Assembly: GCA_963813025.1 (NCBI GenBank) | Contig: CAWEXO010000011.1 | Location: forward strand, 96,001 to 160,000 | DNA from: an uncultured Verrucomicrobiae bacterium | GTDB taxonomy: Bacteria > Verrucomicrobiota > Verrucomicrobiia > Chthoniobacterales > JAFAMB01 | Length of the DNA: 64,000 nt | Reading direction: 5' to 3' | Shown here: positions 1-64,000 of the stretch, piece after piece | How positions within the stretch are numbered: position 1 is the first letter of the stretch | Layout of the letters: each line of letters begins with the position of its first letter | Notes under the pieces: model-generated | Told to the model about the DNA's origin: nothing | Database searches by the model: none | Seen by the model: the letters and a program-made list of their open reading frames with translations, nothing else | Translations under genes and position numbers: made by a program

Positions 1-844
1 ACAATGAACCGGTATCGCCCATGAAAACCTGTGCCGGGTGACAGTTGAACCAGAGGAATCCCAAGCCGGCGCCCACCAACGCGGTGCACAGGATGGTGAG
101 CTCCTGGGCCTGTTGGTAAAACGGCAGATCAAGATAAGTCGCAACGGCGACAGTCCCGGCGGCGTACGCGAAAATCGCGTAAGCTGAGGCGACTGTGACC
201 GTGCAGCCGGTTGCCAATCCGTCGAGACCGTCTGTCAGGTTCACCGCATTGGAACATCCCATGATGACCGCGGCAAAAAAAAGGAGGGTAAACCAGCCGA
301 GGTTCTCGATGAGCGGCTCTTTGAAGAACGGGATGTAAAGTTCCCTCGCCTGAATTTCGAGCGTCGGATTCAGGAGAAAAAAACTGGTCACGAGCAGGGC
401 CAACCCGAACTGACAGATCAGTTTCACGCGGCCAGGAATTCCGCTCGATTTCCGTTTGGTTACCTTGAGGTAATCGTCGGCAAATCCCAGCGCCGCGGTA
501 GCGACAATGGTGAACAGACAGAGCCAGATAAAACTATTGTCCCACCGCGCCCAAAGCAGTGTCGACACGACGACAGATCCCATCAGAAACACGCCCCCCA
601 TCGTGGGTGTTCCCTTTTTTGCCCCGTGTAGTTCGTACAGGCGATGCACTTCCTCTGCAGTTCGAATCGGCTGCCCAAATTTTAAGGAGACCAGGCCGCG
701 AATAATAACGTCTCCAAAAATCAGGCACAGCAGAAATGCGGTAATCGCCGCGCAAACCGCGCGAAACGAAACGTATTGGAAGACGTTAAATCCGGTTTCC
801 AAAGGCCTGGGGCCCTGGCTGAGAAAGTACAGATAATACATCAT
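1..844 (-). CDS. mraY: Phospho-N-acetylmuramoyl-pentapeptide transferase (3' end outside window)
   Basis: Manual translation from ATG at 844/841 gives MMYYLYFLSQ...KKGTPTMGG...GFADDYLK...SNAVNLTDGLDGLA...FLWFNCHPAQVFMGDTGS; follows murF. Confidence 0.95.
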   Translation of the reverse strand, partial: MMYYLYFLSQGPRPLETGFNVFQYVSFRAVCAAITAFLLCLIFGDVIIRGLVSLKFGQPIRTAEEVHRLYELHGAKKGTPTMGGVFLMGSVVVSTLLWARWDNSFIWLCLFTIVATAALGFADDYLKVTKRKSSGIPGRVKLICQFGLALLVTSFFLLNPTLEIQARELYIPFFKEPLIENLGWFTLLFFAAVIMGCSNAVNLTDGLDGLATGCTVTVASAYAIFAYAAGTVAVATYLDLPFYQQAQELTILCTALVGAGLGFLWFNCHPAQVFMGDTGSL

Positions 845-2229
845 GGCGCGATCCATTTAGCCTGCTTTTCCGCCGCTTCAAGGCCGGCGATCACGCGATC
901 CATTCGGGCAGAGAAGCTACCCTTCACAAGGACAACGTCACCGGCCTGGAGAAGGTCGCTCAAGACGGCGACTCCGCCGGCTTGATCGGGCGCCGCCAAA
1001 GCATCCTTCAGGCCTCGTTCCCGTGCGGCCTCAGCGATTAGACTCGCCTCTTTTCCGATCGTCACCAGGAACTGAAAACCGAGATCCGCTACGGCGGCCC
1101 CCACACGCCGGTGCCCGGCGACGCCCTCCCGACCGAGTTCAGCCATCCGTCCAAGCACAGCGATTCGGCGGCCGGCGATCGGGAGTTCCGCAGCAGTCCG
1201 CAAAGCGGCGATCATCGAGTCGGGATTCGCGTTATAGGAATCGTTGATCAGCGTGATCCGACCAAGTTTTTGAAGCTTAAGGCGACCGCCCGGAATAACG
1301 GTCTTGTGCAGGCCCGCAGCGATCTGTTCCGGCGACAGGTTTAACGCGTGCCCCATCGCCGCCGCCAAAACCGCGTTTTCTACCATGTGCTGGCCGACCA
1401 CGGGTAGTTCGACTTTGAAAACAAAATCCGGTCCGCGCAGCGTGAAGCTTTCGCCACTGGCTCGATGGACCAGATCGGTTGCTCGGAGGTCGCCTCGGCC
1501 AAGGCCGGCTTGTACGACTCGGGCCCGACAGCGGGCCGCGATCGCCGGGGTAAACTCATCATTCGCATTGAGCACAACCACCCCCTGCGGAGGTACTCGC
1601 TCGGCCAGCGCGGCTTTTTCGTTGGCAATCGCCTTTTTGCTACCCAGAAATTCGATATGAGCGACGCCGACATTGGTGATCAACCCGAAATCGGGCTCAA
1701 TCAGAGCCGTCAGAGCGGCGATTTCCCCCGGCTGATTCATTCCGAGCTCGATCACCGCGAATTTGTGGCACCGATTTGCCCGAAGCAGCGAAAGCGGGAC
1801 GCCCAGATGGTTATTGAGGTTGCCTTCAGTTTTCAGTACTCGGAACTTCTCGCCGAGGATAGCGGCCAGCATTTCTTTGGTGCTGGTCTTTCCATTGCTG
1901 CCGGTAATTCCAACAAAACGAGTGGGCAACGCCTTCCGCGCAGACCGGGAAAGCTGCTGGAGGGCAGCTACGGAATCGGAAACAACTATTTGGGGAAATG
2001 CCCGGAGCTCTATTGCCAGACTCTCAACCAGCGCTCCCGCTGCTCCGGCTTGAGCCGCCTCCGCCAGAAAATTGTGTCCATCGTGATTTGGCCCCCTGAG
2101 CGCGACAAACAGCTCTCCCGGCAGAACGCGACGGCTATCCGTACAGACGGCCGTTACTTCGAGATTGCTTTCTCCGTGCAGCTTTCCCCGGACGACCTCA
2201 GCGATGGAAGAAAGGCTCTTAGGATCCAT
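841..2229 (-). CDS. murF: UDP-N-acetylmuramoyl-tripeptide--D-Ala-D-Ala ligase
   Basis: GITGSNGKTSTKE, GNLNNHLGVP, ELGMNQPGEI, NDSYNANPDS, VLVKGS motifs. Confidence 0.95.
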   Translation of the reverse strand: MDPKSLSSIAEVVRGKLHGESNLEVTAVCTDSRRVLPGELFVALRGPNHDGHNFLAEAAQAGAAGALVESLAIELRAFPQIVVSDSVAALQQLSRSARKALPTRFVGITGSNGKTSTKEMLAAILGEKFRVLKTEGNLNNHLGVPLSLLRANRCHKFAVIELGMNQPGEIAALTALIEPDFGLITNVGVAHIEFLGSKKAIANEKAALAERVPPQGVVVLNANDEFTPAIAARCRARVVQAGLGRGDLRATDLVHRASGESFTLRGPDFVFKVELPVVGQHMVENAVLAAAMGHALNLSPEQIAAGLHKTVIPGGRLKLQKLGRITLINDSYNANPDSMIAALRTAAELPIAGRRIAVLGRMAELGREGVAGHRRVGAAVADLGFQFLVTIGKEASLIAEAARERGLKDALAAPDQAGGVAVLSDLLQAGDVVLVKGSFSARMDRVIAGLEAAEKQAKWIAP

Positions 2230-3709
2230 GTCTGATTAATTCTACCGGCCGCCCCTCCAATGCGCGCCCCGCGATCTCGACGTCGTCAAAAGGAATCGTG
2301 TGGTCGGCAAACTCCTGGTACTTCTCATGTCCTTTACCCGCGATCAGCACGATGTCGCGCGGCTCAGCCAAGGAAATAGCCCGGGTGATCGCCGTCTTTC
2401 GATCCAATATTTTCTCGTACTGTTGGGAGCGAAATCCTCCTTCAATTTGTTTTAGGATACTCTCCGGTTCCTCTTTCCTCGGATTATCCGAGGTAATGAT
2501 CGAGTAATCGGCATGTTGTTCAGCTGCCGCGCCCATCAGTGCTCGCTTGGCCCGATCGCGATTGCCGCCGCAGCCAAATACGACGATGAGACGATGAGGA
2601 TTAAGATCGCGACAGGTGGCCAAAACGTTCATCAAGGCGTCGGGCGTGTGGGCGTAGTCGACAAAAACGTGAAACTGTCGCTTCGCCGGGACGACTTCCA
2701 GCCGTCCCGGCACTTGCGGCGCGCGCGAAAGCGCGAGTACAGCAGAGCGGAGGTCCAGGCCCAAGGCAGTTACCGTGGCCAAAGCAGCCAAGGAATTGTA
2801 AATGTTGAATCGCCCGATCAAGGGTAAGCGGACGAGATAGCTCCGATCGCGGGCATCCAACTGATAGGAGGTGCCCGTCAGTTCAATCTTGAAGTTACTG
2901 GCCCGAAACTCCGCGCGCGCCCCCATGCCGTAAGTCAGAACCGGAAGATCTCTCCCGAATCGGGCAACGAGCTGCTGCCCATAAGGGTCGTCCAGGTTGA
3001 GTATTGCGCAGCGTTGCTCCTTCCGGCTCTCGCACAAGCCGCTAAACAGGCCGGATTTGGCTTCAAAATAGTCCCGCATGTCCCGATGAAAATCCAGATG
3101 GTCCTGGGTCAGGTTGGTAAAGACTCCCGCGTCAAACTCAATCTCGCTTACCCGGTCTTGCGCCAACGCGTGCGAAGAAACCTCCATCACGACGTCGGAG
3201 CAGCCGGTATCCCGGCACTGTGCGAGCAGATGCTGTAAGTCGAGAGACTCTGGCGTGGTTCTCTGCGCAGGGAGGATACGTTCGCCGATTTCGTAGTTTA
3301 CCGTGCCGAGCAGACCTGACCGGTGGTTAGCTCGTTCAAGCAGATGTTTAATCAGGAAGGCCGTCGTCGTTTTCCCGTTCGTGCCAGTCACGCCAATCAT
3401 CTGCAGCTTCCGGGACGGATTCCGGTAAAAAGCCGCGGCAATCGTCGCCAACGCCCGGCGAGAATCCCTTACCCGGATCACGGTGGCTTTGCCGGTAGCG
3501 GCCGTTTCCTGGGCAACGATCGCCACCGCTCCCCGGTCGATCGCGTGCGGAATAAACGAATGGCCGTCCGCGTGTTCCCCTCTCATCGCCACGAACAAGC
3601 CTCCGGGCAAAACGCTCCGCGAGTCGTAATAAATTCCCGAGATTTGCCGATCAAGGATCCCTGTAACCGACGTTGTCTCCAAACCTTGCGTTAATTCGGC
3701 CAAGTGCAT
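2219..3709 (-). CDS. murE: UDP-MurNAc-L-Ala-D-Glu--meso-DAP ligase
   Basis: GVTGTNGKTT, MEVSSHAL, DYAHTPDA, FGCGGNRD, DNPR (DAP-specific), AGKGHE; ORF could extend to 3727. Confidence 0.95.
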   Translation of the reverse strand: MHLAELTQGLETTSVTGILDRQISGIYYDSRSVLPGGLFVAMRGEHADGHSFIPHAIDRGAVAIVAQETAATGKATVIRVRDSRRALATIAAAFYRNPSRKLQMIGVTGTNGKTTTAFLIKHLLERANHRSGLLGTVNYEIGERILPAQRTTPESLDLQHLLAQCRDTGCSDVVMEVSSHALAQDRVSEIEFDAGVFTNLTQDHLDFHRDMRDYFEAKSGLFSGLCESRKEQRCAILNLDDPYGQQLVARFGRDLPVLTYGMGARAEFRASNFKIELTGTSYQLDARDRSYLVRLPLIGRFNIYNSLAALATVTALGLDLRSAVLALSRAPQVPGRLEVVPAKRQFHVFVDYAHTPDALMNVLATCRDLNPHRLIVVFGCGGNRDRAKRALMGAAAEQHADYSIITSDNPRKEEPESILKQIEGGFRSQQYEKILDRKTAITRAISLAEPRDIVLIAGKGHEKYQEFADHTIPFDDVEIAGRALEGRPVELIRHGS

Positions 3710-3719
3710 AAACGATCGA

Positions 3720-5480
3720 TTACTCACGCTTTAATCGGGCTAACGCCACCTTTTTTGTGGGTAGCGGCATCGGCACAGGTTCTGTCGGGGTGAGATCGAG
3801 GTAGCGAGCAGCTTTCTCGGCAATTCTTGCAAAGACCGGTCCCGCCACCAAACCCCCGTAAGCTTCTCCCGCTTTCGCGACCGGATCATCTAAAAGAACG
3901 AGCAGGGTAAACCTGGGATCGTCAGCCGGCATGAACCCGACAAAAGACACCACATACCTGCCGGGAAGATAGCCGCCGCGCGGATCGATCTTTTGAGCGG
4001 TCCCAGTCTTGCCCGCTACCGCAAAGCCGGGCACCGCAGCTTTCTGCGCCGTACCGTTTTTGCTGACGACGTCCTTTAAGGCAGCGACGATTTTACGGCT
4101 TGTTTCCCTCGAAACGACCTGTCGAACAACCTCTGGCCCGAACGAAGCGACGATCCTCCCGTCCGGATCCGTGACTTTGGAGAGAATCAACGGCTTCATC
4201 AGCTTGCCGCCATTGGCGACGGCCGACATGGCCATCACCGCCTGAAGCGGCGTCACCGCGACCGATTGCCCCATGGGTATGCGAGTAATATCCAACTTGT
4301 TCCAGCGGTAGGGCGGATTGACCAGTCCCGGAATTTCGCCAGTCATTGCTACCCCGGTCCTCTCGCCAAAACCGAACCGGCGTATGTATTCATAAAGCTT
4401 GGTGTCACCGAGTTGCAGCGCCAGTTTGGCTACACCGATATTGCTCGATTTTTCGAGGATCTGATGCACGCTGAGAATCCCCATCGGGTGCGCATCGCGG
4501 AGGACCCGCCCGGCATAAAGGAAGTGACCGTTCTCGCAAAAAACCTTCGTTTCCGGCGTGACCAACTTTTCTTCGATTACGGCGGAGGTAGTCACAATCT
4601 TGAACGTCGACCCAGGTTCAACCATATCGACGATGGGCCGGTTTTTCGTTTGATCCGGCGAGGCGTTCCCGGGGCGATTCAGATCGAAAGTCGGCCAGCT
4701 GGCCATCGCAAGAATTTCGCCGGTCTGCGGCCGTACCATCACGGCGCTCCCATCCTTTGGTTTGTATTGGGCGCAAGCCGCCGCTAATTCACTCTCGACG
4801 ATATCCTGAAGCCCTAAGTCGACGGTTAAAGTGATGTCGCAACCATCTTTGGCCGGCGTTTCCAGGCCTCGATACGGGACAATTTCGCGTCCAGTGCGAT
4901 CACTCTCGATATAACGGCTGCCGTCGGCCCCATGAAGGAATTCCTGCATCGTTTTTTCGATGCCGAGAACACCCCGATGGTCGTGATCGAGAAAACCCAA
5001 AGCCTGGGACAGCATCGATCCATTCGGGTAGATACGAACGAAATCCTGTTCGAAATAGACGCCCCGGAGGTCTTGGTTCCGAAGGATCTCCTTTAACCGC
5101 TCAGCTTTGTCTTCCGGAACTTCTTTCTTGAGGACAATGTATTGCCGGCCGCTTTTCAGCTTTTCCGCGAGTTCCCGCGGATCCATTTCCAGCTGAGTTG
5201 CGATTGCCTCAGCCACAGCCAGTGGGTCCCGTACGTGCGAAGCATCGGCAATGACTGTTTTGACTGGTAAGTTCTCGGTAAGGCCTTCGTTCCGGATGTC
5301 TCGGATAATTCCCCGCCTGGCATAGATAGTTTCTTTGTGAACGTGTTTTTCAGCGGCAAGCGCGGTGTACTCGTCGTGCTTCACGATCTGCAAATCGATC
5401 AGCCGAAACGAGTAGACACTGAAAAGGCCGACCAATCCGAAGCAAATGGTGACGGCGCGCGCTTGTGCATCCCACCTCAT
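3720..5480 (-). CDS. ftsI: Class B penicillin-binding protein (FtsI/PBP3)
   Basis: N-terminal TM, RRGIIRD, EPGSTFK (SxxK), SSN (SxN), KTGTAQK; dcw position. Confidence 0.9.
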   Translation of the reverse strand: MRWDAQARAVTICFGLVGLFSVYSFRLIDLQIVKHDEYTALAAEKHVHKETIYARRGIIRDIRNEGLTENLPVKTVIADASHVRDPLAVAEAIATQLEMDPRELAEKLKSGRQYIVLKKEVPEDKAERLKEILRNQDLRGVYFEQDFVRIYPNGSMLSQALGFLDHDHRGVLGIEKTMQEFLHGADGSRYIESDRTGREIVPYRGLETPAKDGCDITLTVDLGLQDIVESELAAACAQYKPKDGSAVMVRPQTGEILAMASWPTFDLNRPGNASPDQTKNRPIVDMVEPGSTFKIVTTSAVIEEKLVTPETKVFCENGHFLYAGRVLRDAHPMGILSVHQILEKSSNIGVAKLALQLGDTKLYEYIRRFGFGERTGVAMTGEIPGLVNPPYRWNKLDITRIPMGQSVAVTPLQAVMAMSAVANGGKLMKPLILSKVTDPDGRIVASFGPEVVRQVVSRETSRKIVAALKDVVSKNGTAQKAAVPGFAVAGKTGTAQKIDPRGGYLPGRYVVSFVGFMPADDPRFTLLVLLDDPVAKAGEAYGGLVAGPVFARIAEKAARYLDLTPTEPVPMPLPTKKVALARLKRE

Positions 5481-5839
5481 TAGTTAAAAACGCGATTGGC
5501 AACGACTCTGAGTTCATTTTGAGCCGCCTCATGCCGCTGATTGAGGCGAACGACTTGTTCGCTCGCAATCGGCACCAGCCCGAGCGAGTTTTTTGTCAGC
5601 TTCTTTTCCAGAATCACTCGTGAACTGAGCGATGCGATCTGGGCTCGAGCGACTTCGTTTTCCGACCGCAATTCGGCCAGTTCACGTTCCAGCCGGCGCT
5701 GAATATCTCCGTACTGGTAGAGCTGGTTCTTCAGGTAAACATACGTCAGGCCGGCCAGAGCCAGGAGCGCCGTGCAAACGACGACGCGAAGAATCGAGGC
5801 CGCTCTGATGGAATGGGTAATCTGCTTTTGTTTGTTCAT
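5480..5839 (-). CDS. ftsL: FtsL-like cell division protein
   Basis: Short cytoplasmic tail, one TM, coiled coil; lies between rsmH and ftsI. Confidence 0.65.
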   Translation of the reverse strand: MNKQKQITHSIRAASILRVVVCTALLALAGLTYVYLKNQLYQYGDIQRRLERELAELRSENEVARAQIASLSSRVILEKKLTKNSLGLVPIASEQVVRLNQRHEAAQNELRVVANRVFN

Positions 5840-6780
5840 ACATCGATCCTCTCAATGGCGCGGAGCTTGGCACTGCGAGCCCGCGGGTTTTCCGAAAGTT
5901 CCTGCGCTGTGGGTTCGATGGGATGCGCAGTGATCAGCCGAAACCGGTAGCTCGGGTTCGGCCGCGGCTCCGGCCACTCCGGCCGGTCAATCCACTGCCG
6001 AGTGACCGATCGGAAATAATTCTTCACGATCCGATCTTCCAGCGAGTGAAAGGCGATTATAGCGAAGCGTCCGCCGGGCCGGAGCAATCGGCTCAGGCTC
6101 GGCAGTGCTTGCTCCAAATGTTCCAACTCCCGATTCACCGCCAGACGCAACGCCTGAAATACTCGCGTCGCCGGATGCCGGGATCCCCTTCGGGGAATCA
6201 CCTTCTCGACTGCTCGGGCCAACTCGCCGGTAGTGGAGAATCGTTGAGAGATTCGGCTTTTCACGAGATATGCGGCAACCCGGCGCGCCTGTCTTTCTTC
6301 GCCGAGTTCAAAGAAGATGCGGACCAGGTCATCTTCTGACGATTCGTTGACGAGATCGGCCGCCGTCGGAAGGTTCGCCGACGGCGACATGCGCATGTCC
6401 AGAGGACCCTCATGTTGAATGCTGAAGCCTCGGCCGGGGCTATCGAACTGGTGCGACGAGACACCGAGATCCAGCAGAATGCCGTCAAGCGCTGAGACGC
6501 CAAGAGCGGGCAACCGGTCAGCGGTTTCCGCGTAATTCATTTCCACCAGCCGGATACGCTCCGAATAGGCGATCAGCCGAGTGGCCGCGGCGGCCAACGC
6601 GGCAGAATCGCGGTCTCCGGCAATGACCATAGCCCCGGCCCTGAGCAGCGCTTCAGTATGTCCTCCGCCCCCAACTGTCCCATCGAGGAAAATTTTGCCC
6701 GGCGCCGGTTGCAGCAGAGCTATAGTCTCCCGCAGCATCACCGGGCGGTGAAACGCAGGCTCTTGGCTGCTTGCTGTCAT
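5836..6780 (-). CDS. rsmH: 16S rRNA m4C1402 methyltransferase
   Basis: HRPVML, DGTVGGGGH, DLGVSSHQ, PLDMRM, FQALRLAVN, FHSLEDRIVK, NPRARSAKLR; start may be 6807. Confidence 0.95.
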   Translation of the reverse strand: MTASSQEPAFHRPVMLRETIALLQPAPGKIFLDGTVGGGGHTEALLRAGAMVIAGDRDSAALAAAATRLIAYSERIRLVEMNYAETADRLPALGVSALDGILLDLGVSSHQFDSPGRGFSIQHEGPLDMRMSPSANLPTAADLVNESSEDDLVRIFFELGEERQARRVAAYLVKSRISQRFSTTGELARAVEKVIPRRGSRHPATRVFQALRLAVNRELEHLEQALPSLSRLLRPGGRFAIIAFHSLEDRIVKNYFRSVTRQWIDRPEWPEPRPNPSYRFRLITAHPIEPTAQELSENPRARSAKLRAIERIDV

Positions 6781-6844
6781 CGAGATCTCGTCAATTAAAC
6801 TAATCACTGCTGTTGTTCCTGTTCGACCTCTGCTCGTCGGCTTT

Positions 6845-7300
6845 TCAGAGGCCGATCATTCCTAAAACGTGTTTAAACGTGGGTGAATCGGCATCGAAGG
6901 CTGCTTTCCAATTGTCCGGGTTCCAGATTTCGAACCGGCTATGGCCACCCACAAGGACCACTTCACCCGTCAATTGCAGCGATCGGCAATGCTCCTCCGG
7001 GAGAACGATCCGGCCCTGTTTGTCGCTCACGAGATGCTGAGCGCGGGAATAAAACTGCCGAATGAACTTTCGTCTTTCCTGCGGCCGTAATCGGGCGTCC
7101 TGTTCCACCCGTTCTGCCACCCGCTGAGTTTCCTCGGGCGGCATCACCATCAAACATCCGTTCTCCACGTCGGGAATGGCAAAGAACTCGTCTAGCTCCC
7201 CCCGCCGCCACCGCGCCGGGATTGTGACCCGGTTTTTGGCGTCCATGGCGTGCCGAAATTCGCCGGCAAAAATGGGCTGGCTTGTCCGGGACGACTCCAT
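6845..7300 (-). CDS. mraZ: Division/cell wall cluster transcriptional repressor MraZ
   Basis: Two SpoVT/AbrB repeats (DAKNRVTIP, DKQGRIVLP), FEIW; first gene of dcw. Confidence 0.95.
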   Translation of the reverse strand: MESSRTSQPIFAGEFRHAMDAKNRVTIPARWRRGELDEFFAIPDVENGCLMVMPPEETQRVAERVEQDARLRPQERRKFIRQFYSRAQHLVSDKQGRIVLPEEHCRSLQLTGEVVLVGGHSRFEIWNPDNWKAAFDADSPTFKHVLGMIGL

Positions 7301-7321
7301 AGGTACAGCGTGGTCAGATTA

Positions 7322-7360
7322 ACCATTTTACCCCACTGCACCCCACTTGTATCCACTTCG
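7322..7360 (-). promoter_or_regulatory. MraZ operator boxes overlapping the dcw -10 element
   Basis: Minus strand reads AAGTGGAT-AC-AAGTGGGG-TG-CAGTGGGG-TA-AAATGGTT: (G/A)TGG cores every 10 bp, with TAAAAT overlapping the last unit. Confidence 0.75.
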
Positions 7361-7409
7361 CTCTCTCCAGGTCAATTCTATTTTGCGCAAATTCCGCTTT
7401 CTTTTATTA

Positions 7410-7477
7410 TGGAGTGCGTGCGACTTGTCGCCGCTTTGAGACCGCGCGGAGCGCGGCGACAAGTCGCACGCACTCCA
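7410..7477. repeat. Perfect 25-bp inverted repeat (REP-like hairpin)
   Basis: TGGAGTGCGTGCGACTTGTCGCCGC (7410-7434) / GCGGCGACAAGTCGCACGCACTCCA (7453-7477). Confidence 0.9.
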
Positions 7478-7636
7478 CGATGCCAGGCTAAAAAGACTGC
7501 GACAAACAGCTGACATTTTCCCTCTTTCGGTTATCTTCCAAGGGAAAATCCCCTGATCGGCCATCAATTTGTCAACTGATCAGCGGTTTTCTTTCTCCTC
7601 GTCTTCGGGCCTTTCTGTGTTATATTTCCGGCCTCT

Positions 7637-7960
7637 ATGGCTATTCAGAAGAAAAACGCTTTCTCTCGTCGCCTCCCTGACCTGGTCACCGAAGAATTGG
7701 TGTCAGTTCTGTCTCAAAAGAAATCCTTCGAATTCAAACAATTGTTTGAGATTGTGCACGAGAATCTCCGCCAGCGGAATGCGGCAAGTGGTGGCGAAGA
7801 AATGTTGCGTTTGCGCGCCTATGAGAAGCTGCAGAATCTGGTAGCCCGAGGGGCCGTGAAGAAGACCGGGAAGATTTACAAAGGCGATTCTTCCGCCTTG
7901 GCGGCGATGGTTGCGGCAAACACGGCTCAGGCGGCAGCCTTGGCTGCTTCGAAGTCCTAA
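7637..7960 (+). CDS. Small basic hypothetical protein, possible winged-helix DNA-binding fold
   Basis: 107 aa, K/R-rich, helical core ending in YEKLQNLVARGAVKKTGKIY (recognition helix plus wing-like pattern). Confidence 0.6.
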   Translation: MAIQKKNAFSRRLPDLVTEELVSVLSQKKSFEFKQLFEIVHENLRQRNAASGGEEMLRLRAYEKLQNLVARGAVKKTGKIYKGDSSALAAMVAANTAQAAALAASKS

Positions 7961-7966
7961 CGACTC

Positions 7967-8344
7967 ATGCTCCGGGATTATCTCCCTATCCTGCTGCAGG
8001 TCATCGTCGCGATTGGATTCGCGGCTGTTGCTCTCCTGATCAGCGTCGTAGTCGGTCGTGTTGGGAAAAGAAATCCAACGAAAGACTCTGCTTACGAATG
8101 CGGGATGATCCCGGTGGGCGAAGCGCAGCCGCGATTCAGTGTGAAATTTTACCTGGTCGCGATGCTTTTCATTCTTTTCGATATCGAGATCGTGTTTATG
8201 TACCCGTGGGCGGTGGTCTATCGGGATTACATCGCGCAGTTCGGCAGCCTGACCATCCTCAGCAGCATGTTCGGTTTCATTGCTATCCTGATGGTGGGGT
8301 TCGTCTACGCGATAAAAAAGGGCGCTCTCGACTGGAGAAGATGA
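7967..8344 (+). CDS. nuoA: NADH-quinone oxidoreductase subunit A
   Basis: KDSAYECG, FYLVAMLFILFDIEIVFMYPWA, KKGALDW. Confidence 0.95.
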   Translation: MLRDYLPILLQVIVAIGFAAVALLISVVVGRVGKRNPTKDSAYECGMIPVGEAQPRFSVKFYLVAMLFILFDIEIVFMYPWAVVYRDYIAQFGSLTILSSMFGFIAILMVGFVYAIKKGALDWRR

Positions 8345-8456
8345 GAGGGGAAAAGGCAATAAGGCAGCGGAATTCGCCGGCGTAGCTGGAGCATTCCGCG
8401 CTGCTACGGCCTGCATCGCTTGCAAATGCCTGAGGATCTGCGAGCAACGCAGGCTC

Positions 8457-8726
8457 CTATCGAATCCGAAAGCCTTTCAGGTTCTCGTCGACTGGCACTT
8501 CTCGCCTCGTGAGACGGGCAATAAACGGCCGCAACGAGCTGGCCTGAATTTCGTCAACGAACGCCTCGACTTCCGCAGGCTCGCCTTGGACGTACATCTC
8601 GACTCGGCCATCGAGCAGATTTCTGATCCATCCGCAGATGTCATATCCCTGGGCCAACTCTTTGACGCTGAACCGAAAACCAACACCCTGAACGCGACCT
8701 TCAAAAAGTATGAGTTGCGCGATCAT
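8457..8726 (-). CDS. acyP: Acylphosphatase
   Basis: GRVQGVGFR, GWIRNLLDGRVE. Confidence 0.92.
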   Translation of the reverse strand: MIAQLILFEGRVQGVGFRFSVKELAQGYDICGWIRNLLDGRVEMYVQGEPAEVEAFVDEIQASSLRPFIARLTRREVPVDENLKGFRIR

Positions 8727-8840
8727 TTCGATACGTAACCAAAATAAACACCGGGAACTAGCCCGAACTGCTCACGAATCCTCAGAGACTTGTGACCGAT
8801 GCTGGACCTTACTGAACTTCGAAACGATTATGCGCGCAGA

Positions 8841-9563
8841 ATGCGATTCGCAATCTTCGGTGATATTCATGCGAATCTCGAAGCGCTTAACGCAGTTTTG
8901 GCCGATGCCAAAGATCAGGCGTGCACCGGCTATGTCTGCCTGGGCGACGTTGTCGGTTACAATGCCGATCCGAACGAATGTCTCCGCATCGTTCGTTCGA
9001 TGAATTGTGCGGTGGTGAAGGGTAATCACGATGAATACGCCTCGACCGAAGAGTCACTCGATTCGTTTAATCCACTCGCCGAAGCGGCGATCCGTTGGAC
9101 TCGGAAGACGCTTTCGTCGGCGGAAAAGGAATGGCTCAACGGACTGCCGCTCGTCATGAAGGTAGCTGGATTTACTGCTGTGCATGCCAGCCTCGAGCAA
9201 CCCTCCGACTGGATCTATATCCTCAACCAAGCCGAAGCAGCGGCCAGTTTCGCCTACCAACAAACCCAAGTTTGTTTTGTTGGGCATACTCATTCACCCC
9301 GGGTTTACGTGCATAACCATTCGATCATCGGACAGCCACTCACTGTGGTCCGGCTTGAGCCCAAAAAATTTTACCTGATTAACGTCGGCAGCGTCGGTCA
9401 ACCGCGCGATGGCGACTGGAGGGCTTCATATGCCATTTTCGATCAACAATTTGGAAAAATCGCGCTGCGCCGTATCCCTTACGACATCACCCGAACCCAG
9501 GAAAAAATCTATCGTGCCGGGCTTCCGGGAAAATTAGCGGAAAGACTGTTGTTCGGCCGATGA
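8841..9563 (+). CDS. Metallophosphoesterase (calcineurin-like family)
   Basis: DIHAN, LGDVVGY, GNHD, HAS, GHTH, NVGSVGQPRDGD. Confidence 0.9.
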   Translation: MRFAIFGDIHANLEALNAVLADAKDQACTGYVCLGDVVGYNADPNECLRIVRSMNCAVVKGNHDEYASTEESLDSFNPLAEAAIRWTRKTLSSAEKEWLNGLPLVMKVAGFTAVHASLEQPSDWIYILNQAEAAASFAYQQTQVCFVGHTHSPRVYVHNHSIIGQPLTVVRLEPKKFYLINVGSVGQPRDGDWRASYAIFDQQFGKIALRRIPYDITRTQEKIYRAGLPGKLAERLLFGR

Positions 9564-10531
9564 GCGCCTTGGAGATTCTGATCATCAAACCGAGCTCGCT
9601 CGGAGACGTTTTGCATACGCTCCCTGCGGTTGCTGCACTCAAACAAACTTTTCCTCAAGCGTTGATTCGCTGGATCATCAACACCGAGTGGCAGGTTTTG
9701 CTCGATGGCAATCCGCATGTGGACCAGGTCATTCCCTTTCCCCGCAGACAATTTCGGGGAATTCGTGCTTTTCTTCGTTATTTGAGCTGGTGCCGATCAC
9801 TGGCCGGGTTACGACCGGGCTTGGTTCTTGATTTTCAAGGTTTGCTGCGCAGCGCCTGGATGGCCCGGAGTTCGGGTGCGCAGCGGATCTACGGGTTGGC
9901 CGATGCGCGCGAAGGCGCTCGCATTTTCTACGATGGAGTCGCTCCGGTCAGGCGCGACCAGCATGCCGTGGAACGCTATTTGAGTCTTGCTCAACTGGCC
10001 GGCGCCGAGACCGAACGGCCGCTTGATTTCCAGCTTCCCGCCGGAAAACCTTTCACGGCAGTTCCTCTCCCCAATCCGTTGGTCGTCTTGCATCCGTTTG
10101 CCCGCGGGAAAGGAAAATCACTGAGCCTCCAGGAAGTCACTCAACTGCGGAAGGCACTGCTTCCCCTCCAAACGGTTGTCATTGGTCGTGGCGCACCTAC
10201 CCCCGGCGCACCAGCAGATTCACTCTGGCTAGTCGATCAGACCGACATTGCCCAGCTCATTTGGCTGCTCCGCAAGGCCGATTTCGTCATCAGCGTCGAC
10301 AGCGGTCCAATGCATCTGGCCGCCGCGCTTTCCCACAAATTGCTGGCGATTCATTTCTGGAGCAATCCGGCACAAGTTGGCCCTTACCGAAAGGATGCGT
10401 TTATCTGGTACAATAACCAGATTATCTCGTTTGCGCAGGTTTCCGGTGTTGCTTCCTCGCCCTACAACCGCCAGCGGCCATCTCCATTGAAAATCGCCGA
10501 TTTTGTTCGCGCCCAGCTTGCACTAGGATAA
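9560..10531 (+). CDS. Glycosyltransferase family 9 (heptosyltransferase-like)
   Basis: KPSSLGDVLH, DFQGLLRS, HAVERY, DSGPMHLAAA. Confidence 0.9.
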   Translation: MSALEILIIKPSSLGDVLHTLPAVAALKQTFPQALIRWIINTEWQVLLDGNPHVDQVIPFPRRQFRGIRAFLRYLSWCRSLAGLRPGLVLDFQGLLRSAWMARSSGAQRIYGLADAREGARIFYDGVAPVRRDQHAVERYLSLAQLAGAETERPLDFQLPAGKPFTAVPLPNPLVVLHPFARGKGKSLSLQEVTQLRKALLPLQTVVIGRGAPTPGAPADSLWLVDQTDIAQLIWLLRKADFVISVDSGPMHLAAALSHKLLAIHFWSNPAQVGPYRKDAFIWYNNQIISFAQVSGVASSPYNRQRPSPLKIADFVRAQLALG

Positions 10532-10539
10532 GAACTGGT

Positions 10540-11028
10540 ATGCCCTCTTTCGACATCGTTTCGGAAGTCGACCGTCAGGAGATTACCAACTCCCTTGACC
10601 AGTCGCGCAAAGAGCTGGCCACTCGCTTCGACTTCAAAGGAAGCAATGCCCGGATTGAGATAAAAAGTCCGGATCTGGTGGAGCTTCATGCGGAGGATGC
10701 CGCTCGCTTGAAATCATTACAGGAAATCGTGATCGGCCGAATGGCCAAGCGCTCGATCGATCTACGAAACATAGAGCGGAAAGACCCGTCGATCTCTCCC
10801 CTCGGGCACGCTCGCCAAGAGCTGCGTATCAAACAAGGCCTCGACGGCGATACAGCCAAGAAAATCATCCTGGCGATCAAGGATCTCGACGTGAAAGTGC
10901 AGAGCCAGCTGCAAGACCGCCAGATACGCGTTACGGGAAAAAAGCGAGACGATCTGCAAGAGGTGATCCAATTCCTCCGCAGCCGCGATTTTGGGGTTGG
11001 TTTGAATTTCAAAAATTTCCGCGATTAG
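10540..11028 (+). CDS. yajQ: YajQ family nucleotide/c-di-GMP-binding protein
   Basis: MPSFDIVSEVD, RFDFKGS, RVTGKKRDDLQ, NFRD. Confidence 0.95.
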   Translation: MPSFDIVSEVDRQEITNSLDQSRKELATRFDFKGSNARIEIKSPDLVELHAEDAARLKSLQEIVIGRMAKRSIDLRNIERKDPSISPLGHARQELRIKQGLDGDTAKKIILAIKDLDVKVQSQLQDRQIRVTGKKRDDLQEVIQFLRSRDFGVGLNFKNFRD

Positions 11029-11044
11029 CAGTAACTCTGGGGTG

Positions 11045-11227
11045 CAGGAGTCCAGGAGTCGGGAGTTCAAGGAGTCAGAGTCGAGGAGGGCACTCCCGGG
11101 TAGTGTCGGCTTTTTTGTGTGTGGGTCGTTTGTTGCTTTGCCGTCTAACCTCCGGGCAAGTTGTTCTGAGGACGGCAGCTCGAGCCGGCGAGACCGCCCG
11201 ACTCCGGACTCCCGACACCTGGCTCCT
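11045..11227. repeat. Two oppositely oriented arrays of 7-9-nt GGAGTC-type units between convergent yajQ and moaD
   Basis: CAGGAGTC CAGGAGTC GGGAGTTC AAGGAGTC at 11045-11076; GACTCCG GACTCCC GACACCT GGCTCCT at 11200-11227. Confidence 0.7.
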
Positions 11228-11230
11228 TAA

Positions 11231-11470
11231 TCACCCCCCCTGCACCGGCGGCATCAGGGAGACTAGATCGTCCGGTTCGAGAGTGTCACTTCTGGAAGCG
11301 TACTCCTCCGCCACGGCGATAAGGAGGTGGCGGTCCCAGCCGCGCAGGCCAGGCACTCGTGCGAAGAGCTGCTCGAGCATTTCACCGATGGTGGCACCTT
11401 CGCGGACATCCAACTCGCCCGGAGCCCCAAGCTCCCGCAGCGCTGAGAAATATTGCAGACGGACTCTCAT
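11231..11470 (-). CDS. moaD: MoaD/ThiS family sulfur carrier
   Basis: YFSALRE, C-terminal PPVQGG. Confidence 0.85.
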   Translation of the reverse strand: MRVRLQYFSALRELGAPGELDVREGATIGEMLEQLFARVPGLRGWDRHLLIAVAEEYASRSDTLEPDDLVSLMPPVQGG

Positions 11471-11994
11471 GGTTCCAGAACCCCGATCAGAGGCAGATTG
11501 CGGTATTGCTCCTGGTAATCCAAACCATAACCGACGACAAATTCATCCTCGATATCGAAACCAACATAGTCGGCTTCGATCGGCACGGCTCGATCCTTCC
11601 GTTTTCGCAAGAGAACACAACTGCGAACGCTTCGGGGACGACAATCGCGAGTGATCGCGTCGATGATCACCGAAAGAGTGCGCCCGCTGTCCAGGATATC
11701 GTCCAGCAACAGTACGTGGCGTTCGCGCAAATCGGGTAGTGCGTCTCGATCAAACTCGACGCGGCCTGTCGACGTCGTACCCCCACAGTAGCTTTGCACA
11801 CGCACACAATCCAGTCGCAATGGCAATGGAATGCGCCGAAGCAAATCGGCCATGAAAATCAAGCTTCCGTTGAGAATCGCAAGGACGGTCAAATCCTTAC
11901 CTTGGTAATCGCGGGTGATCGCCGCCGCGATCTGGTCGAGTCGAGCCGCGATTTCCTCCTCTCGATAGAGTATTCTGGTCAGGTCTTGTTTCAT
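11467..11994 (-). CDS. hpt: Hypoxanthine phosphoribosyltransferase
   Basis: ILNGSLIFMADL, LLLDDILDSGRTL, FVVGYGLDY...RNLP. Confidence 0.95.
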   Translation of the reverse strand: MKQDLTRILYREEEIAARLDQIAAAITRDYQGKDLTVLAILNGSLIFMADLLRRIPLPLRLDCVRVQSYCGGTTSTGRVEFDRDALPDLRERHVLLLDDILDSGRTLSVIIDAITRDCRPRSVRSCVLLRKRKDRAVPIEADYVGFDIEDEFVVGYGLDYQEQYRNLPLIGVLEP

Positions 11995-12121
11995 CCGCTC
12001 CAACCATCCTCCAGAGATAATGATCCGACGGGCAGCCCCGCTCTTCCGGTTTTAAGCTCCGGTCTGTTCCTCGTTTTGCCGAACAGCTTTATCGAGTGCC
12101 GCGAAGTTTGCTTCAAGCACG

Positions 12122-12742
12122 TCAGGCAGCAAGCGGAATATTCAAGGCGGCACGCTGGGCATACCGCCGGATCATTAGAATAAGACGCTGTTTTGAGGTC
12201 TTATCGGTAAACCGTAGTCCGTTTGCTTCAGCCAGCCGCCGCAGCTCGCCGAACGTCCGGCGGGCTATCTCGCCGCCAAATTCGTCATCGGCTAATCGCC
12301 CCAGCCGGATAAACTCCTGTTGTAATCCAGCCTTCTGCTTGCCCCCCGAAGCGACGCGGGCAGCATCGGCAAACTCGTTTCGCAGGCGCTTGGCTACCTC
12401 CTGAGCGCAGTTCTCACGGTGAACGGTGTCGACAAATTCGTGTTTCGCCGCGGAGAGATTGTCGGCTTTCACTCGCTTGCCTGCGACCTCGCGGAGCATC
12501 CTGCGCAAGAGATCGAGGGTTAAGTGACGCTTTGCCGACGGCGAGCGCAGGAGAATCTCGAGCATCAGTTCGCCCGATTTACGGCTCGAGACGAATGCGT
12601 CGAGCGCTTCGGCAAACCGATCAACCTCCCGTTCGAGTCGCCGGGCGGAGCGGGCAAAATCGTTTCCTTCAATCTTGCCGGCTTGCTTGGTCAGGCGAGC
12701 GGCGATCAGGCTAAGTTTTTCGGACAGTTCCGGGTAATTCAT
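12122..12742 (-). CDS. Hypothetical helical protein coupled to ParA; possible C-terminal HeH/Rho-N-like motif
   Basis: 206 aa, start overlaps ParA stop (ATGA); C-terminal TFGELRRLAEANGL...SKQRLILMI. Confidence 0.65.
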   Translation of the reverse strand: MNYPELSEKLSLIAARLTKQAGKIEGNDFARSARRLEREVDRFAEALDAFVSSRKSGELMLEILLRSPSAKRHLTLDLLRRMLREVAGKRVKADNLSAAKHEFVDTVHRENCAQEVAKRLRNEFADAARVASGGKQKAGLQQEFIRLGRLADDEFGGEIARRTFGELRRLAEANGLRFTDKTSKQRLILMIRRYAQRAALNIPLAA

Positions 12743-13635
12743 CGTCTTCCATCCAGATGATCAAGGAGTGCTTGAGTCAAATCGCAATAATCCTGCGCCC
12801 CGATGCTTCCGGGCGCATAAAGAATGACTGGAAGATGCTCGCTCGTCGATTCCGCTACCCGCACACAATGCCGGATATAAGGATGCAGAACCTGGGTTTT
12901 GGCCGACAAAAAGCCCGCATTCTTGAGCTGACCGAGGGCAAGTTCCAGCTCGTTGACTGCCAAGCGAAAGACATTTCCGCTGTGCCGGTAATGGCTGACG
13001 ATTAGCGCTCCGATATTCGGCCTATGCTTGTGCGCAAAGTGATCGGAAAACCGCTGCCGGAATTCGCGAATTTGTTCGGCTAATACCTGAAACCCGGAAA
13101 GGGACAAGTAATCAGGCACATAGGGAACGATACAACTTTCGGCCACAAACATGGCATTCTTCGTCGTGGTGTAGAGATTCGGCGGACAGTCGAGCAAAAC
13201 AAAATCGTAATCCTTAAATCGCGGACCCAGTGTCTTGGCGATCACTTCGTAAGAACGCGGCGGCCGCAGTTCATGCAATCCTTCCTCCGCCTTCAGCAAC
13301 TCGACCGAGGCGGGGAGGAGATGCAGCCGCGGTAAGTCAACAAAGCCGGTCCAGGTGACAACCCCTCGCACCAGCGTCTCGTCAAAGCCAAACTTCTCTT
13401 TGCCCTCGATCGCGTCATCGAAAATTTGAAAGGTCGACCTGCGCCCTTTGGCGACGTGCTCCCGCCATCGATCGGGCCGCATCAGCCAGAGGCTGGCATT
13501 GGATTGCGGATCGAGGTCCACCACCAATACTTTTTTTCCATGGAGCTTGGCTAAAGTCGCTCCGATGTTAACTACCGTGGCGGTCTTGCCAACGCCTCCC
13601 TTGAAATTGATAAAAGCGAGAATTGTTGCGCTCAT
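12739..13635 (-). CDS. ParA/Soj family ATPase
   Basis: Deviant Walker A KGGVGKT, DLDPQSNAS, LLDCPPN; TATAAT 11 nt upstream of ATG. Confidence 0.9.
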   Translation of the reverse strand: MSATILAFINFKGGVGKTATVVNIGATLAKLHGKKVLVVDLDPQSNASLWLMRPDRWREHVAKGRRSTFQIFDDAIEGKEKFGFDETLVRGVVTWTGFVDLPRLHLLPASVELLKAEEGLHELRPPRSYEVIAKTLGPRFKDYDFVLLDCPPNLYTTTKNAMFVAESCIVPYVPDYLSLSGFQVLAEQIREFRQRFSDHFAHKHRPNIGALIVSHYRHSGNVFRLAVNELELALGQLKNAGFLSAKTQVLHPYIRHCVRVAESTSEHLPVILYAPGSIGAQDYCDLTQALLDHLDGRR

Positions 13636-13730
13636 CCGCGAGCCCCATTATAACGCGCCGAGTTAGCTCGATCGATCAAGCGATTTATTTCCATTTGGTC
13701 ACCAACACGCACGTTCTCACGCGCTTTTTT

Positions 13731-14278
13731 ATGAAGTACACCGCACTATCGGCCGCCGATTACGACCAGAAGCTTCGCGAAATCGGAAACTACCTTTGGG
13801 ATCTGGAGCAATGCGCGGACTTGGCAAGTGCACGACCGGAGACCTCCCGAGTAGCCGATCTCGAAAACCGAATCAGCAGGCTGACGGCCAAAGCGGAGCG
13901 CTTTGCCCGGCAGCCCGGTGATCATCAGACCCTGGTTTTATGTCTCCGGTTTGGGGAACAGAATGCTGCGCGACTGGTCGCGCGCCGCCGCTTTCTTTGA
14001 TCGGATCGTCCAGGCCGATCCACGAAATGGAGAGGCGTGGCTCGAATTGACCTGGTGCCTGGCCGAGCTCGGCCAGTGGCCAGCCGCAGCAGATGCCGCT
14101 CGCCGATCGACCGAGATTTTTCCAAAAGCGGCGGCAAGCTGGAGCAAACCTGGCGCTGACACTCGCGCAGATCGGCCGCTCGGATGAGGCTCGGTTCGCC
14201 GAACAGCGCGCCGTCGAGCTCGCAGAGGGTCAGGTCGAAGTGACGGGTCCCAAGTCCCGAGTCCCGGGTCCCGAGTGA
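13731..14278 (+). CDS. TPR-repeat protein (two apparent frameshifts)
   Basis: Joined frames give MKYTALS...AERFARQPG / WFYVSGLGNRMLRDWSRAAAFFDRIVQADPRNGEAWLELTWCLAELGQW...SWS / NLALTLAQIGRSDEARFAEQRAVEL. Confidence 0.6.
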
Positions 14279-15561
14279 CCGGTCCCGCATACCTCTTCGA
14301 TGGCCGTGCTGAGCGCCGACTCCGCCAAAGCAATCTCCTCTTCTGTTGCACACAGCGGGAGCATCAGGACAATCACGTCGCCAATCGGCCTGGTGAGCAA
14401 CTGATGTGCGCGCGCCCGCTGGCAAATCAGGGCGCCTATTTGTTTTTCCGGCAAAAACGCAGTGCCGTCCGGCTTCCCGAGCTCAACTCCCGCAATGAAC
14501 CCGCATTGGCGCGTCGCCCGAACAAAGCGGCTAAGGCCGATGCGCTCAAGCCCGTCCGCTAATCGCCGAATTTTGGGCAGAAGCCCGTCGAGCGTGCCTT
14601 CCGCTCGAAAAACGTCGAGGTTCGCGAGAGCCGCCGCACAGCCAAGCTGATTGCCTGCATAGCTGTGCCCGTAGAAAAAAGTTCGTTCCGTTCCGCCGAG
14701 AAAACCCTGAAAAATCTTTTCCGTCGTCAAAGTAGCGCCCAGCGGCAGATATCCGCCGGTCAGCCCCTTGGCCAGCGCCAGGAAATCCGGGGCGACGCTT
14801 TCGTGCTGGAAGGCGAACATTTTTCCGGTTCGGCCAAAGCCGGTCATAACCTCGTCGAAAATGAGAAAGACCTTATGTTGATCGCACCATGATCGCAATT
14901 TGCCGAGAAGCCCAGGCGGCCAGAGTCGCATGCCGGCTGCGCCTTGGATCAAAGGCTCGATGACAACCGCCGCAATCTCAGAGGGGTCCAGCGCGAGCAA
15001 GTCAGTCGCCGCCGCGATATGCTGAACCGGAAAGTGCCACGGGGCAAACCTGGCATGAAACGCCGGGATGCCTCCCAGGCTCGACGCGCCCATGGTGTCA
15101 CCATGGTAGGCATTTGAAAAAGCCACCAGACGCTTCTTTTTTGGGAATCCATTCTGAAAAAAATACTGGAGACACATCTTGATGGCTACTTCGATCGCCG
15201 TTGAGCCATCGTCGGAAAAAAAGACCCGCCTCAAGCGAGCCGGGTCAACCAGGTTCACGAGTTCTTCGGCCAGCCGTGCCGCAAGTGGATTGCCCAATCC
15301 CAAAAACGAGGTATGCGCCACCCGGCCCAGCTGATTGCGGATTGCCTGGTTTATCGACGGATGATTATGCCCATGGATATTAGTCCAGATCGACGAGTTA
15401 CCATCCAGGTAGTTCCTTCCATCCGCGTCGAAAACCCAGGCTCCCTGTCCGCGTACGAGCATCAGGGGTTCGTACTCCGGCCGAAGCCAATCCAGCATCT
15501 GGGTGAACGGGTGCCAGACAAACTCTTTATCAGCTGCAACAAAGGATTTAGCAGTCTTCAT
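14230..15561 (-). CDS. bioA: Adenosylmethionine-8-amino-7-oxononanoate aminotransferase
   Basis: VWHPFTQM, SDDGSTAIEVAIKM, YHGDT, FDEVMTGFGRTG, AKGLTGGYLP, GHSYAGN. Confidence 0.92.
   Translation of the reverse strand: MKTAKSFVAADKEFVWHPFTQMLDWLRPEYEPLMLVRGQGAWVFDADGRNYLDGNSSIWTNIHGHNHPSINQAIRNQLGRVAHTSFLGLGNPLAARLAEELVNLVDPARLRRVFFSDDGSTAIEVAIKMCLQYFFQNGFPKKKRLVAFSNAYHGDTMGASSLGGIPAFHARFAPWHFPVQHIAAATDLLALDPSEIAAVVIEPLIQGAAGMRLWPPGLLGKLRSWCDQHKVFLIFDEVMTGFGRTGKMFAFQHESVAPDFLALAKGLTGGYLPLGATLTTEKIFQGFLGGTERTFFYGHSYAGNQLGCAAALANLDVFRAEGTLDGLLPKIRRLADGLERIGLSRFVRATRQCGFIAGVELGKPDGTAFLPEKQIGALICQRARAHQLLTRPIGDVIVLMLPLCATEEEIALAESALSTAIEEVCGTGHSGPGTRDLGPVTST
14247..14288. repeat. Heptamer tandem repeat at the convergent TPR/bioA overlap
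   Basis: GTCCCAA GTCCCGA GTCCCGG GTCCCGA GTGACCG GTCCCGC. Confidence 0.8.
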
Positions 15562-15823
15562 CTCCAGAGTTTCGGCTTTGGCGCGCCAATTCACGTTCGG
15601 CCCAAACGTAGTCCTCGTACGAGGCGCGCCGATGCTGATACTTGCGAAAAAGCCGCTCTTTGAACTCGCGCAAATCTTCCACCAACGGACTGTCGTAGTA
15701 TGTCCAGGCGTGTTCATCCGACCTTTTTGCCTGGAAACGCCAGCGCTTTGCTTGTTTGGTGACCCGGACCTCCCGTTTGAATCCGTCCGCGGTGCGTTCA
15801 GTCCAAATGTGCTGATTGCGCAT
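15548..15823 (-). CDS. Conserved-looking hypothetical protein
   Basis: MRNQHIWTERTADGFKREVRV...WTYYDSP...LFRKYQHRRAS; overlaps bioA start. Confidence 0.6.
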   Translation of the reverse strand: MRNQHIWTERTADGFKREVRVTKQAKRWRFQAKRSDEHAWTYYDSPLVEDLREFKERLFRKYQHRRASYEDYVWAERELARQSRNSGDEDC

Positions 15824-15864
15824 CGGCTGAACTTTAGTTTGCGGCCCTTGTTCGTCCACGGTAA

Positions 15865-16767
15865 TTGCTTCCCTTGATTTTAAAGCTACTTTGCTATCTC
15901 TTTTTCACCGTTCTATTGGGGGCTGCTTTTGCGCCGGTGCTCTACGAAGCCGGCCAATGGAGCGCGCATTGGCCTCCGTTCGCGGCGCTCGCCGACAGCG
16001 ATTTCAGCCGATTCTTTGATCGATCGGTTCTCCTGGCGGCTCTAGTATTGCTTTGGCCGACCATTCGCTGGACCGGACTTAGCCGCCTCGACCAGCTCGG
16101 GCTGCGCCGCAATCCCGCCCGGTGGCGGGACTTGGTAATCGGCTTTGGCTTGGCGGCGCTCACTATTGCGGTGCTTGGCAGCGGACTCTTAGCCGCCGGA
16201 GCGTATGCGGTGAAATGGCATCCGCCCCTGAACGCTCTTCCTCGTCTTTTCTTATCTTCATTCGTTGTCGCTTTGCTCGAGGAATTCCTCTTTCGCGGGG
16301 GGATTCTTGGGCTCCTCCGGCGCTCCCTGCCCGTGTGGGGCGCCCTCCTGGTCTCCTCATTCTTGTTTGCTATCGTGCACTTTCTGAAACCCGCGGACAA
16401 TACGGTGTCCTTGGTCAGCTGGCACTCTGGTTTTGATCTTCTGCACGCACTGTTTTTTCGCTTCGCGGATCCGCTGCTGGTAGCGGGCGCCGGCCTCACC
16501 CTGCTTCTGCTTGGACTCGTCCTGGGTTATGCCACTATTAAAACCTCTTCACTTTGGCTGCCGGTTGGGCTTCACGCCGGCGTGGTCTTCGCCAAAATGG
16601 GCTTTAACAAGCTCACTAAACGATCCGGCGACCTTTTCCCCTGGTTTGGCGCAGACCTGACGGTCGGTTTGGGCGCTATTCTCATCATCGTTTTCCTTTG
16701 GTGTGCCGTCTGGTTTATTCTGCGGGTGAGCAGACCCCTTCCCTCCGATGTGGCACACAGCGCTTGA
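15865..16767 (+). CDS. CPBP/Abi (CAAX-like) intramembrane metalloprotease
   Basis: EEFLFRG, FAIVH, GLHAG motifs; multiple TMs. Confidence 0.88.
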   Translation: MLPLILKLLCYLFFTVLLGAAFAPVLYEAGQWSAHWPPFAALADSDFSRFFDRSVLLAALVLLWPTIRWTGLSRLDQLGLRRNPARWRDLVIGFGLAALTIAVLGSGLLAAGAYAVKWHPPLNALPRLFLSSFVVALLEEFLFRGGILGLLRRSLPVWGALLVSSFLFAIVHFLKPADNTVSLVSWHSGFDLLHALFFRFADPLLVAGAGLTLLLLGLVLGYATIKTSSLWLPVGLHAGVVFAKMGFNKLTKRSGDLFPWFGADLTVGLGAILIIVFLWCAVWFILRVSRPLPSDVAHSA

Positions 16768-17455
16768 GCTTTTTTATCCAGAACATTGCGTCGTCTGCGG
16801 GTCAGCCCAGACCGTCGCGCCATTGCTCTGTAAATCCTGCCACGAGACGGCTCAGAAGGTGACCGCACCCTTTTGCGAAATTTGCTCCCGGCCTTACGAC
16901 GGCCAGATTCCCGCTCCCTTCTCCTGCCCAAACTGCATCAGCCAATCTTTTGGGTTTGCCTGCGCCGTCGCTCCCTATCGCGCGCGCGGAATCGTGCGCG
17001 AGTTAATCCATCGTTTCAAGTACAACGGTGATTTTCATTTGCGCCACATTTTGGCCAGGTGGGCCGCTGAGGGTTTGGCAGATCCTCGGCTGCAACAATC
17101 GAGCTTCGACGCTATAGTCCCGGTGCCGCTCCATCCGGCGCGACAGCGAGAGAGGGGCTTCAACCAAGCCCAAGCCATTGGCGAACTCCTTTCAAAAAAA
17201 AGTAACATCCCCCTGCAAACGTGTTTGCGCCGGGTTCGCTACACTGAGACCCAGACCCATTTCGATCGGGCAACCAGAATGCGAAATCTCCGAACCGCTT
17301 TTCGGGCCGCCGGCGACCCCATTTCGCTCGCGGGCAAAAAACTGCTGCTGGTCGACGATGTTTTCACGACGGGGTCTACCTTGGATGAATGCTCTCGTGT
17401 CTTGCTGGAAGCCGGGGCCGAATCGGTCAGTGCGATTACGATCGCCCGTGGGTGA
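16748..17455 (+). CDS. comF: ComF/GntX family protein
   Basis: N-terminal CxxC zinc pairs, PVPLH..R..ERGFNQA, LLVDDVFTTGST. Confidence 0.9.
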   Translation: MWHTALELFYPEHCVVCGSAQTVAPLLCKSCHETAQKVTAPFCEICSRPYDGQIPAPFSCPNCISQSFGFACAVAPYRARGIVRELIHRFKYNGDFHLRHILARWAAEGLADPRLQQSSFDAIVPVPLHPARQRERGFNQAQAIGELLSKKSNIPLQTCLRRVRYTETQTHFDRATRMRNLRTAFRAAGDPISLAGKKLLLVDDVFTTGSTLDECSRVLLEAGAESVSAITIARG

Positions 17456-17494
17456 ATGTTCTAACGGAGAGGCTTTTGATCACGCAGCCTAAGT

Positions 17495-18343
17495 ATGGCA
17501 ATTTTTCCAAAACCAAGTCTTAAAACCGGACAAAAAAGGAAACGCGACATGCCCGAGGGTCTCTGGCAGAAATGCCCAAGCTGCGGTGAGGTGATTCACC
17601 ACCTCGAGCTTACGCAGAACCTCGAGGTTTGCCCAAAGTGCGACCATCATTTTACCTTTTCGGCCGAGAAACGGATTACCAGCCTGGTCGATCTCGGTTC
17701 GTTTACCGAACTTGATCCAAATCTGGAATCGGTCGATGTCCTCAATTTCACCGGAGTGGTCGCCTACACCGATCGACTCAAGAATTACCAGGAAAGAACC
17801 GGTCTTACAGATGCGGTCATTACCGGTTTCGCCACTTTGGAGTCGCGTCCAATCGCGTTGGCCGCCATGGACTTCAACTTCCTGGCGGCGACCATGGGTT
17901 CGGTTGTCGGCGAAAAAATCACGCGCCTGATCGAGAAGGGTACCGAGGCCCGCCGTCCGATCGTTATTTTCTGCGCTTCCGGGGGTGCCCGGATGTACGA
18001 GGGAATGTTCAGCCTCATGCAGATGGCAAAGACCAGCGGCGCTCTGGCCCGGCATGATCAAGCGAAGCTGCCGTACCTCGCCGTGCTGACTCATGCGACC
18101 ACCGCCGGCGTTATGGCTAGCTTCGCTTCACTCGGCGACGTCATCATTGCTGAACCGAAAGCCATGATCGGCTTCGCGGGACCACGGGTGATCCGGGAGA
18201 CGACCCAACAGGAGTTGCCGCCGGGATTTCAGACAGCCGAGTTTTTGCAGGAACACGGTCTGATTGACCTCATCGTTCACCGCCGATCCATGCGCAGTGC
18301 TTTGAGCGGCTTACTCGGCTACCTGGATGCCGGACGCCGGTGA
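17495..18343 (+). CDS. accD: Acetyl-CoA carboxylase carboxyltransferase beta subunit
   Basis: LWQKCPSC..CPKC zinc finger, MGSVVGEK, SGGARMYEG..SLMQMAK, FAGPRVI, GFQTAEFL. Confidence 0.95.
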   Translation: MAIFPKPSLKTGQKRKRDMPEGLWQKCPSCGEVIHHLELTQNLEVCPKCDHHFTFSAEKRITSLVDLGSFTELDPNLESVDVLNFTGVVAYTDRLKNYQERTGLTDAVITGFATLESRPIALAAMDFNFLAATMGSVVGEKITRLIEKGTEARRPIVIFCASGGARMYEGMFSLMQMAKTSGALARHDQAKLPYLAVLTHATTAGVMASFASLGDVIIAEPKAMIGFAGPRVIRETTQQELPPGFQTAEFLQEHGLIDLIVHRRSMRSALSGLLGYLDAGRR

Positions 18344-18347
18344 CTAA

Positions 18348-19559
18348 ATGAACTCCTACCAAAAGGCGCTTGAGTGGTTGTATGGCACTCAGGACCGGGG
18401 GGTGAAACTCGGTCTCGAGAATGTCCGGCGGTTACTCGCTCGTTTTGACAACCCCCACCGTCGGCTCCGTTGCGCCCATGTCACCGGCACTAATGGCAAA
18501 GGCTCCGTCTGCGCCATGATGGCGTCCATTTGCCGAGCTCAAGGTCTGCGGACCGGATTGTTCACCTCTCCTCATTTGGTTCGCTTTAATGAGCGGATCA
18601 ACATCGACGGCCACGCCATCACCGATGATTTCGTCGTTGAGGGGCTGGAGCAAATCCGTGGGGCGATCGAACCCGAGACGCATCCCACCTTCTTTGAAAT
18701 CACCACCGTCCTGGCCTTCAACTTCTTTGTCCGAGAGGGGTGTGACCTTGTCGTGCTGGAGACCGGACTGGGTGGACGACTTGATGCGACAAATGTCGTC
18801 TCGCCTTTGGTCACCGTTCTGACTTCGATCGATCTGGACCATCAAAAACTGCTGGGAAACACGCACGCGGAGATCGCCCGGGAAAAAGCCGGTATCATTA
18901 AGCCGGGAATTCCCGTCGTCTCCGCGCCGCAGTGTCCCGAGGTGGAGAGCATCATTCGAGAGGTCGCGCTTCGACACTCCGCGCCGGTGAGATTTATCAG
19001 GAAGCCCGTCGAAGAACTGACGATAGCTCTCGCAGGATCTCACCAACGGCTGAACGCCGCGATCGCTATTGGCGCGCTTGAATCGGCTCAAGTTGTCCTC
19101 TCGGACGGCGCGGTCCGTCAGGGTTTAGCGACAGTCCACTGGCCCGGCCGTTTCCAATGCATCGATGCAAACCTGGTCCTCGACGGCGCCCACAACCCAT
19201 CAGCCATTGCTCAACTGATTCAGACCTGGGAAGAACATTTCGGCCCGGTGAAGCCGGCGATTCTTTTTGGCGCACTTCGTGACAAAGCGATCAAGGAAAT
19301 GCTGCTTCTCCTGAAGCCTCTGGCCGCCGAGTTGGCGGCAGTCCCGGTCAATAGCCGCCGGGCCGCTTCTCCGCAGGAGATCCAAGCCCTGGCAGGACCG
19401 GACGTGGATCTTCGATCCTTTTCCTCCGTACCGGCTGCTCTCGCCGAGCTGCGGTCTCGCCACGAAATGATTCTGGCAACGGGTTCTCTTTTCCTCGTCG
19501 GGGAACTTCTTGCGATATTTGAGCCAGCTTCGGGAAATTATCAGCCGAGTTTACAATAA
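18348..19559 (+). CDS. folC: Folylpolyglutamate synthase/dihydrofolate synthase
   Basis: HVTGTNGKGS, FTSPHL, ETGLGGRLDATN, WPGRFQ, LDGAHNP, TGSLFLVG. Confidence 0.95.
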   Translation: MNSYQKALEWLYGTQDRGVKLGLENVRRLLARFDNPHRRLRCAHVTGTNGKGSVCAMMASICRAQGLRTGLFTSPHLVRFNERINIDGHAITDDFVVEGLEQIRGAIEPETHPTFFEITTVLAFNFFVREGCDLVVLETGLGGRLDATNVVSPLVTVLTSIDLDHQKLLGNTHAEIAREKAGIIKPGIPVVSAPQCPEVESIIREVALRHSAPVRFIRKPVEELTIALAGSHQRLNAAIAIGALESAQVVLSDGAVRQGLATVHWPGRFQCIDANLVLDGAHNPSAIAQLIQTWEEHFGPVKPAILFGALRDKAIKEMLLLLKPLAAELAAVPVNSRRAASPQEIQALAGPDVDLRSFSSVPAALAELRSRHEMILATGSLFLVGELLAIFEPASGNYQPSLQ

Positions 19560-19570
19560 CATTTGCATAG

Positions 19571-19939
19571 ATGGTTACTATTTGTTTGATTGAGGGAATG
19601 GTCGGCCGTCACCAGATCCTGCGTCCGGAGTTGCAGGCTTATCTCTGTCATTCCGGTAGTCAGCCCGGCCAGACTTGTAGTTTTGTGCTCGCCGCGCCAC
19701 CGCGGAGCCGAACCATCCCTTACAGTCATCTCCTGGTTATCGATTCCCTGGGCGATCGCTTGATCACCGTGCGGTATTCGTTTGCCGACGTCGAAGTTTC
19801 TCTCGGGCGCGACTTTTCCGGTAAACGCCAGTTTCTGGATGATCTGGCCAGTTTCCGGGTGGCTCTTGTGCGGGAAGGACCACAGCTGCGTCTCCGCATC
19901 GTGGCGGAGCCATTCGTCGATAAATCGGTCGAATTCTAA
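19571..19939 (+). CDS. Hypothetical protein (first gene of the mobile-derived islet)
   Basis: 122-aa ORF, beta-rich IPYSHLLVID...LITVRYSFADVEV...LDDLASFRVALVRE. Confidence 0.55.
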   Translation: MVTICLIEGMVGRHQILRPELQAYLCHSGSQPGQTCSFVLAAPPRSRTIPYSHLLVIDSLGDRLITVRYSFADVEVSLGRDFSGKRQFLDDLASFRVALVREGPQLRLRIVAEPFVDKSVEF

Positions 19940-19977
19940 ACCGCGTTTTTGGGCAAAGAAGATGCGAAGCCGTCAAT

Positions 19978-20529
19978 TTACGGCGAAGCGCTCGACCTCT
20001 GGCGAATTCCCCAGCGATTCATAATGGCGTTATTCAATGCGCGCCGGATGACGGGATTTTTTGCACAGACAAAGAATTGCTTCCACGGCGAGAGCGCCTC
20101 CAAAGCATCGAATTTCCGTGCTAAATCCAACAGCTGATCCATAACGTCTTCCGCGGTCGGGCTCAATATCCCGCGCAGTTCGGGAAGAGATTCGCGGGTC
20201 GATTCCGCGATTTGCAGGCAAAAGGCAATCAGCTTCGCGGTGCTGATCACACTCAAGTATCCAGGCCGGCCCATTTGTGCGGCACTAAAAAGACGCGCGA
20301 AATTATCCATTGAGATAACGCTGACCTCCCACTTGTCGCCGGCATCCGCGAACGCAAACGGGAATCGTGCATTGGCCAGATAATCACTGAGGCTCACTTC
20401 GACTTGCGGATCCGGCGGCTCCGCGAAATTATAGGTATGCTCGGGCAAGATCGACCGGATATCCAGCAGTTCGTCCGCGGTCAGATCACGCAAGCCTGGG
20501 ACGTTTGTCCGACGGTCTTGATCATTCAT
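19978..20529 (-). CDS. Hypothetical protein, paralog of 21346-21786
   Basis: 183 aa from MNDQDRR; directly downstream of the Rep_3 gene; shares C-terminal NAI/VxNRWG motif. Confidence 0.7.
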   Translation of the reverse strand: MNDQDRRTNVPGLRDLTADELLDIRSILPEHTYNFAEPPDPQVEVSLSDYLANARFPFAFADAGDKWEVSVISMDNFARLFSAAQMGRPGYLSVISTAKLIAFCLQIAESTRESLPELRGILSPTAEDVMDQLLDLARKFDALEALSPWKQFFVCAKNPVIRRALNNAIMNRWGIRQRSSASP

Positions 20530-20545
20530 CCCAGTACCGCGGGAC

Positions 20546-21280
20546 TCAGGCGCTCGGCTTTGATCCGTTTGCGCGAGCTTTTTTCTTCTTTTCCTTGATC
20601 TCGAAAGCCAGCGACAAGACCCGTCGATACTTGGCTTGGCCAACCGCAACCAACCGGATGCCCAGATCAGTTTTCTTGTTGATCTCCTGGAGAGCCCGAT
20701 CAATCGCCCGCTGCTTGAGATTCGGCCAATGAACCAGGCATCTTTCGCTGACTACGTTGCCCTCGGCGTCCCTGACTTCGTCAACACCCAGGATCTTCCG
20801 AATCTGAGGAATCGAAATCCGTTTCAGCCCGACGTGCCGCCAGCGCCACGCCCATTCGTAGAGGCGAATGGAATATTGGCTGGCCAATTTCACGCTGGCT
20901 CTTTCCGAATCGACCTTCTGGTGCGCTTTCAGACGCTCGAAATGCGGCAAGAGACCCGGATCGACATGCAGGAACATCTTCTTATCGACCATCACGATCG
21001 AACTCAACCAGCGGGCAAACAACACCGAGTTTTGCGGGTCGTTGTTATGCAAAACGAGCCGGTGATAGGTCAGGAGCTTCAGGGCCGCCGGTTCGAGCTT
21101 GAGATCGGTCCATTCGAAACTGATCAATCCCGGTTTCAAACGATCAACGATACTCATGACAATCGCCCGCTCGTCTGGACTGAGTTTATAATAAGCCTCG
21201 ATCAGGTCGTCGCCGAAACCGAGTTGCTCGGCCGATTCGGTTGAGGGCAACGTACCGAAAACTTTGTTGTATTTACGCAC
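20546..21280 (-). CDS. Rep_3/RepB-family plasmid-type replication initiator
   Basis: LIEAYYKLSPDERAIVM (WH1 start), KLASQYSIRLYE, ISIPQIRKILGV, WPNLKQRAIDRALQEINKKTDL, RRVLSLAFEI. Confidence 0.8.
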   Translation of the reverse strand: MRKYNKVFGTLPSTESAEQLGFGDDLIEAYYKLSPDERAIVMSIVDRLKPGLISFEWTDLKLEPAALKLLTYHRLVLHNNDPQNSVLFARWLSSIVMVDKKMFLHVDPGLLPHFERLKAHQKVDSERASVKLASQYSIRLYEWAWRWRHVGLKRISIPQIRKILGVDEVRDAEGNVVSERCLVHWPNLKQRAIDRALQEINKKTDLGIRLVAVGQAKYRRVLSLAFEIKEKKKKARANGSKPSA

Positions 21281-21345
21281 TTTACTTTCTCTGGATTAGA
21301 GTGTTACAACATTCTATACATTTTTTATTTTTAGAGAAGACAAAA

Positions 21346-21786
21346 ATGGTTAGCACCAAAGAAAGCCGCGCGACGACGACAACCGAAGCTACCCAGTGGT
21401 CATTTTCCGCTGATGGAAAACCACTCGGTCTGGATGAGTTCCTTGATAGCTACCGCGAGCAAGGGACTTTTTTCGAAGGCAAGGAGCAATGGCTGAAAGG
21501 AGTGAATAAGGTTACCTGGGAAAATTTCTTTTTGGTTTGCACTGAAGAATTGGACGACCTTTCTCAGCGAGCCGCTCGGATGCTTATCCTTTATTGCCTG
21601 GAAATCGTCGAACAGGTGGTCTCGCGAATGAAAGGGCCGGTTTCGGCGGCGCGGATTGCCGAGGCAATGAAGCGGGAATTTGATGAGCAATACGACAACC
21701 CGGTGTACCAATTCCAGTGGGCAATGCGCCACGACGCCGTGCGCGAAGCGGTCACCAATGCGGTCGTCAACCGCTGGGGACGTTGA
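21346..21786 (+). CDS. Hypothetical protein, paralog of 19978-20529
   Basis: 146 aa from MVSTKE; divergent from Rep_3 across a 65-bp AT-rich spacer. Confidence 0.7.
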   Translation: MVSTKESRATTTTEATQWSFSADGKPLGLDEFLDSYREQGTFFEGKEQWLKGVNKVTWENFFLVCTEELDDLSQRAARMLILYCLEIVEQVVSRMKGPVSAARIAEAMKREFDEQYDNPVYQFQWAMRHDAVREAVTNAVVNRWGR

Positions 21787-21955
21787 GGAACCCATCAGTC
21801 GCATCGGGTAGTACACCTTCAGCGAACCTACGGGGCAGCGCGCATAACTCTTTCTAGATTGTGTAGAGCTTATTGGGTTTGCGTTGCCAACCCAAAATCC
21901 TCATAGCTTCTTCGCCTGTCTATTGTGACTTTGCAGTCGCGAATAACAATGTTCC

Positions 21956-21992
21956 TTGACAAATATTATTACATTTATTTATATAGTTCCTA
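21956..21992 (+). promoter_or_regulatory. Sigma70-like promoter immediately before the virD4-like ATG (possibly leaderless)
   Basis: TTGACA at 21956, AT-rich spacer, TATATA/TATAGT at 21980-21987, ATG at 21993, no SD. Confidence 0.5.
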
Positions 21993-23819
21993 ATGATCGC
22001 CGAAACTGCTGCGCTTGGTTCACCGTCCCGGGTCCAGTCCCTGCCACAGTTCGATCGACTGAGCTGCCGAAATGCGCAGGGCGCTTTGATTCGTTTGTCT
22101 TTCGAACCGGCGTCAGCTCCGATCGTTCTCGAGCAGCATGGCGATTTCCGAATCTGCGCTGCGCTTTTGGAGACGAGCGGGCAATCGGCCGGCAGCGCCG
22201 GTTGTCTGTTCAGCGTGCGGATTTATCAGGGCAAAACCTGCATTCACGCTCGCACCTGGAGCACCGCCGAAATCTCGCTGGAAGAAGCGCGCCAAACTGC
22301 GCGAAGCTGGCTGCGGCAGCGCCGGCTGGGAGACCGAGTGGCGTTCGTCCTTTCGCCGGCATTGCTTTTACTTTGGTTTTGCTGCCTGGCTGCCGCCTGG
22401 TTTCTCTTTCCGCTCATCGCGTGGTCGGCTTTGTTGCCCCTGGCGGTTTCTTCTCCTCTCGCCTGGACTTTTGCGCCGCCGCGACGGCTACCGCAGACCT
22501 CAGCCCGCCTCGCCGGGCTCGCCTGGGATCGCAATGACTTTTGCCGCGGCTGGCTCATCACCGGCGATACTGGGTCCGGCAAGACCTTTGCCGTTAATGC
22601 GTTGTTACATTCTGTTTTTCAGCACGAACCCGATTGGGGCGGTCTCTGCTGCGATGAAAAAGGGGTTTATCACGAAATCCTGGCCGCCATGGTGCGCCAC
22701 TACGGCCGTCAAAATGATCTGCTCCTTTTGCAGACCCGGCCAGACCAGGCGCGGGATAATTGGGCACCCCCCGCTCGATACAATCTGCTGTCGGATGACA
22801 CGATTCCCCCCTCCACCTACGCTACTGTGATCGTCGATACCGCGTCTGCTTTAAACACCGGGAAAGAGGATCAAGGCTTTTTTAAGACCCAAGCCCACTC
22901 TTATATCGGCCGCGGTATCCAGCTCTTCCGCCTTCTCGGCCTGCGCCCGACTATGCATCATCTGCTGGAAATGCTGCAGTACCAGCCGGTCCTGAAAGCG
23001 ATGTTACAGGAACTGGAACCAAAAAAGAACGCGGGCGATCCCGACGCTAGCGATTGTCATGACCATTTCCTCAATGGTTTTCTGCGCCAGCCAGCCGAGC
23101 AACTGGGCGGGGTTATCTCGACGATTTATAACTACTTGAATTACTTCACCAATCCGGATATTGCCGAGGTATTCGGCACCGAGGAAAACACGTTTGATTT
23201 TAAAGCTCTGGATCGAGGAGCGATCATCTGCTTATCGATGCCGCAGAAGTATCAGACTGAGCGCCGCTACGTCACCACCATCCTGAAGCTTCTTTTTTAC
23301 ACACACGCCCTGCGTCGATTCGATCCACGCGACAACCGGCAGCGGAGCCGCGAACAGGACAACCTTCTGATCTGTTGGCAGGACGAGGCCCAACGATTCG
23401 TTACTGACTCGGACGGCAATGTCGATGTGCTTCGGCAGAGCAATGCGACCACCGTTATGGCCACACAATCAAAGATCTCCTTTTTTCCAGTGCTGGGTGG
23501 CCGGGAGAAAGCCGAAGTAACGATCCTTAACCTACGTAACCGGATAATCTTCAAGGCAGCTGACCGCGTTTGTGCAGAAAGCTCGGCTGATTTCATTGGC
23601 CGGCACCTGTTCTGGAAAAAATCGTACACGCGCGCGAAAGGCGGGATCAGCACGACCCGTTCTCGCGAAGAAGAATATCTGGTTAAACCATACCAGATAA
23701 TGAGCCTTCCCAAGTTCACGGCGATTATCAAGCATTGTGAACGCCCTTTTGTGCGGCGCCGGATCCATCCATTGGATCCGCAGGGCCGCACGCCTCGCTG
23801 GTACTCGCGCTGGGGATAG
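21993..23819 (+). CDS. Type IV coupling protein (VirD4/TraD/TraG-like ATPase)
   Basis: TM pair, Walker A ITGDTGSGKT, CDEKG, Walker B-like CWQDEAQRF, MATQS, AESSADFIG. Confidence 0.8.
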   Translation: MIAETAALGSPSRVQSLPQFDRLSCRNAQGALIRLSFEPASAPIVLEQHGDFRICAALLETSGQSAGSAGCLFSVRIYQGKTCIHARTWSTAEISLEEARQTARSWLRQRRLGDRVAFVLSPALLLLWFCCLAAAWFLFPLIAWSALLPLAVSSPLAWTFAPPRRLPQTSARLAGLAWDRNDFCRGWLITGDTGSGKTFAVNALLHSVFQHEPDWGGLCCDEKGVYHEILAAMVRHYGRQNDLLLLQTRPDQARDNWAPPARYNLLSDDTIPPSTYATVIVDTASALNTGKEDQGFFKTQAHSYIGRGIQLFRLLGLRPTMHHLLEMLQYQPVLKAMLQELEPKKNAGDPDASDCHDHFLNGFLRQPAEQLGGVISTIYNYLNYFTNPDIAEVFGTEENTFDFKALDRGAIICLSMPQKYQTERRYVTTILKLLFYTHALRRFDPRDNRQRSREQDNLLICWQDEAQRFVTDSDGNVDVLRQSNATTVMATQSKISFFPVLGGREKAEVTILNLRNRIIFKAADRVCAESSADFIGRHLFWKKSYTRAKGGISTTRSREEEYLVKPYQIMSLPKFTAIIKHCERPFVRRRIHPLDPQGRTPRWYSRWG

Positions 23820-23827
23820 TGGCCACA

Positions 23828-23877
23828 TTTCACGTTTCAAGTTTCGCGTTTCAAGTTTCGCGTTTCAAGTTTCGCGT
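23828..23877. repeat. Heptamer/14-mer tandem repeat just after the virD4-like stop
   Basis: TTTCACG followed by (TTTCAAG TTTCGCG)x3. Confidence 0.92.
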
Positions 23878-24027
23878 CGCTCGTTCTTGCACCATCGGTG
23901 CTATCAGGAGGCTCGAATTCACTGCTCCGGTCAGTTCTCTCCGCCGTCTCGGCTGAGGTCTTTTCCCTTTGCAAACCTGGAGGGCACGCGAAGTTTTTCC
24001 GGCCTAGTCGTTACCATGGAGGAACAT

Positions 24028-24650
24028 ATGTTACAAAGAAGTGCCTTAGCTGTAATGGTAGCCTTTCAGTCGGCTGCCGCATTTGCCGGAGAGCCGGTTA
24101 CGTCATCGAAAGAAGTCGTGCCCCCACCGCCTCCGCCGGCCCCAACCTCCTACTTTCGTGCCAACGAGTGGAGCTTGGGCGCATTCGCAACTTATAATGC
24201 TACGTGGGATAAGAATCGCCGCGTAACGGGTTCACACGCCTGGGGCGGCGGTGTCAGTGTCAGCTATTTTCCGTGGCTCTATGCGGGCTTTCGCCTCAGG
24301 GAAGCGTGGTGAATGCGAAACCGGAAGATAACACGGTCGGAGATGTAACCGGGGATTTCGTTTTACGCTATCCTCTCGATTTGATAAATCCAAAATTGCA
24401 CCTTGCGCCCTATGCGTATGCTGGCGTGGGCGGCGTCTTCGTTTCCGAGGACAGCTTCGGGACCTTCGTCAGCGATAGATTTCGCCGCAACAATAATACG
24501 GACGATCGGGTCTTAGGAGATTTCGGCGCCGGTCTCGAGTACCGTTTCACACCTCATATCGGGCTTTTTGGCGAGTGCGAGTATGATGTTGTCGACGGTC
24601 CCAAAAACAACTACTTACAAACGAACTTTGGGTTGAAGTACGCGTTTTAA
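24028..24650 (+). CDS. Small outer-membrane beta-barrel protein (frameshift near 24300)
   Basis: GGAGG SD, signal peptide ...AAAFA, Pro run, amphipathic strands APYAYAGVGG, GAGLEYRF, terminal GLKYAF. Confidence 0.8.
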
Positions 24651-24673
24651 GGACCGATTACGAAAAGATCATT

Positions 24674-24709
24674 AAGCCGACCGGAACGTTCCGGTCGGCT
24701 TTTTTGTTT
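24674..24709 (+). terminator. Rho-independent terminator
   Basis: Palindrome AAGCCGACCGGAAC/GTTCCGGTCGGCTT followed by a T run. Confidence 0.85.
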
Positions 24710-24779
24710 CCGGATTGCGATCTCTGATTTGCTATTGGTCAATTGGTGGGACTGTTTGTAAGCTGCTCATGTTCTCAAC

Positions 24780-25919
24780 ATGACGGCAAATGTCCCACCT
24801 CATCCTCGCCTGGACAATCGCCGGCTGGTTTCCGTCGCTCTGACCCTCGGGATTCTCCTCGCCGCTTTTTTCATTCTCGGTAAAGGCAAAAGTTTCTTCA
24901 TCCCATTGGCAATCGCTTTCATTGCCGTTTACCTCGTCGAAATACTGGCTCGGGCGATCCGCCAGGTGCGGATCGGTCACGCGCACCTGACAACCTTTCT
25001 TTCCCTCGTCCTGGCGTTCGGGGTCATCTTTGGCCTCGGCTACTGCTTCGTTCTGATCTTGGCAAATAATGCCGCACACGTTGCGGGAGCGGCGCCACGT
25101 TACCAGGCGCGCTTCCAGCATTTACAAGCAGCGCTATTTGCCACAGCAGGTCTCGAGGAGCCAGCGGAAATACGGCAGCTCATTCGAACACTCGATCTCC
25201 GAACCGTCTTTACGACCGTCGCCGCCGGCATCGCTGGTCTTCTGGAAAACATCAGTCTGGTGGCGGTTTACGGATTTTTTATCCTTCTCGAACTTCGCTT
25301 TGCCGGGACGAAACTAAACGCTCTTCTTCCCGATCCCGAGAGACGCACGAAAGCGCTCGCCCTGATGCAACGGATCGACCGCGATATTCATACCTATCTC
25401 GGGGTGAAAACGGTCGTCAGTTTTACAAGCGCGATCCTGGCTTATGCCCTAATGCGTTTTGTCGGCCTCGACTTTGCCGAATTCTGGGCTCTGCTGGTCT
25501 TTGTCCTGCATTTCATTCCAACTTTTGGAGTGATTGTGGCGGTTTTCCTGCCGACCGCTCTTGCTCTCGTGCAATTCGACTATTCTGGCCCAGTCCTCAT
25601 CATTGGCATCGGACTCACCGCCATCGCTCAGGTTATGGGAAATATCATTGAACCCAACATTATGGGAGAAAGTTTGAATCTTAGTCCACTGGCCGTTATC
25701 ATGGCTCTGATATTTTGGGGAACACTTTGGGGGATTACCGGTGCTTTCCTTTGTGTTCCTCTCACCGTAATTCTTGTCATTATCCTCTCGAATTTTCGGA
25801 CCACTCGCTGGATCGCGATTCTCCTCTCGAAGACCGGTTCGTTGCAATTCGCTCCAGCCGACGAGCAACGAGTAATTCGCCGGAGCGCTCCCCGGGTCAG
25901 CGCAGTCAATAAAGACTGA
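24780..25919 (+). CDS. AI-2E family transporter
   Basis: Multiple TMs; YLGVKT, FVLHFIPTFG, GNIIEPNIMGESLNLSP, FWGTLWGITGAFLCVP. Confidence 0.9.
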   Translation: MTANVPPHPRLDNRRLVSVALTLGILLAAFFILGKGKSFFIPLAIAFIAVYLVEILARAIRQVRIGHAHLTTFLSLVLAFGVIFGLGYCFVLILANNAAHVAGAAPRYQARFQHLQAALFATAGLEEPAEIRQLIRTLDLRTVFTTVAAGIAGLLENISLVAVYGFFILLELRFAGTKLNALLPDPERRTKALALMQRIDRDIHTYLGVKTVVSFTSAILAYALMRFVGLDFAEFWALLVFVLHFIPTFGVIVAVFLPTALALVQFDYSGPVLIIGIGLTAIAQVMGNIIEPNIMGESLNLSPLAVIMALIFWGTLWGITGAFLCVPLTVILVIILSNFRTTRWIAILLSKTGSLQFAPADEQRVIRRSAPRVSAVNKD

Positions 25920-26024
25920 CGCCGGCACGGGGCGCTGAGATCCAGCGCACACGCACGAAGAATCCTGCTCCGCCGGCGATTAATAAATTATCGTCACTTA
26001 AGCATTGTCGAGGCAAACTGTGAC

Positions 26025-26423
26025 ATGCCCCTGCCCATTCGATTTGATCACTGTGTTGTTCATGTTTCCAACTGGGCCCGCTCCAATGAGTTTTATCGCC
26101 AGATACTCGGAGCAGAACTCATTCAGAGTTCTCAGGGACGTTGGTCTTACCGTTTCTCCAACGCTCAGCTGAATTTACACGGTCCGGGCCTGAACTCCCA
26201 TCCGCTGGCCGGAATTCCAGTCGCCCCCGGAGGAAGCGATCTCTGTTTCGAGTGGACAGGGTCGATTGAGGACGCAATCGATCATCTCAGACGTCACGGC
26301 GTTTCGATCGAATTGGGCCCGACTGCTCGCTCCGGGAGAGGCGGACAAGGAACATCGATTTATTTCCGGGATCCGGATGGTTCATTGCTGGAGTTGATTT
26401 CTTATCAAAAACCGGCTGAATAG
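26025..26423 (+). CDS. VOC/glyoxalase family protein
   Basis: FDHCVVHV, LNLH, SDLCF, SIYFRDPDGSLLELI. Confidence 0.9.
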   Translation: MPLPIRFDHCVVHVSNWARSNEFYRQILGAELIQSSQGRWSYRFSNAQLNLHGPGLNSHPLAGIPVAPGGSDLCFEWTGSIEDAIDHLRRHGVSIELGPTARSGRGGQGTSIYFRDPDGSLLELISYQKPAE

Positions 26424-26447
26424 TCCGCACAGGTTTTTCAACGTCGT

Positions 26448-26981
26448 ATGAAAGCTCAAATCTTAGGGGTTCTTTTCTGTATGTCGATCAACCCGCTCTT
26501 TGCAGCCGATTTTCGCCTGCAAAGCCCAAGCTTGCGGGACGGCGGTTCTGTACCGGTTGAGCATCTTTTGACAAAGTGCGGCGGCCGCAACCTTTCTCCG
26601 GCTTTAGCTTGGTCCGGCGCCCCGGCGGGAACAAAATCCTTCGCGGTGACTTTCTTCGACCCCGATGCTCCTGGCGGCCGTGGCTTTTGGCATTGGGCTA
26701 TCTTTGATCTGGCCCCGAAGATGGTGCGCCTTCCCGCCGGAGCCGGTGCGAGTACCGCCGGAATCCCCGGAGCAAAGCAAGCACGCAACGATTACGGATC
26801 GATCGGCTATGGCGGACCATGCCCGCCCGCCGGAGCCACTCACCGGTACGTTCTTACCGTGACGGCGCTCGACGTGGAAGATCTGCCCATATCGCCGAAC
26901 GCGAGCGCCGGACAGGTGGCCGCGCTGGTGTCCAAGCATGCTCTGGGCAAGGCTACGATCACCGTCCGCTATGGCCGCTAA
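26448..26981 (+). CDS. YbhB/YbcL (PEBP/Raf kinase inhibitor-like) exported protein
   Basis: Signal peptide, SPALAW, DPDAP..GFWHW, YGGPCPP..HRY. Confidence 0.9.
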   Translation: MKAQILGVLFCMSINPLFAADFRLQSPSLRDGGSVPVEHLLTKCGGRNLSPALAWSGAPAGTKSFAVTFFDPDAPGGRGFWHWAIFDLAPKMVRLPAGAGASTAGIPGAKQARNDYGSIGYGGPCPPAGATHRYVLTVTALDVEDLPISPNASAGQVAALVSKHALGKATITVRYGR

Positions 26982-28323
26982 GACAGCTCCATCGCGGAAG
27001 CCGGCCGCTGCCCACTGGCAGAGTTTTCAAGGCACACTCGACGATTGCGAGTTGTTCGACGTATTGCAAATGGCCTGCCTGGCCCAACAAACCGGACGGC
27101 TATTCGTCAGGCACCAACGGCGCCGGGGAATGGTTGTTCTCGAAGGCGGCAGTATCATCGACGCTCAAGCCGGCTATCTCTCGGGCGGAGACGCTCTGGT
27201 CGAGATTTTCTGCTGGCGAAGCGGCCGATTTCGCTTCACCAGAACCCAAACCTCTGAGCCCGGGCGAATAACGATCACCAACTCCTGGGAGCATGCGTTG
27301 ATGGAAGCCATCCGGAAACGGGACGAAAAATTGCCTTGGGCCGAGCGACCGCGTTTTGCCGGGGGATTAGCTCGTCGCCTGAGCCCGGCGGCATTGCAGA
27401 AAATCCGCCGAGCCAACCAGCGTGCGGTTATTCGGCATCTTTTGTTCCGGCTCGGAGTCCTGGTGGTTTGCGCCGGTCTTCTTCTGGGCGGCATTCACTT
27501 GTACCGGCACCGGGCAGCGTTGCTGTCGTCGTGGTGGAACAGCTCTTTTCTTGCGCAGAAGAATAACAGATTATTCGGGTGGAAAAAACGGGAACCCCGC
27601 AGTGTCGCCATACCAGCCGGCAGCTTTATCGACCAACGCGGCCGCGAAGTGACGTTGCCTGCCTTTGAAATAGATGATGTCGAGGTCCCAATTTGGCAAT
27701 ACCAAGAATTCCTCGATGCAATCGGCCCGAGTCATGCCTTCGATCATCCCGACCAACCTTCTTCCAAGACACACAGCAATCCGGAGTGGGTCGCGTACTC
27801 ACAGGCCGCGTTCCAATTCAAAATGTTCCACGGCACGAAACTGACGCCGAACCATCCAGCCGCCTATCTCGACTGGTTTGACGCCTACGCTTTCGCTGCC
27901 TGGCGCGGTCGCCGACTTTCTTCGGAGGAAGAATGGGAGAAAGCGGCCCAAGGTGTCCCGGACCTTCGATCGCGCGAACTTGCCCAAGATCCGGCGCTAG
28001 CATCGTCCGGCCGGCCGACGCAGCTCGGCGGTCCCGAGCCGGTCGGATCGAATCCAAACGATCGAAGCTCCATGGGAGTCTATGACCTGGCCGGAAACCT
28101 CTCTGAATGGTCTGGCACTCTGGACGCGGACGGTTCACCGATCGTTCGCGGAGGTAATTTCGAAAATGGTGGGGGCGACATTACTGAACGCGTCCTCCAT
28201 CTTTCGCCATTTCATCGGGATGGCCGAATCGGTTTTCGAACGGTAAAACCAGCTTCCGGCTTGGCCGGTCAGGCGCCGTCGGCCAAACCAATCTCCCCGG
28301 CCGAGGGAGCAAATCGCAAGTAG
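26971..28323 (+). CDS. DUF4388 (PATAN-like)-TM-FGE/sulfatase-modifying-fold protein
   Basis: FQGTLDDCELFDVLQMAC..QTGRL..G..ALVEIFCWRSGRFRF..WEHALMEA; one TM; FEIDDVEV, RLSSEEEWEKAA, GVYDLAGNLSEW, RGGNF, IGFR. Confidence 0.8.
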   Translation: MAAKTAPSRKPAAAHWQSFQGTLDDCELFDVLQMACLAQQTGRLFVRHQRRRGMVVLEGGSIIDAQAGYLSGGDALVEIFCWRSGRFRFTRTQTSEPGRITITNSWEHALMEAIRKRDEKLPWAERPRFAGGLARRLSPAALQKIRRANQRAVIRHLLFRLGVLVVCAGLLLGGIHLYRHRAALLSSWWNSSFLAQKNNRLFGWKKREPRSVAIPAGSFIDQRGREVTLPAFEIDDVEVPIWQYQEFLDAIGPSHAFDHPDQPSSKTHSNPEWVAYSQAAFQFKMFHGTKLTPNHPAAYLDWFDAYAFAAWRGRRLSSEEEWEKAAQGVPDLRSRELAQDPALASSGRPTQLGGPEPVGSNPNDRSSMGVYDLAGNLSEWSGTLDADGSPIVRGGNFENGGGDITERVLHLSPFHRDGRIGFRTVKPASGLAGQAPSAKPISPAEGANRK

Positions 28324-28406
28324 TGCAAAGCCGCCTTGAATACGTTCAATCATTTTGTTAGGAAATGAGCAAAACGCAATTCCTCGGCTGAGTATAACTG
28401 CCACAC

Positions 28407-29032
28407 ATGTCGTTCATCAATTTTGTTACCGGTGAGGTAGAGTTCAAAATCGTCTATTACGGCTGCGCCCTTGGCGGAAAGACAAGCAGCCTGGGTTACA
28501 TCCATGAACGGGTCGACGCGAATGACCGCGGCGACCTGCTGCTGTTGCCAACTCAGAACGATCGAACCTTGTTCTTTGATTTCTTACCGATTGATGGAGG
28601 TAGCGTTAAAGGCTTCAAGGTTCGCTTCAAGCTTTGGACCGTACCGGGTCAGGTGATGTACAATGCGACCCGTCAGTTGGTGCTGCGCGGTGCGGACGGG
28701 ATCGTTTTCGTCGCCGATCACAGTGGGAACGCATGGAAGCCAATATCGAAAGTTTGCGGAACCTGGAAGAGAATCTGGCTGAACTCAATTCCTCCGTCAG
28801 CCAGATCGCGTGGATCCTCTTTTACAACAAGAGAGATCTGCCGATGGAGACGATCGCCCCGGTCGAAGCTTTGGATCTGTTGCTCTTGACTGGGCGTCAA
28901 CGGGTTCCGCGATTTGCCGGCAGTTGCCTTGATGGTACCAACGTATTCAACGCGCTGAATGACGTGAGTCAGCGCGTCCTGCGCGAGTTTTTAGTCAAAG
29001 ACGATCTCGAAAATTACGAGGCTTACCGCTAA
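28407..29032 (+). CDS. mglA: MglA-family small GTPase (1-nt frameshift near 28720)
   Basis: KIVYYG..GGKTS, RTLFFDF, TVPGQ..YNATR..VLRGADGIVFVAD[S]Q..NIESL, YNKRDL. Confidence 0.85.
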
Positions 29033-29155
29033 CGAGGCGTACCTCAGACCGGCGAGATTTACTGGACGAAAGGGGAAGTACGATTCGTGAAAGAAAAAAA
29101 GTTGCTTAAAAAAGGTGATTCATTCACATCCTGCCAGTCGTTAAGGACTCTGGAC

Positions 29156-29533
29156 ATGATGCTCACCCCGAACTGGCGCACCGCGTGCACTTCCCGATCA
29201 GGCTTCACTCTCGTGGAGTTGCTGGTTGTTCTGTCCATTGTCGCGGCGATGGCAGGGTTAATCAGCTTTGCCGTCGGTCGAACACTCACAAAACAGGACG
29301 AAAAGATGTGTCTGAACAATATGACGATGATCGAAGCGGCCAAGGATGAGTATGCTCGCGATCATGTCGGGCAGCCGATCGACCCGGTGGAGTTCGCGCG
29401 TTACTTCAAATTCTCCATCCCGCGGTGCCCCGACAATCCGCAGGAAGACTACGAAAACCTCTACAATCTCAACGCGCCGGTCGCCTGCCGAGTCCATCAG
29501 AACAATAGTGCGCTGCTCAATTCTGGAAAGTGA
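29156..29533 (+). CDS. Type IV pilin/pseudopilin
   Basis: Class III signal SG|FTLVELLVV; CLNNMTMIEAAKDEY, C-terminal RCP...CRVH. Confidence 0.85.
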   Translation: MMLTPNWRTACTSRSGFTLVELLVVLSIVAAMAGLISFAVGRTLTKQDEKMCLNNMTMIEAAKDEYARDHVGQPIDPVEFARYFKFSIPRCPDNPQEDYENLYNLNAPVACRVHQNNSALLNSGK

Positions 29534-30588
29534 CTCCTCCACCGCACGCGACCAGGCAAGCGATCGAAGACAAACTTCGCTCCATTGTCAGCTTTGTCCG
29601 GCATCATCCGGTCAGTGATGTCTCCTTATTCGACACCCACATCATGGCCCGTGACGACGGGCAAGTGATCCGCCTCTCCGAAGAGGGCGCTCTGTCCAGC
29701 ACAGAGATTCAGGAGCTGATCGCTTACCTGCTAGCGCGCAACCCGTGCTCGCCGCCCAAGAGTTCTTTGTCGGCTCAGGACTTCACGCTGGAGCTTTTTG
29801 GGAAACGGTTTCGGATAAATATCGCCCGAGCGCAAGGCTCGCCTTTTGCCTCTCTGCGACCTTTACCCGATGCTCCCCCGGCCGGCTCTGAGCTTGGTTT
29901 GCCGACCAAGCTGCTGCAGCATGTTTCGGCTTTGCGGGACGGCCTGGTTCTGGTCACCGGTCCGACCGGGTCAGGGAAGACCTCGACCATTGCGGCCTTC
30001 GTCGAAGCAATCAACGAAACAAGGCCAGTCAAAATTATTACCATTGAGGATCCGATCGAGTTTCAATTCACCGGCCGGAGGGCGGAGATCATTCAACGGG
30101 AAGTTGGCCGTGATACTGCTTCTTACGATGTTGCGACGCGGGAAAGCCTGCGCCAGAATCCAGATGTTATTGTGATCGGAGAGATCCGGGATCGGGATAC
30201 CGCGCTGTCCGCTCTGCAAGCCGCGGAAACGGGTCACCTAGTGATCGGCAGTCTTCACGCCACGAGCGTCGTAGAAACCATCTCCCGCTATCTTTTGCTT
30301 GGTCCAGCCGAGCGAATGAACGAGACGCGCTATATCCTGGCCCGCACGTTGCGGGTCTTGATTAACCAACGGCTTCTCAGGAAACGCGCCGGCGGTCGTC
30401 TCGCCGTGCGCGAGATCTGTTTACAGATCCCGAAAGTAGAAGCGGTGATTTTGAAAGGCGATGAACAGGAGTTGATAAGCCATATGTTGGCTGGACGCGA
30501 TATTGGTATGATCGATTTTCAGAGCGCCCTCAAAGGAGTCCAACACCTGGTTGATCCGGCAGAATACCAGTTTTATCTGAGCCGTTAG
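29530..30588 (+). CDS. PilT/PilU-like secretion ATPase
   Basis: GPTGSGKTST, TIEDPIE, LRQNPDVIVIGEIRD, AAETGHLV..SLH; AIRNLIRE replaced by KVEAVILK. Confidence 0.85.
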   Translation: MTPPPHATRQAIEDKLRSIVSFVRHHPVSDVSLFDTHIMARDDGQVIRLSEEGALSSTEIQELIAYLLARNPCSPPKSSLSAQDFTLELFGKRFRINIARAQGSPFASLRPLPDAPPAGSELGLPTKLLQHVSALRDGLVLVTGPTGSGKTSTIAAFVEAINETRPVKIITIEDPIEFQFTGRRAEIIQREVGRDTASYDVATRESLRQNPDVIVIGEIRDRDTALSALQAAETGHLVIGSLHATSVVETISRYLLLGPAERMNETRYILARTLRVLINQRLLRKRAGGRLAVREICLQIPKVEAVILKGDEQELISHMLAGRDIGMIDFQSALKGVQHLVDPAEYQFYLSR

Positions 30589-30596
30589 TGCGTCGC

Positions 30597-32372
30597 TCAA
30601 AAATCCGGGGGATTTTTGAGCGACGCAGGCTTCCGACGTAAAACGCTTCCGATTTGGTCAAGGGGGAGACAGTTAACGACATCGTCGCGCGTCAACCAGC
30701 CTTTCCGTGCGATCTGTACGCCGAACCAAAGATCGTGCAGCCGCCCCGTTGAATGGGCGTCCGGATTGATTGCGCACTTCACTCCCTCCTTCTTGGCGAG
30801 CGGCCAATACCGCCAGTCCAACTCCAGACGCCGCGGATTGGCGTTGAGTTCGATCAAGGTCCCGGTTCGGGCGGCGGCCTTAATAACCGCCGGGATATCC
30901 AGCGCATACGGTTCGCGAGAGAGCAGCATCCGCCCGGTCAGATGTCCCAACATTGTGACAAAAGGGCTTTCTATCGCGCGAATCACTCGCTCTGTCATTT
31001 CCTTCTCGGAAAGGGTGAAAGCGGCATGGACGCTAGCGACTACGTAATCCAGCTGCGCCAGGACTTCGTCGGAAAAATCGAGGCTTCCATCGCGGAGGAT
31101 GTCGCATTCCACTCCGGCAAAGATCCGGAATTCATCCCCGTAGCGCCGGTTCATTTCCCTGATCCGGCTGACTTGGTCCAGCAGCCGTTTTTCATCAAGT
31201 CCGTATGCTTGAACCGAGCTCTTGCTGTGATCGGCTATGCCCAGATAACTCAGGCCCAGTTCCCAGGCCGCATCCGCCATTTCGATCAGTGAATTGCGGC
31301 CGTCGGATTCAGTCGTGTGACAATGAAATGTCCCCCGCAAGTTCGACCACTCAATCAGCTTGGGAAGGCCGCCTGACTCAGCCGCTTCGATCTCACCGCT
31401 GTATTCCCGGATCTCGGGCGGGATAAATGCGAGGCCAAGCGCCTGATAGAGTTCCGCCTCGGTGTTGATCGCTGGGATTTCTTTAACCGCGCGTTTTGTG
31501 TTGGGATCCGGGCCGAGCCGGTATTCATTCAGGGTCCAGCCGTTAAGCAGGGCTCGTCCGCGGAGCGCGACATTGTGCTCTTTGCTGCCGGTGAAATATC
31601 CAAGAGCAAAAGGAAACTGCTGATTGCTCACTACGCGCAAATCCGCCTGTATACCAGAGCGCAGCAGCACGCTCACTTTGGTATCTCCTTGGGCGAGAAC
31701 TCGATCGATTGCAGGGTAGGCCACGAAATGGGCCAGGACATTTCCCGGCGCTCTCGTTGCTACGAGAAAGTCGAGGTCGCCAACGATCTCTTTGCTCCGG
31801 CGCAAACTGCCGGCCACGCTAATTTGCAAGACATCCGGATGATCGCGAAAATGTTCGAGGAGTTGGTCTGACCAGTCGACCGCATCCGAGAGCAGAAACC
31901 GGCCAGCGTGCTGCCGGCGCCGCTCAATCGAGCGGAGCAGGTTATCTGCGGTCTTCTCTCCAAACCCGGGCAACCCGGCAACTCGCCCGTCCCTGCAGGC
32001 TTTCTCCAGCTGGTCGATCGTTGCGATCTGGAGTTTGTCGTAAAGCGCCTTGACTTTTTTCCCTCCCAGCCCTTGCAGCTCAAAGAGTTCGAAAATGGTT
32101 TCCGGAAAGGTGGCGCGCAACTCTTCGAAGTATGCCAAACGACCGGTTTGGACGAACTCGGATACCTTTGCCGCGATCGCGTCCCCAATTCCCACAAGTT
32201 CCTTCAGCCGCTTGTTCTCCACTGCTTCGAGCAGATTGCCGGAGAACGATTCGATCGCGCGCGCCGCGTTAGTGTACGCCCGAATTTTAAAAGCGTTTTC
32301 TCCTTTGATCTCGAGCAGACGCGCGATGGTCTCCAGCAAATCGGCCGTCTCGGATTTTTTGACCGTTGGCAT
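30597..32372 (-). CDS. polX: DNA polymerase X with PHP domain
   Basis: GENAFKIRAY, AGSLRR..VGDLD, ADLR, YFTGSKEHN, HCHT..SDG, NPDAH. Confidence 0.93.
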   Translation of the reverse strand: MPTVKKSETADLLETIARLLEIKGENAFKIRAYTNAARAIESFSGNLLEAVENKRLKELVGIGDAIAAKVSEFVQTGRLAYFEELRATFPETIFELFELQGLGGKKVKALYDKLQIATIDQLEKACRDGRVAGLPGFGEKTADNLLRSIERRRQHAGRFLLSDAVDWSDQLLEHFRDHPDVLQISVAGSLRRSKEIVGDLDFLVATRAPGNVLAHFVAYPAIDRVLAQGDTKVSVLLRSGIQADLRVVSNQQFPFALGYFTGSKEHNVALRGRALLNGWTLNEYRLGPDPNTKRAVKEIPAINTEAELYQALGLAFIPPEIREYSGEIEAAESGGLPKLIEWSNLRGTFHCHTTESDGRNSLIEMADAAWELGLSYLGIADHSKSSVQAYGLDEKRLLDQVSRIREMNRRYGDEFRIFAGVECDILRDGSLDFSDEVLAQLDYVVASVHAAFTLSEKEMTERVIRAIESPFVTMLGHLTGRMLLSREPYALDIPAVIKAAARTGTLIELNANPRRLELDWRYWPLAKKEGVKCAINPDAHSTGRLHDLWFGVQIARKGWLTRDDVVNCLPLDQIGSVLRRKPASLKNPPDF

Positions 32373-32377
32373 AACTT

Positions 32378-32836
32378 TCAGCTGCGCGGCAGGCCGGCGA
32401 CAACCGCGCCGGGTTCCACCCGATGCCGGGCGAACCAACCTTCGTTCGCTTCCAAGGCAAAGGCGACCTCGTCAGATCGGCTCTGGATGTTGGTCTCATC
32501 GAATGGTTTCATCGAACGAATCTCCAGGACTTTGCCGGATGCATCGATGAAAGCGATCGACAGCGGGATTTTTGTATTGCGCATCCAGAACTGAGCCTGC
32601 TTTGGCGGCTTAAATTCGAAAATCATCCCATGATCTTCCGGCAAGGAATCGCGGAACATCAGGCCGGTGGCCTCTTTATCCGGTGTGTCAGCCACCTCTG
32701 CGACAATTGGTTCTGATCCGACCTGAAGCCGAACGGTTTTCCAACCAAAGGCGTTTGTTTCCGCCTTTTCGCCACATCCGGCGACGAGGAAAAACAGGGG
32801 GAGGCAAACCGCTCTGATTGCTCGCGGTAAGATCAT
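32378..32836 (-). CDS. DUF192 family lipoprotein
   Basis: Lipobox LVAGC, EVADT..GLMFR, GMIF, FWMRNTKIPLSIAFID, ALEANEG. Confidence 0.88.
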   Translation of the reverse strand: MILPRAIRAVCLPLFFLVAGCGEKAETNAFGWKTVRLQVGSEPIVAEVADTPDKEATGLMFRDSLPEDHGMIFEFKPPKQAQFWMRNTKIPLSIAFIDASGKVLEIRSMKPFDETNIQSRSDEVAFALEANEGWFARHRVEPGAVVAGLPRS

Positions 32837-32838
32837 CC

Positions 32839-34011
32839 TCACGCGCCGGACCTTTCTTCCGAGGAGGCAAGCCGCGTCGCTTGCACAATCTGCTCTCTCA
32901 ACACCAGAGCATCCTTGAGCGCTCTCTTCACCGTCGGTGCGAGCACGCAGAAATGGCCCATTTTTCTTCCCGGCCGACCTTCGGATTTGCCATACAAATG
33001 CAATTTCGCCTCTGGATGGTTGAGGATCGGAGTCCAGTTGGGTGGTTGACCGTTGCGCCACAAATCGCCAAGGAGATTCACCATGACAACGGGCCGCAGA
33101 AGATCGGTCGAGCCGAACCTCAAGCCGCAAACCGCCCTCAGCTGTTGTTCGAACTGGCTGGTCACGCATGCGTCGAAACTATAATGACCGGAATTATGTG
33201 GTCTCGGGGCCAGCTCATTGACAAAAAGTTTGCCGTCCGGAAGTAGAAAGAATTCAACTGCGAGAACACCCACGATCTCCAGGTCGACCGCGATCGATTC
33301 TGCGATTTGCCGCGCTTCTCTTTTGACCGACGGCGAAAACCTGCCCGGGACAATCGTATGGTCAAGGATACGATTGGCGTGCACGTTTTCGGCCACCGGA
33401 AACGAAGTGACCGCGCCGTCAAGCCCCCGAGCGCAGATTACCGACAGCTCAGCCGTACGGTCCAACCAGCTCTCCAGAACGCCGATCGTTCCCGCGAAGC
33501 GTTCAAAATTGAACGGTTCGCCTTTCGGGAGACGGACCTGCCCTTTTCCGTCATAGCCAAAAGTCGCCGTCTTAAGGACAACCTCAGACCCAAGCCTCCG
33601 GCGGGCCTGATCAAGCTCACGTTGGCTCGCCACAATCTCAAATGGAACGACGGGATAACCCCGGTCGCGCAAGAAGGCTTTTTCCCGCTTCCGGTTTTGG
33701 CAGCTCAAGAGCACCTCCGCACGGGGATGCACTGGCTTCGATTGGGCGATACGCGTTACCACCTTCGTCGGAATGTTTTCAAATTCGAAGGTGACGACGT
33801 CGACCGATTCGGCGAACTCGGTGACAAGATCATCGTCAGAAAATGATCCGCAGAATTCCCGGTCCGAGATTTGCCCAGCCGGACTATCCGACCGGGATTC
33901 GTAGGTGTGCACGCGATAACCCATCCTACGGGCCGCGATCGCAAACATCCGTCCAAGCTGGCCGCCGCCAAGCAGCCCAATAATCGAGCCCGGCGGGATC
34001 ACCTGTTGCAT
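32839..34011 (-). CDS. purK: N5-CAIR synthase
   Basis: GGGQLGRM, TFEFEN, GYDGKGQ, NELAPRPHNSGH, SQFEQQLRA, HLYGK..RKMGH. Confidence 0.95.
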   Translation of the reverse strand: MQQVIPPGSIIGLLGGGQLGRMFAIAARRMGYRVHTYESRSDSPAGQISDREFCGSFSDDDLVTEFAESVDVVTFEFENIPTKVVTRIAQSKPVHPRAEVLLSCQNRKREKAFLRDRGYPVVPFEIVASQRELDQARRRLGSEVVLKTATFGYDGKGQVRLPKGEPFNFERFAGTIGVLESWLDRTAELSVICARGLDGAVTSFPVAENVHANRILDHTIVPGRFSPSVKREARQIAESIAVDLEIVGVLAVEFFLLPDGKLFVNELAPRPHNSGHYSFDACVTSQFEQQLRAVCGLRFGSTDLLRPVVMVNLLGDLWRNGQPPNWTPILNHPEAKLHLYGKSEGRPGRKMGHFCVLAPTVKRALKDALVLREQIVQATRLASSEERSGA

Positions 34012-34095
34012 AGCCTGCACATTGGAGAAAACTTCCTTCTCTGCACGGCTTTTTTCGATCTTTCCTCCCCATTGCCGCTTGATAAAATACGCTGG

Positions 34096-34590
34096 ATGTT
34101 TGCCGAATGGGAGATCAAGCCTCGAGGAAGAAAATGCGCGCGGACGAGCCAGCAGTTTCGTGACGGGGAACCGATTTACACACTCCTCTTCCGTCAGGGC
34201 GGCGGTTTCCGGCGGGAAGATATTTCCGAGGCGGCTTGGGCGACTCGGCCAGCGGAACTGGTACCTTTCTCTTTTTGGCGCTCTGCTTATAAAGAACCGG
34301 ATCCACCCGCCCCGGAGACTCTTCCAAAAGAAACCGGCGAAAACTTACTGCGCCGTTTGCTTCGAGAAGATCGGCCGGAGGACGCCAATACGCGCTATAT
34401 CCTTGCCTTGATGCTTGAAAGGAAAAAAGTGCTTCGCCAGGTGGATGCTCGAGCTTTGGAGTCAGGGCGCCTTTTGGTTTACGAGCATGCCAAGACCGGC
34501 GAAGTGTTCCTTATCGCCGATCCCCAATTGCAGCTTTCGGAGCTCGAGAAGATTCAAAGCGAGATTTACGCTCGTCTCGCCGCCGGCTGA
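34096..34590 (+). CDS. Conserved-looking hypothetical protein
   Basis: MFAEWEIK..FSFWRS..YILALMLERKKVL; TAAAAT 7 nt before ATG. Confidence 0.7.
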   Translation: MFAEWEIKPRGRKCARTSQQFRDGEPIYTLLFRQGGGFRREDISEAAWATRPAELVPFSFWRSAYKEPDPPAPETLPKETGENLLRRLLREDRPEDANTRYILALMLERKKVLRQVDARALESGRLLVYEHAKTGEVFLIADPQLQLSELEKIQSEIYARLAAG

Positions 34591-34669
34591 GACACCACCA
34601 GCCGGCATAGGGCCAAAGACCTGGTGCAATACGGGAGTCCGCAAAGGGGACAGGTCAACTTGATCCGCT

Positions 34670-34726
34670 GTAGAACGAGGTTCCAGCTTGCCGGGTTTTA
34701 GCGACCGGCAGGGATGCCGATGCTAC
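34670..34726. repeat. Degenerate inverted pair of GTAG-type REP units
   Basis: GTAGAACGAGGTTCCAGCTTG on +; GTAGCATCGGCATCCCTGCCGGT on -. Confidence 0.5.
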
Positions 34727-34788
34727 GGCGGGGGACGACCCATCGGCCCCGTTGATTCCGCGACGACGCAACGTAAAGTAGGCCCCGC

Positions 34789-35793
34789 ATGTTACCCTGG
34801 TTCACGAATAGTAAGTGTCCCCTCTATCTGGCGCCGATGGCCGGGGTAACCGATTCGGTCTTCCGCCGGCTGTGCAAAGAACAGGGAGCTGATGTCCTGG
34901 TCACCGAATTTGTTTCGGCGGAGGGAATTCTCCGGCGGAACGAGCGAACCCGGGAGATGATTCGTTTCGTGCCCGCAGAAAGGCCGATCGGCGTTCAACT
35001 TTTCGGCTCAGAAGCAGCCCGAATGGCGGAGGCCGCCCGGGCGGTGCTCGACTGGACGGAACCGGATTTTATTGACCTGAATTTCGGATGCCCGGTGAAC
35101 AAGGTGGTTTGCCGGCACGGCGGCGCGGCGCTCCTCCGGGATTGCCCGCTTTTGGCGAAGGTAGCACAAGAAGTAGCGAAAGCTGCTTCTCCTGCGCCCG
35201 TAACGGCAAAGATACGACTTGGGTGGAGCAGCGATTCGATTAACGCCGTGACTACCGCGCGCATTCTCGAGCAAGCAGGTATTCAGGCGATCGCCGTGCA
35301 TGGCCGGACGAAAGAGCAGTCTTACGGCGGTGAAGCGGATTGGAATAGAATAGCCGAGGTGGCTGCGGCCGTCCGAGTTCCGGTAATCGGAAACGGTGAC
35401 ATCCGTTCTGCGCGAGACGCCGCAGACCGCCGGACTGGCTCAGGGGTGACTGGTCTTATGATCGGGCGAGCCGCAATGACTGCGCCGTGGCTTTTTCGCC
35501 AAATCAAAGCATTTCTCATAAATGGGGAAACTTTGCCGGATCCGAGCCTGGAGGACCGATGGCAGCATATCAGGACCCATTGTCGTTTGGCGGTTGCCGA
35601 GAGCACTGGCGAAAACGCGACGATGACTTCGCTGCGAGGACGCCTGATGGCCTATTCCAAAGGGATGCCCGAAAGCCGGCTACTCCGCGCTGAACTCCAA
35701 AAAATCGTCAGCCTGGCCGAGTTGGACTTGATCGCTGAACAGCATCTCGTGTGGGCAAGGAAGGCAACCGATCTAGAACTTATCGTCGGGTAG
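34789..35793 (+). CDS. dusB: tRNA-dihydrouridine synthase (DusB/NifR3)
   Basis: LAPMAGVTD, DLNFGCPV, KIRLGW, HGRT, GNGDI, MIGRAA. Confidence 0.92.
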   Translation: MLPWFTNSKCPLYLAPMAGVTDSVFRRLCKEQGADVLVTEFVSAEGILRRNERTREMIRFVPAERPIGVQLFGSEAARMAEAARAVLDWTEPDFIDLNFGCPVNKVVCRHGGAALLRDCPLLAKVAQEVAKAASPAPVTAKIRLGWSSDSINAVTTARILEQAGIQAIAVHGRTKEQSYGGEADWNRIAEVAAAVRVPVIGNGDIRSARDAADRRTGSGVTGLMIGRAAMTAPWLFRQIKAFLINGETLPDPSLEDRWQHIRTHCRLAVAESTGENATMTSLRGRLMAYSKGMPESRLLRAELQKIVSLAELDLIAEQHLVWARKATDLELIVG

Positions 35794-36530
35794 GGCTTCC
35801 GCAGCAGTGCTTATACTTTTTCCCACTGCCGCACGGACAGGGGGCGTTGCGCGGAACCTGGGTTTCGGCGACCGCCTGCTGAGGTTCCACAAAGTCGTCC
35901 AACTCCGCCTCAAACTGCCAATACCTCGAGATCAGCGGAACCAGATCGCCGATGAGTCCAATTGTTACCGCGGCTCCTTCCTCGGTATTGGCAACCTTGA
36001 TTGCTCGCCACATCTCAGGATCAGCCGTCGCGATAATGACGGCGATGGCTTTCTCGCGGCGCAGGTCTTCGAACCAGTTTCGGATCGCGCTCAGTCCGCC
36101 CGCTTTCAGAGTGATGGGCAGACGATCCGCAATAGATGCTTTTTCTGGACCCGCCGCGATCGCGGTGAATAGCCCATGCAGTTTCGCTATACTGATTCGT
36201 TCCCCAGGGTTCGGTTCGAGGAACTGCATCATCTCCGCTTCCTCTTCGTCCGAGAGCACAGAAGACTCATCCTCGCAGGCTTCCCATTCCTCCTCCTTTG
36301 CCAGGTCGTGCTCGCCCCCATTTCCCGTTCCCTGGGCAGCTCGTCCGAGGAGGTCGGTGCTGTCGCCGGCGCTTGCTGGTTCTCCGGTTCAGCTTGGAGA
36401 TCGCCCACTTGAATCTCGAGGGCGGCTAACCAATCGATAGCGATCTGGCGCATCCGCGCGCTGTGGAAACTCAACCATTGATCATGCGTCTGGGAGTCGT
36501 GCCTCAAGGTATCTCTGAAACGACGAATTT
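35780..36530 (-). CDS. UPF0158-like fragment joined to YecA-like/SEC-C protein (frameshifted, probably 5'-truncated)
   Basis: RRFRDTL..DQWLSFHSARMRQIAIDWL, LHGLFTAIAAGP, C-terminal RNAPCPCGSGKKYKHCCG. Confidence 0.6.
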
Positions 36531-36581
36531 AACCAATGTTCCCCTATATGCACGAATAACTCCTCGGTCTGAAGGCGGGGC

Positions 36582-37951
36582 TCACGAGACCAGTTGAGAA
36601 TGGATCGGGGGTTCTGATACCCCGGGAAAACGGCTCAACCGAAAAAAACGCAGGGTGAAGACCGCAGCGGCGACGAACAAACCCAGCGCCAGCCCACACC
36701 ACACACCAAGAGCGCCGAAACCCATAACAAACCCGCAGAGATAGGCAAAGGGAATCGCGACTCCCCAATAGCATCCGCAAGAAATCCACATTGGGATGCG
36801 GACGTCAGCCATACCACGAAGCGCTCCTGCCGCTGTGACCTGGACCCCGTCCGCTAGCTGAAAGATTCCTGCGACCAGGACAAGCAAGCTGGCAATGGAC
36901 ACGACTTCGCGATCGATCGAGAACAGCTGCGGGATTTGATGATTCCAAAATCCAAAGGCAACAGCAGAACACCCCATCACTGCGACCGCTGCCGCCGTCC
37001 GCCGCAACCGATTATTCGCGTTAACGCCTGTTGACCCGCGCCGAGCGCGTGACCGATGCGAATGGTGACTGCTTGGGAAATCCCGAGCGGAAACATGAAC
37101 GTCGTCGCCGCGCAGGTGATGGCTATCTGATGAGCCGCCAAGGTGCTCGCGCCGATCCAGCCCATCATGACGGCGCTGAAGCTGAAAGCCCCCACCTCGG
37201 CCAGGTATTGCAATCCGACGGGAATCCCCATGGCTAGAAGAGATCGCAATAGCCGGCTATCGAGCAATCCGGGGGACAAGTCTCTGACACGGATGCCGGT
37301 AATCCGGAGCGCATAGAAAAGGGTGCCGAGCATCGCGAATGACCTCGACCAAAAAGTCGCATACGCCGATCCGGCAAGTCCCAGCCTTGGCGCGCCCAGC
37401 AAACCAAAAACCAGAACGACGTTCAAAACAAAATTCAGCACAACCGAGAGGTAGAGAATCACCATCGGCACGGTGGGTCGCCCCAGCGATTCACAGAACG
37501 ATGGTGCAGCGATATAGCCAAGGCCAGGAACCAAGGACCACGCCACAATAATCAGAAAGGGGCTGCTCGCCGCTAAAACCAGTCGCGGCTGGCCAAGCAC
37601 GGGAAGAACGGGAAAAGAAAAACAGACCAGCAGAGCCAAGGCGCTTCCCAAACCAAGAGAAAGCCAGAGCGAAGTTCCCAAAAGCTTCCGTCTCTCTTCG
37701 ATTAGTCCAGCCCCGTGCGCTTGAGCGCCAATGATCGCGGTTGACGCGAGTATTCCAAGCCCAAAAACGAAAAGCATGGTGACAATGGAATTGGCGAAAG
37801 CAATGGCAGCGAGCGCGGTTACCCCGAGGTGCCCAACAACCAGTGTGTCAGTGAGGGCCATTAACATTTGGCCAGCCTGTCCGAACATCATCGGCAGGGC
37901 TAGCTGAACAGTTTTGCGCAGTTCAGACAGGAAAAGACGGATCCGCGACAC
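36582..37951 (-). CDS. MATE family efflux transporter (frameshift near 37000)
   Basis: LALPM..DTLVVGHLG, AAHQIA..FMFPLGIS.A.TIRIG, FQLADGVQV..GALRG. Confidence 0.88.
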
Positions 37952-38102
37952 AGGGCGGCTACGGTGGCACAGGGTTGCCGGTCTGTCAGTGCAGTTTCAT
38001 TTCACCTCACCTCATTTGCTTTTAGGCCAACCGGATTCCATATTCGCGCGTGATTGCCAGACGCAAGTTAAGTATAAGATTGGCAACGAACGGCTGGTTA
38101 AG

Positions 38103-38417
38103 GTGACTGAGCGTGCCGCCGCGAAGGTCGCGCAACTTTTACAACGACAGGGAAGACCTGGAGGGGCTTTGCGCGTTGCGGTGATCGGCGGCGGCTGTTC
38201 CGGACTCCAGTACAAAATGGACTTGGTTGACGGTCCCGCAAATCGCGACATCCTGGTAGAATCAAATCGCGTCCGCGTCGTGGTTGATCCGAAAAGCGCG
38301 TTCTTTGTCAGCGGCTCCATGCTGGATTTCAGTGACGATCTCCAAAAAGGTGGATTCAAGGTCACAAATCCGAATGCGGTCGCGCATTGTTCGTGCGGAG
38401 AGAGTTTTTCTGCATGA
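38103..38417 (+). CDS. iscA: HesB/IscA Fe-S assembly protein (start uncertain)
   Basis: GGGCSG, NPNA..CSCGESF. Confidence 0.88.
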   Translation: MTERAAAKVAQLLQRQGRPGGALRVAVIGGGCSGLQYKMDLVDGPANRDILVESNRVRVVVDPKSAFFVSGSMLDFSDDLQKGGFKVTNPNAVAHCSCGESFSA

Positions 38418-38977
38418 CGGATTACTTCGCTTTACTCGGGATGCCTCGCCGTGCTGTGCTCGACAACAACCTTTTAAAAGAAGTCTTTATTCGCCAAAGT
38501 GAACAACTCCGTCGAAGAACTGGATGCGACCGCTGAATTGCAAGTTCTAAACGAAGCTTTCGTGCTCTCCAAAACCCAAGCAGGCGCATTCGGCATCTTC
38601 TCGAACTCGAGCAGAGTCCAGTTGCCAACGACAGAGACCAATTTGAACTTGCACAGCTTTTCGGAACAGTCGTGCGAGCGATCGAAGAGTTCGATGGAAG
38701 GTTTGATTCGGCTAACTCCGAGAATTCTCTCGTAGTACGCGCAATCAGGATGCACGGCTTAGCCACGGCCCGGCAGGAGCTGGAGACTGCCGAAACGTCC
38801 GTCGAATCGGAGGAACAACGGTTGCACGATGAACTCAGCGAGATCGACCGCGAATGGGCATCCCATCGCGAGAGATGCGGCCCGCGCCTTGCCCAGATCG
38901 CCGCCGAACTTAGTTTTCTCCAAAAATGGTCCGGCCAAATCCGGGAGCGGACTTTGCGCTTCGAGGAACTCGTCTAG
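38414..38977 (+). CDS. HscB-like J-domain co-chaperone (frameshifted)
   Basis: MTDYFALLGMPRR, LNEAF, PSRRIRHLLEL, helical C-terminus; lies between iscA and Hsp70. Confidence 0.6.
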
Positions 38978-39070
38978 TATATCATCTCGCAGGTAACCTC
39001 CCGGCAGCCACCAGCGTCACCAATCATGCGAGGCGGTACACTAAGCACGCTCTGATCAGAGATCCAAAAC

Positions 39071-40939
39071 ATGAGCGACATCGTCGGAATCGACCTGGGA
39101 GCCACTAACTCGCTGATTGGAGTGATGGATTCCGGGTTTCCGATCCTTTTGGCAGATGAAAACGGCTCGCGTCTAACGCCCTCGGTGGTACACTTGGATG
39201 AAAGGGATCAATGGATAGTCGGCGCGACCGCCGATCGGATGCGGGTGCTGCAGCCTGGGCGCACGATCTACTCGATCAAACGCCTGATGGGACGGCGTCC
39301 AGGTGAGTCCGAGAAAGACGATTTTACCAGCATATCGCGTTCGTTCAGCCGAGGGTCAGTCTATCATCGAGATCGGAGAGCGTGGTTTCGGCCCGAGCAG
39401 TTGTCGGGCCTCATTCTTACCAAGTTGAAATACGATGCCGAACGTGTGCTCGGGCACGAAGTTGACCGCGCAGTGATCACCGTTCCCGCCTATTTCAATG
39501 AACTCCAGCGCCAAGCAACAAAACGGGCCGGTGAACTCGCCGGTTTGACGGTTGAAAGGATCATCAATGAACCGACCGCAGCCGCACTTGCCTATGGTCT
39601 TGAGCGTCTCACTGACCGCTCTCATGTTGCCGTTTACGATTTAGGCGGCGGAACATTCGACATTTCTATCCTCGAACTCAACGAAGGTGCTTTTCGGGTT
39701 CGCTCAACTAACGGCAACACTCGTCTCGGGGGAGATGATATCGATCGCGAATTGATCCGCTTGTTGAAAGAGCGAGTAATAGCCCGGTATCCGGAACTCC
39801 GTCGTGATCTTGAAGAGCCGCAATCGCTGGCTCGATTACGTGAAATCGCTCGCAACGCGAAAATACGACTTTCGAGCGAAGAGGTTGTCCCGGTTGAAAT
39901 TCCGTTCCTGGCACCTTCGCAAAGCTTTTCTTATATGCTGACCCGACAGGAACTCGAAGCGCTCGTTCGACCGCTGATTCGCAAGACAAGATCGCATTGT
40001 TTGCGGTCGCTGGAAGATGCAAACTTGCGCCTCAGCAGATCGACGAAGTCATCCTGGTCGGTGGCGTCACTCGGATGCCCTTGGTTCGACAGGTCGTGGC
40101 CGAGATTTTTCAGCGTTTGCCCAACGTCAGTCAGAACCCCGACGAAGCGGTCGCCATAGGAGCGACCATTCAAGCCGGGATTCTCTCGGGCGATATCCAG
40201 AACATCGTCCTGCTCGATGTAACTCCGCTCTCCCTCGGGATCGAGACATTCGGCGGTCTGATGAACGTAATCATTCCGCGCAACTCGACGATCCCTTGCA
40301 AAAGCGGCGAAATGTTTACCAATGCTGTCGCCAACCAAACGGTCATGGGGGTAAAAGTCTGCAGGGAGAGCGTGAACTAGCCAAGGATAATTGGGAACTG
40401 GGCAGCGTCACCCTGAATTTCGAACCAGTGCCAAAAGGAGTAGCTCGAGTAGGCGTTCAATTCGAAATCGATGCGAACGGAATGTTGAAAGTTCTGGCAC
40501 GCGACACCCGCACCGGCAAAGAAGAGATCTTAGAGTTGAAAGCGCGGTGGACGTCTCGGACGAAGCCGTTGAAATGATGATTGCGGAATCTCTCGATCAC
40601 GCGTTTGACGACATGAGCGAGAGGGTCTGGACAGAGACGTTACTGAAGAGCAACGAACTGGTTCCGGCAGTGCACAGCGCCTTGACGATGATAGGCGATC
40701 AGATCTCGAAAACAGAACGCGGTCACATCCAGGAACTCTTAGAGAGAGTTGAGGTTGCCCAAAGAGGTCACAACGTCGGTGAGTTGAAAAAAGCAAACGC
40801 CGCCCTGGACGAAGGAACTCAGCATCTGGCGACACTCCTGATCGAAAGAGCCATGGCGGAAGCTGCACGACGAAGGAGAAATTTTGAAAGAAAACGACTG
40901 TTGGATTCGTCGCCAATCTCTTCGCCGCGCGGAAATTGA
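39071..40939 (+). CDS. Hsp70 chaperone, HscA/DnaK-like (several frameshifts)
   Basis: [74 protein letters not shown] across four ORF pieces. Confidence 0.88.
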
Positions 40940-41199
40940 TAATGGTCAACCAAACGAATTGCTTCAATCGCAAACGCGCCTGCCACGGCACGATCATAGA
41001 TTGCGATTAGATTGTCGCCATTGCTCTCTTCACCGCCGCTCGATCTACCACCCGTTGGTTGAAGATCTTCGTCACGGCACGTACTCAAGAGCAATCGGGT
41101 AGGTGCGTCGAATCCCGGATGCAGACGGCGAGGCGCTACCAGAGCGGGACGGAACCGCCTTGACATGCTTGCGGAGAACTTGTTGAAAAAGAGGTCGCA

Positions 41200-41697
41200 A
41201 TGAAAAACGGCGAGCGTCCGTAGTTCCCCCTTTTTCTTACGGCGGTTTTGCTGGTTCTCGCCGCCAGCTTCTATGGCTGCGCGACTACCCAGAACACCGA
41301 GTCTCTCCTTTCTGCCGCCGGCTTTCGCACCCGGATGCCGAGCACCGCTGGACAATTAGCGATGTTCAATAACATGCAACCGTACCGAATCGAGCGTCGG
41401 GAGAGAAACGGGAAGGTTCTTTATACCTACGCCGATAAACAAAGGAATCTGGTCTACATCGGAGGCGAGAGCGAATTCCAGCGTTACAAACAATCGGGTT
41501 ACAACAGTCGATCGCCGAGAAAACCTCACGCGGCTCAGATCAATCAGGAAACCTCTCTTGAGGTTTTCGGTCCAGAGTTCGGCCCTTATTGGGGACCTTG
41601 GAAGTACTTGGTGGTGAGCGACCCTTCGGTGGGGAAGCGATTTGCGGCTCAGATGAATTTCCGCCTCACAATCTCTGGGTCGCGACTGGTGCGCTAA
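41200..41697 (+). CDS. Hypothetical lipoprotein (frameshifted, ends uncertain)
   Basis: Lipobox FYGC followed by ATTQNTESLLSAAGF...YTYAD...VYIGGE. Confidence 0.6.
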
Positions 41698-41758
41698 GGG
41701 CGAATTCTCGCTTTCGAAACGCGCCCGGAGTGCGGTGAGTCCCCTAACTAAGTCTAGC

Positions 41759-42660
41759 TCAATACCAGACAGCCGCGTTTGAGTCATAGGTAAAGATGCC
41801 CTTTTCGGGAATCGTTCGCCAAAGCCCACGCCAGGCAGGCCTGATTAAATTGGCGATCGATCTCCTGCCGGAGCAAGCGCACGCCCTGCGCCCGGTTGTA
41901 AGCGGCTCGCAGTAAGAAAGCCATGACGGGGCCCCGGTCGATCGCAAGGACCGCTCAAAATAAGTGTCCAGCACCGAAAGCTTCGCCGCGATCAACACTT
42001 CCAGAATCTGTTTCTGTGTTTCCAAGTCGAGTGGTCGGAACACAATCCGCTCGGTGATCCGAGCAAAGAGTTCCGGGCGGAGGAACTGACTGGCGATATC
42101 GAGCGCCACGCTCTCCATCGTGGTGTACGGCGCGCTTTCCATTTTAGCGAAATCGCCGCTTCCCAGATTACTGGTCAGGACAACATAGAACTGGCGAACG
42201 CCAACCTTTTTCCGTCCAGGTTAGTCAGTTGTCCTTCTTCAAGGAGTGAAAGAAAGATGTCGATCACCCGGGGATTGGCCTTCTCGATTTCATCAAACAG
42301 AATCGTAGTTCCCGAGGGATTTCGCCTGATGGCAGCCTCAGTCCTTTCAACAAATTCAGAAAACCGGGACTCGGCGGAATATTCGTTCATGAAAAGAATT
42401 TCCAGCGGCACGCCCGACCCGAACAGATATTCGGTGAATTGTTTCGCTGATTCGGTTTTTCCTACACCCGTCGGTCCGAGGAAAAGAAAACTGCTTTTGG
42501 GCCGATCAGATAATCCGTTTAACCCTAGCTCGGACGCTTGCAAAGCCCGGGCGATTCGCGCGATCGCGTCCGTCTGTCCGAGAATCAGGCCGTCCAGATG
42601 ATGCTGCAGCCGGCCGAGATAGCGCTTCCAAAAAGAGCGGGATGGGTTTCGCCGCTATCG
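41759..42660 (-). CDS. Stand-alone ClpB-D2-type AAA+ ATPase (frameshifted)
   Basis: LILGQTDAI, RPKSSFLFLGPTGVGKTE, LFDEIEKA, LLEEGQLT, VLTSNLG, LRPELFARI, FRPL, QGVRLLRQEI. Confidence 0.8.
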
Positions 42661-42672
42661 TCAAATTGGCTC

Positions 42673-43356
42673 TCACAACGAGAAAGAGAACACTTGTTCA
42701 TTGCGGACCGCGCACGGTGACACAAGCGTCAGGGGACTCTCCGGAACCGGCAGCCGCCGAAGCGTCCGCTTGTTGCCGTTGTCGCCTTCCAGCCGTTTCA
42801 CTCGCTCATTGAGCAGAGAAACAACAGTGGTTAGCTTTTGTTCGGTCTCAGCCGTCTGCTTGGCCAGCCCAGCCACTTGACCAGCGAGTTTGTCCTGACT
42901 CCGTCTTTCTGCTTCGATCTCTCTGGCCGATTCTTCGGCCGCTCGGCGGGCCTGAACGATTTGTTGGACTGTTTCGCCAGGCAACGGTGGGGTGCGTACT
43001 CCGGTCTTTTCAGCCCGACAATCGGACCCAGCAGAACTTCCGGACGGCAGCTTGCGGCGAGCGAGTTACCCAGGAGGGCTGTTGTTCGAGCCGATAAATG
43101 GCATGTCGTTCATGCATCATGCTCGAATCGGCCGGATCGACATAACGATTGACCCCATAGACCTTCACTACTCCATTTTGACGAATGCTCCCGTCCGGGC
43201 TTGCCCCGGAATGCTCCCCGTTGCTGGATACTGGGAGGCCGTCCGCGCTACGATTTCCTTACCCAGGCTGCGGAGCCAACGAGGTGGTCTTCGGGGTTGC
43301 GGTGCGGCAGGCGACCAGGATACAGCCGAGCACCAAGACTACCAATAACGATGCAT
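42673..43356 (-). CDS. T4SS-associated lipoprotein with coiled-coil tail (frameshifted)
   Basis: Reconstruction: lipobox ILVAC, VKVYGVNRYVDPADSSMMHERHAIYRLEQQPSW, coiled-coil C-terminus. Confidence 0.55.
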
Positions 43357-43358
43357 TT

Positions 43359-44506
43359 TCAATTTGCGTTATGAGTTGTTGCTTCCAATGCCGGAAGCAG
43401 AGGTTTGACCAAGTCTGTCGGATCTACGGGGAGGGCCCGACGGACTTCTTCCCGCAGTTTCTTCCTTTGAAAATCCGCTTCATCTCGAGCGATGCGCTCA
43501 TCGTCTGCGGCCACTTTGGCGCGATCCAGGTCGATCGCTTCCATACAATACAAATAGAACTGCTTGCCCGCCGGAACTCGAAGAAAAAACCATCCCGTTC
43601 GATCGAAGAAGCAATTTGGGAAGCATAACGATCCAGCACCGCCTGAGTGCCTCCCCAGGCGGGATTGACCACACCATTCTGCAAGGCGCTCAACCCAAGG
43701 GAATTGCTATTCGTGTAAACGCGGTTGCCGAGCAGCCCGGACGCACTACTGGAGAAAGCTCCGGCAATACCATTAATCAAAGACGCCGCATACAGCTTGA
43801 TGACATCACTATTTGACGTCCGAATCACATCACCACGTAGTCCGGCGCTACCGTCGGTGATGCCGTAACTATCAATCTGCTCGTCGTGCTCCATGTCGAG
43901 CACCATGGCTCGAACGACAAGTTCACGTCCCAGCCCGCTGGGCTCGTTCAACACAAACGTAAATTCACCGTTGCCCGCGATCCGCTCCCGGACAGTATCG
44001 ACACTCGCCAACCCATGAACCTCCGAGTTAGCCCGAATAATCACCTTGCCGTTCCACCACACGTCTTCGTTTACGAAGCCGATGATCGGCGTAGTAAGAT
44101 TACTGGAGTCCACGGTATTAACCAATTGACATTTGACCATCCGAAACGCCGGGGCATAGTCGGCTTTTGGACCTCGCTCCGGCGCCGGTGCCGGCTGAGG
44201 ATCGGCCGCCAGAATAGTAGAGAAGAAGCGGCTGGATCCGACGTGGATGGGTATTCAGAGGCTGACCGGGTAGCAGCGACGACACTCCGGGATTTTTAAC
44301 CGGTTTAGGCCGTTCGGGCAGAACAGGGTTAAAGTTCCTAATGAGGAGGTCATCGAGTCCGTAATATTACCGGCGTCTCGCAGGATCTCGTCTTGACGCC
44401 GATTAAGACGGCGAACTCCGCCGCGCTGCAAAAGCGCGTAGACAAATACACCGCCCAAACAGGGCGCAGCCGTGCCGCCAACGAACAGCGTGCGACGATT
44501 AATCAT
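43359..44506 (-). CDS. VirB10/TrbI-like core complex protein (frameshifted)
   Basis: N-terminal TM, Pro-rich linker, YAP.FRMVKCQLVNTVDSS..TPIIGFV.EDVW..SEVHG, GSAGLRG, VRVPAGKQFYLY. Confidence 0.7.
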
Positions 44507-45556
44507 GTTGAGCCACCTTTTGCTCCTTACCGGACCCGTGGTGAGGAGCGTTTGCGATGACGGGAGAGGGCTCGGTATCGGTCTTGGTGGCCGATTCTCC
44601 GCCGGTTCGTTCGTGGGCGATTGATCGGACGAACCGCAGGCTCTTCGGCATGCTGTCCGGGGGCTCCTGCCATTCTGCGGACACCTTCCGCTGCGGATCG
44701 ATCTCAGCGATCACCTGACGAAGCACGACCTCGAATTTATTCGCCACCGCCAAATCGTTCCGGTTCCCGTCGGCTGAGCCGGTGACAACAAAATAGACAA
44801 TCTGAGATTTTCCGGCCGGCACCAGACCGCCAGCATCGGAGACCGCCTGCGCGTAAACCTCATCCCCAACCCGTGCTCCAAAGCTTTCGGGATCGTAAAG
44901 GAAATCATGATCGGTCGGGTTAATGAGTTCGACTTCAAAGCCAACTGAGTCAAGCGCATCATCCCGCATCACTCGCCTCAGCACGATACCAACTCCGTTG
45001 GCCTCCGTGCGGTTTTCCGGCTCGGCGATCTCGAGATTAGCAAACATTTCGGGAGCGCTGTTCTTTAGAGCCGGAAAACCTTTGACCTTGTCCAGAAACC
45101 CTATCACCCTGGCCGGGGAGGCGACTTTAGTTTTCGCCAGCGTTTCGGCAGGCTTGGTCGAATGCCGGCTCGGGCCTTCATCGAAGATAACAACAAATGA
45201 CGCGTCCGCCGCTTCTTTGCAGAAAAGTGAGTAGACTTTACTGTCGAGTACAACACGTAAGATTACCTTCCGCGCCGGGGTGACACCGCTTTCAGTGAGA
45301 GGAAGTTCGTTCCTTTATTGAAAGAGATCTGGAATAGGTCCGGACCATCGGGCGAAGGGTTCAAAGAAAATCCGTATCCATCAAGAGCTTCGACCTTCAT
45401 AGGGAATTCCATCGTGGTGATTCCCTGGATTCCTACTTGAATTATCGAAGGCTCATTCTGGTTCAGCGAAAGGTGGACGATCTTCGAACTCAGATCAGGC
45501 TGACCGAACGACAAAGCTGGTAAGGTGGCGATCAGGAGCGAAACGATTTTACGCAT
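44499..45556 (-). CDS. VirB9/TraK-like exported T4SS protein (frameshift near 45270)
   Basis: Signal peptide, beta-rich (GITTMEFP, NFLSLKA), C-terminal beta domain; lies between VirB8- and VirB10-like genes. Confidence 0.6.
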
Positions 45557-45557
45557 A

Positions 45558-46352
45558 TCATTTCTTCTCAGTGGTCTGGAGTTGTAATTGTTCAGGCGGT
45601 CCGAAGTTATAATCCGTCACCGCAAAGGGGTATCGCCGATTTCTGCCGAGATAAGGATTTCGGACTAACTTCAAATTCAAGGAGACAGGCTGCGGCTGAG
45701 TGATCTGCTCACCGTCTATCTCCGCCTGGATCAACAACTGGCCGACGATGTGGGCGAGGATGGTCCCATTGTCAATCCGCTGCAGATCTAGCCGACCAAT
45801 CTCCAGTTTCTGGTGGATGCTCTTCTTGCGAAATTCGGAAGCTGCCGTTTCGAAGTCTTTCTTTGCCTTCTCGAAGGCTTGCGGAAGAAAAACTCTTTCC
45901 AGGGTTTCGGGCGCATCAAAACCTTGAGGCCCTCGGTCAAGAAACGATTTCGCCGCCCAGTAAGAAATCGACTCGAGGACCTCCCGGCTCTGCTCCGCCG
46001 GCACCAGCGGCGCGATAATCAACGATTCGGTACCGTCCAGAAGGGCTACTTTTTCCGGTTGACGCATAACGCTGACCAGATAAGTCGGAATAATGAGGTG
46101 CGCGACCAGGGAAATCAGCAGGGCCGCCCAAAGAAGGCGGACCTTCTGGCGACCCGAGGCTAGTTGACTGGCAGCGCGATGTCGCTCAACGGCCGCGGCA
46201 GAGTCTGAGATCCGTTTGACCTCCGATTCGATTAATTGCTGGCTGCGCAGCCACGACTCCGGGCCAGTGGGCGCACCATCGGAGGCAGTGATCGGCACCT
46301 CCGGCAAAGCCGGGGATTTGCGATTAACAGCGGCGTTTGGCGACGTACTCAT
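45558..46352 (-). CDS. VirB8/TraE-like bitopic T4SS protein
   Basis: One TM then an NTF2-like alpha/beta pattern ending NPYLGRNRRYPFAVTDY. Confidence 0.6.
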   Translation of the reverse strand: MSTSPNAAVNRKSPALPEVPITASDGAPTGPESWLRSQQLIESEVKRISDSAAAVERHRAASQLASGRQKVRLLWAALLISLVAHLIIPTYLVSVMRQPEKVALLDGTESLIIAPLVPAEQSREVLESISYWAAKSFLDRGPQGFDAPETLERVFLPQAFEKAKKDFETAASEFRKKSIHQKLEIGRLDLQRIDNGTILAHIVGQLLIQAEIDGEQITQPQPVSLNLKLVRNPYLGRNRRYPFAVTDYNFGPPEQLQLQTTEKK

Positions 46353-46361
46353 AGCCGGCGC

Positions 46362-47489
46362 TAGTGCCTAATTGCGTAAGTTAGTTATATGTATGGCGAC
46401 TTTCCCCTGATGTACCTGGGATTTGGTCCATTCGAAGGGAGCCGCATTGTTATTGTAGTTCTTGATGAAGGTGTCGATGGCGTTGCGCAGCTCTGCCACG
46501 CTGGTGAAGTTTGCCCCCTGGAGGGCTTGGCGGCTCAAGATACTAAACCAGATCTCAATCTGGTTGAGCCAAGAAGCGTGGGTTGGAGTGAAATGAAAAT
46601 GCACATTGGGGTGAGCCTTCAACCAGCGATCTTGCTTTGGCTTATGGGTCGCAAGGTTGTCTAAGACCACATGAATTTCTTTGTCGAGATTTCCGGCAAC
46701 TACCTGGTTCATAAACTCCAGGAATTCCCGTCGGCGCTGGCGCCGGTAATGACCAGCCTGCACTTGGCCGCTGGCAATGTTGAGGGCGGCAAAGAGAGTG
46801 GAGGTGCCATGGCGCTTGTACTCGTGGCTAAAACCCGTCAGCGCCCTGCCATTGGGCAAGCGAATCCAACCTTGGGCTCTTTCCAGGGCTTGAATGGCTG
46901 GTTTTTCATCAATGGCCAAGATGAGCGCATTCTGGGGCGGATTGAGATAAAGACCGACAATGTCAGCGGCCTTGCGCACAAACTCCGGATCGGTGGAAAT
47001 GCACCAGCTGCGGCGCCGTTCCAATTCAATGCCTTGTTGGCGCAAAATGCGCCAGACTTGATCGGAGGAAACATCGGCCAGACTCTGCGCCAGCAGTCGC
47101 CCATTCCAGCGCCCGTAGCCCGCCGGTGGATCTTCATCCAGCAGCGCCAAGACCCGCTTGACCGTCATTTGATCATACTTGGCCGGCTTTCCACTGCGTG
47201 GCGCGTCTTCCAAGCCAGCCAGGCCTTGGCGCACAAAGCGCCGCCGCCATTTACTCACCGTCACCTCGGGAATGCGCAGGCTCTTGGCAATCGCACGTCC
47301 ACTCAAGCCCGCTGCCGCCTTCAAGATAATCTGACTCCTGACCTTGAGCCGGTGTTCGACCCGTTGCGCTCGACTCCAACCCTCCAAGAGCTTGCGGTTT
47401 TCCACAGAAAGTTTGATGCAACCCATTGCCATCCATCCAACAAATCATAATTTTTCATAAATATAAAGAACTAAAGCAACTAAGTACTA
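46362..47489 (-). mobile_element. IS630-family insertion sequence with TA target duplication
   Basis: Ends CTAGTGCCTAATTGCGTAAGTTAGTTATAT (46361) and reverse complement CTAGTACTTAGTTGCTTTAGTTCTTTATAT (47490) match at 23/30; TA at 46362-63 and 47488-89. Confidence 0.92.
46368..47432 (-). CDS. IS630-family DDE transposase
   Basis: HTH (VSKWRRRF..GLEDAPRSG), IDEK, YKRHGT, VLDNLATHK, FTPTHASWLNQIEIWF. Confidence 0.95.
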   Translation of the reverse strand: MAMGCIKLSVENRKLLEGWSRAQRVEHRLKVRSQIILKAAAGLSGRAIAKSLRIPEVTVSKWRRRFVRQGLAGLEDAPRSGKPAKYDQMTVKRVLALLDEDPPAGYGRWNGRLLAQSLADVSSDQVWRILRQQGIELERRRSWCISTDPEFVRKAADIVGLYLNPPQNALILAIDEKPAIQALERAQGWIRLPNGRALTGFSHEYKRHGTSTLFAALNIASGQVQAGHYRRQRRREFLEFMNQVVAGNLDKEIHVVLDNLATHKPKQDRWLKAHPNVHFHFTPTHASWLNQIEIWFSILSRQALQGANFTSVAELRNAIDTFIKNYNNNAAPFEWTKSQVHQGKVAIHITNLRN

Positions 47490-49031
47490 GTCCCACATGT
47501 ACTGTTGGGCTCGATTCGAAGAATTTGTGACGCGTCCGTTCCGCTTAGTTAGCGCGCCGAAGGAACTCAGACCGTGGGCTGCGCCGACGGAATCTCCGGC
47601 GGCGTGCGCAGTGAGTGAGCCCAATGAACCCATCAAGTTTCCCCCGACCGATGTCAAGGAGTCGGCCGTGTCGAGGGGGGCCGCCAAGGCATCGGCCGCA
47701 CCAGTAATTATCCCGCCCACCAGGTTCTTCGCCTTGGAAGAAGACGATGTTCGCCCACCCCTCGAACCGCCCCGATTCCCGGGGAACTCTGTCCTAGCCA
47801 GACCTGAAGCGAACGCTCGACCATCGGCCAACGCCGGCAATCCTCGATCCTGGCCGACAGAGTTCGCTGCGCCGGCTTGAGAGTTCTTTGCCCCAAAGAG
47901 TCCACGACCGAAACCATTGACCATGTTCGACAATCCGCCCCCGACCTGACGAATCCCCGCGGCGACAGTTGAGGCGATCCCGCTATAGGCCGCGCCGGTC
48001 AGTGGACCGGTGGCCGCGAGCATGGACCCGGCGAAGCCCTGTAGTGCTGCTCCGCCGTGCGTAACGATCTTTTGCGCATAAAAGGGTGCCAGAAAATGAC
48101 CGATCAAGGTCCAGAAGAAAATCGGAATAATGGCGATAAGACCCAGCAAGATCGAGCCCAAATTGAGCGGATCGATCTGGGACATTCCGTCGAGTAGCCC
48201 GACCGTGATGATGTTGACAAAGACCCAGCCCACCGGCCAGCAATACGCCCCGACCAGGGTTTTCAGATACAGCACGCCTTGCGAGCGCAGCGAGTGAACG
48301 GTCAGCTCGGCTAATCCGATGGGCAGGTAGATTGAAAGAAAAATGAGAATAACTTGCTGGAGCAGCTGCATCAACCGCACTACAAAATCGCACGAGCGAA
48401 AAAGCAGGAGCACCAGCCATAGCAGCAGATTGCGGACGAAGCCCATCGCCCATTCAAACGACCCTGAATGCATCAGTTGCCAGGCAAACCAAGCGTTGAA
48501 TTGCAAGATTGAAGGTGACTTATCATTTGATTGACTGCTGTTCGGGCCGGTTGGGGTTTCGTTCGAGTTCGTCGTGTTTTGCGGGTTCGGATATTTCCTG
48601 TTCAGAACATCATCGATCATCGCCAGATCTGGTTGCAGGGTGTATTGAAACATCACTGGCTTGCCGGTACTCGTTAGCTGCATCTGCGTCGCTACCGTCG
48701 ATTTGGTAATTCCGTTCGCGGCCTGATCCAGCCAGTTTCTCCAGGTCTTCCCGCCAAAGATGAGGCTGGTGATAAGCATTAGACGAAGGACTGTTCCAAA
48801 AAAGTGGCGTTGATCCGCTCGTAGAAAATTCTGGACAGCGCTTACCACCAGCAGAACGAACGCGATGACAAGACTGATTTCCGCCAGGTTGTCGGCAAAG
48901 TTTTGTGCCGTGTCTATTACCTTCTGGACATCCAGAAAACCCGTGAAAGCGGACCCGGACCCGGTACCAGGCAAAGGACTGGGCGCCGTGGTTGCGGCAA
49001 ACAAAAAGAAACCCTGGATTCCGGCAAACAT
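47487..49031 (-). CDS. VirB6/TrbL-like polytopic T4SS protein
   Basis: Several TM segments and a long Gly/Ala/Ser-rich C-terminal tail; follows the TrbJ-like gene. Confidence 0.7.
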   Translation of the reverse strand: MFAGIQGFFLFAATTAPSPLPGTGSGSAFTGFLDVQKVIDTAQNFADNLAEISLVIAFVLLVVSAVQNFLRADQRHFFGTVLRLMLITSLIFGGKTWRNWLDQAANGITKSTVATQMQLTSTGKPVMFQYTLQPDLAMIDDVLNRKYPNPQNTTNSNETPTGPNSSQSNDKSPSILQFNAWFAWQLMHSGSFEWAMGFVRNLLLWLVLLLFRSCDFVVRLMQLLQQVILIFLSIYLPIGLAELTVHSLRSQGVLYLKTLVGAYCWPVGWVFVNIITVGLLDGMSQIDPLNLGSILLGLIAIIPIFFWTLIGHFLAPFYAQKIVTHGGAALQGFAGSMLAATGPLTGAAYSGIASTVAAGIRQVGGGLSNMVNGFGRGLFGAKNSQAGAANSVGQDRGLPALADGRAFASGLARTEFPGNRGGSRGGRTSSSSKAKNLVGGIITGAADALAAPLDTADSLTSVGGNLMGSLGSLTAHAAGDSVGAAHGLSSFGALTKRNGRVTNSSNRAQQYMWD

Positions 49032-49127
49032 CTTTCTTCAGTACAATCGATAGATTTTTTCCTAATGGGCTTCCGGTCTGCCTGCTCGTCATTGGCAGAG
49101 CTCCCGCGTCACTTCTGGAAGACTCTT

Positions 49128-49979
49128 TCAGCGCCCCGACAGCTCAGGGGCACTCTGGAAAAATTGATGTCCGCCGTTTAATAGCGTTGCCGTGTCGCTG
49201 GCAAAACCCTGAGCAGCTTGCTGCTTCGCTGCCAATGCTTGTCGCGCCTCGTCGTTCTGGTTCGCGGCCTGCTGGACCAGGACTTTCATAGCCGTGGCAT
49301 GAAGGCGGGACGACCAGTTGTCAAGACTGCCTTGCACCGCTTCAAGCTTTGCCTGCCATTTTTCTGTTTCCACCAGGGAGCCGGCCGCGTTCAACTGCTG
49401 CAAGCTCTGGTGTTTTTCCTGCTGCAACCGGGCAAGGGACTCATTGGCTGATAGCATCTCAGTATTATAAGATTCGTACAAGTCCTGCACCGCGCCGAAT
49501 CGTTTGAAACTGTTCGCATCGAATTGAACCTTCTGACCGAATCGATCCGGCAGGTTTGATAAATCGTCGTACAACCCTCCTGCCGTATTTTTTAACGCCA
49601 TGACTCCGTTGGCCGTTATTCGTATTTCGCCTATTGTCTGTCCGACTCCGCTCTTGATCTTGTTTACATCGGCCAGCAATGCATCGAGTCCGAGCATGTT
49701 TGTATAGTAGTCCGGGCTGCCGAAACGCTTGAGCGCTTCCGTACTCTGATTAATGACCTGCGTCAGTTGTTGGATTTGTTGAGCCTGTTTATTGATCATC
49801 TCACTGTATTTGGCTACGTCCTGTGCGTGATACCCGGCTTCCTTTACCTGGCCAATCGTTTGTTGAAGGATGTTGAGGACGGTGTGGATCGGGTCATGAA
49901 CGGTCGTGGCTTTCCCTTGATCCAACCCGGCTAAAGCCATTAGGAAGATCGCCGCTGAAAGGCCGCCCTTATTCGACAA
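49128..49979 (-). CDS. TrbJ/VirB5-like exported protein
   Basis: Signal-like N-terminus, VHDP motif, Q-rich coiled coils (QAQQIQQLTQ); start inferred at TTG 49979. Confidence 0.65.
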   Translation of the reverse strand: MSNKGGLSAAIFLMALAGLDQGKATTVHDPIHTVLNILQQTIGQVKEAGYHAQDVAKYSEMINKQAQQIQQLTQVINQSTEALKRFGSPDYYTNMLGLDALLADVNKIKSGVGQTIGEIRITANGVMALKNTAGGLYDDLSNLPDRFGQKVQFDANSFKRFGAVQDLYESYNTEMLSANESLARLQQEKHQSLQQLNAAGSLVETEKWQAKLEAVQGSLDNWSSRLHATAMKVLVQQAANQNDEARQALAAKQQAAQGFASDTATLLNGGHQFFQSAPELSGR

Positions 49980-50331
49980 TTGGAATCGTGATTTCACGAG
50001 AAACCCGGATAACCCCAGTACCGTCTTCATGTTCCGGCACGGTCGCGTTGTAATAACGAATATGGCCTTCATCAGTTTGCTGACTTGTTCTTTGGTTTTG
50101 TTGCTGCGCCCAATAGCTGCGTTTGATCTGGTCCGAAACACCTTTGGTGTAGCCTTTCGCAAATTCGATTGGCACCTTTCGCGCGTTCTCACCATCAGCC
50201 AGCAGCGGATCACCTTGGTCGGTCAGCGCTTCCGCTCCTCTTCCTTGCATCGTCTGCTGGCCTTTAGGCACAGTTGGGCCGACGGTGCACCCAGTGGCCA
50301 GCACGGCAATGAACACAAACCACTTCTTCAT
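49969..50331 (-). CDS. Small T4SS lipoprotein (VirB7/TraV-like by position)
   Basis: MKKWFVFIAVLATGC lipobox; overlaps virB4 stop. Confidence 0.65.
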   Translation of the reverse strand: MKKWFVFIAVLATGCTVGPTVPKGQQTMQGRGAEALTDQGDPLLADGENARKVPIEFAKGYTKGVSDQIKRSYWAQQQNQRTSQQTDEGHIRYYNATVPEHEDGTGVIRVSREITIPIVE

Positions 50332-53177
50332 AAGATTGGCTCGGTCGCGCATTCTTCGCTGGCAGCGTCGATCTTCTCCGATTCGGCAATAATCCCGGCA
50401 ACAATATTCCGGTACTGGCTCAGGGTAAGGGTGCGCAGATCAAAGATCTCATTATCACTCGAAGCCGCGTAGAGAAGCTCCCGGGAAGCCACATTCTTAA
50501 CCGTACCGACGAGCCGTCGGTTCTTATCGTTGGCCACGTAGGTAAACGCGCTAAAGCGCTCCCTCGGATCCATCAGCTCGGGCAAGGGATAGTTATGAAT
50601 CGTCTCAACCGCTTTCTCCGACAGACTGAGTGCTTCACCAATATCGCGGGCATCTTCTCTGCTTTGTTGAGACGTAATCAGAAACATCTTTGAGTTTCCG
50701 ATCATCGCGCTGCGAACGGGTGATTGTTTGAGAATGTCGTACTGCTGAACGACAGCCAGGATGTTACAGCCGAACTTGCGCATCTGTCGATAGTACTCCT
50801 GGATCATCTTCACTCCTCCGGGGATATCGAGTGTCCGGGCCGCTTCTTCAAAGATCGCTAGTTTTGGGACGGCACGCGGCATTGAGATAATCTTTTGGCG
50901 CCCGTAATTAGCGACCAGAAAGTTAGCGGCCGCGCGCAATTCGATGGCGTGTTCGGGAATCTGACCTAATTCGAAGTGAGCAACCCGGCCATCAATACGG
51001 ATATTGCTCACTCCGTCAAAAAGCTTTCCGCGCTCACCGTGACGGCTCCATGCTCGCAGCAATTTCCCTACCCGATCGGTTTCCTGACGGTCCCTCTCTC
51101 CGCCGCTTGAACTATAGAGTAGCTGTTCGACCAACGCGTTATGCGTGGGAAACTGCTCGGGTCGGAAATAGGCAAAGGCTAAATCGCGCACAAGCGATGC
51201 CGTCGCCGGATTTTTGGCGAACTCCGCTACTTCATTTTCGTCTTGTGATTGAAGGAAGACATGAGCCTCGTCCGCGCACGCTTTCTCCCAGTCCCGGAAA
51301 GCGGCAAACGCATCGACAAAGTTAAATTGCGAACTTCTCATTTTTGTCCGCAAATACCTGTCGATAGCCGAGGCGCGCCACCGGAGTTCCTCGCCGGCTG
51401 CTTCATGGGCCACTAACCAATCGTGAAAAACATCGGTATAAAGTTGCTGCAGATGTTCCACGATCATCGTTTGGCGGAGCGCTTTCCGTTCATTATCCAA
51501 ACCGTGGTCACCGCAAAAGAGCAGGCAAAGTCCGGCGCTAAAAGCGAGATGCATGGGGGATAGCGGCGACTCGCAGGTGTCAAGGTAATTAATTGTTAAG
51601 TTTCCATTCGGGTTAATCACGACAGGGTTGCACCCCTGCGTCTGAGTAAGAACGCCATGAGAAAGGCCCTCTTCAACAACTAAACGAAAACCGAATCGGT
51701 GCCCGATCTGGGCCAGCAGGTCACCGATAATAACCGACTTACCAGCGCCCGTCATACCAAAGACCACGCCGTGCTGCGGAGTGTTTCCCAAGCGGGTCTT
51801 GATCCCCACCAGGTTACCCCGGGCGCCATTGTAAATGGCTTCCGCTCCGTCCAAATGGCCGGTAAAGGTCGCCGACCAGGGTATCAGATCGGCAAGATAG
51901 GCGTCTTCCGCTGGCAGATCGAACTCCCGATAGGTGCCGCAGGTCCAGCCGGGCCAGGTCTGGTAGAATAGTTGGCGGGCGTTTTCCGGAATGATTGCGT
52001 GATGAACCACGGCACCGCCCATCGCGATAAACGCGTTCCGCATCGCGACACAACGAGCCGCCAGCGCGTCGGGATTCTGATGCCACAATCGAACAACGTA
52101 AAGGCAATCAAGGGGAATAACTTTGCCTTGCTGGATTTCGTGTACCTTCTCCTGTTTCGCGATCAGATCGGCGACTAACGACTGCTTTCGCTCGGAAGCG
52201 GCATCGATCTGGAGTCGTTGAATATGGCCCTCCTCGCGTTCGATGACTCGATCGATCGCTTTCGGGTAAACGTTGAGGGTAATTCCGTACTCTTGAAAGC
52301 CCATGCCGGTCAACGCCGTGACGATCCCGGGGAACGTTCGCCGAGGCCATTGGCGAACCGCGAAAATCGCGTGGTGATAGGAGCCGAGTGTAAAAGAGAC
52401 ACCAGGAAGATGTGACGGGCTGATGCCATCGGTATGGAGGCAGTTCTGCTGGATGGAAACGCCGGGATCGAAAAGCTCTATCGGATTGATCTCGGTCACG
52501 CCGAAGTTGGTGTTCAGGAACCGGTAATAAAAGAGAAAATGATCTCGATCAGAAAGCGGCGCTGTCCGGCAATCCGCGAACAAGCGGTTCAAAGTTCCGA
52601 GACCAAAATCGAGCAGCGCCCGACTTTCTTTGCGGGCCAGCGTATCGAAATACTCGGTCAAAACTCGCGGAGTCGTCAGCGGGGCGTGCGTCTCAATGGT
52701 ACGAGTAACAAAAACCGTCAGCCGTTCCCGGCGGAGGCGCCCTTCTTCCATCGCCGCTTTATAACGTTCGTAACGTTCCGCTCTGACCAGCACACCAAAC
52801 TGCCCGTAAACCGGGTCTTTCCGCCGAATCGAGAGTGTCTCCCGGTGATATTGATCGAGTTCGTGTCGATAGTCGCTGTCGATACTCCACTGGAATTGCA
52901 AACTGTGTTCTTCACCCATCGTGCCAACGAGAATACGGAGCCGCTCGTGAAGATCGTTGAGCTGGGTCACGCTGAAAGTGTTCACCTCGCCCGGCTCGAC
53001 GCTGAATCCGCGGGAAATCGCGGTTCGCCGGGAAGCGCCGTCGCCGAACCAGAGCAGGTCATGCAGGAAGAAACCATTCGGCATGCCGTGCCGCAACACG
53101 CGCGAGCTCGGTGCGCCCCGCCTCCCGGTCATCCGGCAGGCAATCGTACTCCCCAGATTGACAAGGGGTTGGATCAT
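50328..53177 (-). CDS. virB4: VirB4/TraC-like T4SS ATPase
   Basis: 949 aa; HGVVFGMTGAGKS, VEEGLS, HFELG, IFEEA, QMRKFG..VVQQ. Confidence 0.85.
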   Translation of the reverse strand: MIQPLVNLGSTIACRMTGRRGAPSSRVLRHGMPNGFFLHDLLWFGDGASRRTAISRGFSVEPGEVNTFSVTQLNDLHERLRILVGTMGEEHSLQFQWSIDSDYRHELDQYHRETLSIRRKDPVYGQFGVLVRAERYERYKAAMEEGRLRRERLTVFVTRTIETHAPLTTPRVLTEYFDTLARKESRALLDFGLGTLNRLFADCRTAPLSDRDHFLFYYRFLNTNFGVTEINPIELFDPGVSIQQNCLHTDGISPSHLPGVSFTLGSYHHAIFAVRQWPRRTFPGIVTALTGMGFQEYGITLNVYPKAIDRVIEREEGHIQRLQIDAASERKQSLVADLIAKQEKVHEIQQGKVIPLDCLYVVRLWHQNPDALAARCVAMRNAFIAMGGAVVHHAIIPENARQLFYQTWPGWTCGTYREFDLPAEDAYLADLIPWSATFTGHLDGAEAIYNGARGNLVGIKTRLGNTPQHGVVFGMTGAGKSVIIGDLLAQIGHRFGFRLVVEEGLSHGVLTQTQGCNPVVINPNGNLTINYLDTCESPLSPMHLAFSAGLCLLFCGDHGLDNERKALRQTMIVEHLQQLYTDVFHDWLVAHEAAGEELRWRASAIDRYLRTKMRSSQFNFVDAFAAFRDWEKACADEAHVFLQSQDENEVAEFAKNPATASLVRDLAFAYFRPEQFPTHNALVEQLLYSSSGGERDRQETDRVGKLLRAWSRHGERGKLFDGVSNIRIDGRVAHFELGQIPEHAIELRAAANFLVANYGRQKIISMPRAVPKLAIFEEAARTLDIPGGVKMIQEYYRQMRKFGCNILAVVQQYDILKQSPVRSAMIGNSKMFLITSQQSREDARDIGEALSLSEKAVETIHNYPLPELMDPRERFSAFTYVANDKNRRLVGTVKNVASRELLYAASSDNEIFDLRTLTLSQYRNIVAGIIAESEKIDAASEECATEPIL

Positions 53178-53512
53178 TCCGGGAAGAGGAAAGGATGGTG
53201 CGGTTGGGCTTTTGCCGGACGAAACGCCGGGCCATTCACCCAGGAAGCGAGCAGATCACGATCGAAACGCGGAGGGCGCCGGTTGCGGAACAAGATGATG
53301 TAGCCCGCGGTCAAAACGGTCGGAGCCAGGGACACCATGAATTTGACGGCGAGAGGGAGCATATTGCGCCCGCTGAAAAGCATCGTAAGGACAAAGACCG
53401 AGACCATGCCCGCGACGATCACCGGCATGCCGAGATTCCCCTCAAACCCAAAGGCATGTCCTGTCGATTTCGCCCGTGGCCGGGTGTCGGTGTAGATCAG
53501 ATTATCTTTCAT
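53174..53512 (-). CDS. VirB3-like small membrane protein
   Basis: Two TMs, FGFEG, RPPRFDRD; lies between pilin and virB4. Confidence 0.6.
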   Translation of the reverse strand: MKDNLIYTDTRPRAKSTGHAFGFEGNLGMPVIVAGMVSVFVLTMLFSGRNMLPLAVKFMVSLAPTVLTAGYIILFRNRRPPRFDRDLLASWVNGPAFRPAKAQPHHPFLFPE

Positions 53513-53537
53513 CGAGTCGCGGTATACCGAGCGTGAC

Positions 53538-53903
53538 CTAAAATCCGCTAACCGCGTTCGCGGTGGGGCTGCCGCCACTGAAGAGCGCGAACAACGCCTT
53601 CATCAAAACTACGGCGCCGGCCACGCCGATTCCGTAGACGACTGTCATCTTCCAGTTTTCGTCCCGTTTCGCGTTCAGAAATCCTCCCATTACCATCACG
53701 CAGCCGGCGATGAAGCCAAAAATGGTGATTAGATTCAGACCGCTCTGGAGCGGATTAGTAAAGTTGCTCAGGTTGGCAGCCTGACCGGTTTGAGCAAAAA
53801 TCGGTGTTGCCTGGAGAAGAAGGCTTGCCAGCAAGCCCGCGAAAAGCTTCAGCACTCCGGGCCGGCTCGCTCGCGGGAGCGCTGTGGACGATGCTCTGTT
53901 CAT
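53538..53903 (-). CDS. VirB2/TrbC-like conjugative pilin
   Basis: Long signal peptide (PIFA|Q) then two hydrophobic helices split by NAKRDENWK; first gene of operon after an AT-rich spacer. Confidence 0.65.
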   Translation of the reverse strand: MNRASSTALPRASRPGVLKLFAGLLASLLLQATPIFAQTGQAANLSNFTNPLQSGLNLITIFGFIAGCVMVMGGFLNAKRDENWKMTVVYGIGVAGAVVLMKALFALFSGGSPTANAVSGF

Positions 53904-54012
53904 AACTCTATTTATAAACGTATGTTTAGAAGTGGCAAGATAATTCTTACTGGATTTTTAAGTGTTATATGTAGATCCGCGCTGAGCGCGACTCGGCGCC
54001 TCGATAGAACCG

Positions 54013-54927
54013 ATGGATCAGAGGACCTGTAGCGAACAAGTTTCCAACTTGTCGGGGGCTTTAATCCCGGTATTTTCGCTGCCGGTGCCAGAGAATGATC
54101 CAATAGCTTTTGCCTTGGCCGAAGACATCGGATCGGGGGACCTGACCTCGACCTTCTTCGTGCCAAAACACCGGCGATCGCGGGCCCGCATTTTCGCCAA
54201 GGAACCAGCCGTTGTTGCCGGCACCGGAGTGGCTGAGCAGGTATATCAAACGGTCGACTCAAGCCTCGACGTAGTCATCACTATTCCAGATGGCACGCCT
54301 GTCTCGGCGGGTGACACCGTGTTGCAAATCAGTGGAACTACTCGTTCGATTTTGACTGGTGAACGCGTGGCGTTGAATTTCATCCAGCGACTCTCCGGGA
54401 TCGCTACGCTGACGCGAGAGTTTGTTCGCCGAACCGCCGGAACAAGTGCGAAGATCCTCGACACGCGTAAGACCACCCCCGGGCTACGCCGCCTGGAGAA
54501 GGCAGCGGTGAAAGCAGGCGGTGGACAGAACCATCGGATGGGTTTGTTCGATGGCGTTATCGTCAAGGATAATCATCTCCTCACTCGACCAGAACTGGCG
54601 GAGGCCATCCACGCTCTCAAGCAGACTCATCCCGACGTCATGATCGAGGTGGAGGCTGATTCGTTGGATCAGGTAAAAACGTTTGTCCAATTGCCCGGGG
54701 TCGACCGCATCCTCCTGGATAATATGTCGCCGACTGCGTTGAGAGCGTGTGTCGCGCTGCGCCGACCGAACCTGACTTTCGAAGCGAGTGGCGGGATTAG
54801 CCTGGACACGGTTGAGGAAATCGCGAAAACGGGGGTGGATTACATTTCGGTCGGGCAACTGACCCATTCGGCTCGCGCGATTGATTTTTCCTTGGAGCTG
54901 CTCGATGAAGAAATCGGGCGAAAGTGA
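54013..54927 (+). CDS. nadC: Quinolinate phosphoribosyltransferase (true start probably ~54085)
   Basis: ALAEDIG.GDLT, ERVALNF, DTRKTTPGLR, HRMGL, KDNH, LLDNM, EASGG. Confidence 0.95.
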   Translation: MDQRTCSEQVSNLSGALIPVFSLPVPENDPIAFALAEDIGSGDLTSTFFVPKHRRSRARIFAKEPAVVAGTGVAEQVYQTVDSSLDVVITIPDGTPVSAGDTVLQISGTTRSILTGERVALNFIQRLSGIATLTREFVRRTAGTSAKILDTRKTTPGLRRLEKAAVKAGGGQNHRMGLFDGVIVKDNHLLTRPELAEAIHALKQTHPDVMIEVEADSLDQVKTFVQLPGVDRILLDNMSPTALRACVALRRPNLTFEASGGISLDTVEEIAKTGVDYISVGQLTHSARAIDFSLELLDEEIGRK

Positions 54928-55660
54928 GCTGCTCCGTTTTCTTCTTCATAGAGAGCGGACGTCAACCGAACTACAAACGCAGTTTGGCTGGGACAGACCT
55001 ACACTGGAGACCAACCTGGCGTCCCTGCAGGACGCCGGAATCGTCTTCCACCGGAACAACCAACGCATTTGTCTGGTGCGTGAACCTGACCAGCTGATCC
55101 CGGCGACGATCCTCGCTCGATTAGAAACCGAATTTGTGGGGCGGGAGGTCGTCGTCCTCCGTGAGACCGGATCGACCAATGACCGGGTTCGGCAGGCCGC
55201 CCTCGGTGGTGAAAAAGCGGGTCTGGTCATCTTTGCCGAAAAACAGACGACGGGGCGAGGACAGCATGGCCGACGTTGGGTCTCGGCGGAAGGAGCCGGT
55301 CTCTGGGGCTCGCTGCTGCTCGCCTCTGATCCGGCGAAAGAAAGTGACGCGATTCTCCGCGGCGCCGCAGAGGCGACACTCCACTCTCTCGAAACCTTGC
55401 TACCGGTGAAAGTCAGTCTGAAACTACCGAACGATCTGCTGATCGACGGCGCTAAAATTGGTGGGTTTCTCCTGGAAAGTGTCGTTACTCCTCCTTGTCG
55501 CGTCTTGGGATTTGGCGTTAACGTGCGGAGTTCTCCTTCAATGCCAGAGTATCCGACGACCTTTGCGGATCACTACGCCGCGCGTCCACTCAGTCGGGCG
55601 GCGCTGGCGGCGGAAATCCTGAATCGGTTCGACCGATGGTACCTGAGAGGCCAGCTCTAA
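54905..55660 (+). CDS. birA: Biotin protein ligase with N-terminal HTH
   Basis: STND, AEKQTTGRGQHGRRW, KLPNDL, KIGGFLLE, GFGVN. Confidence 0.8.
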   Translation: MKKSGESELLRFLLHRERTSTELQTQFGWDRPTLETNLASLQDAGIVFHRNNQRICLVREPDQLIPATILARLETEFVGREVVVLRETGSTNDRVRQAALGGEKAGLVIFAEKQTTGRGQHGRRWVSAEGAGLWGSLLLASDPAKESDAILRGAAEATLHSLETLLPVKVSLKLPNDLLIDGAKIGGFLLESVVTPPCRVLGFGVNVRSSPSMPEYPTTFADHYAARPLSRAALAAEILNRFDRWYLRGQL

Positions 55661-55785
55661 CAAAGGGGGTCGTCCGAGAAGGAGGCATGTCTGCCTTACC
55701 TGGCCACGGTGCGTTATCGCGGGACGAAGGGATCGCCCAGCGTGTCGTGCGATGCCCTCGATCCCGTGACCCAGAAAGGCGTGTG

Positions 55786-56011
55786 CGTTGCGTAGCGCCG
55801 ACGGCCCCGTCGGTACTCCGGGGAGATGCCCAGCGCGGCCTTGAGCATCACCGGATCAAGTAGATCGCGCGACGTCTTGGGCGTGTTCACCGGAGTACCG
55901 ACGGGGCCGTCGGCGCTACGCAACGTCTTACGCAGGGCCTGATGCGTCGTCGATGAATCGAGGGATCGCGCAAAGGTCAAAGTCCGACACGGACGAGGCC
56001 GTCCGCGCTAC
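55786..56011. repeat. GTAG-type REP cluster: perfect 36-bp inverted pair (REPIN-like) plus a third variant copy
   Basis: CGTTGCGTAGCGCCGACGGCCCCGTCGGTACTCCGG 55786-55821, inverse at 55890-55925; variant GTAGCGCGGACGGCCTCGTCCGT on - at 55989-56011. Confidence 0.85.
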
Positions 56012-56022
56012 TCGGCCCATCC

Positions 56023-57342
56023 TCACGTTTTCGTTTCGCCGCCGTTATCCCGGCCGTCGGCCAGCAACTCATGCTGTAAAGGCAGTCGCACAGTAAACGT
56101 CGCGCCCGCTCCGGGCCGGCTCTCCACCGCGACCGTACCGCCATGCGCCTGCACAGTGTGTTTGACGATCGAAAGACCGATCCCGGTCCCTCCCGCGTCA
56201 CGCGATCGATCTTTGTGAACCCGATAAAACCGTTCGAAGATATGCGGTTGATCGCTCAACGGAATACCTGGTCCGTTGTCTTTGACCTGGAGAACAAGAT
56301 CGTCCTTATCGCATCCGGCGGTAATGACGACCTTGGTGCCGGGCACGCGGCCATATTTCAAAGCGTTGTCGACCAGGTTTAAGAGAACTTGCTCGAGTCG
56401 CAAAGGATCAGCCTCGATCACCGGGAGCGAGTCGGGTAGTTCCGCCGAAACCTCCGCCTGAAGCGCGGTAATCATCGTCTCAAGCCTTTCCACGACTCGG
56501 TCAACGCACTCACCAATATCGACTGGCTCGAAATGCAAACTGAGCTTCTGCGACTCCAATTGAGCGAGCGTCAGAAGATCCTCGACCAGCAGGTTTAAAC
56601 GTTGGGCGTGCTTCCGCATGACCTGAAGAAAACGACGAGTCATTTCTGGTTCCGCATCTCCATCCAGCAACGTTTCCAGATAGCCGGTGATAACCGATAA
56701 AGGTGTTCGCAATTCATGAGATACGTTGGCCACAAAATCTTTCCTGACGATCTCCAAAGAACGTACCTGCGAAACATCGTGAAAAATGAGGAGAACGCCG
56801 GCCAGCGGTTCGTGTTCCCTGGGCCGGAGGCGAACGGAAGTGATCTGAAAATTCCGTTGGCGAAATTGCCCGCTTTCCTGAAGCTCGACCTGCAGCTCTT
56901 CATACTGAGCTTCTTCGGAGGAAACGGTTCGACTGACCAGCTGGTGGAGTTGATGATTGCGAAACGCTTCCATGACAGTTCGACCGACAGGAGCGGTGGG
57001 CAGAGAAAACATCTGACCCAGCCGTTCGTTGGTCAGCCGGATTCGCAGTTCGGTATCGGTAATGAGGACACCTTCGACCATGCTGCTCAGGATGGCGCGA
57101 AGGCTGAAGTCTTCGTCAGCGACCCGGCGCGCAATCTCTTGTTGATGCGCCTGGATCCGTTGCAGATCGCGGTAAATGTCCTGGATAACCGGGGAGCCTT
57201 GGAGTCGCGCTTTCAATTCGCCATCGGAGGCCAAGCCGTGGACGGCTTGGCGAAGCTGAATCAGCTGCCGTCTGCAGGACCAGGCCATGATCGCCAGAGG
57301 CAGACTCACGGCTCCCCATAAGATAATCCACCAGAGCATCAC
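56023..57342 (-). CDS. phoR: PhoR-like sensor histidine kinase
   Basis: TM, PAS, DFVANVSHELRTPL, NLVDNALKY, DNGPGI, FERFYRV..RSR..GGTGIGLSIVKH. Confidence 0.8.
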   Translation of the reverse strand: MMLWWIILWGAVSLPLAIMAWSCRRQLIQLRQAVHGLASDGELKARLQGSPVIQDIYRDLQRIQAHQQEIARRVADEDFSLRAILSSMVEGVLITDTELRIRLTNERLGQMFSLPTAPVGRTVMEAFRNHQLHQLVSRTVSSEEAQYEELQVELQESGQFRQRNFQITSVRLRPREHEPLAGVLLIFHDVSQVRSLEIVRKDFVANVSHELRTPLSVITGYLETLLDGDAEPEMTRRFLQVMRKHAQRLNLLVEDLLTLAQLESQKLSLHFEPVDIGECVDRVVERLETMITALQAEVSAELPDSLPVIEADPLRLEQVLLNLVDNALKYGRVPGTKVVITAGCDKDDLVLQVKDNGPGIPLSDQPHIFERFYRVHKDRSRDAGGTGIGLSIVKHTVQAHGGTVAVESRPGAGATFTVRLPLQHELLADGRDNGGETKT

Positions 57343-58028
57343 GACTCGCGCTGTGCCAGAAACCGGTAGCCTTCGCCCCTGACCGTCACGATGCGATTAG
57401 CGACCGGGCCAAGTTTCTCGCGCAATCGTCGAACATGGGTATCCACAGTGCGCGTGTCGATCGGGTTCTCGTATCCCCAGACATCCTGCAAAAGCATTTC
57501 CCGGGTGAGAGTTCGGCCGCGTCGCTCGACCATGACTGCCAATAATTTGAACTCCGTGAGGGTCAGGTCGAGACGTTTGCCGCGGACGGTGATTCCGAAG
57601 TTGGCTTTATCCAGGTGAAAATCATCAACGTTGACGACGGCCGACCTCTGCACGGCGCGCAGCCGACGCAGGAGATTTTGAATTCTCAGGACCAACTCGC
57701 GGGGGCTAAAGGGCTTGGTGATGTAATCGTCGACACCCATCTCCAGACCGGCAAGGCGCTCGGCCGGCGCTGCCTTTGCCGTCAGAACCAAAATCGGGAT
57801 ATCACAAGTCCCTTTATTCTTGCGAAGGGCCTCAAAGACTTCCGTCCCAGTCATCTGAGGCAGCATGATGTCGAGGACGATCGCGTTGGGTCGGGTTTGC
57901 GTAGCCGCGGTCAGCCCCGACGGACCGTTCAAAGCAACGAGGACGTTAAAGCCGGCCCGATGCAAATGGTATCGGACAAGATCGACTACGTCCGGTTCAT
58001 CATCGACAACCAGGATTGTGTCCCGCAT
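57339..58028 (-). CDS. phoB: PhoB/OmpR-family response regulator
   Basis: VVDDE, LDIMLP, DDYITKPFSPREL, LTLTEFKLL, RTVDTHVRRLREKL. Confidence 0.78.
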   Translation of the reverse strand: MRDTILVVDDEPDVVDLVRYHLHRAGFNVLVALNGPSGLTAATQTRPNAIVLDIMLPQMTGTEVFEALRKNKGTCDIPILVLTAKAAPAERLAGLEMGVDDYITKPFSPRELVLRIQNLLRRLRAVQRSAVVNVDDFHLDKANFGITVRGKRLDLTLTEFKLLAVMVERRGRTLTREMLLQDVWGYENPIDTRTVDTHVRRLREKLGPVANRIVTVRGEGYRFLAQRES

Positions 58029-58293
58029 CGGATTCGCACCCTATCGAATGGGTTCGAAGCCATCAAGGTTTGACAAAAAAAATGATTCGGGCTGCGCACG
58101 CCAAGGAGTAGAGTCGAGAGAAACCGTGCGCAAACCCGAATCGCCTTAACCGATCAAAGTAGACATGAGCCTTGGCCCTGCCGTTCAAAGTTTCTTCTTT
58201 TTATTTTCGAATGATTCAGATTTAACCTTCCGGGTTTGGCAGCCCAAGGAAGGCGGTACAGCCGATAGACGATTAGCTTGAGAAACGACGATC

Positions 58294-59766
58294 GTGATCG
58301 CTAAACCCTTTATTGCCTGCGACTTAGGAGCTGAAAGCGGACGCATCGTTCTCGGCCGTTTGGACGGCGGCAAGGTCACCCTGGAGGAAGTTCATCGATT
58401 CGCCACGGGGCCTTCAACGGTGCAAGGAACTCTGCGCTGGGACATTCTTCGGTTCTTCGATGAGATCAAAGACGGCCTGCGCAAGACCAAGACGGCAGGC
58501 AACCGTCCGGCTGTGATCAGCGTGGACAGCTGGGGAGTCGACTATGCTTTGTTCTCGCGTTCTGAGCCCCTTCTTGGCCTACCTTTTCATTATCGGGACA
58601 GCCGAACGGATTCGTCTTCGGAGGAGCTGCTGAAGAAGACGGGACGAGAGTTGATTTTTCGGGAAACCGGAATTCAGTTCATGGCGATCAACACCCTTTA
58701 CCAGCTCTACGACGATGTTCTGCATCGGCCTGGGTTGCTGAGGCTGGCTGAAAAATTCCTACCAATCGCCGACTACCTCCAATACCTCCTCTGCGGGCAT
58801 CCGGCGGCCGAGATCAGCTCGGCGAGTACCACCCAGATTTTCAATCCCGTGACGGGTCGCTGGTCGGACGCGCTGATCGAGTCTGTGGGCGTGCCCCGTT
58901 CGCTGTTTCCCGACGTCGTCCCGTCCGGAACACTCCTGGGTAAACTGAGCCCTGACGTCGCAACGATGACCGGGCTGGCCGACTGCCAGGTCTGCGCCAC
59001 CTGCTCTCATGATACCGGGGCAGCGGTCGCTGGCGTTCCCGCGCGCGGAAAAAATTGGGCTTTTATCAGTTCCGGCACTTGGTCGCTCCTCGGCGTAGAG
59101 TTGGCGGAGCCAGTCATTAATGACGAGAGTCTTGCCGCCAATTACACCAACGAACTCGGCTTTGGACGGAAAGTGCGTTTCCTTAAGAATATCCTGGGAC
59201 TCTGGATTCTTCAGGAAGTCAAACGTGAATTGGCTGATCAAGGGTCAAACCTGGATTATCCGGCGCTCAATCTCCTGGCGGAACAAAGTGCTCCCCTCGT
59301 CTCGATTATTAATCCGAATCACGGGCCTTTTTTGAAGCCCGGGCACATGATCGAAAAGATCCAGGAATTTTGCCGGGCGACCGGACAGGTCGTGCCGAGC
59401 GATCCGGGAGCGATTGCGCGGTGTACCCTGGAAAGCCTCGCTCTCTCGTATGCGGATCAGCTGGCAGAGATCCGGCGGCTGGTCGGGACCTCCATCGAAC
59501 TAGTGCACGTCGTCGGCGGAGGCAGTAGAAGCCGTCTGCTGAACCAGTTCACGGCAGACGCTTCACGAATACCGGTTTCAGCGGGTCCGGTCGAGGCGAC
59601 CGCTCTGGGCAATCTCTTAGTCCAAGCCGTCGCTGCCGGTGAATTAGGTTCGCAGGACGATATTCGGGAGGTTATTCGAAACTCGTTTACTTTGGAGACG
59701 TTTCTGCCGGCCAATCCTGATCCATGGTCGGAGGCGCTGGCTTACTACCGAAAGATTATCTCATGA
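58294..59766 (+). CDS. rhaB: Rhamnulokinase
   Basis: DLGAESGR, DSWGVDY, TGIQFMAINT, HDTGAA, SSGTWSL, LKNILGLW, VGGGS, GPVEAT. Confidence 0.92.
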   Translation: MIAKPFIACDLGAESGRIVLGRLDGGKVTLEEVHRFATGPSTVQGTLRWDILRFFDEIKDGLRKTKTAGNRPAVISVDSWGVDYALFSRSEPLLGLPFHYRDSRTDSSSEELLKKTGRELIFRETGIQFMAINTLYQLYDDVLHRPGLLRLAEKFLPIADYLQYLLCGHPAAEISSASTTQIFNPVTGRWSDALIESVGVPRSLFPDVVPSGTLLGKLSPDVATMTGLADCQVCATCSHDTGAAVAGVPARGKNWAFISSGTWSLLGVELAEPVINDESLAANYTNELGFGRKVRFLKNILGLWILQEVKRELADQGSNLDYPALNLLAEQSAPLVSIINPNHGPFLKPGHMIEKIQEFCRATGQVVPSDPGAIARCTLESLALSYADQLAEIRRLVGTSIELVHVVGGGSRSRLLNQFTADASRIPVSAGPVEATALGNLLVQAVAAGELGSQDDIREVIRNSFTLETFLPANPDPWSEALAYYRKIIS

Positions 59767-61943
59767 AATCTGACTTCCGCTTTGTACGTTATCTCTGGGA
59801 CGAAGCTTACGCCGCGCGGCTCAGCGCGGTGGAGCGACTGGTCTACCGATCCAACCTGCTGGGCGCTGACCAGCGAATCACGAATACCGGCGGCGGTAAC
59901 ACGTCGTCCAAGGTTGAAGAGAAAGATCCGTTGACTGGCGAACCAGTCGAGGTGCTCTGGGTGAAAGGTTCGGGCGGCGATTTGCGCACGGCGAAAACAG
60001 AGAATTTCGCGAGCCTGACGATGCCCTGCCTCCAACGTCTGCGGACCATCTATGAACGATCCGACAAAAAAGGTCCAAAAACAGATGTTGAGGACCGGAT
60101 GGTGTCCAATTACCCGCACTGCACGTACAATCTTAACCCGCGCGCATCCTCGATTGACACTCCTTTGCACGCCTTCGTTCCTTTTAAGAATGTCGATCAC
60201 ACGCATCCCAACGCGGTGATCGCGGTGGCAGCGTCGAGGAATGGTGAAGCGATCGCCAAGAAGATCTATGGCGATGAGATTGTCTGGCTGCCGTGGCAAC
60301 GCCCGGGATTCGATCTTGGGCTGATGCTGGCCGAGGCTTGCGCTCGCAATCCAAAGGCGAAGGGAGCGATTCTCGGGCAGCACGGTTTAATCAACTGGGC
60401 AAATGACGATCGCGCAGTATACGATCTGAGCCTCGAACTTATTGAAAAGACCGCTGCCCACATTGAACATGAAGCAACAGCGAGTCCTTTTGGCGGTCAA
60501 AAGTATTCCCGCCTCTCTCCGGACGAACGTGACGATCTGCTTGTTGGCATCCTGCCTTGGCTTCGCGGTCAAATCAGCCAGGGGCGGCGCTTGATCGGAA
60601 CCGTCCAGACCGATGACGCTATTCTGCAGTTTGTAAACAGTCACGACGCGCCCCGTTTGGCTGAACTTGGTACATCGTGTCCGGACCACTTCCTGCGCAC
60701 CAAGATCAGGCCCCTTTTTGTCGACTGGGATCCGGTGGCAAAAGATCTCGTGCTCCTCAAAAGAATGCTGGCGGAAGGTCTGGAGAAGTATCGGGCGGAT
60801 TATGCGGCGTACTACAACCGGTGCCGCCACCCCGATTCTCCCGCGATGCGCGATCCTAATCCAACCGTTATTCTCATTCCCGGGCTTGGCATGGCGGCGT
60901 GGGGCAAAGACAAAAGCGAGTCCAGGGTTACCGCGGAATTTTATAATTGTGCGGTTGAAGTCATGCTCGGTGCGGAAACGCTCGACGAGTACATTGCCCT
61001 GCCGCAACAGGAAGCTTTCGACATCGAATATTGGCGCCTGGAAGAGGCCAAGCTGCGGCGTATGCCTCCCGAAAAGGAACTTGCCCGCAAGGTCATTGTT
61101 GTTTTTGGTGCGGGCAGTGGAATCGGGCGTGAAGTGGGCCGTCGGGTCGTGCGCGATGGCGCACACCTCGTGAGCGTCGATTTGAACCAGGATGCCGCGA
61201 ACGACACGGCCGACGAAATTATCCAGACTTACGGCCAAGGTATCGGGGTGGCAGGTTCGGGAGTTTCGCAAGCAGGTCCGGCCGTCGGATTGGCGGCCGA
61301 TATTACCGACCGTCCCTCGGTCCGCAGCGTTTTCCGGAACGCCGTTCTGGCCTATGGCGGATTTGACGGGATCGCGATTACCGCTGCGGTCTTTTTCCCG
61401 CCGGATCCAACTGGAAAATTGTCCGATTCGAAATGGGCCGCGACGCTGAACGTGAACATCACCGGGTCCTATATTGCGGCCGACGAAGGCAGAACCATTC
61501 TGGTTGAACAAGGTTTGCCGGCTTCAATCGTTCTCACGTCGAGTGCCAACGCCATCGTCGCGAAAAAGGGCAGCATCGCTTACGACATCAGCAAGGCGGC
61601 AACCAATCACCTGGTCCGCGAACTCGCGATCGAGTACGCGCCGCTCATCCGAGTCAATGCCGTGGCTCCGGCGACTGTGGTGCAGGGCAGCGGGATGTTT
61701 CCTCGCGAACGCGTAAGAGGATCTCTGCAGAAATACCAGATCACCTTTTTGGAGACTGAATCCACTGAAGAATTGACGGCGAAGCTCGCGCAGTTTTATG
61801 CCGATCGCACCCTGACGCATGTGCCGATCACTCCGGCCGATCAAGCGGAGGCCTACTTCGCCCTGCTGTCGGATCGCTTTCGGCAGACTGCTGGACAGAT
61901 CTTCGCGGTGGATGGCGGTCTGAGCGAGGCGTTCTTGAGGTAG
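59763..61943 (+). CDS. Bifunctional rhamnulose-1-phosphate aldolase/short-chain dehydrogenase (RhaEW-type)
   Basis: TNTGGGNTS.K, VKGSGGDL, SIDTPLH, DHTH, CPDHFLRTK, EYWRLEEAKL, SDR GAGSGIG, YDISK. Confidence 0.92.
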   Translation: MKSDFRFVRYLWDEAYAARLSAVERLVYRSNLLGADQRITNTGGGNTSSKVEEKDPLTGEPVEVLWVKGSGGDLRTAKTENFASLTMPCLQRLRTIYERSDKKGPKTDVEDRMVSNYPHCTYNLNPRASSIDTPLHAFVPFKNVDHTHPNAVIAVAASRNGEAIAKKIYGDEIVWLPWQRPGFDLGLMLAEACARNPKAKGAILGQHGLINWANDDRAVYDLSLELIEKTAAHIEHEATASPFGGQKYSRLSPDERDDLLVGILPWLRGQISQGRRLIGTVQTDDAILQFVNSHDAPRLAELGTSCPDHFLRTKIRPLFVDWDPVAKDLVLLKRMLAEGLEKYRADYAAYYNRCRHPDSPAMRDPNPTVILIPGLGMAAWGKDKSESRVTAEFYNCAVEVMLGAETLDEYIALPQQEAFDIEYWRLEEAKLRRMPPEKELARKVIVVFGAGSGIGREVGRRVVRDGAHLVSVDLNQDAANDTADEIIQTYGQGIGVAGSGVSQAGPAVGLAADITDRPSVRSVFRNAVLAYGGFDGIAITAAVFFPPDPTGKLSDSKWAATLNVNITGSYIAADEGRTILVEQGLPASIVLTSSANAIVAKKGSIAYDISKAATNHLVRELAIEYAPLIRVNAVAPATVVQGSGMFPRERVRGSLQKYQITFLETESTEELTAKLAQFYADRTLTHVPITPADQAEAYFALLSDRFRQTAGQIFAVDGGLSEAFLR

Positions 61944-61968
61944 CTAAGGAAGGAGTCACAGGACTCCG

Positions 61969-62439
61969 TCAGCCTCCATGCTGTTCGCCCTTCGATCCCT
62001 CTGCCAGACAGACCAGCAGATAGGCGGTTTGCCCGTGCCAGTTCACCGGAACGACATAACTCCTCTGCTGCCGTTTCGGGAACTGATCGGAGCCGTTCAT
62101 CATGAAAGGGACAGAGATGCGGAAGTCGCTGCCAAACTGCTCGCGAGCGTTTCCGCTGAGAGTATTGGCAATCTCTCCGACCAGATCCCGTTTAGCGGTT
62201 TCGCCGGTTTCCGGCTCATCAAGCAAAGAGAGGATTTGGCGGAGCATTGGGCTGTTCGCGGTGAAGCAAACAATGCCGTGAACCCGACCCGAGATGTTAA
62301 TGACCCCGGTGTATTCAAGCAATGGTTCGGGATGATCGCGCAGGAAAGGGGGCTCGATGACTACCCGATCATCCTCATCCAGGGATTCAAAATACCGGTG
62401 AATGTTGGCAATGAAAACCTGGATTTCGTCGTCCTTCAT
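61969..62439 (-). CDS. cheX: CheX-family phosphatase
   Basis: TGVINISG..G, DLVGEIANTLSGN (ExxN), ISVP. Confidence 0.85.
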   Translation of the reverse strand: MKDDEIQVFIANIHRYFESLDEDDRVVIEPPFLRDHPEPLLEYTGVINISGRVHGIVCFTANSPMLRQILSLLDEPETGETAKRDLVGEIANTLSGNAREQFGSDFRISVPFMMNGSDQFPKRQQRSYVVPVNWHGQTAYLLVCLAEGSKGEQHGG

Positions 62440-62804
62440 CTGATTGAGTCATCCATGAGCAACTGGAATGATTCGCGCAGTTCGTCCGGATGAATCGGCT
62501 TGCAAAGAAAGCCGCTCGCGCCGCGTTTGATCGCGTCGATCGCCGTACTTCGATCGCGCAGCGCAGAAATTACGAGCACCTTGACCCCAGGGTTCAATGT
62601 GATAATGCGATCAAGACAGGTCAGTCCATCCATCAAAGGCATCGTGATATCCATCGTCACGACTTCGTGATGTTTTTCCTGGTAAAGACGAACGGCCTCT
62701 TCGCCATTTGAAGCCTGGTCGACCTCCGATATTGCTCCCAGCCCCAGATCGCGTTCAATTGCGCGCCGGACAACCAACGAGTCATCGACGATTAAGAGCT
62801 TCAT
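62436..62804 (-). CDS. CheY-like single-domain response regulator
   Basis: IVDDS, MDITMP.MDG, ISA, FLCKP. Confidence 0.9.
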   Translation of the reverse strand: MKLLIVDDSLVVRRAIERDLGLGAISEVDQASNGEEAVRLYQEKHHEVVTMDITMPLMDGLTCLDRIITLNPGVKVLVISALRDRSTAIDAIKRGASGFLCKPIHPDELRESFQLLMDDSIR

Positions 62805-64000
62805 GTGCAGGGCAACTCAACGCGAAATTCACAGTACGCGTCCTCCTGACATTCCAACCCGAGCGATCCACCCAAACGAGCGACCAAATCCTTGACCGCA
62901 TCCAAACCCACTCCGCGCCCGGCATCCGAAGTCGGGGTTCGCAAAGTCGTAAAACCGGGTCGGTACAAAATACTGGCCAATTTTGCCTGGCTCCAATTCT
63001 TTATTTCCGAATCAGTGGCATAGCCTAGCTCGACGGCTCGTCCCCGAATTTCCTCGTAATTGATGCCCCGGCCGTCGTCGCGCACCAGTAGGGTAACAAG
63101 TTGATCATTCTTCTGCAGCAAAGCAATCTGGATCGTTCCGACCGGACTTTTTTTCTTTTCGACGCGCTCGACCGGCGCTTCGATTCCATGGACGACCGCG
63201 TTGCGCACCAACTGGGACAGGATGGATTGGATCGGCTCCCGAAGCTTTTCCGGTAAATGCTCGGATTGCGAATTTCCATTGAAGCTGACTCTGACCTGTT
63301 TTCCGCTCCGGTCGCAGATATCGCGGGCCAGGCTCACCAAGGCATTATGATCTGTCGTACCATTTCGCTCGGCCGGCAGAGCTTCTTTCCGATTCAGCCG
63401 ATGGAGGACATCGCGCGTCATCTGCACCTGGTCCTGCACTGAGGCCAGTCCGGATGTAATCGGCAGAAATTGCTCGCCGGTGATAACATCGGCGGCTCGC
63501 AGATCCGCGATCTTGTCCTCGACCTCGTGAGCCAATTCTTCAAAGAAAGGCAGCTGCAACATTCCGGCATCGCCCTTTACCAAATGAACCGTACGAAAAA
63601 TCTTGTCCAAAAGGATTCGATAGCGGGCCGAGCGATCTGTTTCCGTCTCGCTTGTGCGAGCACTGAGATGTTCCGCTTCGAGCAGGCGAAGCGCTTCTCC
63701 AATTTTTGTATCAACTGTCTCGAGGAACTCCGCCAGAACCGCGGAGTTCACATGGAGCACACCGAACAGGCGATCGATCTGCGACCGCGCTTTTGCTTCG
63801 TTCTCGCGGATCTCTCTGCTCAGAAAGACACGTGAGGTCACATCGAGCGCGGTCACCATGATGTGGGCGACCTCATCGCCTTCAACGACTCGGTTGAACC
63901 GAAATTCGATGAAGCGGCTCCGCATCTTACCGTACGCGTCCAAATACTGCAGTTCGACCTCGGTGAGTGGATTCGTCTTTTGAATGAGCTTTTCCTTCAC
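62801..64000 (-). CDS. CheA-like histidine kinase (Hpt + HATPase, no CheW domain); 5' part outside window
   Basis: IFRTVHLVKG (Hpt), QLVRNAVVHGIE, RDDGRGI, PGFTT..AGRGVGLDAV; ends right after the ATPase domain. Confidence 0.85.
   Translation of the reverse strand: MKEKLIQKTNPLTEVELQYLDAYGKMRSRFIEFRFNRVVEGDEVAHIMVTALDVTSRVFLSREIRENEAKARSQIDRLFGVLHVNSAVLAEFLETVDTKIGEALRLLEAEHLSARTSETETDRSARYRILLDKIFRTVHLVKGDAGMLQLPFFEELAHEVEDKIADLRAADVITGEQFLPITSGLASVQDQVQMTRDVLHRLNRKEALPAERNGTTDHNALVSLARDICDRSGKQVRVSFNGNSQSEHLPEKLREPIQSILSQLVRNAVVHGIEAPVERVEKKKSPVGTIQIALLQKNDQLVTLLVRDDGRGINYEEIRGRAVELGYATDSEIKNWSQAKLASILYRPGFTTLRTPTSDAGRGVGLDAVKDLVARLGGSLGLECQEDAYCEFRVELPCT

Follow-up and report, generated by a model that had tools for sequence, protein, structure and literature searches.

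The locus described here raises a question about the fate of conjugation machinery. Genes of a type IV secretion system (T4SS) lie in three islets on a bacterial chromosome, with no relaxase beside them. Are they the remnant of an ICE, or has the host kept them, and if so, for what? The DNA comes from an uncultured Verrucomicrobiae bacterium (GCA_963813025.1, contig CAWEXO010000011.1, positions 96,001-160,000 of the forward strand; GTDB lineage Bacteria; Verrucomicrobiota; Verrucomicrobiia; Chthoniobacterales; JAFAMB01). We call this whole stretch of 64,000 nt the window; the feature studied spans 19,571-53,903, and positions count from the start of the window. The source genome (G000) is 80% complete, and G001 belongs to the same genus. 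A chromid or plasmid origin of the contig was rejected because it also carries rpoB, rpoC, gyrB and tuf.

An earlier note, made from the sequence alone, had described a virB-like operon and a distant gene for a VirD4-like coupling ATPase. Profile searches bore out both: the operon occupies 41757-53903 on the minus strand and the coupling gene 21993-23819.

21993-23819 (+): type IV coupling protein (VirD4-like), PF10412 and PF12696
41757-42630 (-): AAA+ ATPase of the ClpB-D2 type by profile match, frameshifted here, also present in mobile relatives
42673-43365 (-): the operon's second lipoprotein, with frameshifts in the source assembly
43355-44527 (-): VirB10, PF03743, frameshifted here
44499-45556 (-): VirB9-like by position only, no profile match, frameshifted here
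45558-46352 (-): VirB8-like from its place in the operon and a low-scoring TraE match (15 bits for the G008 ortholog)
46361-47490 (-): IS630, PF13358, inserted between virB6 and virB8
47487-49031 (-): polytopic membrane protein, called VirB6-like from its place and hydrophobicity, no profile match
49128-49973 (-): VirB5/TrbJ-like, weak NF010448 match
49969-50331 (-): first lipoprotein, VirB7-like by size
50328-53177 (-): VirB4 ATPase, PF19044 above cut-off
53174-53512 (-): VirB3-like by position only, no profile match
53538-53903 (-): VirB2-like pilin, PF04956 at 27.0 bits in the G008 ortholog (cut-off 27.9)

Component profiles were run on the intact ortholog in genome G008, where VirB10 scored above the PF03743 cut-off, VirB2 fell slightly below its own, and B3, B6 and B9, named by position only, matched none. 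The VirB6-like protein is about 30% identical across genera. The Walker A and B motifs of the coupling protein are intact (GDTGSGKT, WQDEAQ). In the family this protein has an extra N-terminal domain of about 100 amino acids, which is missing in mobile-type copies and in genus g6; an Atlas search with the domain came back blank, which does not imply a novel fold. VirB4, co-located channel genes and a coupling protein with intact Walker motifs are what generally define a T4SS, and all are present.

VirB11 was not found in the source genome (80% complete), nor was VirB1, nothing there matching the SLT of the sister system. The MPF-T (VirB/Trb) class was rejected on the lack of VirB11, a TIGR00929 score of 66.8 bits against a cut-off of 643, and PF03135 matches in 0 of 5 genomes. 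The nearest NCBIfam models scored far under cut-off (TraC-F 72 bits, TraG-B 18 bits). Guglielmini et al. in 2014 reportedly distinguished eight MPF classes, assignment calling for a minimum of three CONJscan profiles specific to the class in the vicinity of VirB4.

A decaying ICE remnant would be suggested by the state of the operon in the source assembly. There, frameshifts interrupt virB9, virB10, the second lipoprotein gene and the AAA gene, and an IS630, which the earlier note had overlooked, lies upstream of them. Assembly error is the most likely cause of these frameshifts. G001, G008 and G015 each have the same four genes as uninterrupted frames; tuf, fusA and recA are likewise broken in the source assembly; and short-read contigs show one additional base at each of five positions that correspond to single-base deletions, including the breaks in the AAA+ gene. 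At the virB9/virB10 breaks these contigs list no changes, and they do not bridge the IS junctions. The IS630 insertion is a strain-level event: the element has 24 further copies of 99% identity or more and is absent from G001.

The distribution of the system points the same way. VirB4 was found in 22 of 24 family genomes and in none of 16 genomes from other families; in a wider set the counts were 28 of 30 for the family and 75 of 400 for other genomes of the class, where its ICE-type relatives are patchy. Family-type VirD4 (at least 61%) is present in 22 of 24 genomes. The splits shared with the host FtsI tree numbered 11 of 19 for VirB4, 12 of 18 for VirD4 and 12 of 18 for Rep3, compared with a random maximum of 3-4, and there were 0 strong conflicts. 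Ratios of dN/dS were 0.026-0.082 for VirB4, 0.055-0.133 for VirD4 and 0.015-0.064 for Rep3, and 0.033-0.090 for FtsI. The ICE hallmark of patchy, variably placed genes whose tree contradicts that of the host was not seen in the family. A decaying ICE is therefore extremely improbable here and largely refuted for the family, given the family-wide presence of the locus and dN/dS at the core-gene level. The locus is a real domesticated T4SS: it is chromosomal, has no adjacent relaxase or integrase and is kept by selection, as in co-opted T4SSs of the MOBless kind. We found no published description of it in the literature on T4SSs, conjugation and competence in Chthoniobacterales and Verrucomicrobia, a search that covered few subscription journals.

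Domestication, as proposed in the earlier note, is upheld by family-wide presence, conserved folC and nadC junctions, FtsI-congruent trees and core-gene-like dN/dS. Dispersal of the genes is not supported as the sign of it. In seven genomes of genus g4 the coupling gene lies 0.1-3.3 kb from the operon. The core-gene spacer (polX, purK, dus and hscA) is present here, but among six relatives mapped it occurs only in the genus of G000 and G001, and the pilT-polX junction is conserved in just 1 of 6. The scattered layout is lineage-specific. A promoter of its own had also been claimed for virD4; the upstream region is AT-rich and conserved, with TTGACA in many relatives, but a strict sigma-70 scan returned 0 sites in 19400-24100.

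Judged by sequence, the mobile relatives of the family T4SS are MOBF-type ICEs of Verrucomicrobia, for which, in this VirB4 class, we found no published name. They have the same operon order and carry the ClpB-D2 AAA+ gene in 7 of 7 loci; their VirB4 proteins are 38-42% identical to those of the family and their coupling proteins up to 52%. They differ in carrying TrwC (4 of 7 loci) and in their neighbours, which are integrases, defence genes and metal-resistance cargo, and unlike the family locus they showed no Rep3, orfA/B, PilT or operator.

The earlier note also listed a pilin and a PilT/VirB11-superfamily ATPase as a third islet. Both genes are there, at 29087-30588, the pilin with its N-methyl motif; the ATPase belongs to the PilT family and is not a VirB11.

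26971-28323 (+): membrane protein with DUF4388-FGE, opening the pilin cassette
28407-29032 (+): MglA-like small GTPase, with one frameshift in the source assembly
29087-29533 (+): type IV pilin, PF07963 and TIGR02532
29530-30588 (+): PilT-family ATPase, TIGR01420

The ATPase scored 262.9 bits with TIGR01420, 158.7 with TraJ, 140.5 with DotB and 60.3 with VirB11. These scores, and its absence from ICE-type loci, rule it out as VirB11 or DotB. The MPF-I or Dot/Icm class was rejected likewise: the ATPase scores higher as PilT than as TraJ or DotB, follows a type IV pilin, and is absent from the 7 ICE-type loci. It was found in 19 of 24 family genomes. The DUF4388-FGE gene travels with mglA, pilin and pilT in relatives; the name MglA reflects sequence resemblance, and Pfam calls the paralog Arf/Roc. 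Relatives also hold a second cassette in which rep3, a VirB9 paralog, mglA, pilin and pilT occur together. Because of this cassette and an operator common to the islets, the three islets can be regarded as one system, as the earlier note had supposed on other grounds.

The putative operator is a 19-bp palindrome, AAC-N13-GTT, that precedes the T4SS, pilin-cassette and some DNA-uptake genes.

19558-19576: putative operator at the start of orfC, score 17.4
21970-21988: putative operator upstream of virD4, just 3' of TTGACA, score 21.6
28341-28359: putative operator upstream of mglA, score 15.6
53904-53922 and 53948-53966: two tandem putative operators upstream of virB2, scores 18.2 and 15.4

The scoring matrix was trained on the virB2, virD4 and mglA sites and favours AT-rich DNA. 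Counted over related genomes, which are not independent samples, the strict motif precedes virD4 in 17 of 21 cases (relaxed motif, 21 of 21), virB2 in 13 of 17 (relaxed, 16 of 17) and mglA in 6 of 9. Outside the training set it also occurs before orfC (13 of 17 orthologous regions), the pilus operon (in each of 4 other genomes), comM (seen in one genus, in two of its genomes; 13.0 and 10.3 in G001) and comEC. The comEC site is the best in the genome and is known from the source genome only; a metagenome scan for comEC context in relatives gave 24 distant ComECs (22-45%), none of them from the family. Sites scoring at least 14 number 68 with the spacer of 13 versus 17-40 with other spacers, and those scoring at least 20 number 18 versus 1-4, though shifted controls also score in places (spacer 16 before comEC and within the pilus operon, spacer 17 before virB2). 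Among 20 upstream regions from ICE-type relatives, none had the operator. No site was found at dprA, at recA, which makes an SOS regulon unlikely, or at the comF-holding operon, and comEA was not located among the uptake genes checked. The rep3 promoter lacks the motif, and virB9 of the second cassette has it in just 2 of 12 cases. The palindrome before these genes is newly described here.

The regulon could extend beyond DNA uptake, since unrelated genes follow many of the 68 sites (those for acetyl-CoA synthetase, methyltransferases, a NusG-like protein, Y1 transposases, 23S-IVP and bactofilin among the 20 site regions annotated). The palindrome could then mark a broad stress or growth-phase regulon that includes comEC by chance, and the T4SS would be a stand-alone protein secretor, directed for example towards protists, fungi or roots. 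Most annotated sites lie before genes unrelated to uptake, dprA and recA have none, and the vertically inherited, split, relaxase-less T4SSs of Rickettsiales are described as serving eukaryote contact (PMC2653234). We consider this improbable: the best site is at comEC, the operator also stands before comM, two pilin-bearing operons and the T4SS, and a scan of 88 ORFs revealed no eukaryote-like effectors near the locus.

What might bind the palindrome is suggested by the islet next to folC, which contains a plasmid-type initiator that the earlier note had missed.

19571-19939 (+): orfC, conserved protein directly after folC, no Pfam match
19978-20529 (-): orfA, paralog of orfB, downstream of rep3
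20546-21280 (-): Rep3-type plasmid initiator homolog, WH1 and WH2 domains, PF01051/PF21205
21281-21345: divergent promoter region of rep3 and orfB, AT-rich, conserved
21346-21786 (+): orfB, 146-aa helical protein

Rep3 is present at 75-92% in 22 of 24 family genomes, with WH2 nearly invariant. By sequence, R6K pi and F RepE are its top matches in the PDB; both are initiators of iteron plasmids and share the WH1 and WH2 domains with it. Unlike them, the family protein is encoded by a single-copy chromosomal gene in genomes that have DnaA, lacks iterons and evolves more slowly than FtsI. No iteron array adjoins rep3 in the 4 regions examined, DnaA is present and the GC-skew switch of the contig lies, roughly, 400 kb away, so a working origin at this site was rejected. 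In all 25 genomes compared, the rep3/orfB intergenic region is 63-71 bp long and contains CACTTTACTTT and TGTTA without variation. RepE dimers are described as repressors acting through inverted repeats (PMC13028717), and the Rep3 homolog is a candidate repressor at the palindrome, which we regard as possible though on the doubtful side. The position of orfC is conserved, and its 49 homologs (58-91%) include none with a named function; orfA is absent from the main locus in genus g4. orfB has 162 homologs, all at 70% or above among the 120 matches listed. Its structure model reached a pLDDT of 86.5 with an alignment and 48.7 from the single sequence; the best fold comparison gave Z 4.8, Foldseek found no match and the Atlas was blank, which does not imply a novel fold.

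Because the T4SS genes appear to share a DNA switch with uptake genes, their sequences suggest that the machine now helps the cell to obtain or trade DNA. The reading we prefer, tentatively and with somewhat less than even confidence, is that the T4SS belongs to the host, is regulated together with DNA uptake and, most likely, passes proteins to cells that it contacts. A conjugative element from a MOBF ICE class found across Verrucomicrobia would have become fixed between folC and nadC in the family ancestor within Chthoniobacterales and then have lost its relaxase. The T4SS would have come under a host-wide operator common to comEC, comM, the pilus operon and mglA-pilin-pilT. The data above establish fixation in the family, vertical descent, purifying selection, the lack of a cognate relaxase of the families searched and the palindrome in common. 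If the palindrome is a repressor site, its target genes would be induced jointly, giving a DNA-acquisition state. A pilus retracted by PilT may draw DNA and neighbours close, the T4SS may deliver proteins into contacted cells through its retained coupling ATPase, and DNA freed from those cells could enter by ComEC and recombine with the help of ComM. Relaxase-less T4SSs with a coupling protein are described as typically protein secretors (PMC4027160), and the proposed role resembles, by analogy, the job of the T6SS in competent Vibrio cholerae, where that machine is tied to DNA acquisition (PMC6783263). No effector or immunity gene was identified for the T4SS. The fuller proposal that it forms the contact arm of the family's natural-transformation programme, acting on or trading DNA with neighbours under Rep3 as master repressor, is unlikely to hold in every part.

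The relaxases of the family bear on a different reading, in which the host owns a mating channel. The T4SS and its coupling protein would export DNA in step with the uptake genes, the cargo being relaxase-bearing hitchhikers with chromosome behind them, or DNA released for uptake by kin. As the earlier note had claimed, the window has no relaxase or integrase (profile scan of 88 ORFs) and no tRNA, and no relaxase adjoins the T4SS in relatives' loci. MOBF matches nevertheless occur in 15 of 31 family genomes and MOBP in 3 of 31, all away from the T4SS; the source genome has MOBF fragments on contigs C4, C8 and C13, and on C5 a MOBP in split form. Several observations favour hitchhiking. None of 12 MOBF loci examined has a VirD4 or VirB match nearby, and 5 of 10 scanned have an integrase. 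MOBF matches within one genome reach 14 and 17, and G045 combines 14 MOBF and 4 MOBP matches with one VirB4. The family relaxases keep their catalytic motifs and share an oriT-like site, 10 of 11 form their own clade, and the 26 best matches among 301 genomes of the order are all from the family, though the query was itself a family sequence. The ancestral, ICE-type coupling proteins adjoin TrwC.

On the other side, 16 of the 31 genomes have no MOBF, and G007 (2 contigs, 95% complete) carries an intact T4SS with no match to MOBF, MOBP, MOBH, MOBV or MOBQ, yet selection on the T4SS is uniform. MOBH, MOBV and MOBQ were found in 0 of 5 genomes, as was MOBC, for which control genomes gave no signal either. 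A chromosomal oriT at the fixed locus was rejected, the oriT-like motif of the family occurring only beside a truncated relaxase on C4. Hitchhikers are reported to exceed helpers in many bacteria (10.64898/2026.01.13.699239), and hitchhiking may be a side effect and not the selected function. We judge a mating channel unlikely, if well short of negligible.

The operator common to comEC and comM would also fit an importer in which the T4SS itself moves DNA over the outer membrane to ComEC. The coupling protein, however, is kept under selection (family-type VirD4 in 22 of 24 genomes). To our knowledge, ComB in Helicobacter pylori has none. With the pilin, PilT, PilB/PilC and secretins that the family also encodes, another route of DNA entry would be redundant. 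Although H. pylori is described as importing DNA by a relaxase-less T4SS (PMC3548315), a ComB-like importer seems a poor prospect here, and contact-dependent protein delivery remains the reading we prefer.

The family-wide T4SS derives from an ICE class that matches no curated profile, and it carries a defined DNA site that would link it with uptake genes. The 19-bp palindrome makes the question of function directly testable. Relaxase-less T4SSs of free-living bacteria have been singled out as a probable reservoir of unknown functions (PMC3548315). If the link is true, conjugation machinery and natural transformation are joined in one host programme, and if Rep3 binds the palindrome, a plasmid initiator has been re-employed as a chromosomal regulator.

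Among known systems, the rvh T4SS of Rickettsiales is likewise described as vertically inherited, chromosomal and split into islets, with VirD4 kept, but it is VirB-type, has VirB11 and serves intracellular bacteria (PMC2653234). The family system, in which VirB11 was not found, descends from a different class of ICE, has its genes close together in one genus, carries a putative competence-linked operator and resides in soil bacteria. The X-T4SS of Xanthomonadales is also chromosomal, has VirD4 and is distinct from conjugative T4SSs; it kills neighbours, a mechanism that may apply here too, using VirB1, VirB11 and XVIPCD-tagged effectors with immunity genes (PMC7777525), whereas VirB1 and VirB11 were not found in our system. 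H. pylori ComB and the Neisseria GGI are described as T4SSs co-opted for natural transformation, by import and by DNA release, respectively, and the GGI needs its own MOBH relaxase (PMC3548315), a class seen in 0 of 5 family genomes. The closest parallel in role may be the competence-linked T6SS of V. cholerae, another contact secretion machine tied to DNA uptake, with different parts and regulators (PMC6783263); the tie is experimental there and drawn from the operator here. If it is real, the T4SS would be a counterpart of the Vibrio strategy of killing neighbours and taking up their DNA.

The window spans bases 96,001-160,000 of a 1.02-Mb contig that also carries rpoB, rpoC, gyrB and tuf, in a genome (G000) of 4.4 Mb that is 80% complete. 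GC content is flat across the window, at approximately 49-62%, a tRNA search of it returned none, and close homologs come from Chthoniobacterales or Verrucomicrobia. The three gene groups that the earlier note read as a dispersed, domesticated type IV secretion system (T4SS) lie where it placed them. That note missed a Rep3-type plasmid initiator flanked by two paralogous genes of no assigned function (orfA and orfB), the IS630 that separates virB6 from virB8, and the frameshifts that affect four genes of the operon. In window coordinates the features are:

12122-13635, ParA-like ATPase gene
16748-17455, comF
19571-19939, orfC, after folC
20546-21280, rep3
21993-23819 (+), virD4, coupling protein
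26971-30588, pilin cassette (DUF4388-FGE, mglA, type IV pilin, pilT)
41757-53903 (-), virB-like operon
46361-47490, IS630

Among the products of the operon and virD4, only three exceed a curated Pfam cut-off, namely VirB4, VirB10 and the coupling protein; VirB2 falls slightly under it, B5 and B8 are weak matches, and B3, B6 and B9 are named by position alone. The ATPase at 29.5 kb, proposed as a VirB11, proved to be of the PilT family. The predicted structure of OrfB is a confident helical model for which a structure search gave no known match. An N-terminal domain of ~100 aa in the coupling protein (21993-22330) is absent from mobile-type copies and from genus g6, and an Atlas search with it came back blank. 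The ParA-like gene is conserved with a 206-aa partner of no assigned function, 7 kb from rep3, and comF is directly upstream of accD-folC, 3 kb from rep3.

The T4SS, with its coupling ATPase, is fixed in the Chthoniobacterales family of G000, is under selection and has no relaxase. VirB4 occurs in 22 of 24 family genomes, and none of 16 genomes taken from the order's other families has it; among family genomes at least 80% complete it occurs in 28 of 30 (10/10 of high quality). VirD4 was matched in 23 of the 24, with the family type in 22, and Rep3 in 22; neither was matched in the 16 outside genomes. Class-wide, this VirB4 type has a patchy distribution (75/400 genomes). The folC and nadC junctions, which the earlier note had singled out for comparison, are kept among relatives: nadC adjoins virB2 in five of six mapped relatives and also in G009 and G010, and orfC-rep3-orfB-virD4 follows folC in every genome where both were fetched. 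virD4 stands 18-20 kb from the operon in the genus of G000, 8-12 kb from it in G008, G015, G016 and G017, and 0.1-3.3 kb from it in seven members of genus g4; in G007 the distance is >1 Mb. Because this distance varies so widely among genera, the dispersal is incidental, and its reading as the sign of domestication is not supported.

FtsI, a single gene ~25 kb or less from the locus in several genomes, was used as a proxy and not as a species tree. Splits in common with it number 11/19 for VirB4, 12/18 for VirD4, 12/18 for Rep3 and 11/17 for PilT (22, 21, 21 and 20 common taxa, a short VirB4 fragment from G017 being left out), against a random maximum of 3-4, and no strongly supported split conflicts with it. 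For pairs within genera, dN/dS is 0.026-0.082 for virB4 (8 pairs), 0.055-0.133 for virD4 (7), 0.015-0.064 for rep3 (6) and 0.033-0.102 for pilT (7), against 0.033-0.090 for ftsI (8). Tree congruence and dN/dS thus agree with the domestication that the earlier note had proposed. In G018 the virB operon is present twice, in nearly identical form on contigs C38 and C22, possibly an assembly duplicate; no virD4 or rep3 match was found in it.

The breaks in virB9 and virB10 are likely an assembly artefact. These genes, the second lipoprotein gene and the AAA gene each form one reading frame in G001 (same genus), G008 and G015, and host genes of the window are likewise broken (hscA, MATE, mglA and an outer-membrane gene), chiefly by one-base deletions. 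Since the essential genes tuf (~270 kb), fusA (~326 kb) and recA (~679 kb) on contig C11 are also frameshifted, a pseudogene called from this assembly cannot be relied on. Contigs from one short-read run, of which 21 of 49 placed pieces are at least 99% alike, show one additional base at 36996, 41781, 41815, 41816 and 41944, each in one contig at depth 2.5-3.6 and with the virB9 and virB10 breaks outside their coverage; alignment to G001 puts single-base deletions at 37001, 41782, 41811, 41819 and 41944. The IS630 interrupts no reading frame and is missing from the operon of G001, though it could be polar on the operon in the G000 strain. It is one of 25 near-identical copies (at least 99% identity), a recent burst, and G000 also has more distant IS630 families. 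Decay of the T4SS, the reading that would take these breaks at face value, appears highly improbable beside the intact frames and dN/dS values of the relatives.

No relaxase adjoins the fixed locus, as the earlier note had it; elsewhere in the family relaxases do occur, with MOBF matches in 15 of 31 genomes and MOBP in 3 of 31. Profiles for MOBH, MOBV and MOBQ matched none of five well-assembled family genomes, nor did MOBC, whose profile also lacked a match in control genomes; these six families made up the search. G007 has none of the tested families and G000 has fragments only. The MOBF genes reside in small elements with no coupling protein or channel gene nearby (0/12 loci), an integrase at 5/10 and a Rep at 2/10; one additional G008 element has a coupling protein of its own. 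Of 11 family relaxases, 10 fall in a clade separate from ICE relaxases, and in a search of 301 genomes of the order the best 26 matches all belong to the family. These family-restricted integrative or mobilizable elements (L132-L141, L143, L144; G000 C4:156356-156920) include a subgroup with a common inverted repeat and oriT-like motif. Such elements could make use of the fixed channel, but they fail to account for its upkeep in genomes without them. That the T4SS exports DNA is a rival reading, which we consider unlikely.

Sequence relationships lead us to infer that the fixed T4SS descended from a MOBF conjugative element. Loci from other families share the operon type and a ClpB-D2 AAA+ gene (7/7), with a TrwC (MOBF) relaxase in 4/7 and a coupling protein within the fetched stretch in 3/7, one of them 52% identical to the fixed VirD4; Rep3, orfA/B and PilT were found at none of the seven. 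Further relatives are surrounded by integrases, defence genes and metal-resistance genes. This ICE class is widespread in Verrucomicrobia (L214-L235, L236-L255), with no VirB11 match and no curated NCBIfam profile over cut-off. Fixed VirB4s and fixed VirD4s each form one clade (8 fixed rows per tree, with long-branch warnings on deeper joins), and in both trees the sister clade is another system, of sporadic occurrence in the family. Its G001 copy (L088-L089, C1:247-271 kb; VirB4 46%) has a transglycosylase with no match in G000, a zeta-toxin/KfrB gene, an 856-aa membrane protein of no assigned function, and no relaxase within the 60 kb fetched.

Gene arrangement supports counting the pilin cassette as part of the same system. 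In most genera it lies between the operon and virD4; in g4 it is gone from the main locus and found within a second cassette, in which an orfB paralog is followed by paralogs of rep3, orfA, virB9, FGE, mglA, pilin and pilT that run in one direction. Entire or partial, this cassette occurs in 12 genomes of three genera (G002, G004, G012, G022, G023, G042, G044, G045, G046, G048, G049, G441; loci L254 at G012 C2:629-636 kb, L277, L279, L280, L281, L287, L278, L284, L260, L256, L257, L283) and was not found in G000. It adjoins citrate synthase and/or leuA in six g4 genomes, and in some genomes (G046, G048, G441) its lone VirB9 paralog is split. DUF4388-FGE genes outside the family have no mglA, pilin or pilT nearby (6/6 loci).

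One palindrome, AAC-N13-GTT, whose spacer is AT-rich, is common to the T4SS, the pilus genes and, in G000, comEC and comM. It was found by alignment of upstream regions, and the strict form precedes virB2 in 13/17 regions, virD4 in 17/21 and mglA in 6/9 (shuffled means 0.3-0.8; at most 4 matches with other spacers of 6-21). Nine host-gene controls gave 0 or 1 each (accD 0/15, comF 1/15, caax 0/15, the ParA-like gene 0/6, others 0 of 2-5 regions); nadC, whose upstream region is common with virB2, gave 3/8. FGE, pilin, AI-2E and virB8 gave 0, and rep3 and orfB 4/21 within coding sequence. The virD4 site directly follows TTGACA, which suggests a putative repressor site.

With a matrix built from 61 virB2, virD4 and mglA sites, a scan of G000 gave 68 sites, the highest (25.7) lying 16-40 bases before comEC of that genome. 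Others precede a ChlI-type gene that we take to be comM (13.0 and 10.3 in G001) and one of the genes of a pilin-PilC-secretin-PilB operon, called a pilus operon because a separate GspG/GspJ/secretin cluster is present on C14; its PilB and GspE scores are about equal. Outside the training set, the matrix recovered orfC (13/17) and the pilus operon (4/4 other genomes), with controls at folC 0/16, citrate synthase 0/7, sucD 0/5, leuA 1/4 and nadC 1/5, and with 0/20 upstream regions of ICE-type relatives. Genome-wide, 18 sites with spacer 13 score at least 20, against 1-4 with other spacers. On the other side, virB9 of the second cassette has the site in 2/12, the control with spacer 16 gave hits at comEC and the pilus operon as well, dprA and recA of G000 carry no palindrome, and comEA was not located.

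Sites also precede genes for Y1/IS200-like transposases, 23S-IVP four-helix proteins and an ERCC4 nuclease, often ending on the start codon (C13:20930, C11:550800, C13:707381, C5:185057, C13:606927, C12:157535, C9:181749); mobile genes of this kind may be exploiting the same switch. Two tandem strong operators at C14:150995-151062 (L292; 18.0 and 25.1), arranged as at virB2, precede a gene whose 162-aa product is predicted to be secreted and has no Pfam match; by its upstream sequence this gene is a candidate member of the system. In g4 (L282, L107, L147, L150) the gene divergent from virB2 is not nadC; it is a 35-39% homolog of the 185-aa gene directly upstream of the G000 pilus operon.

Rep3 is a candidate repressor, since RepE dimers bind inverted repeats (excerpts of PMC13028717) and the DNA-binding domain of Rep3 varies hardly at all; against this, rep3's own promoter has no palindrome. 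One switch would turn on a DNA-acquisition programme in which pilus, PilT, secretin and ComEC form the entry route. With that route in place the T4SS most likely has another contribution to make, so that DNA import of the ComB kind, which the link to comEC might favour, seems rather improbable. About equally doubtful is a secretion role unrelated to DNA uptake, with the palindrome marking a broad regulon; most of 20 annotated site regions do lie upstream of genes with no known uptake role, set against the sites at comEC, comM and the pilus operon. A coupling protein with no relaxase indicates protein cargo (as in parts of PMC4027160). We tentatively favour, at somewhat less than even chances, a T4SS that would deliver cargo on contact and set free neighbours' DNA, as described for the Vibrio T6SS (PMC6783263).

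Our literature search, covering few subscription journals and no supplements, found no description of the fixed locus. Co-opted T4SSs with no relaxase are a known kind (sections of PMC3548315 and PMC4027160; PMC6907783 had no bearing on this), and vertically kept examples include rvh (PMC2653234, in part) and X-T4SS (PMC7777525, in part). The fixed T4SS differs from ICEs, MPF-T, MPF-I, X-T4SS and ComB in at least one tested membership feature of each, and it may nonetheless work in a manner like that of X-T4SS.
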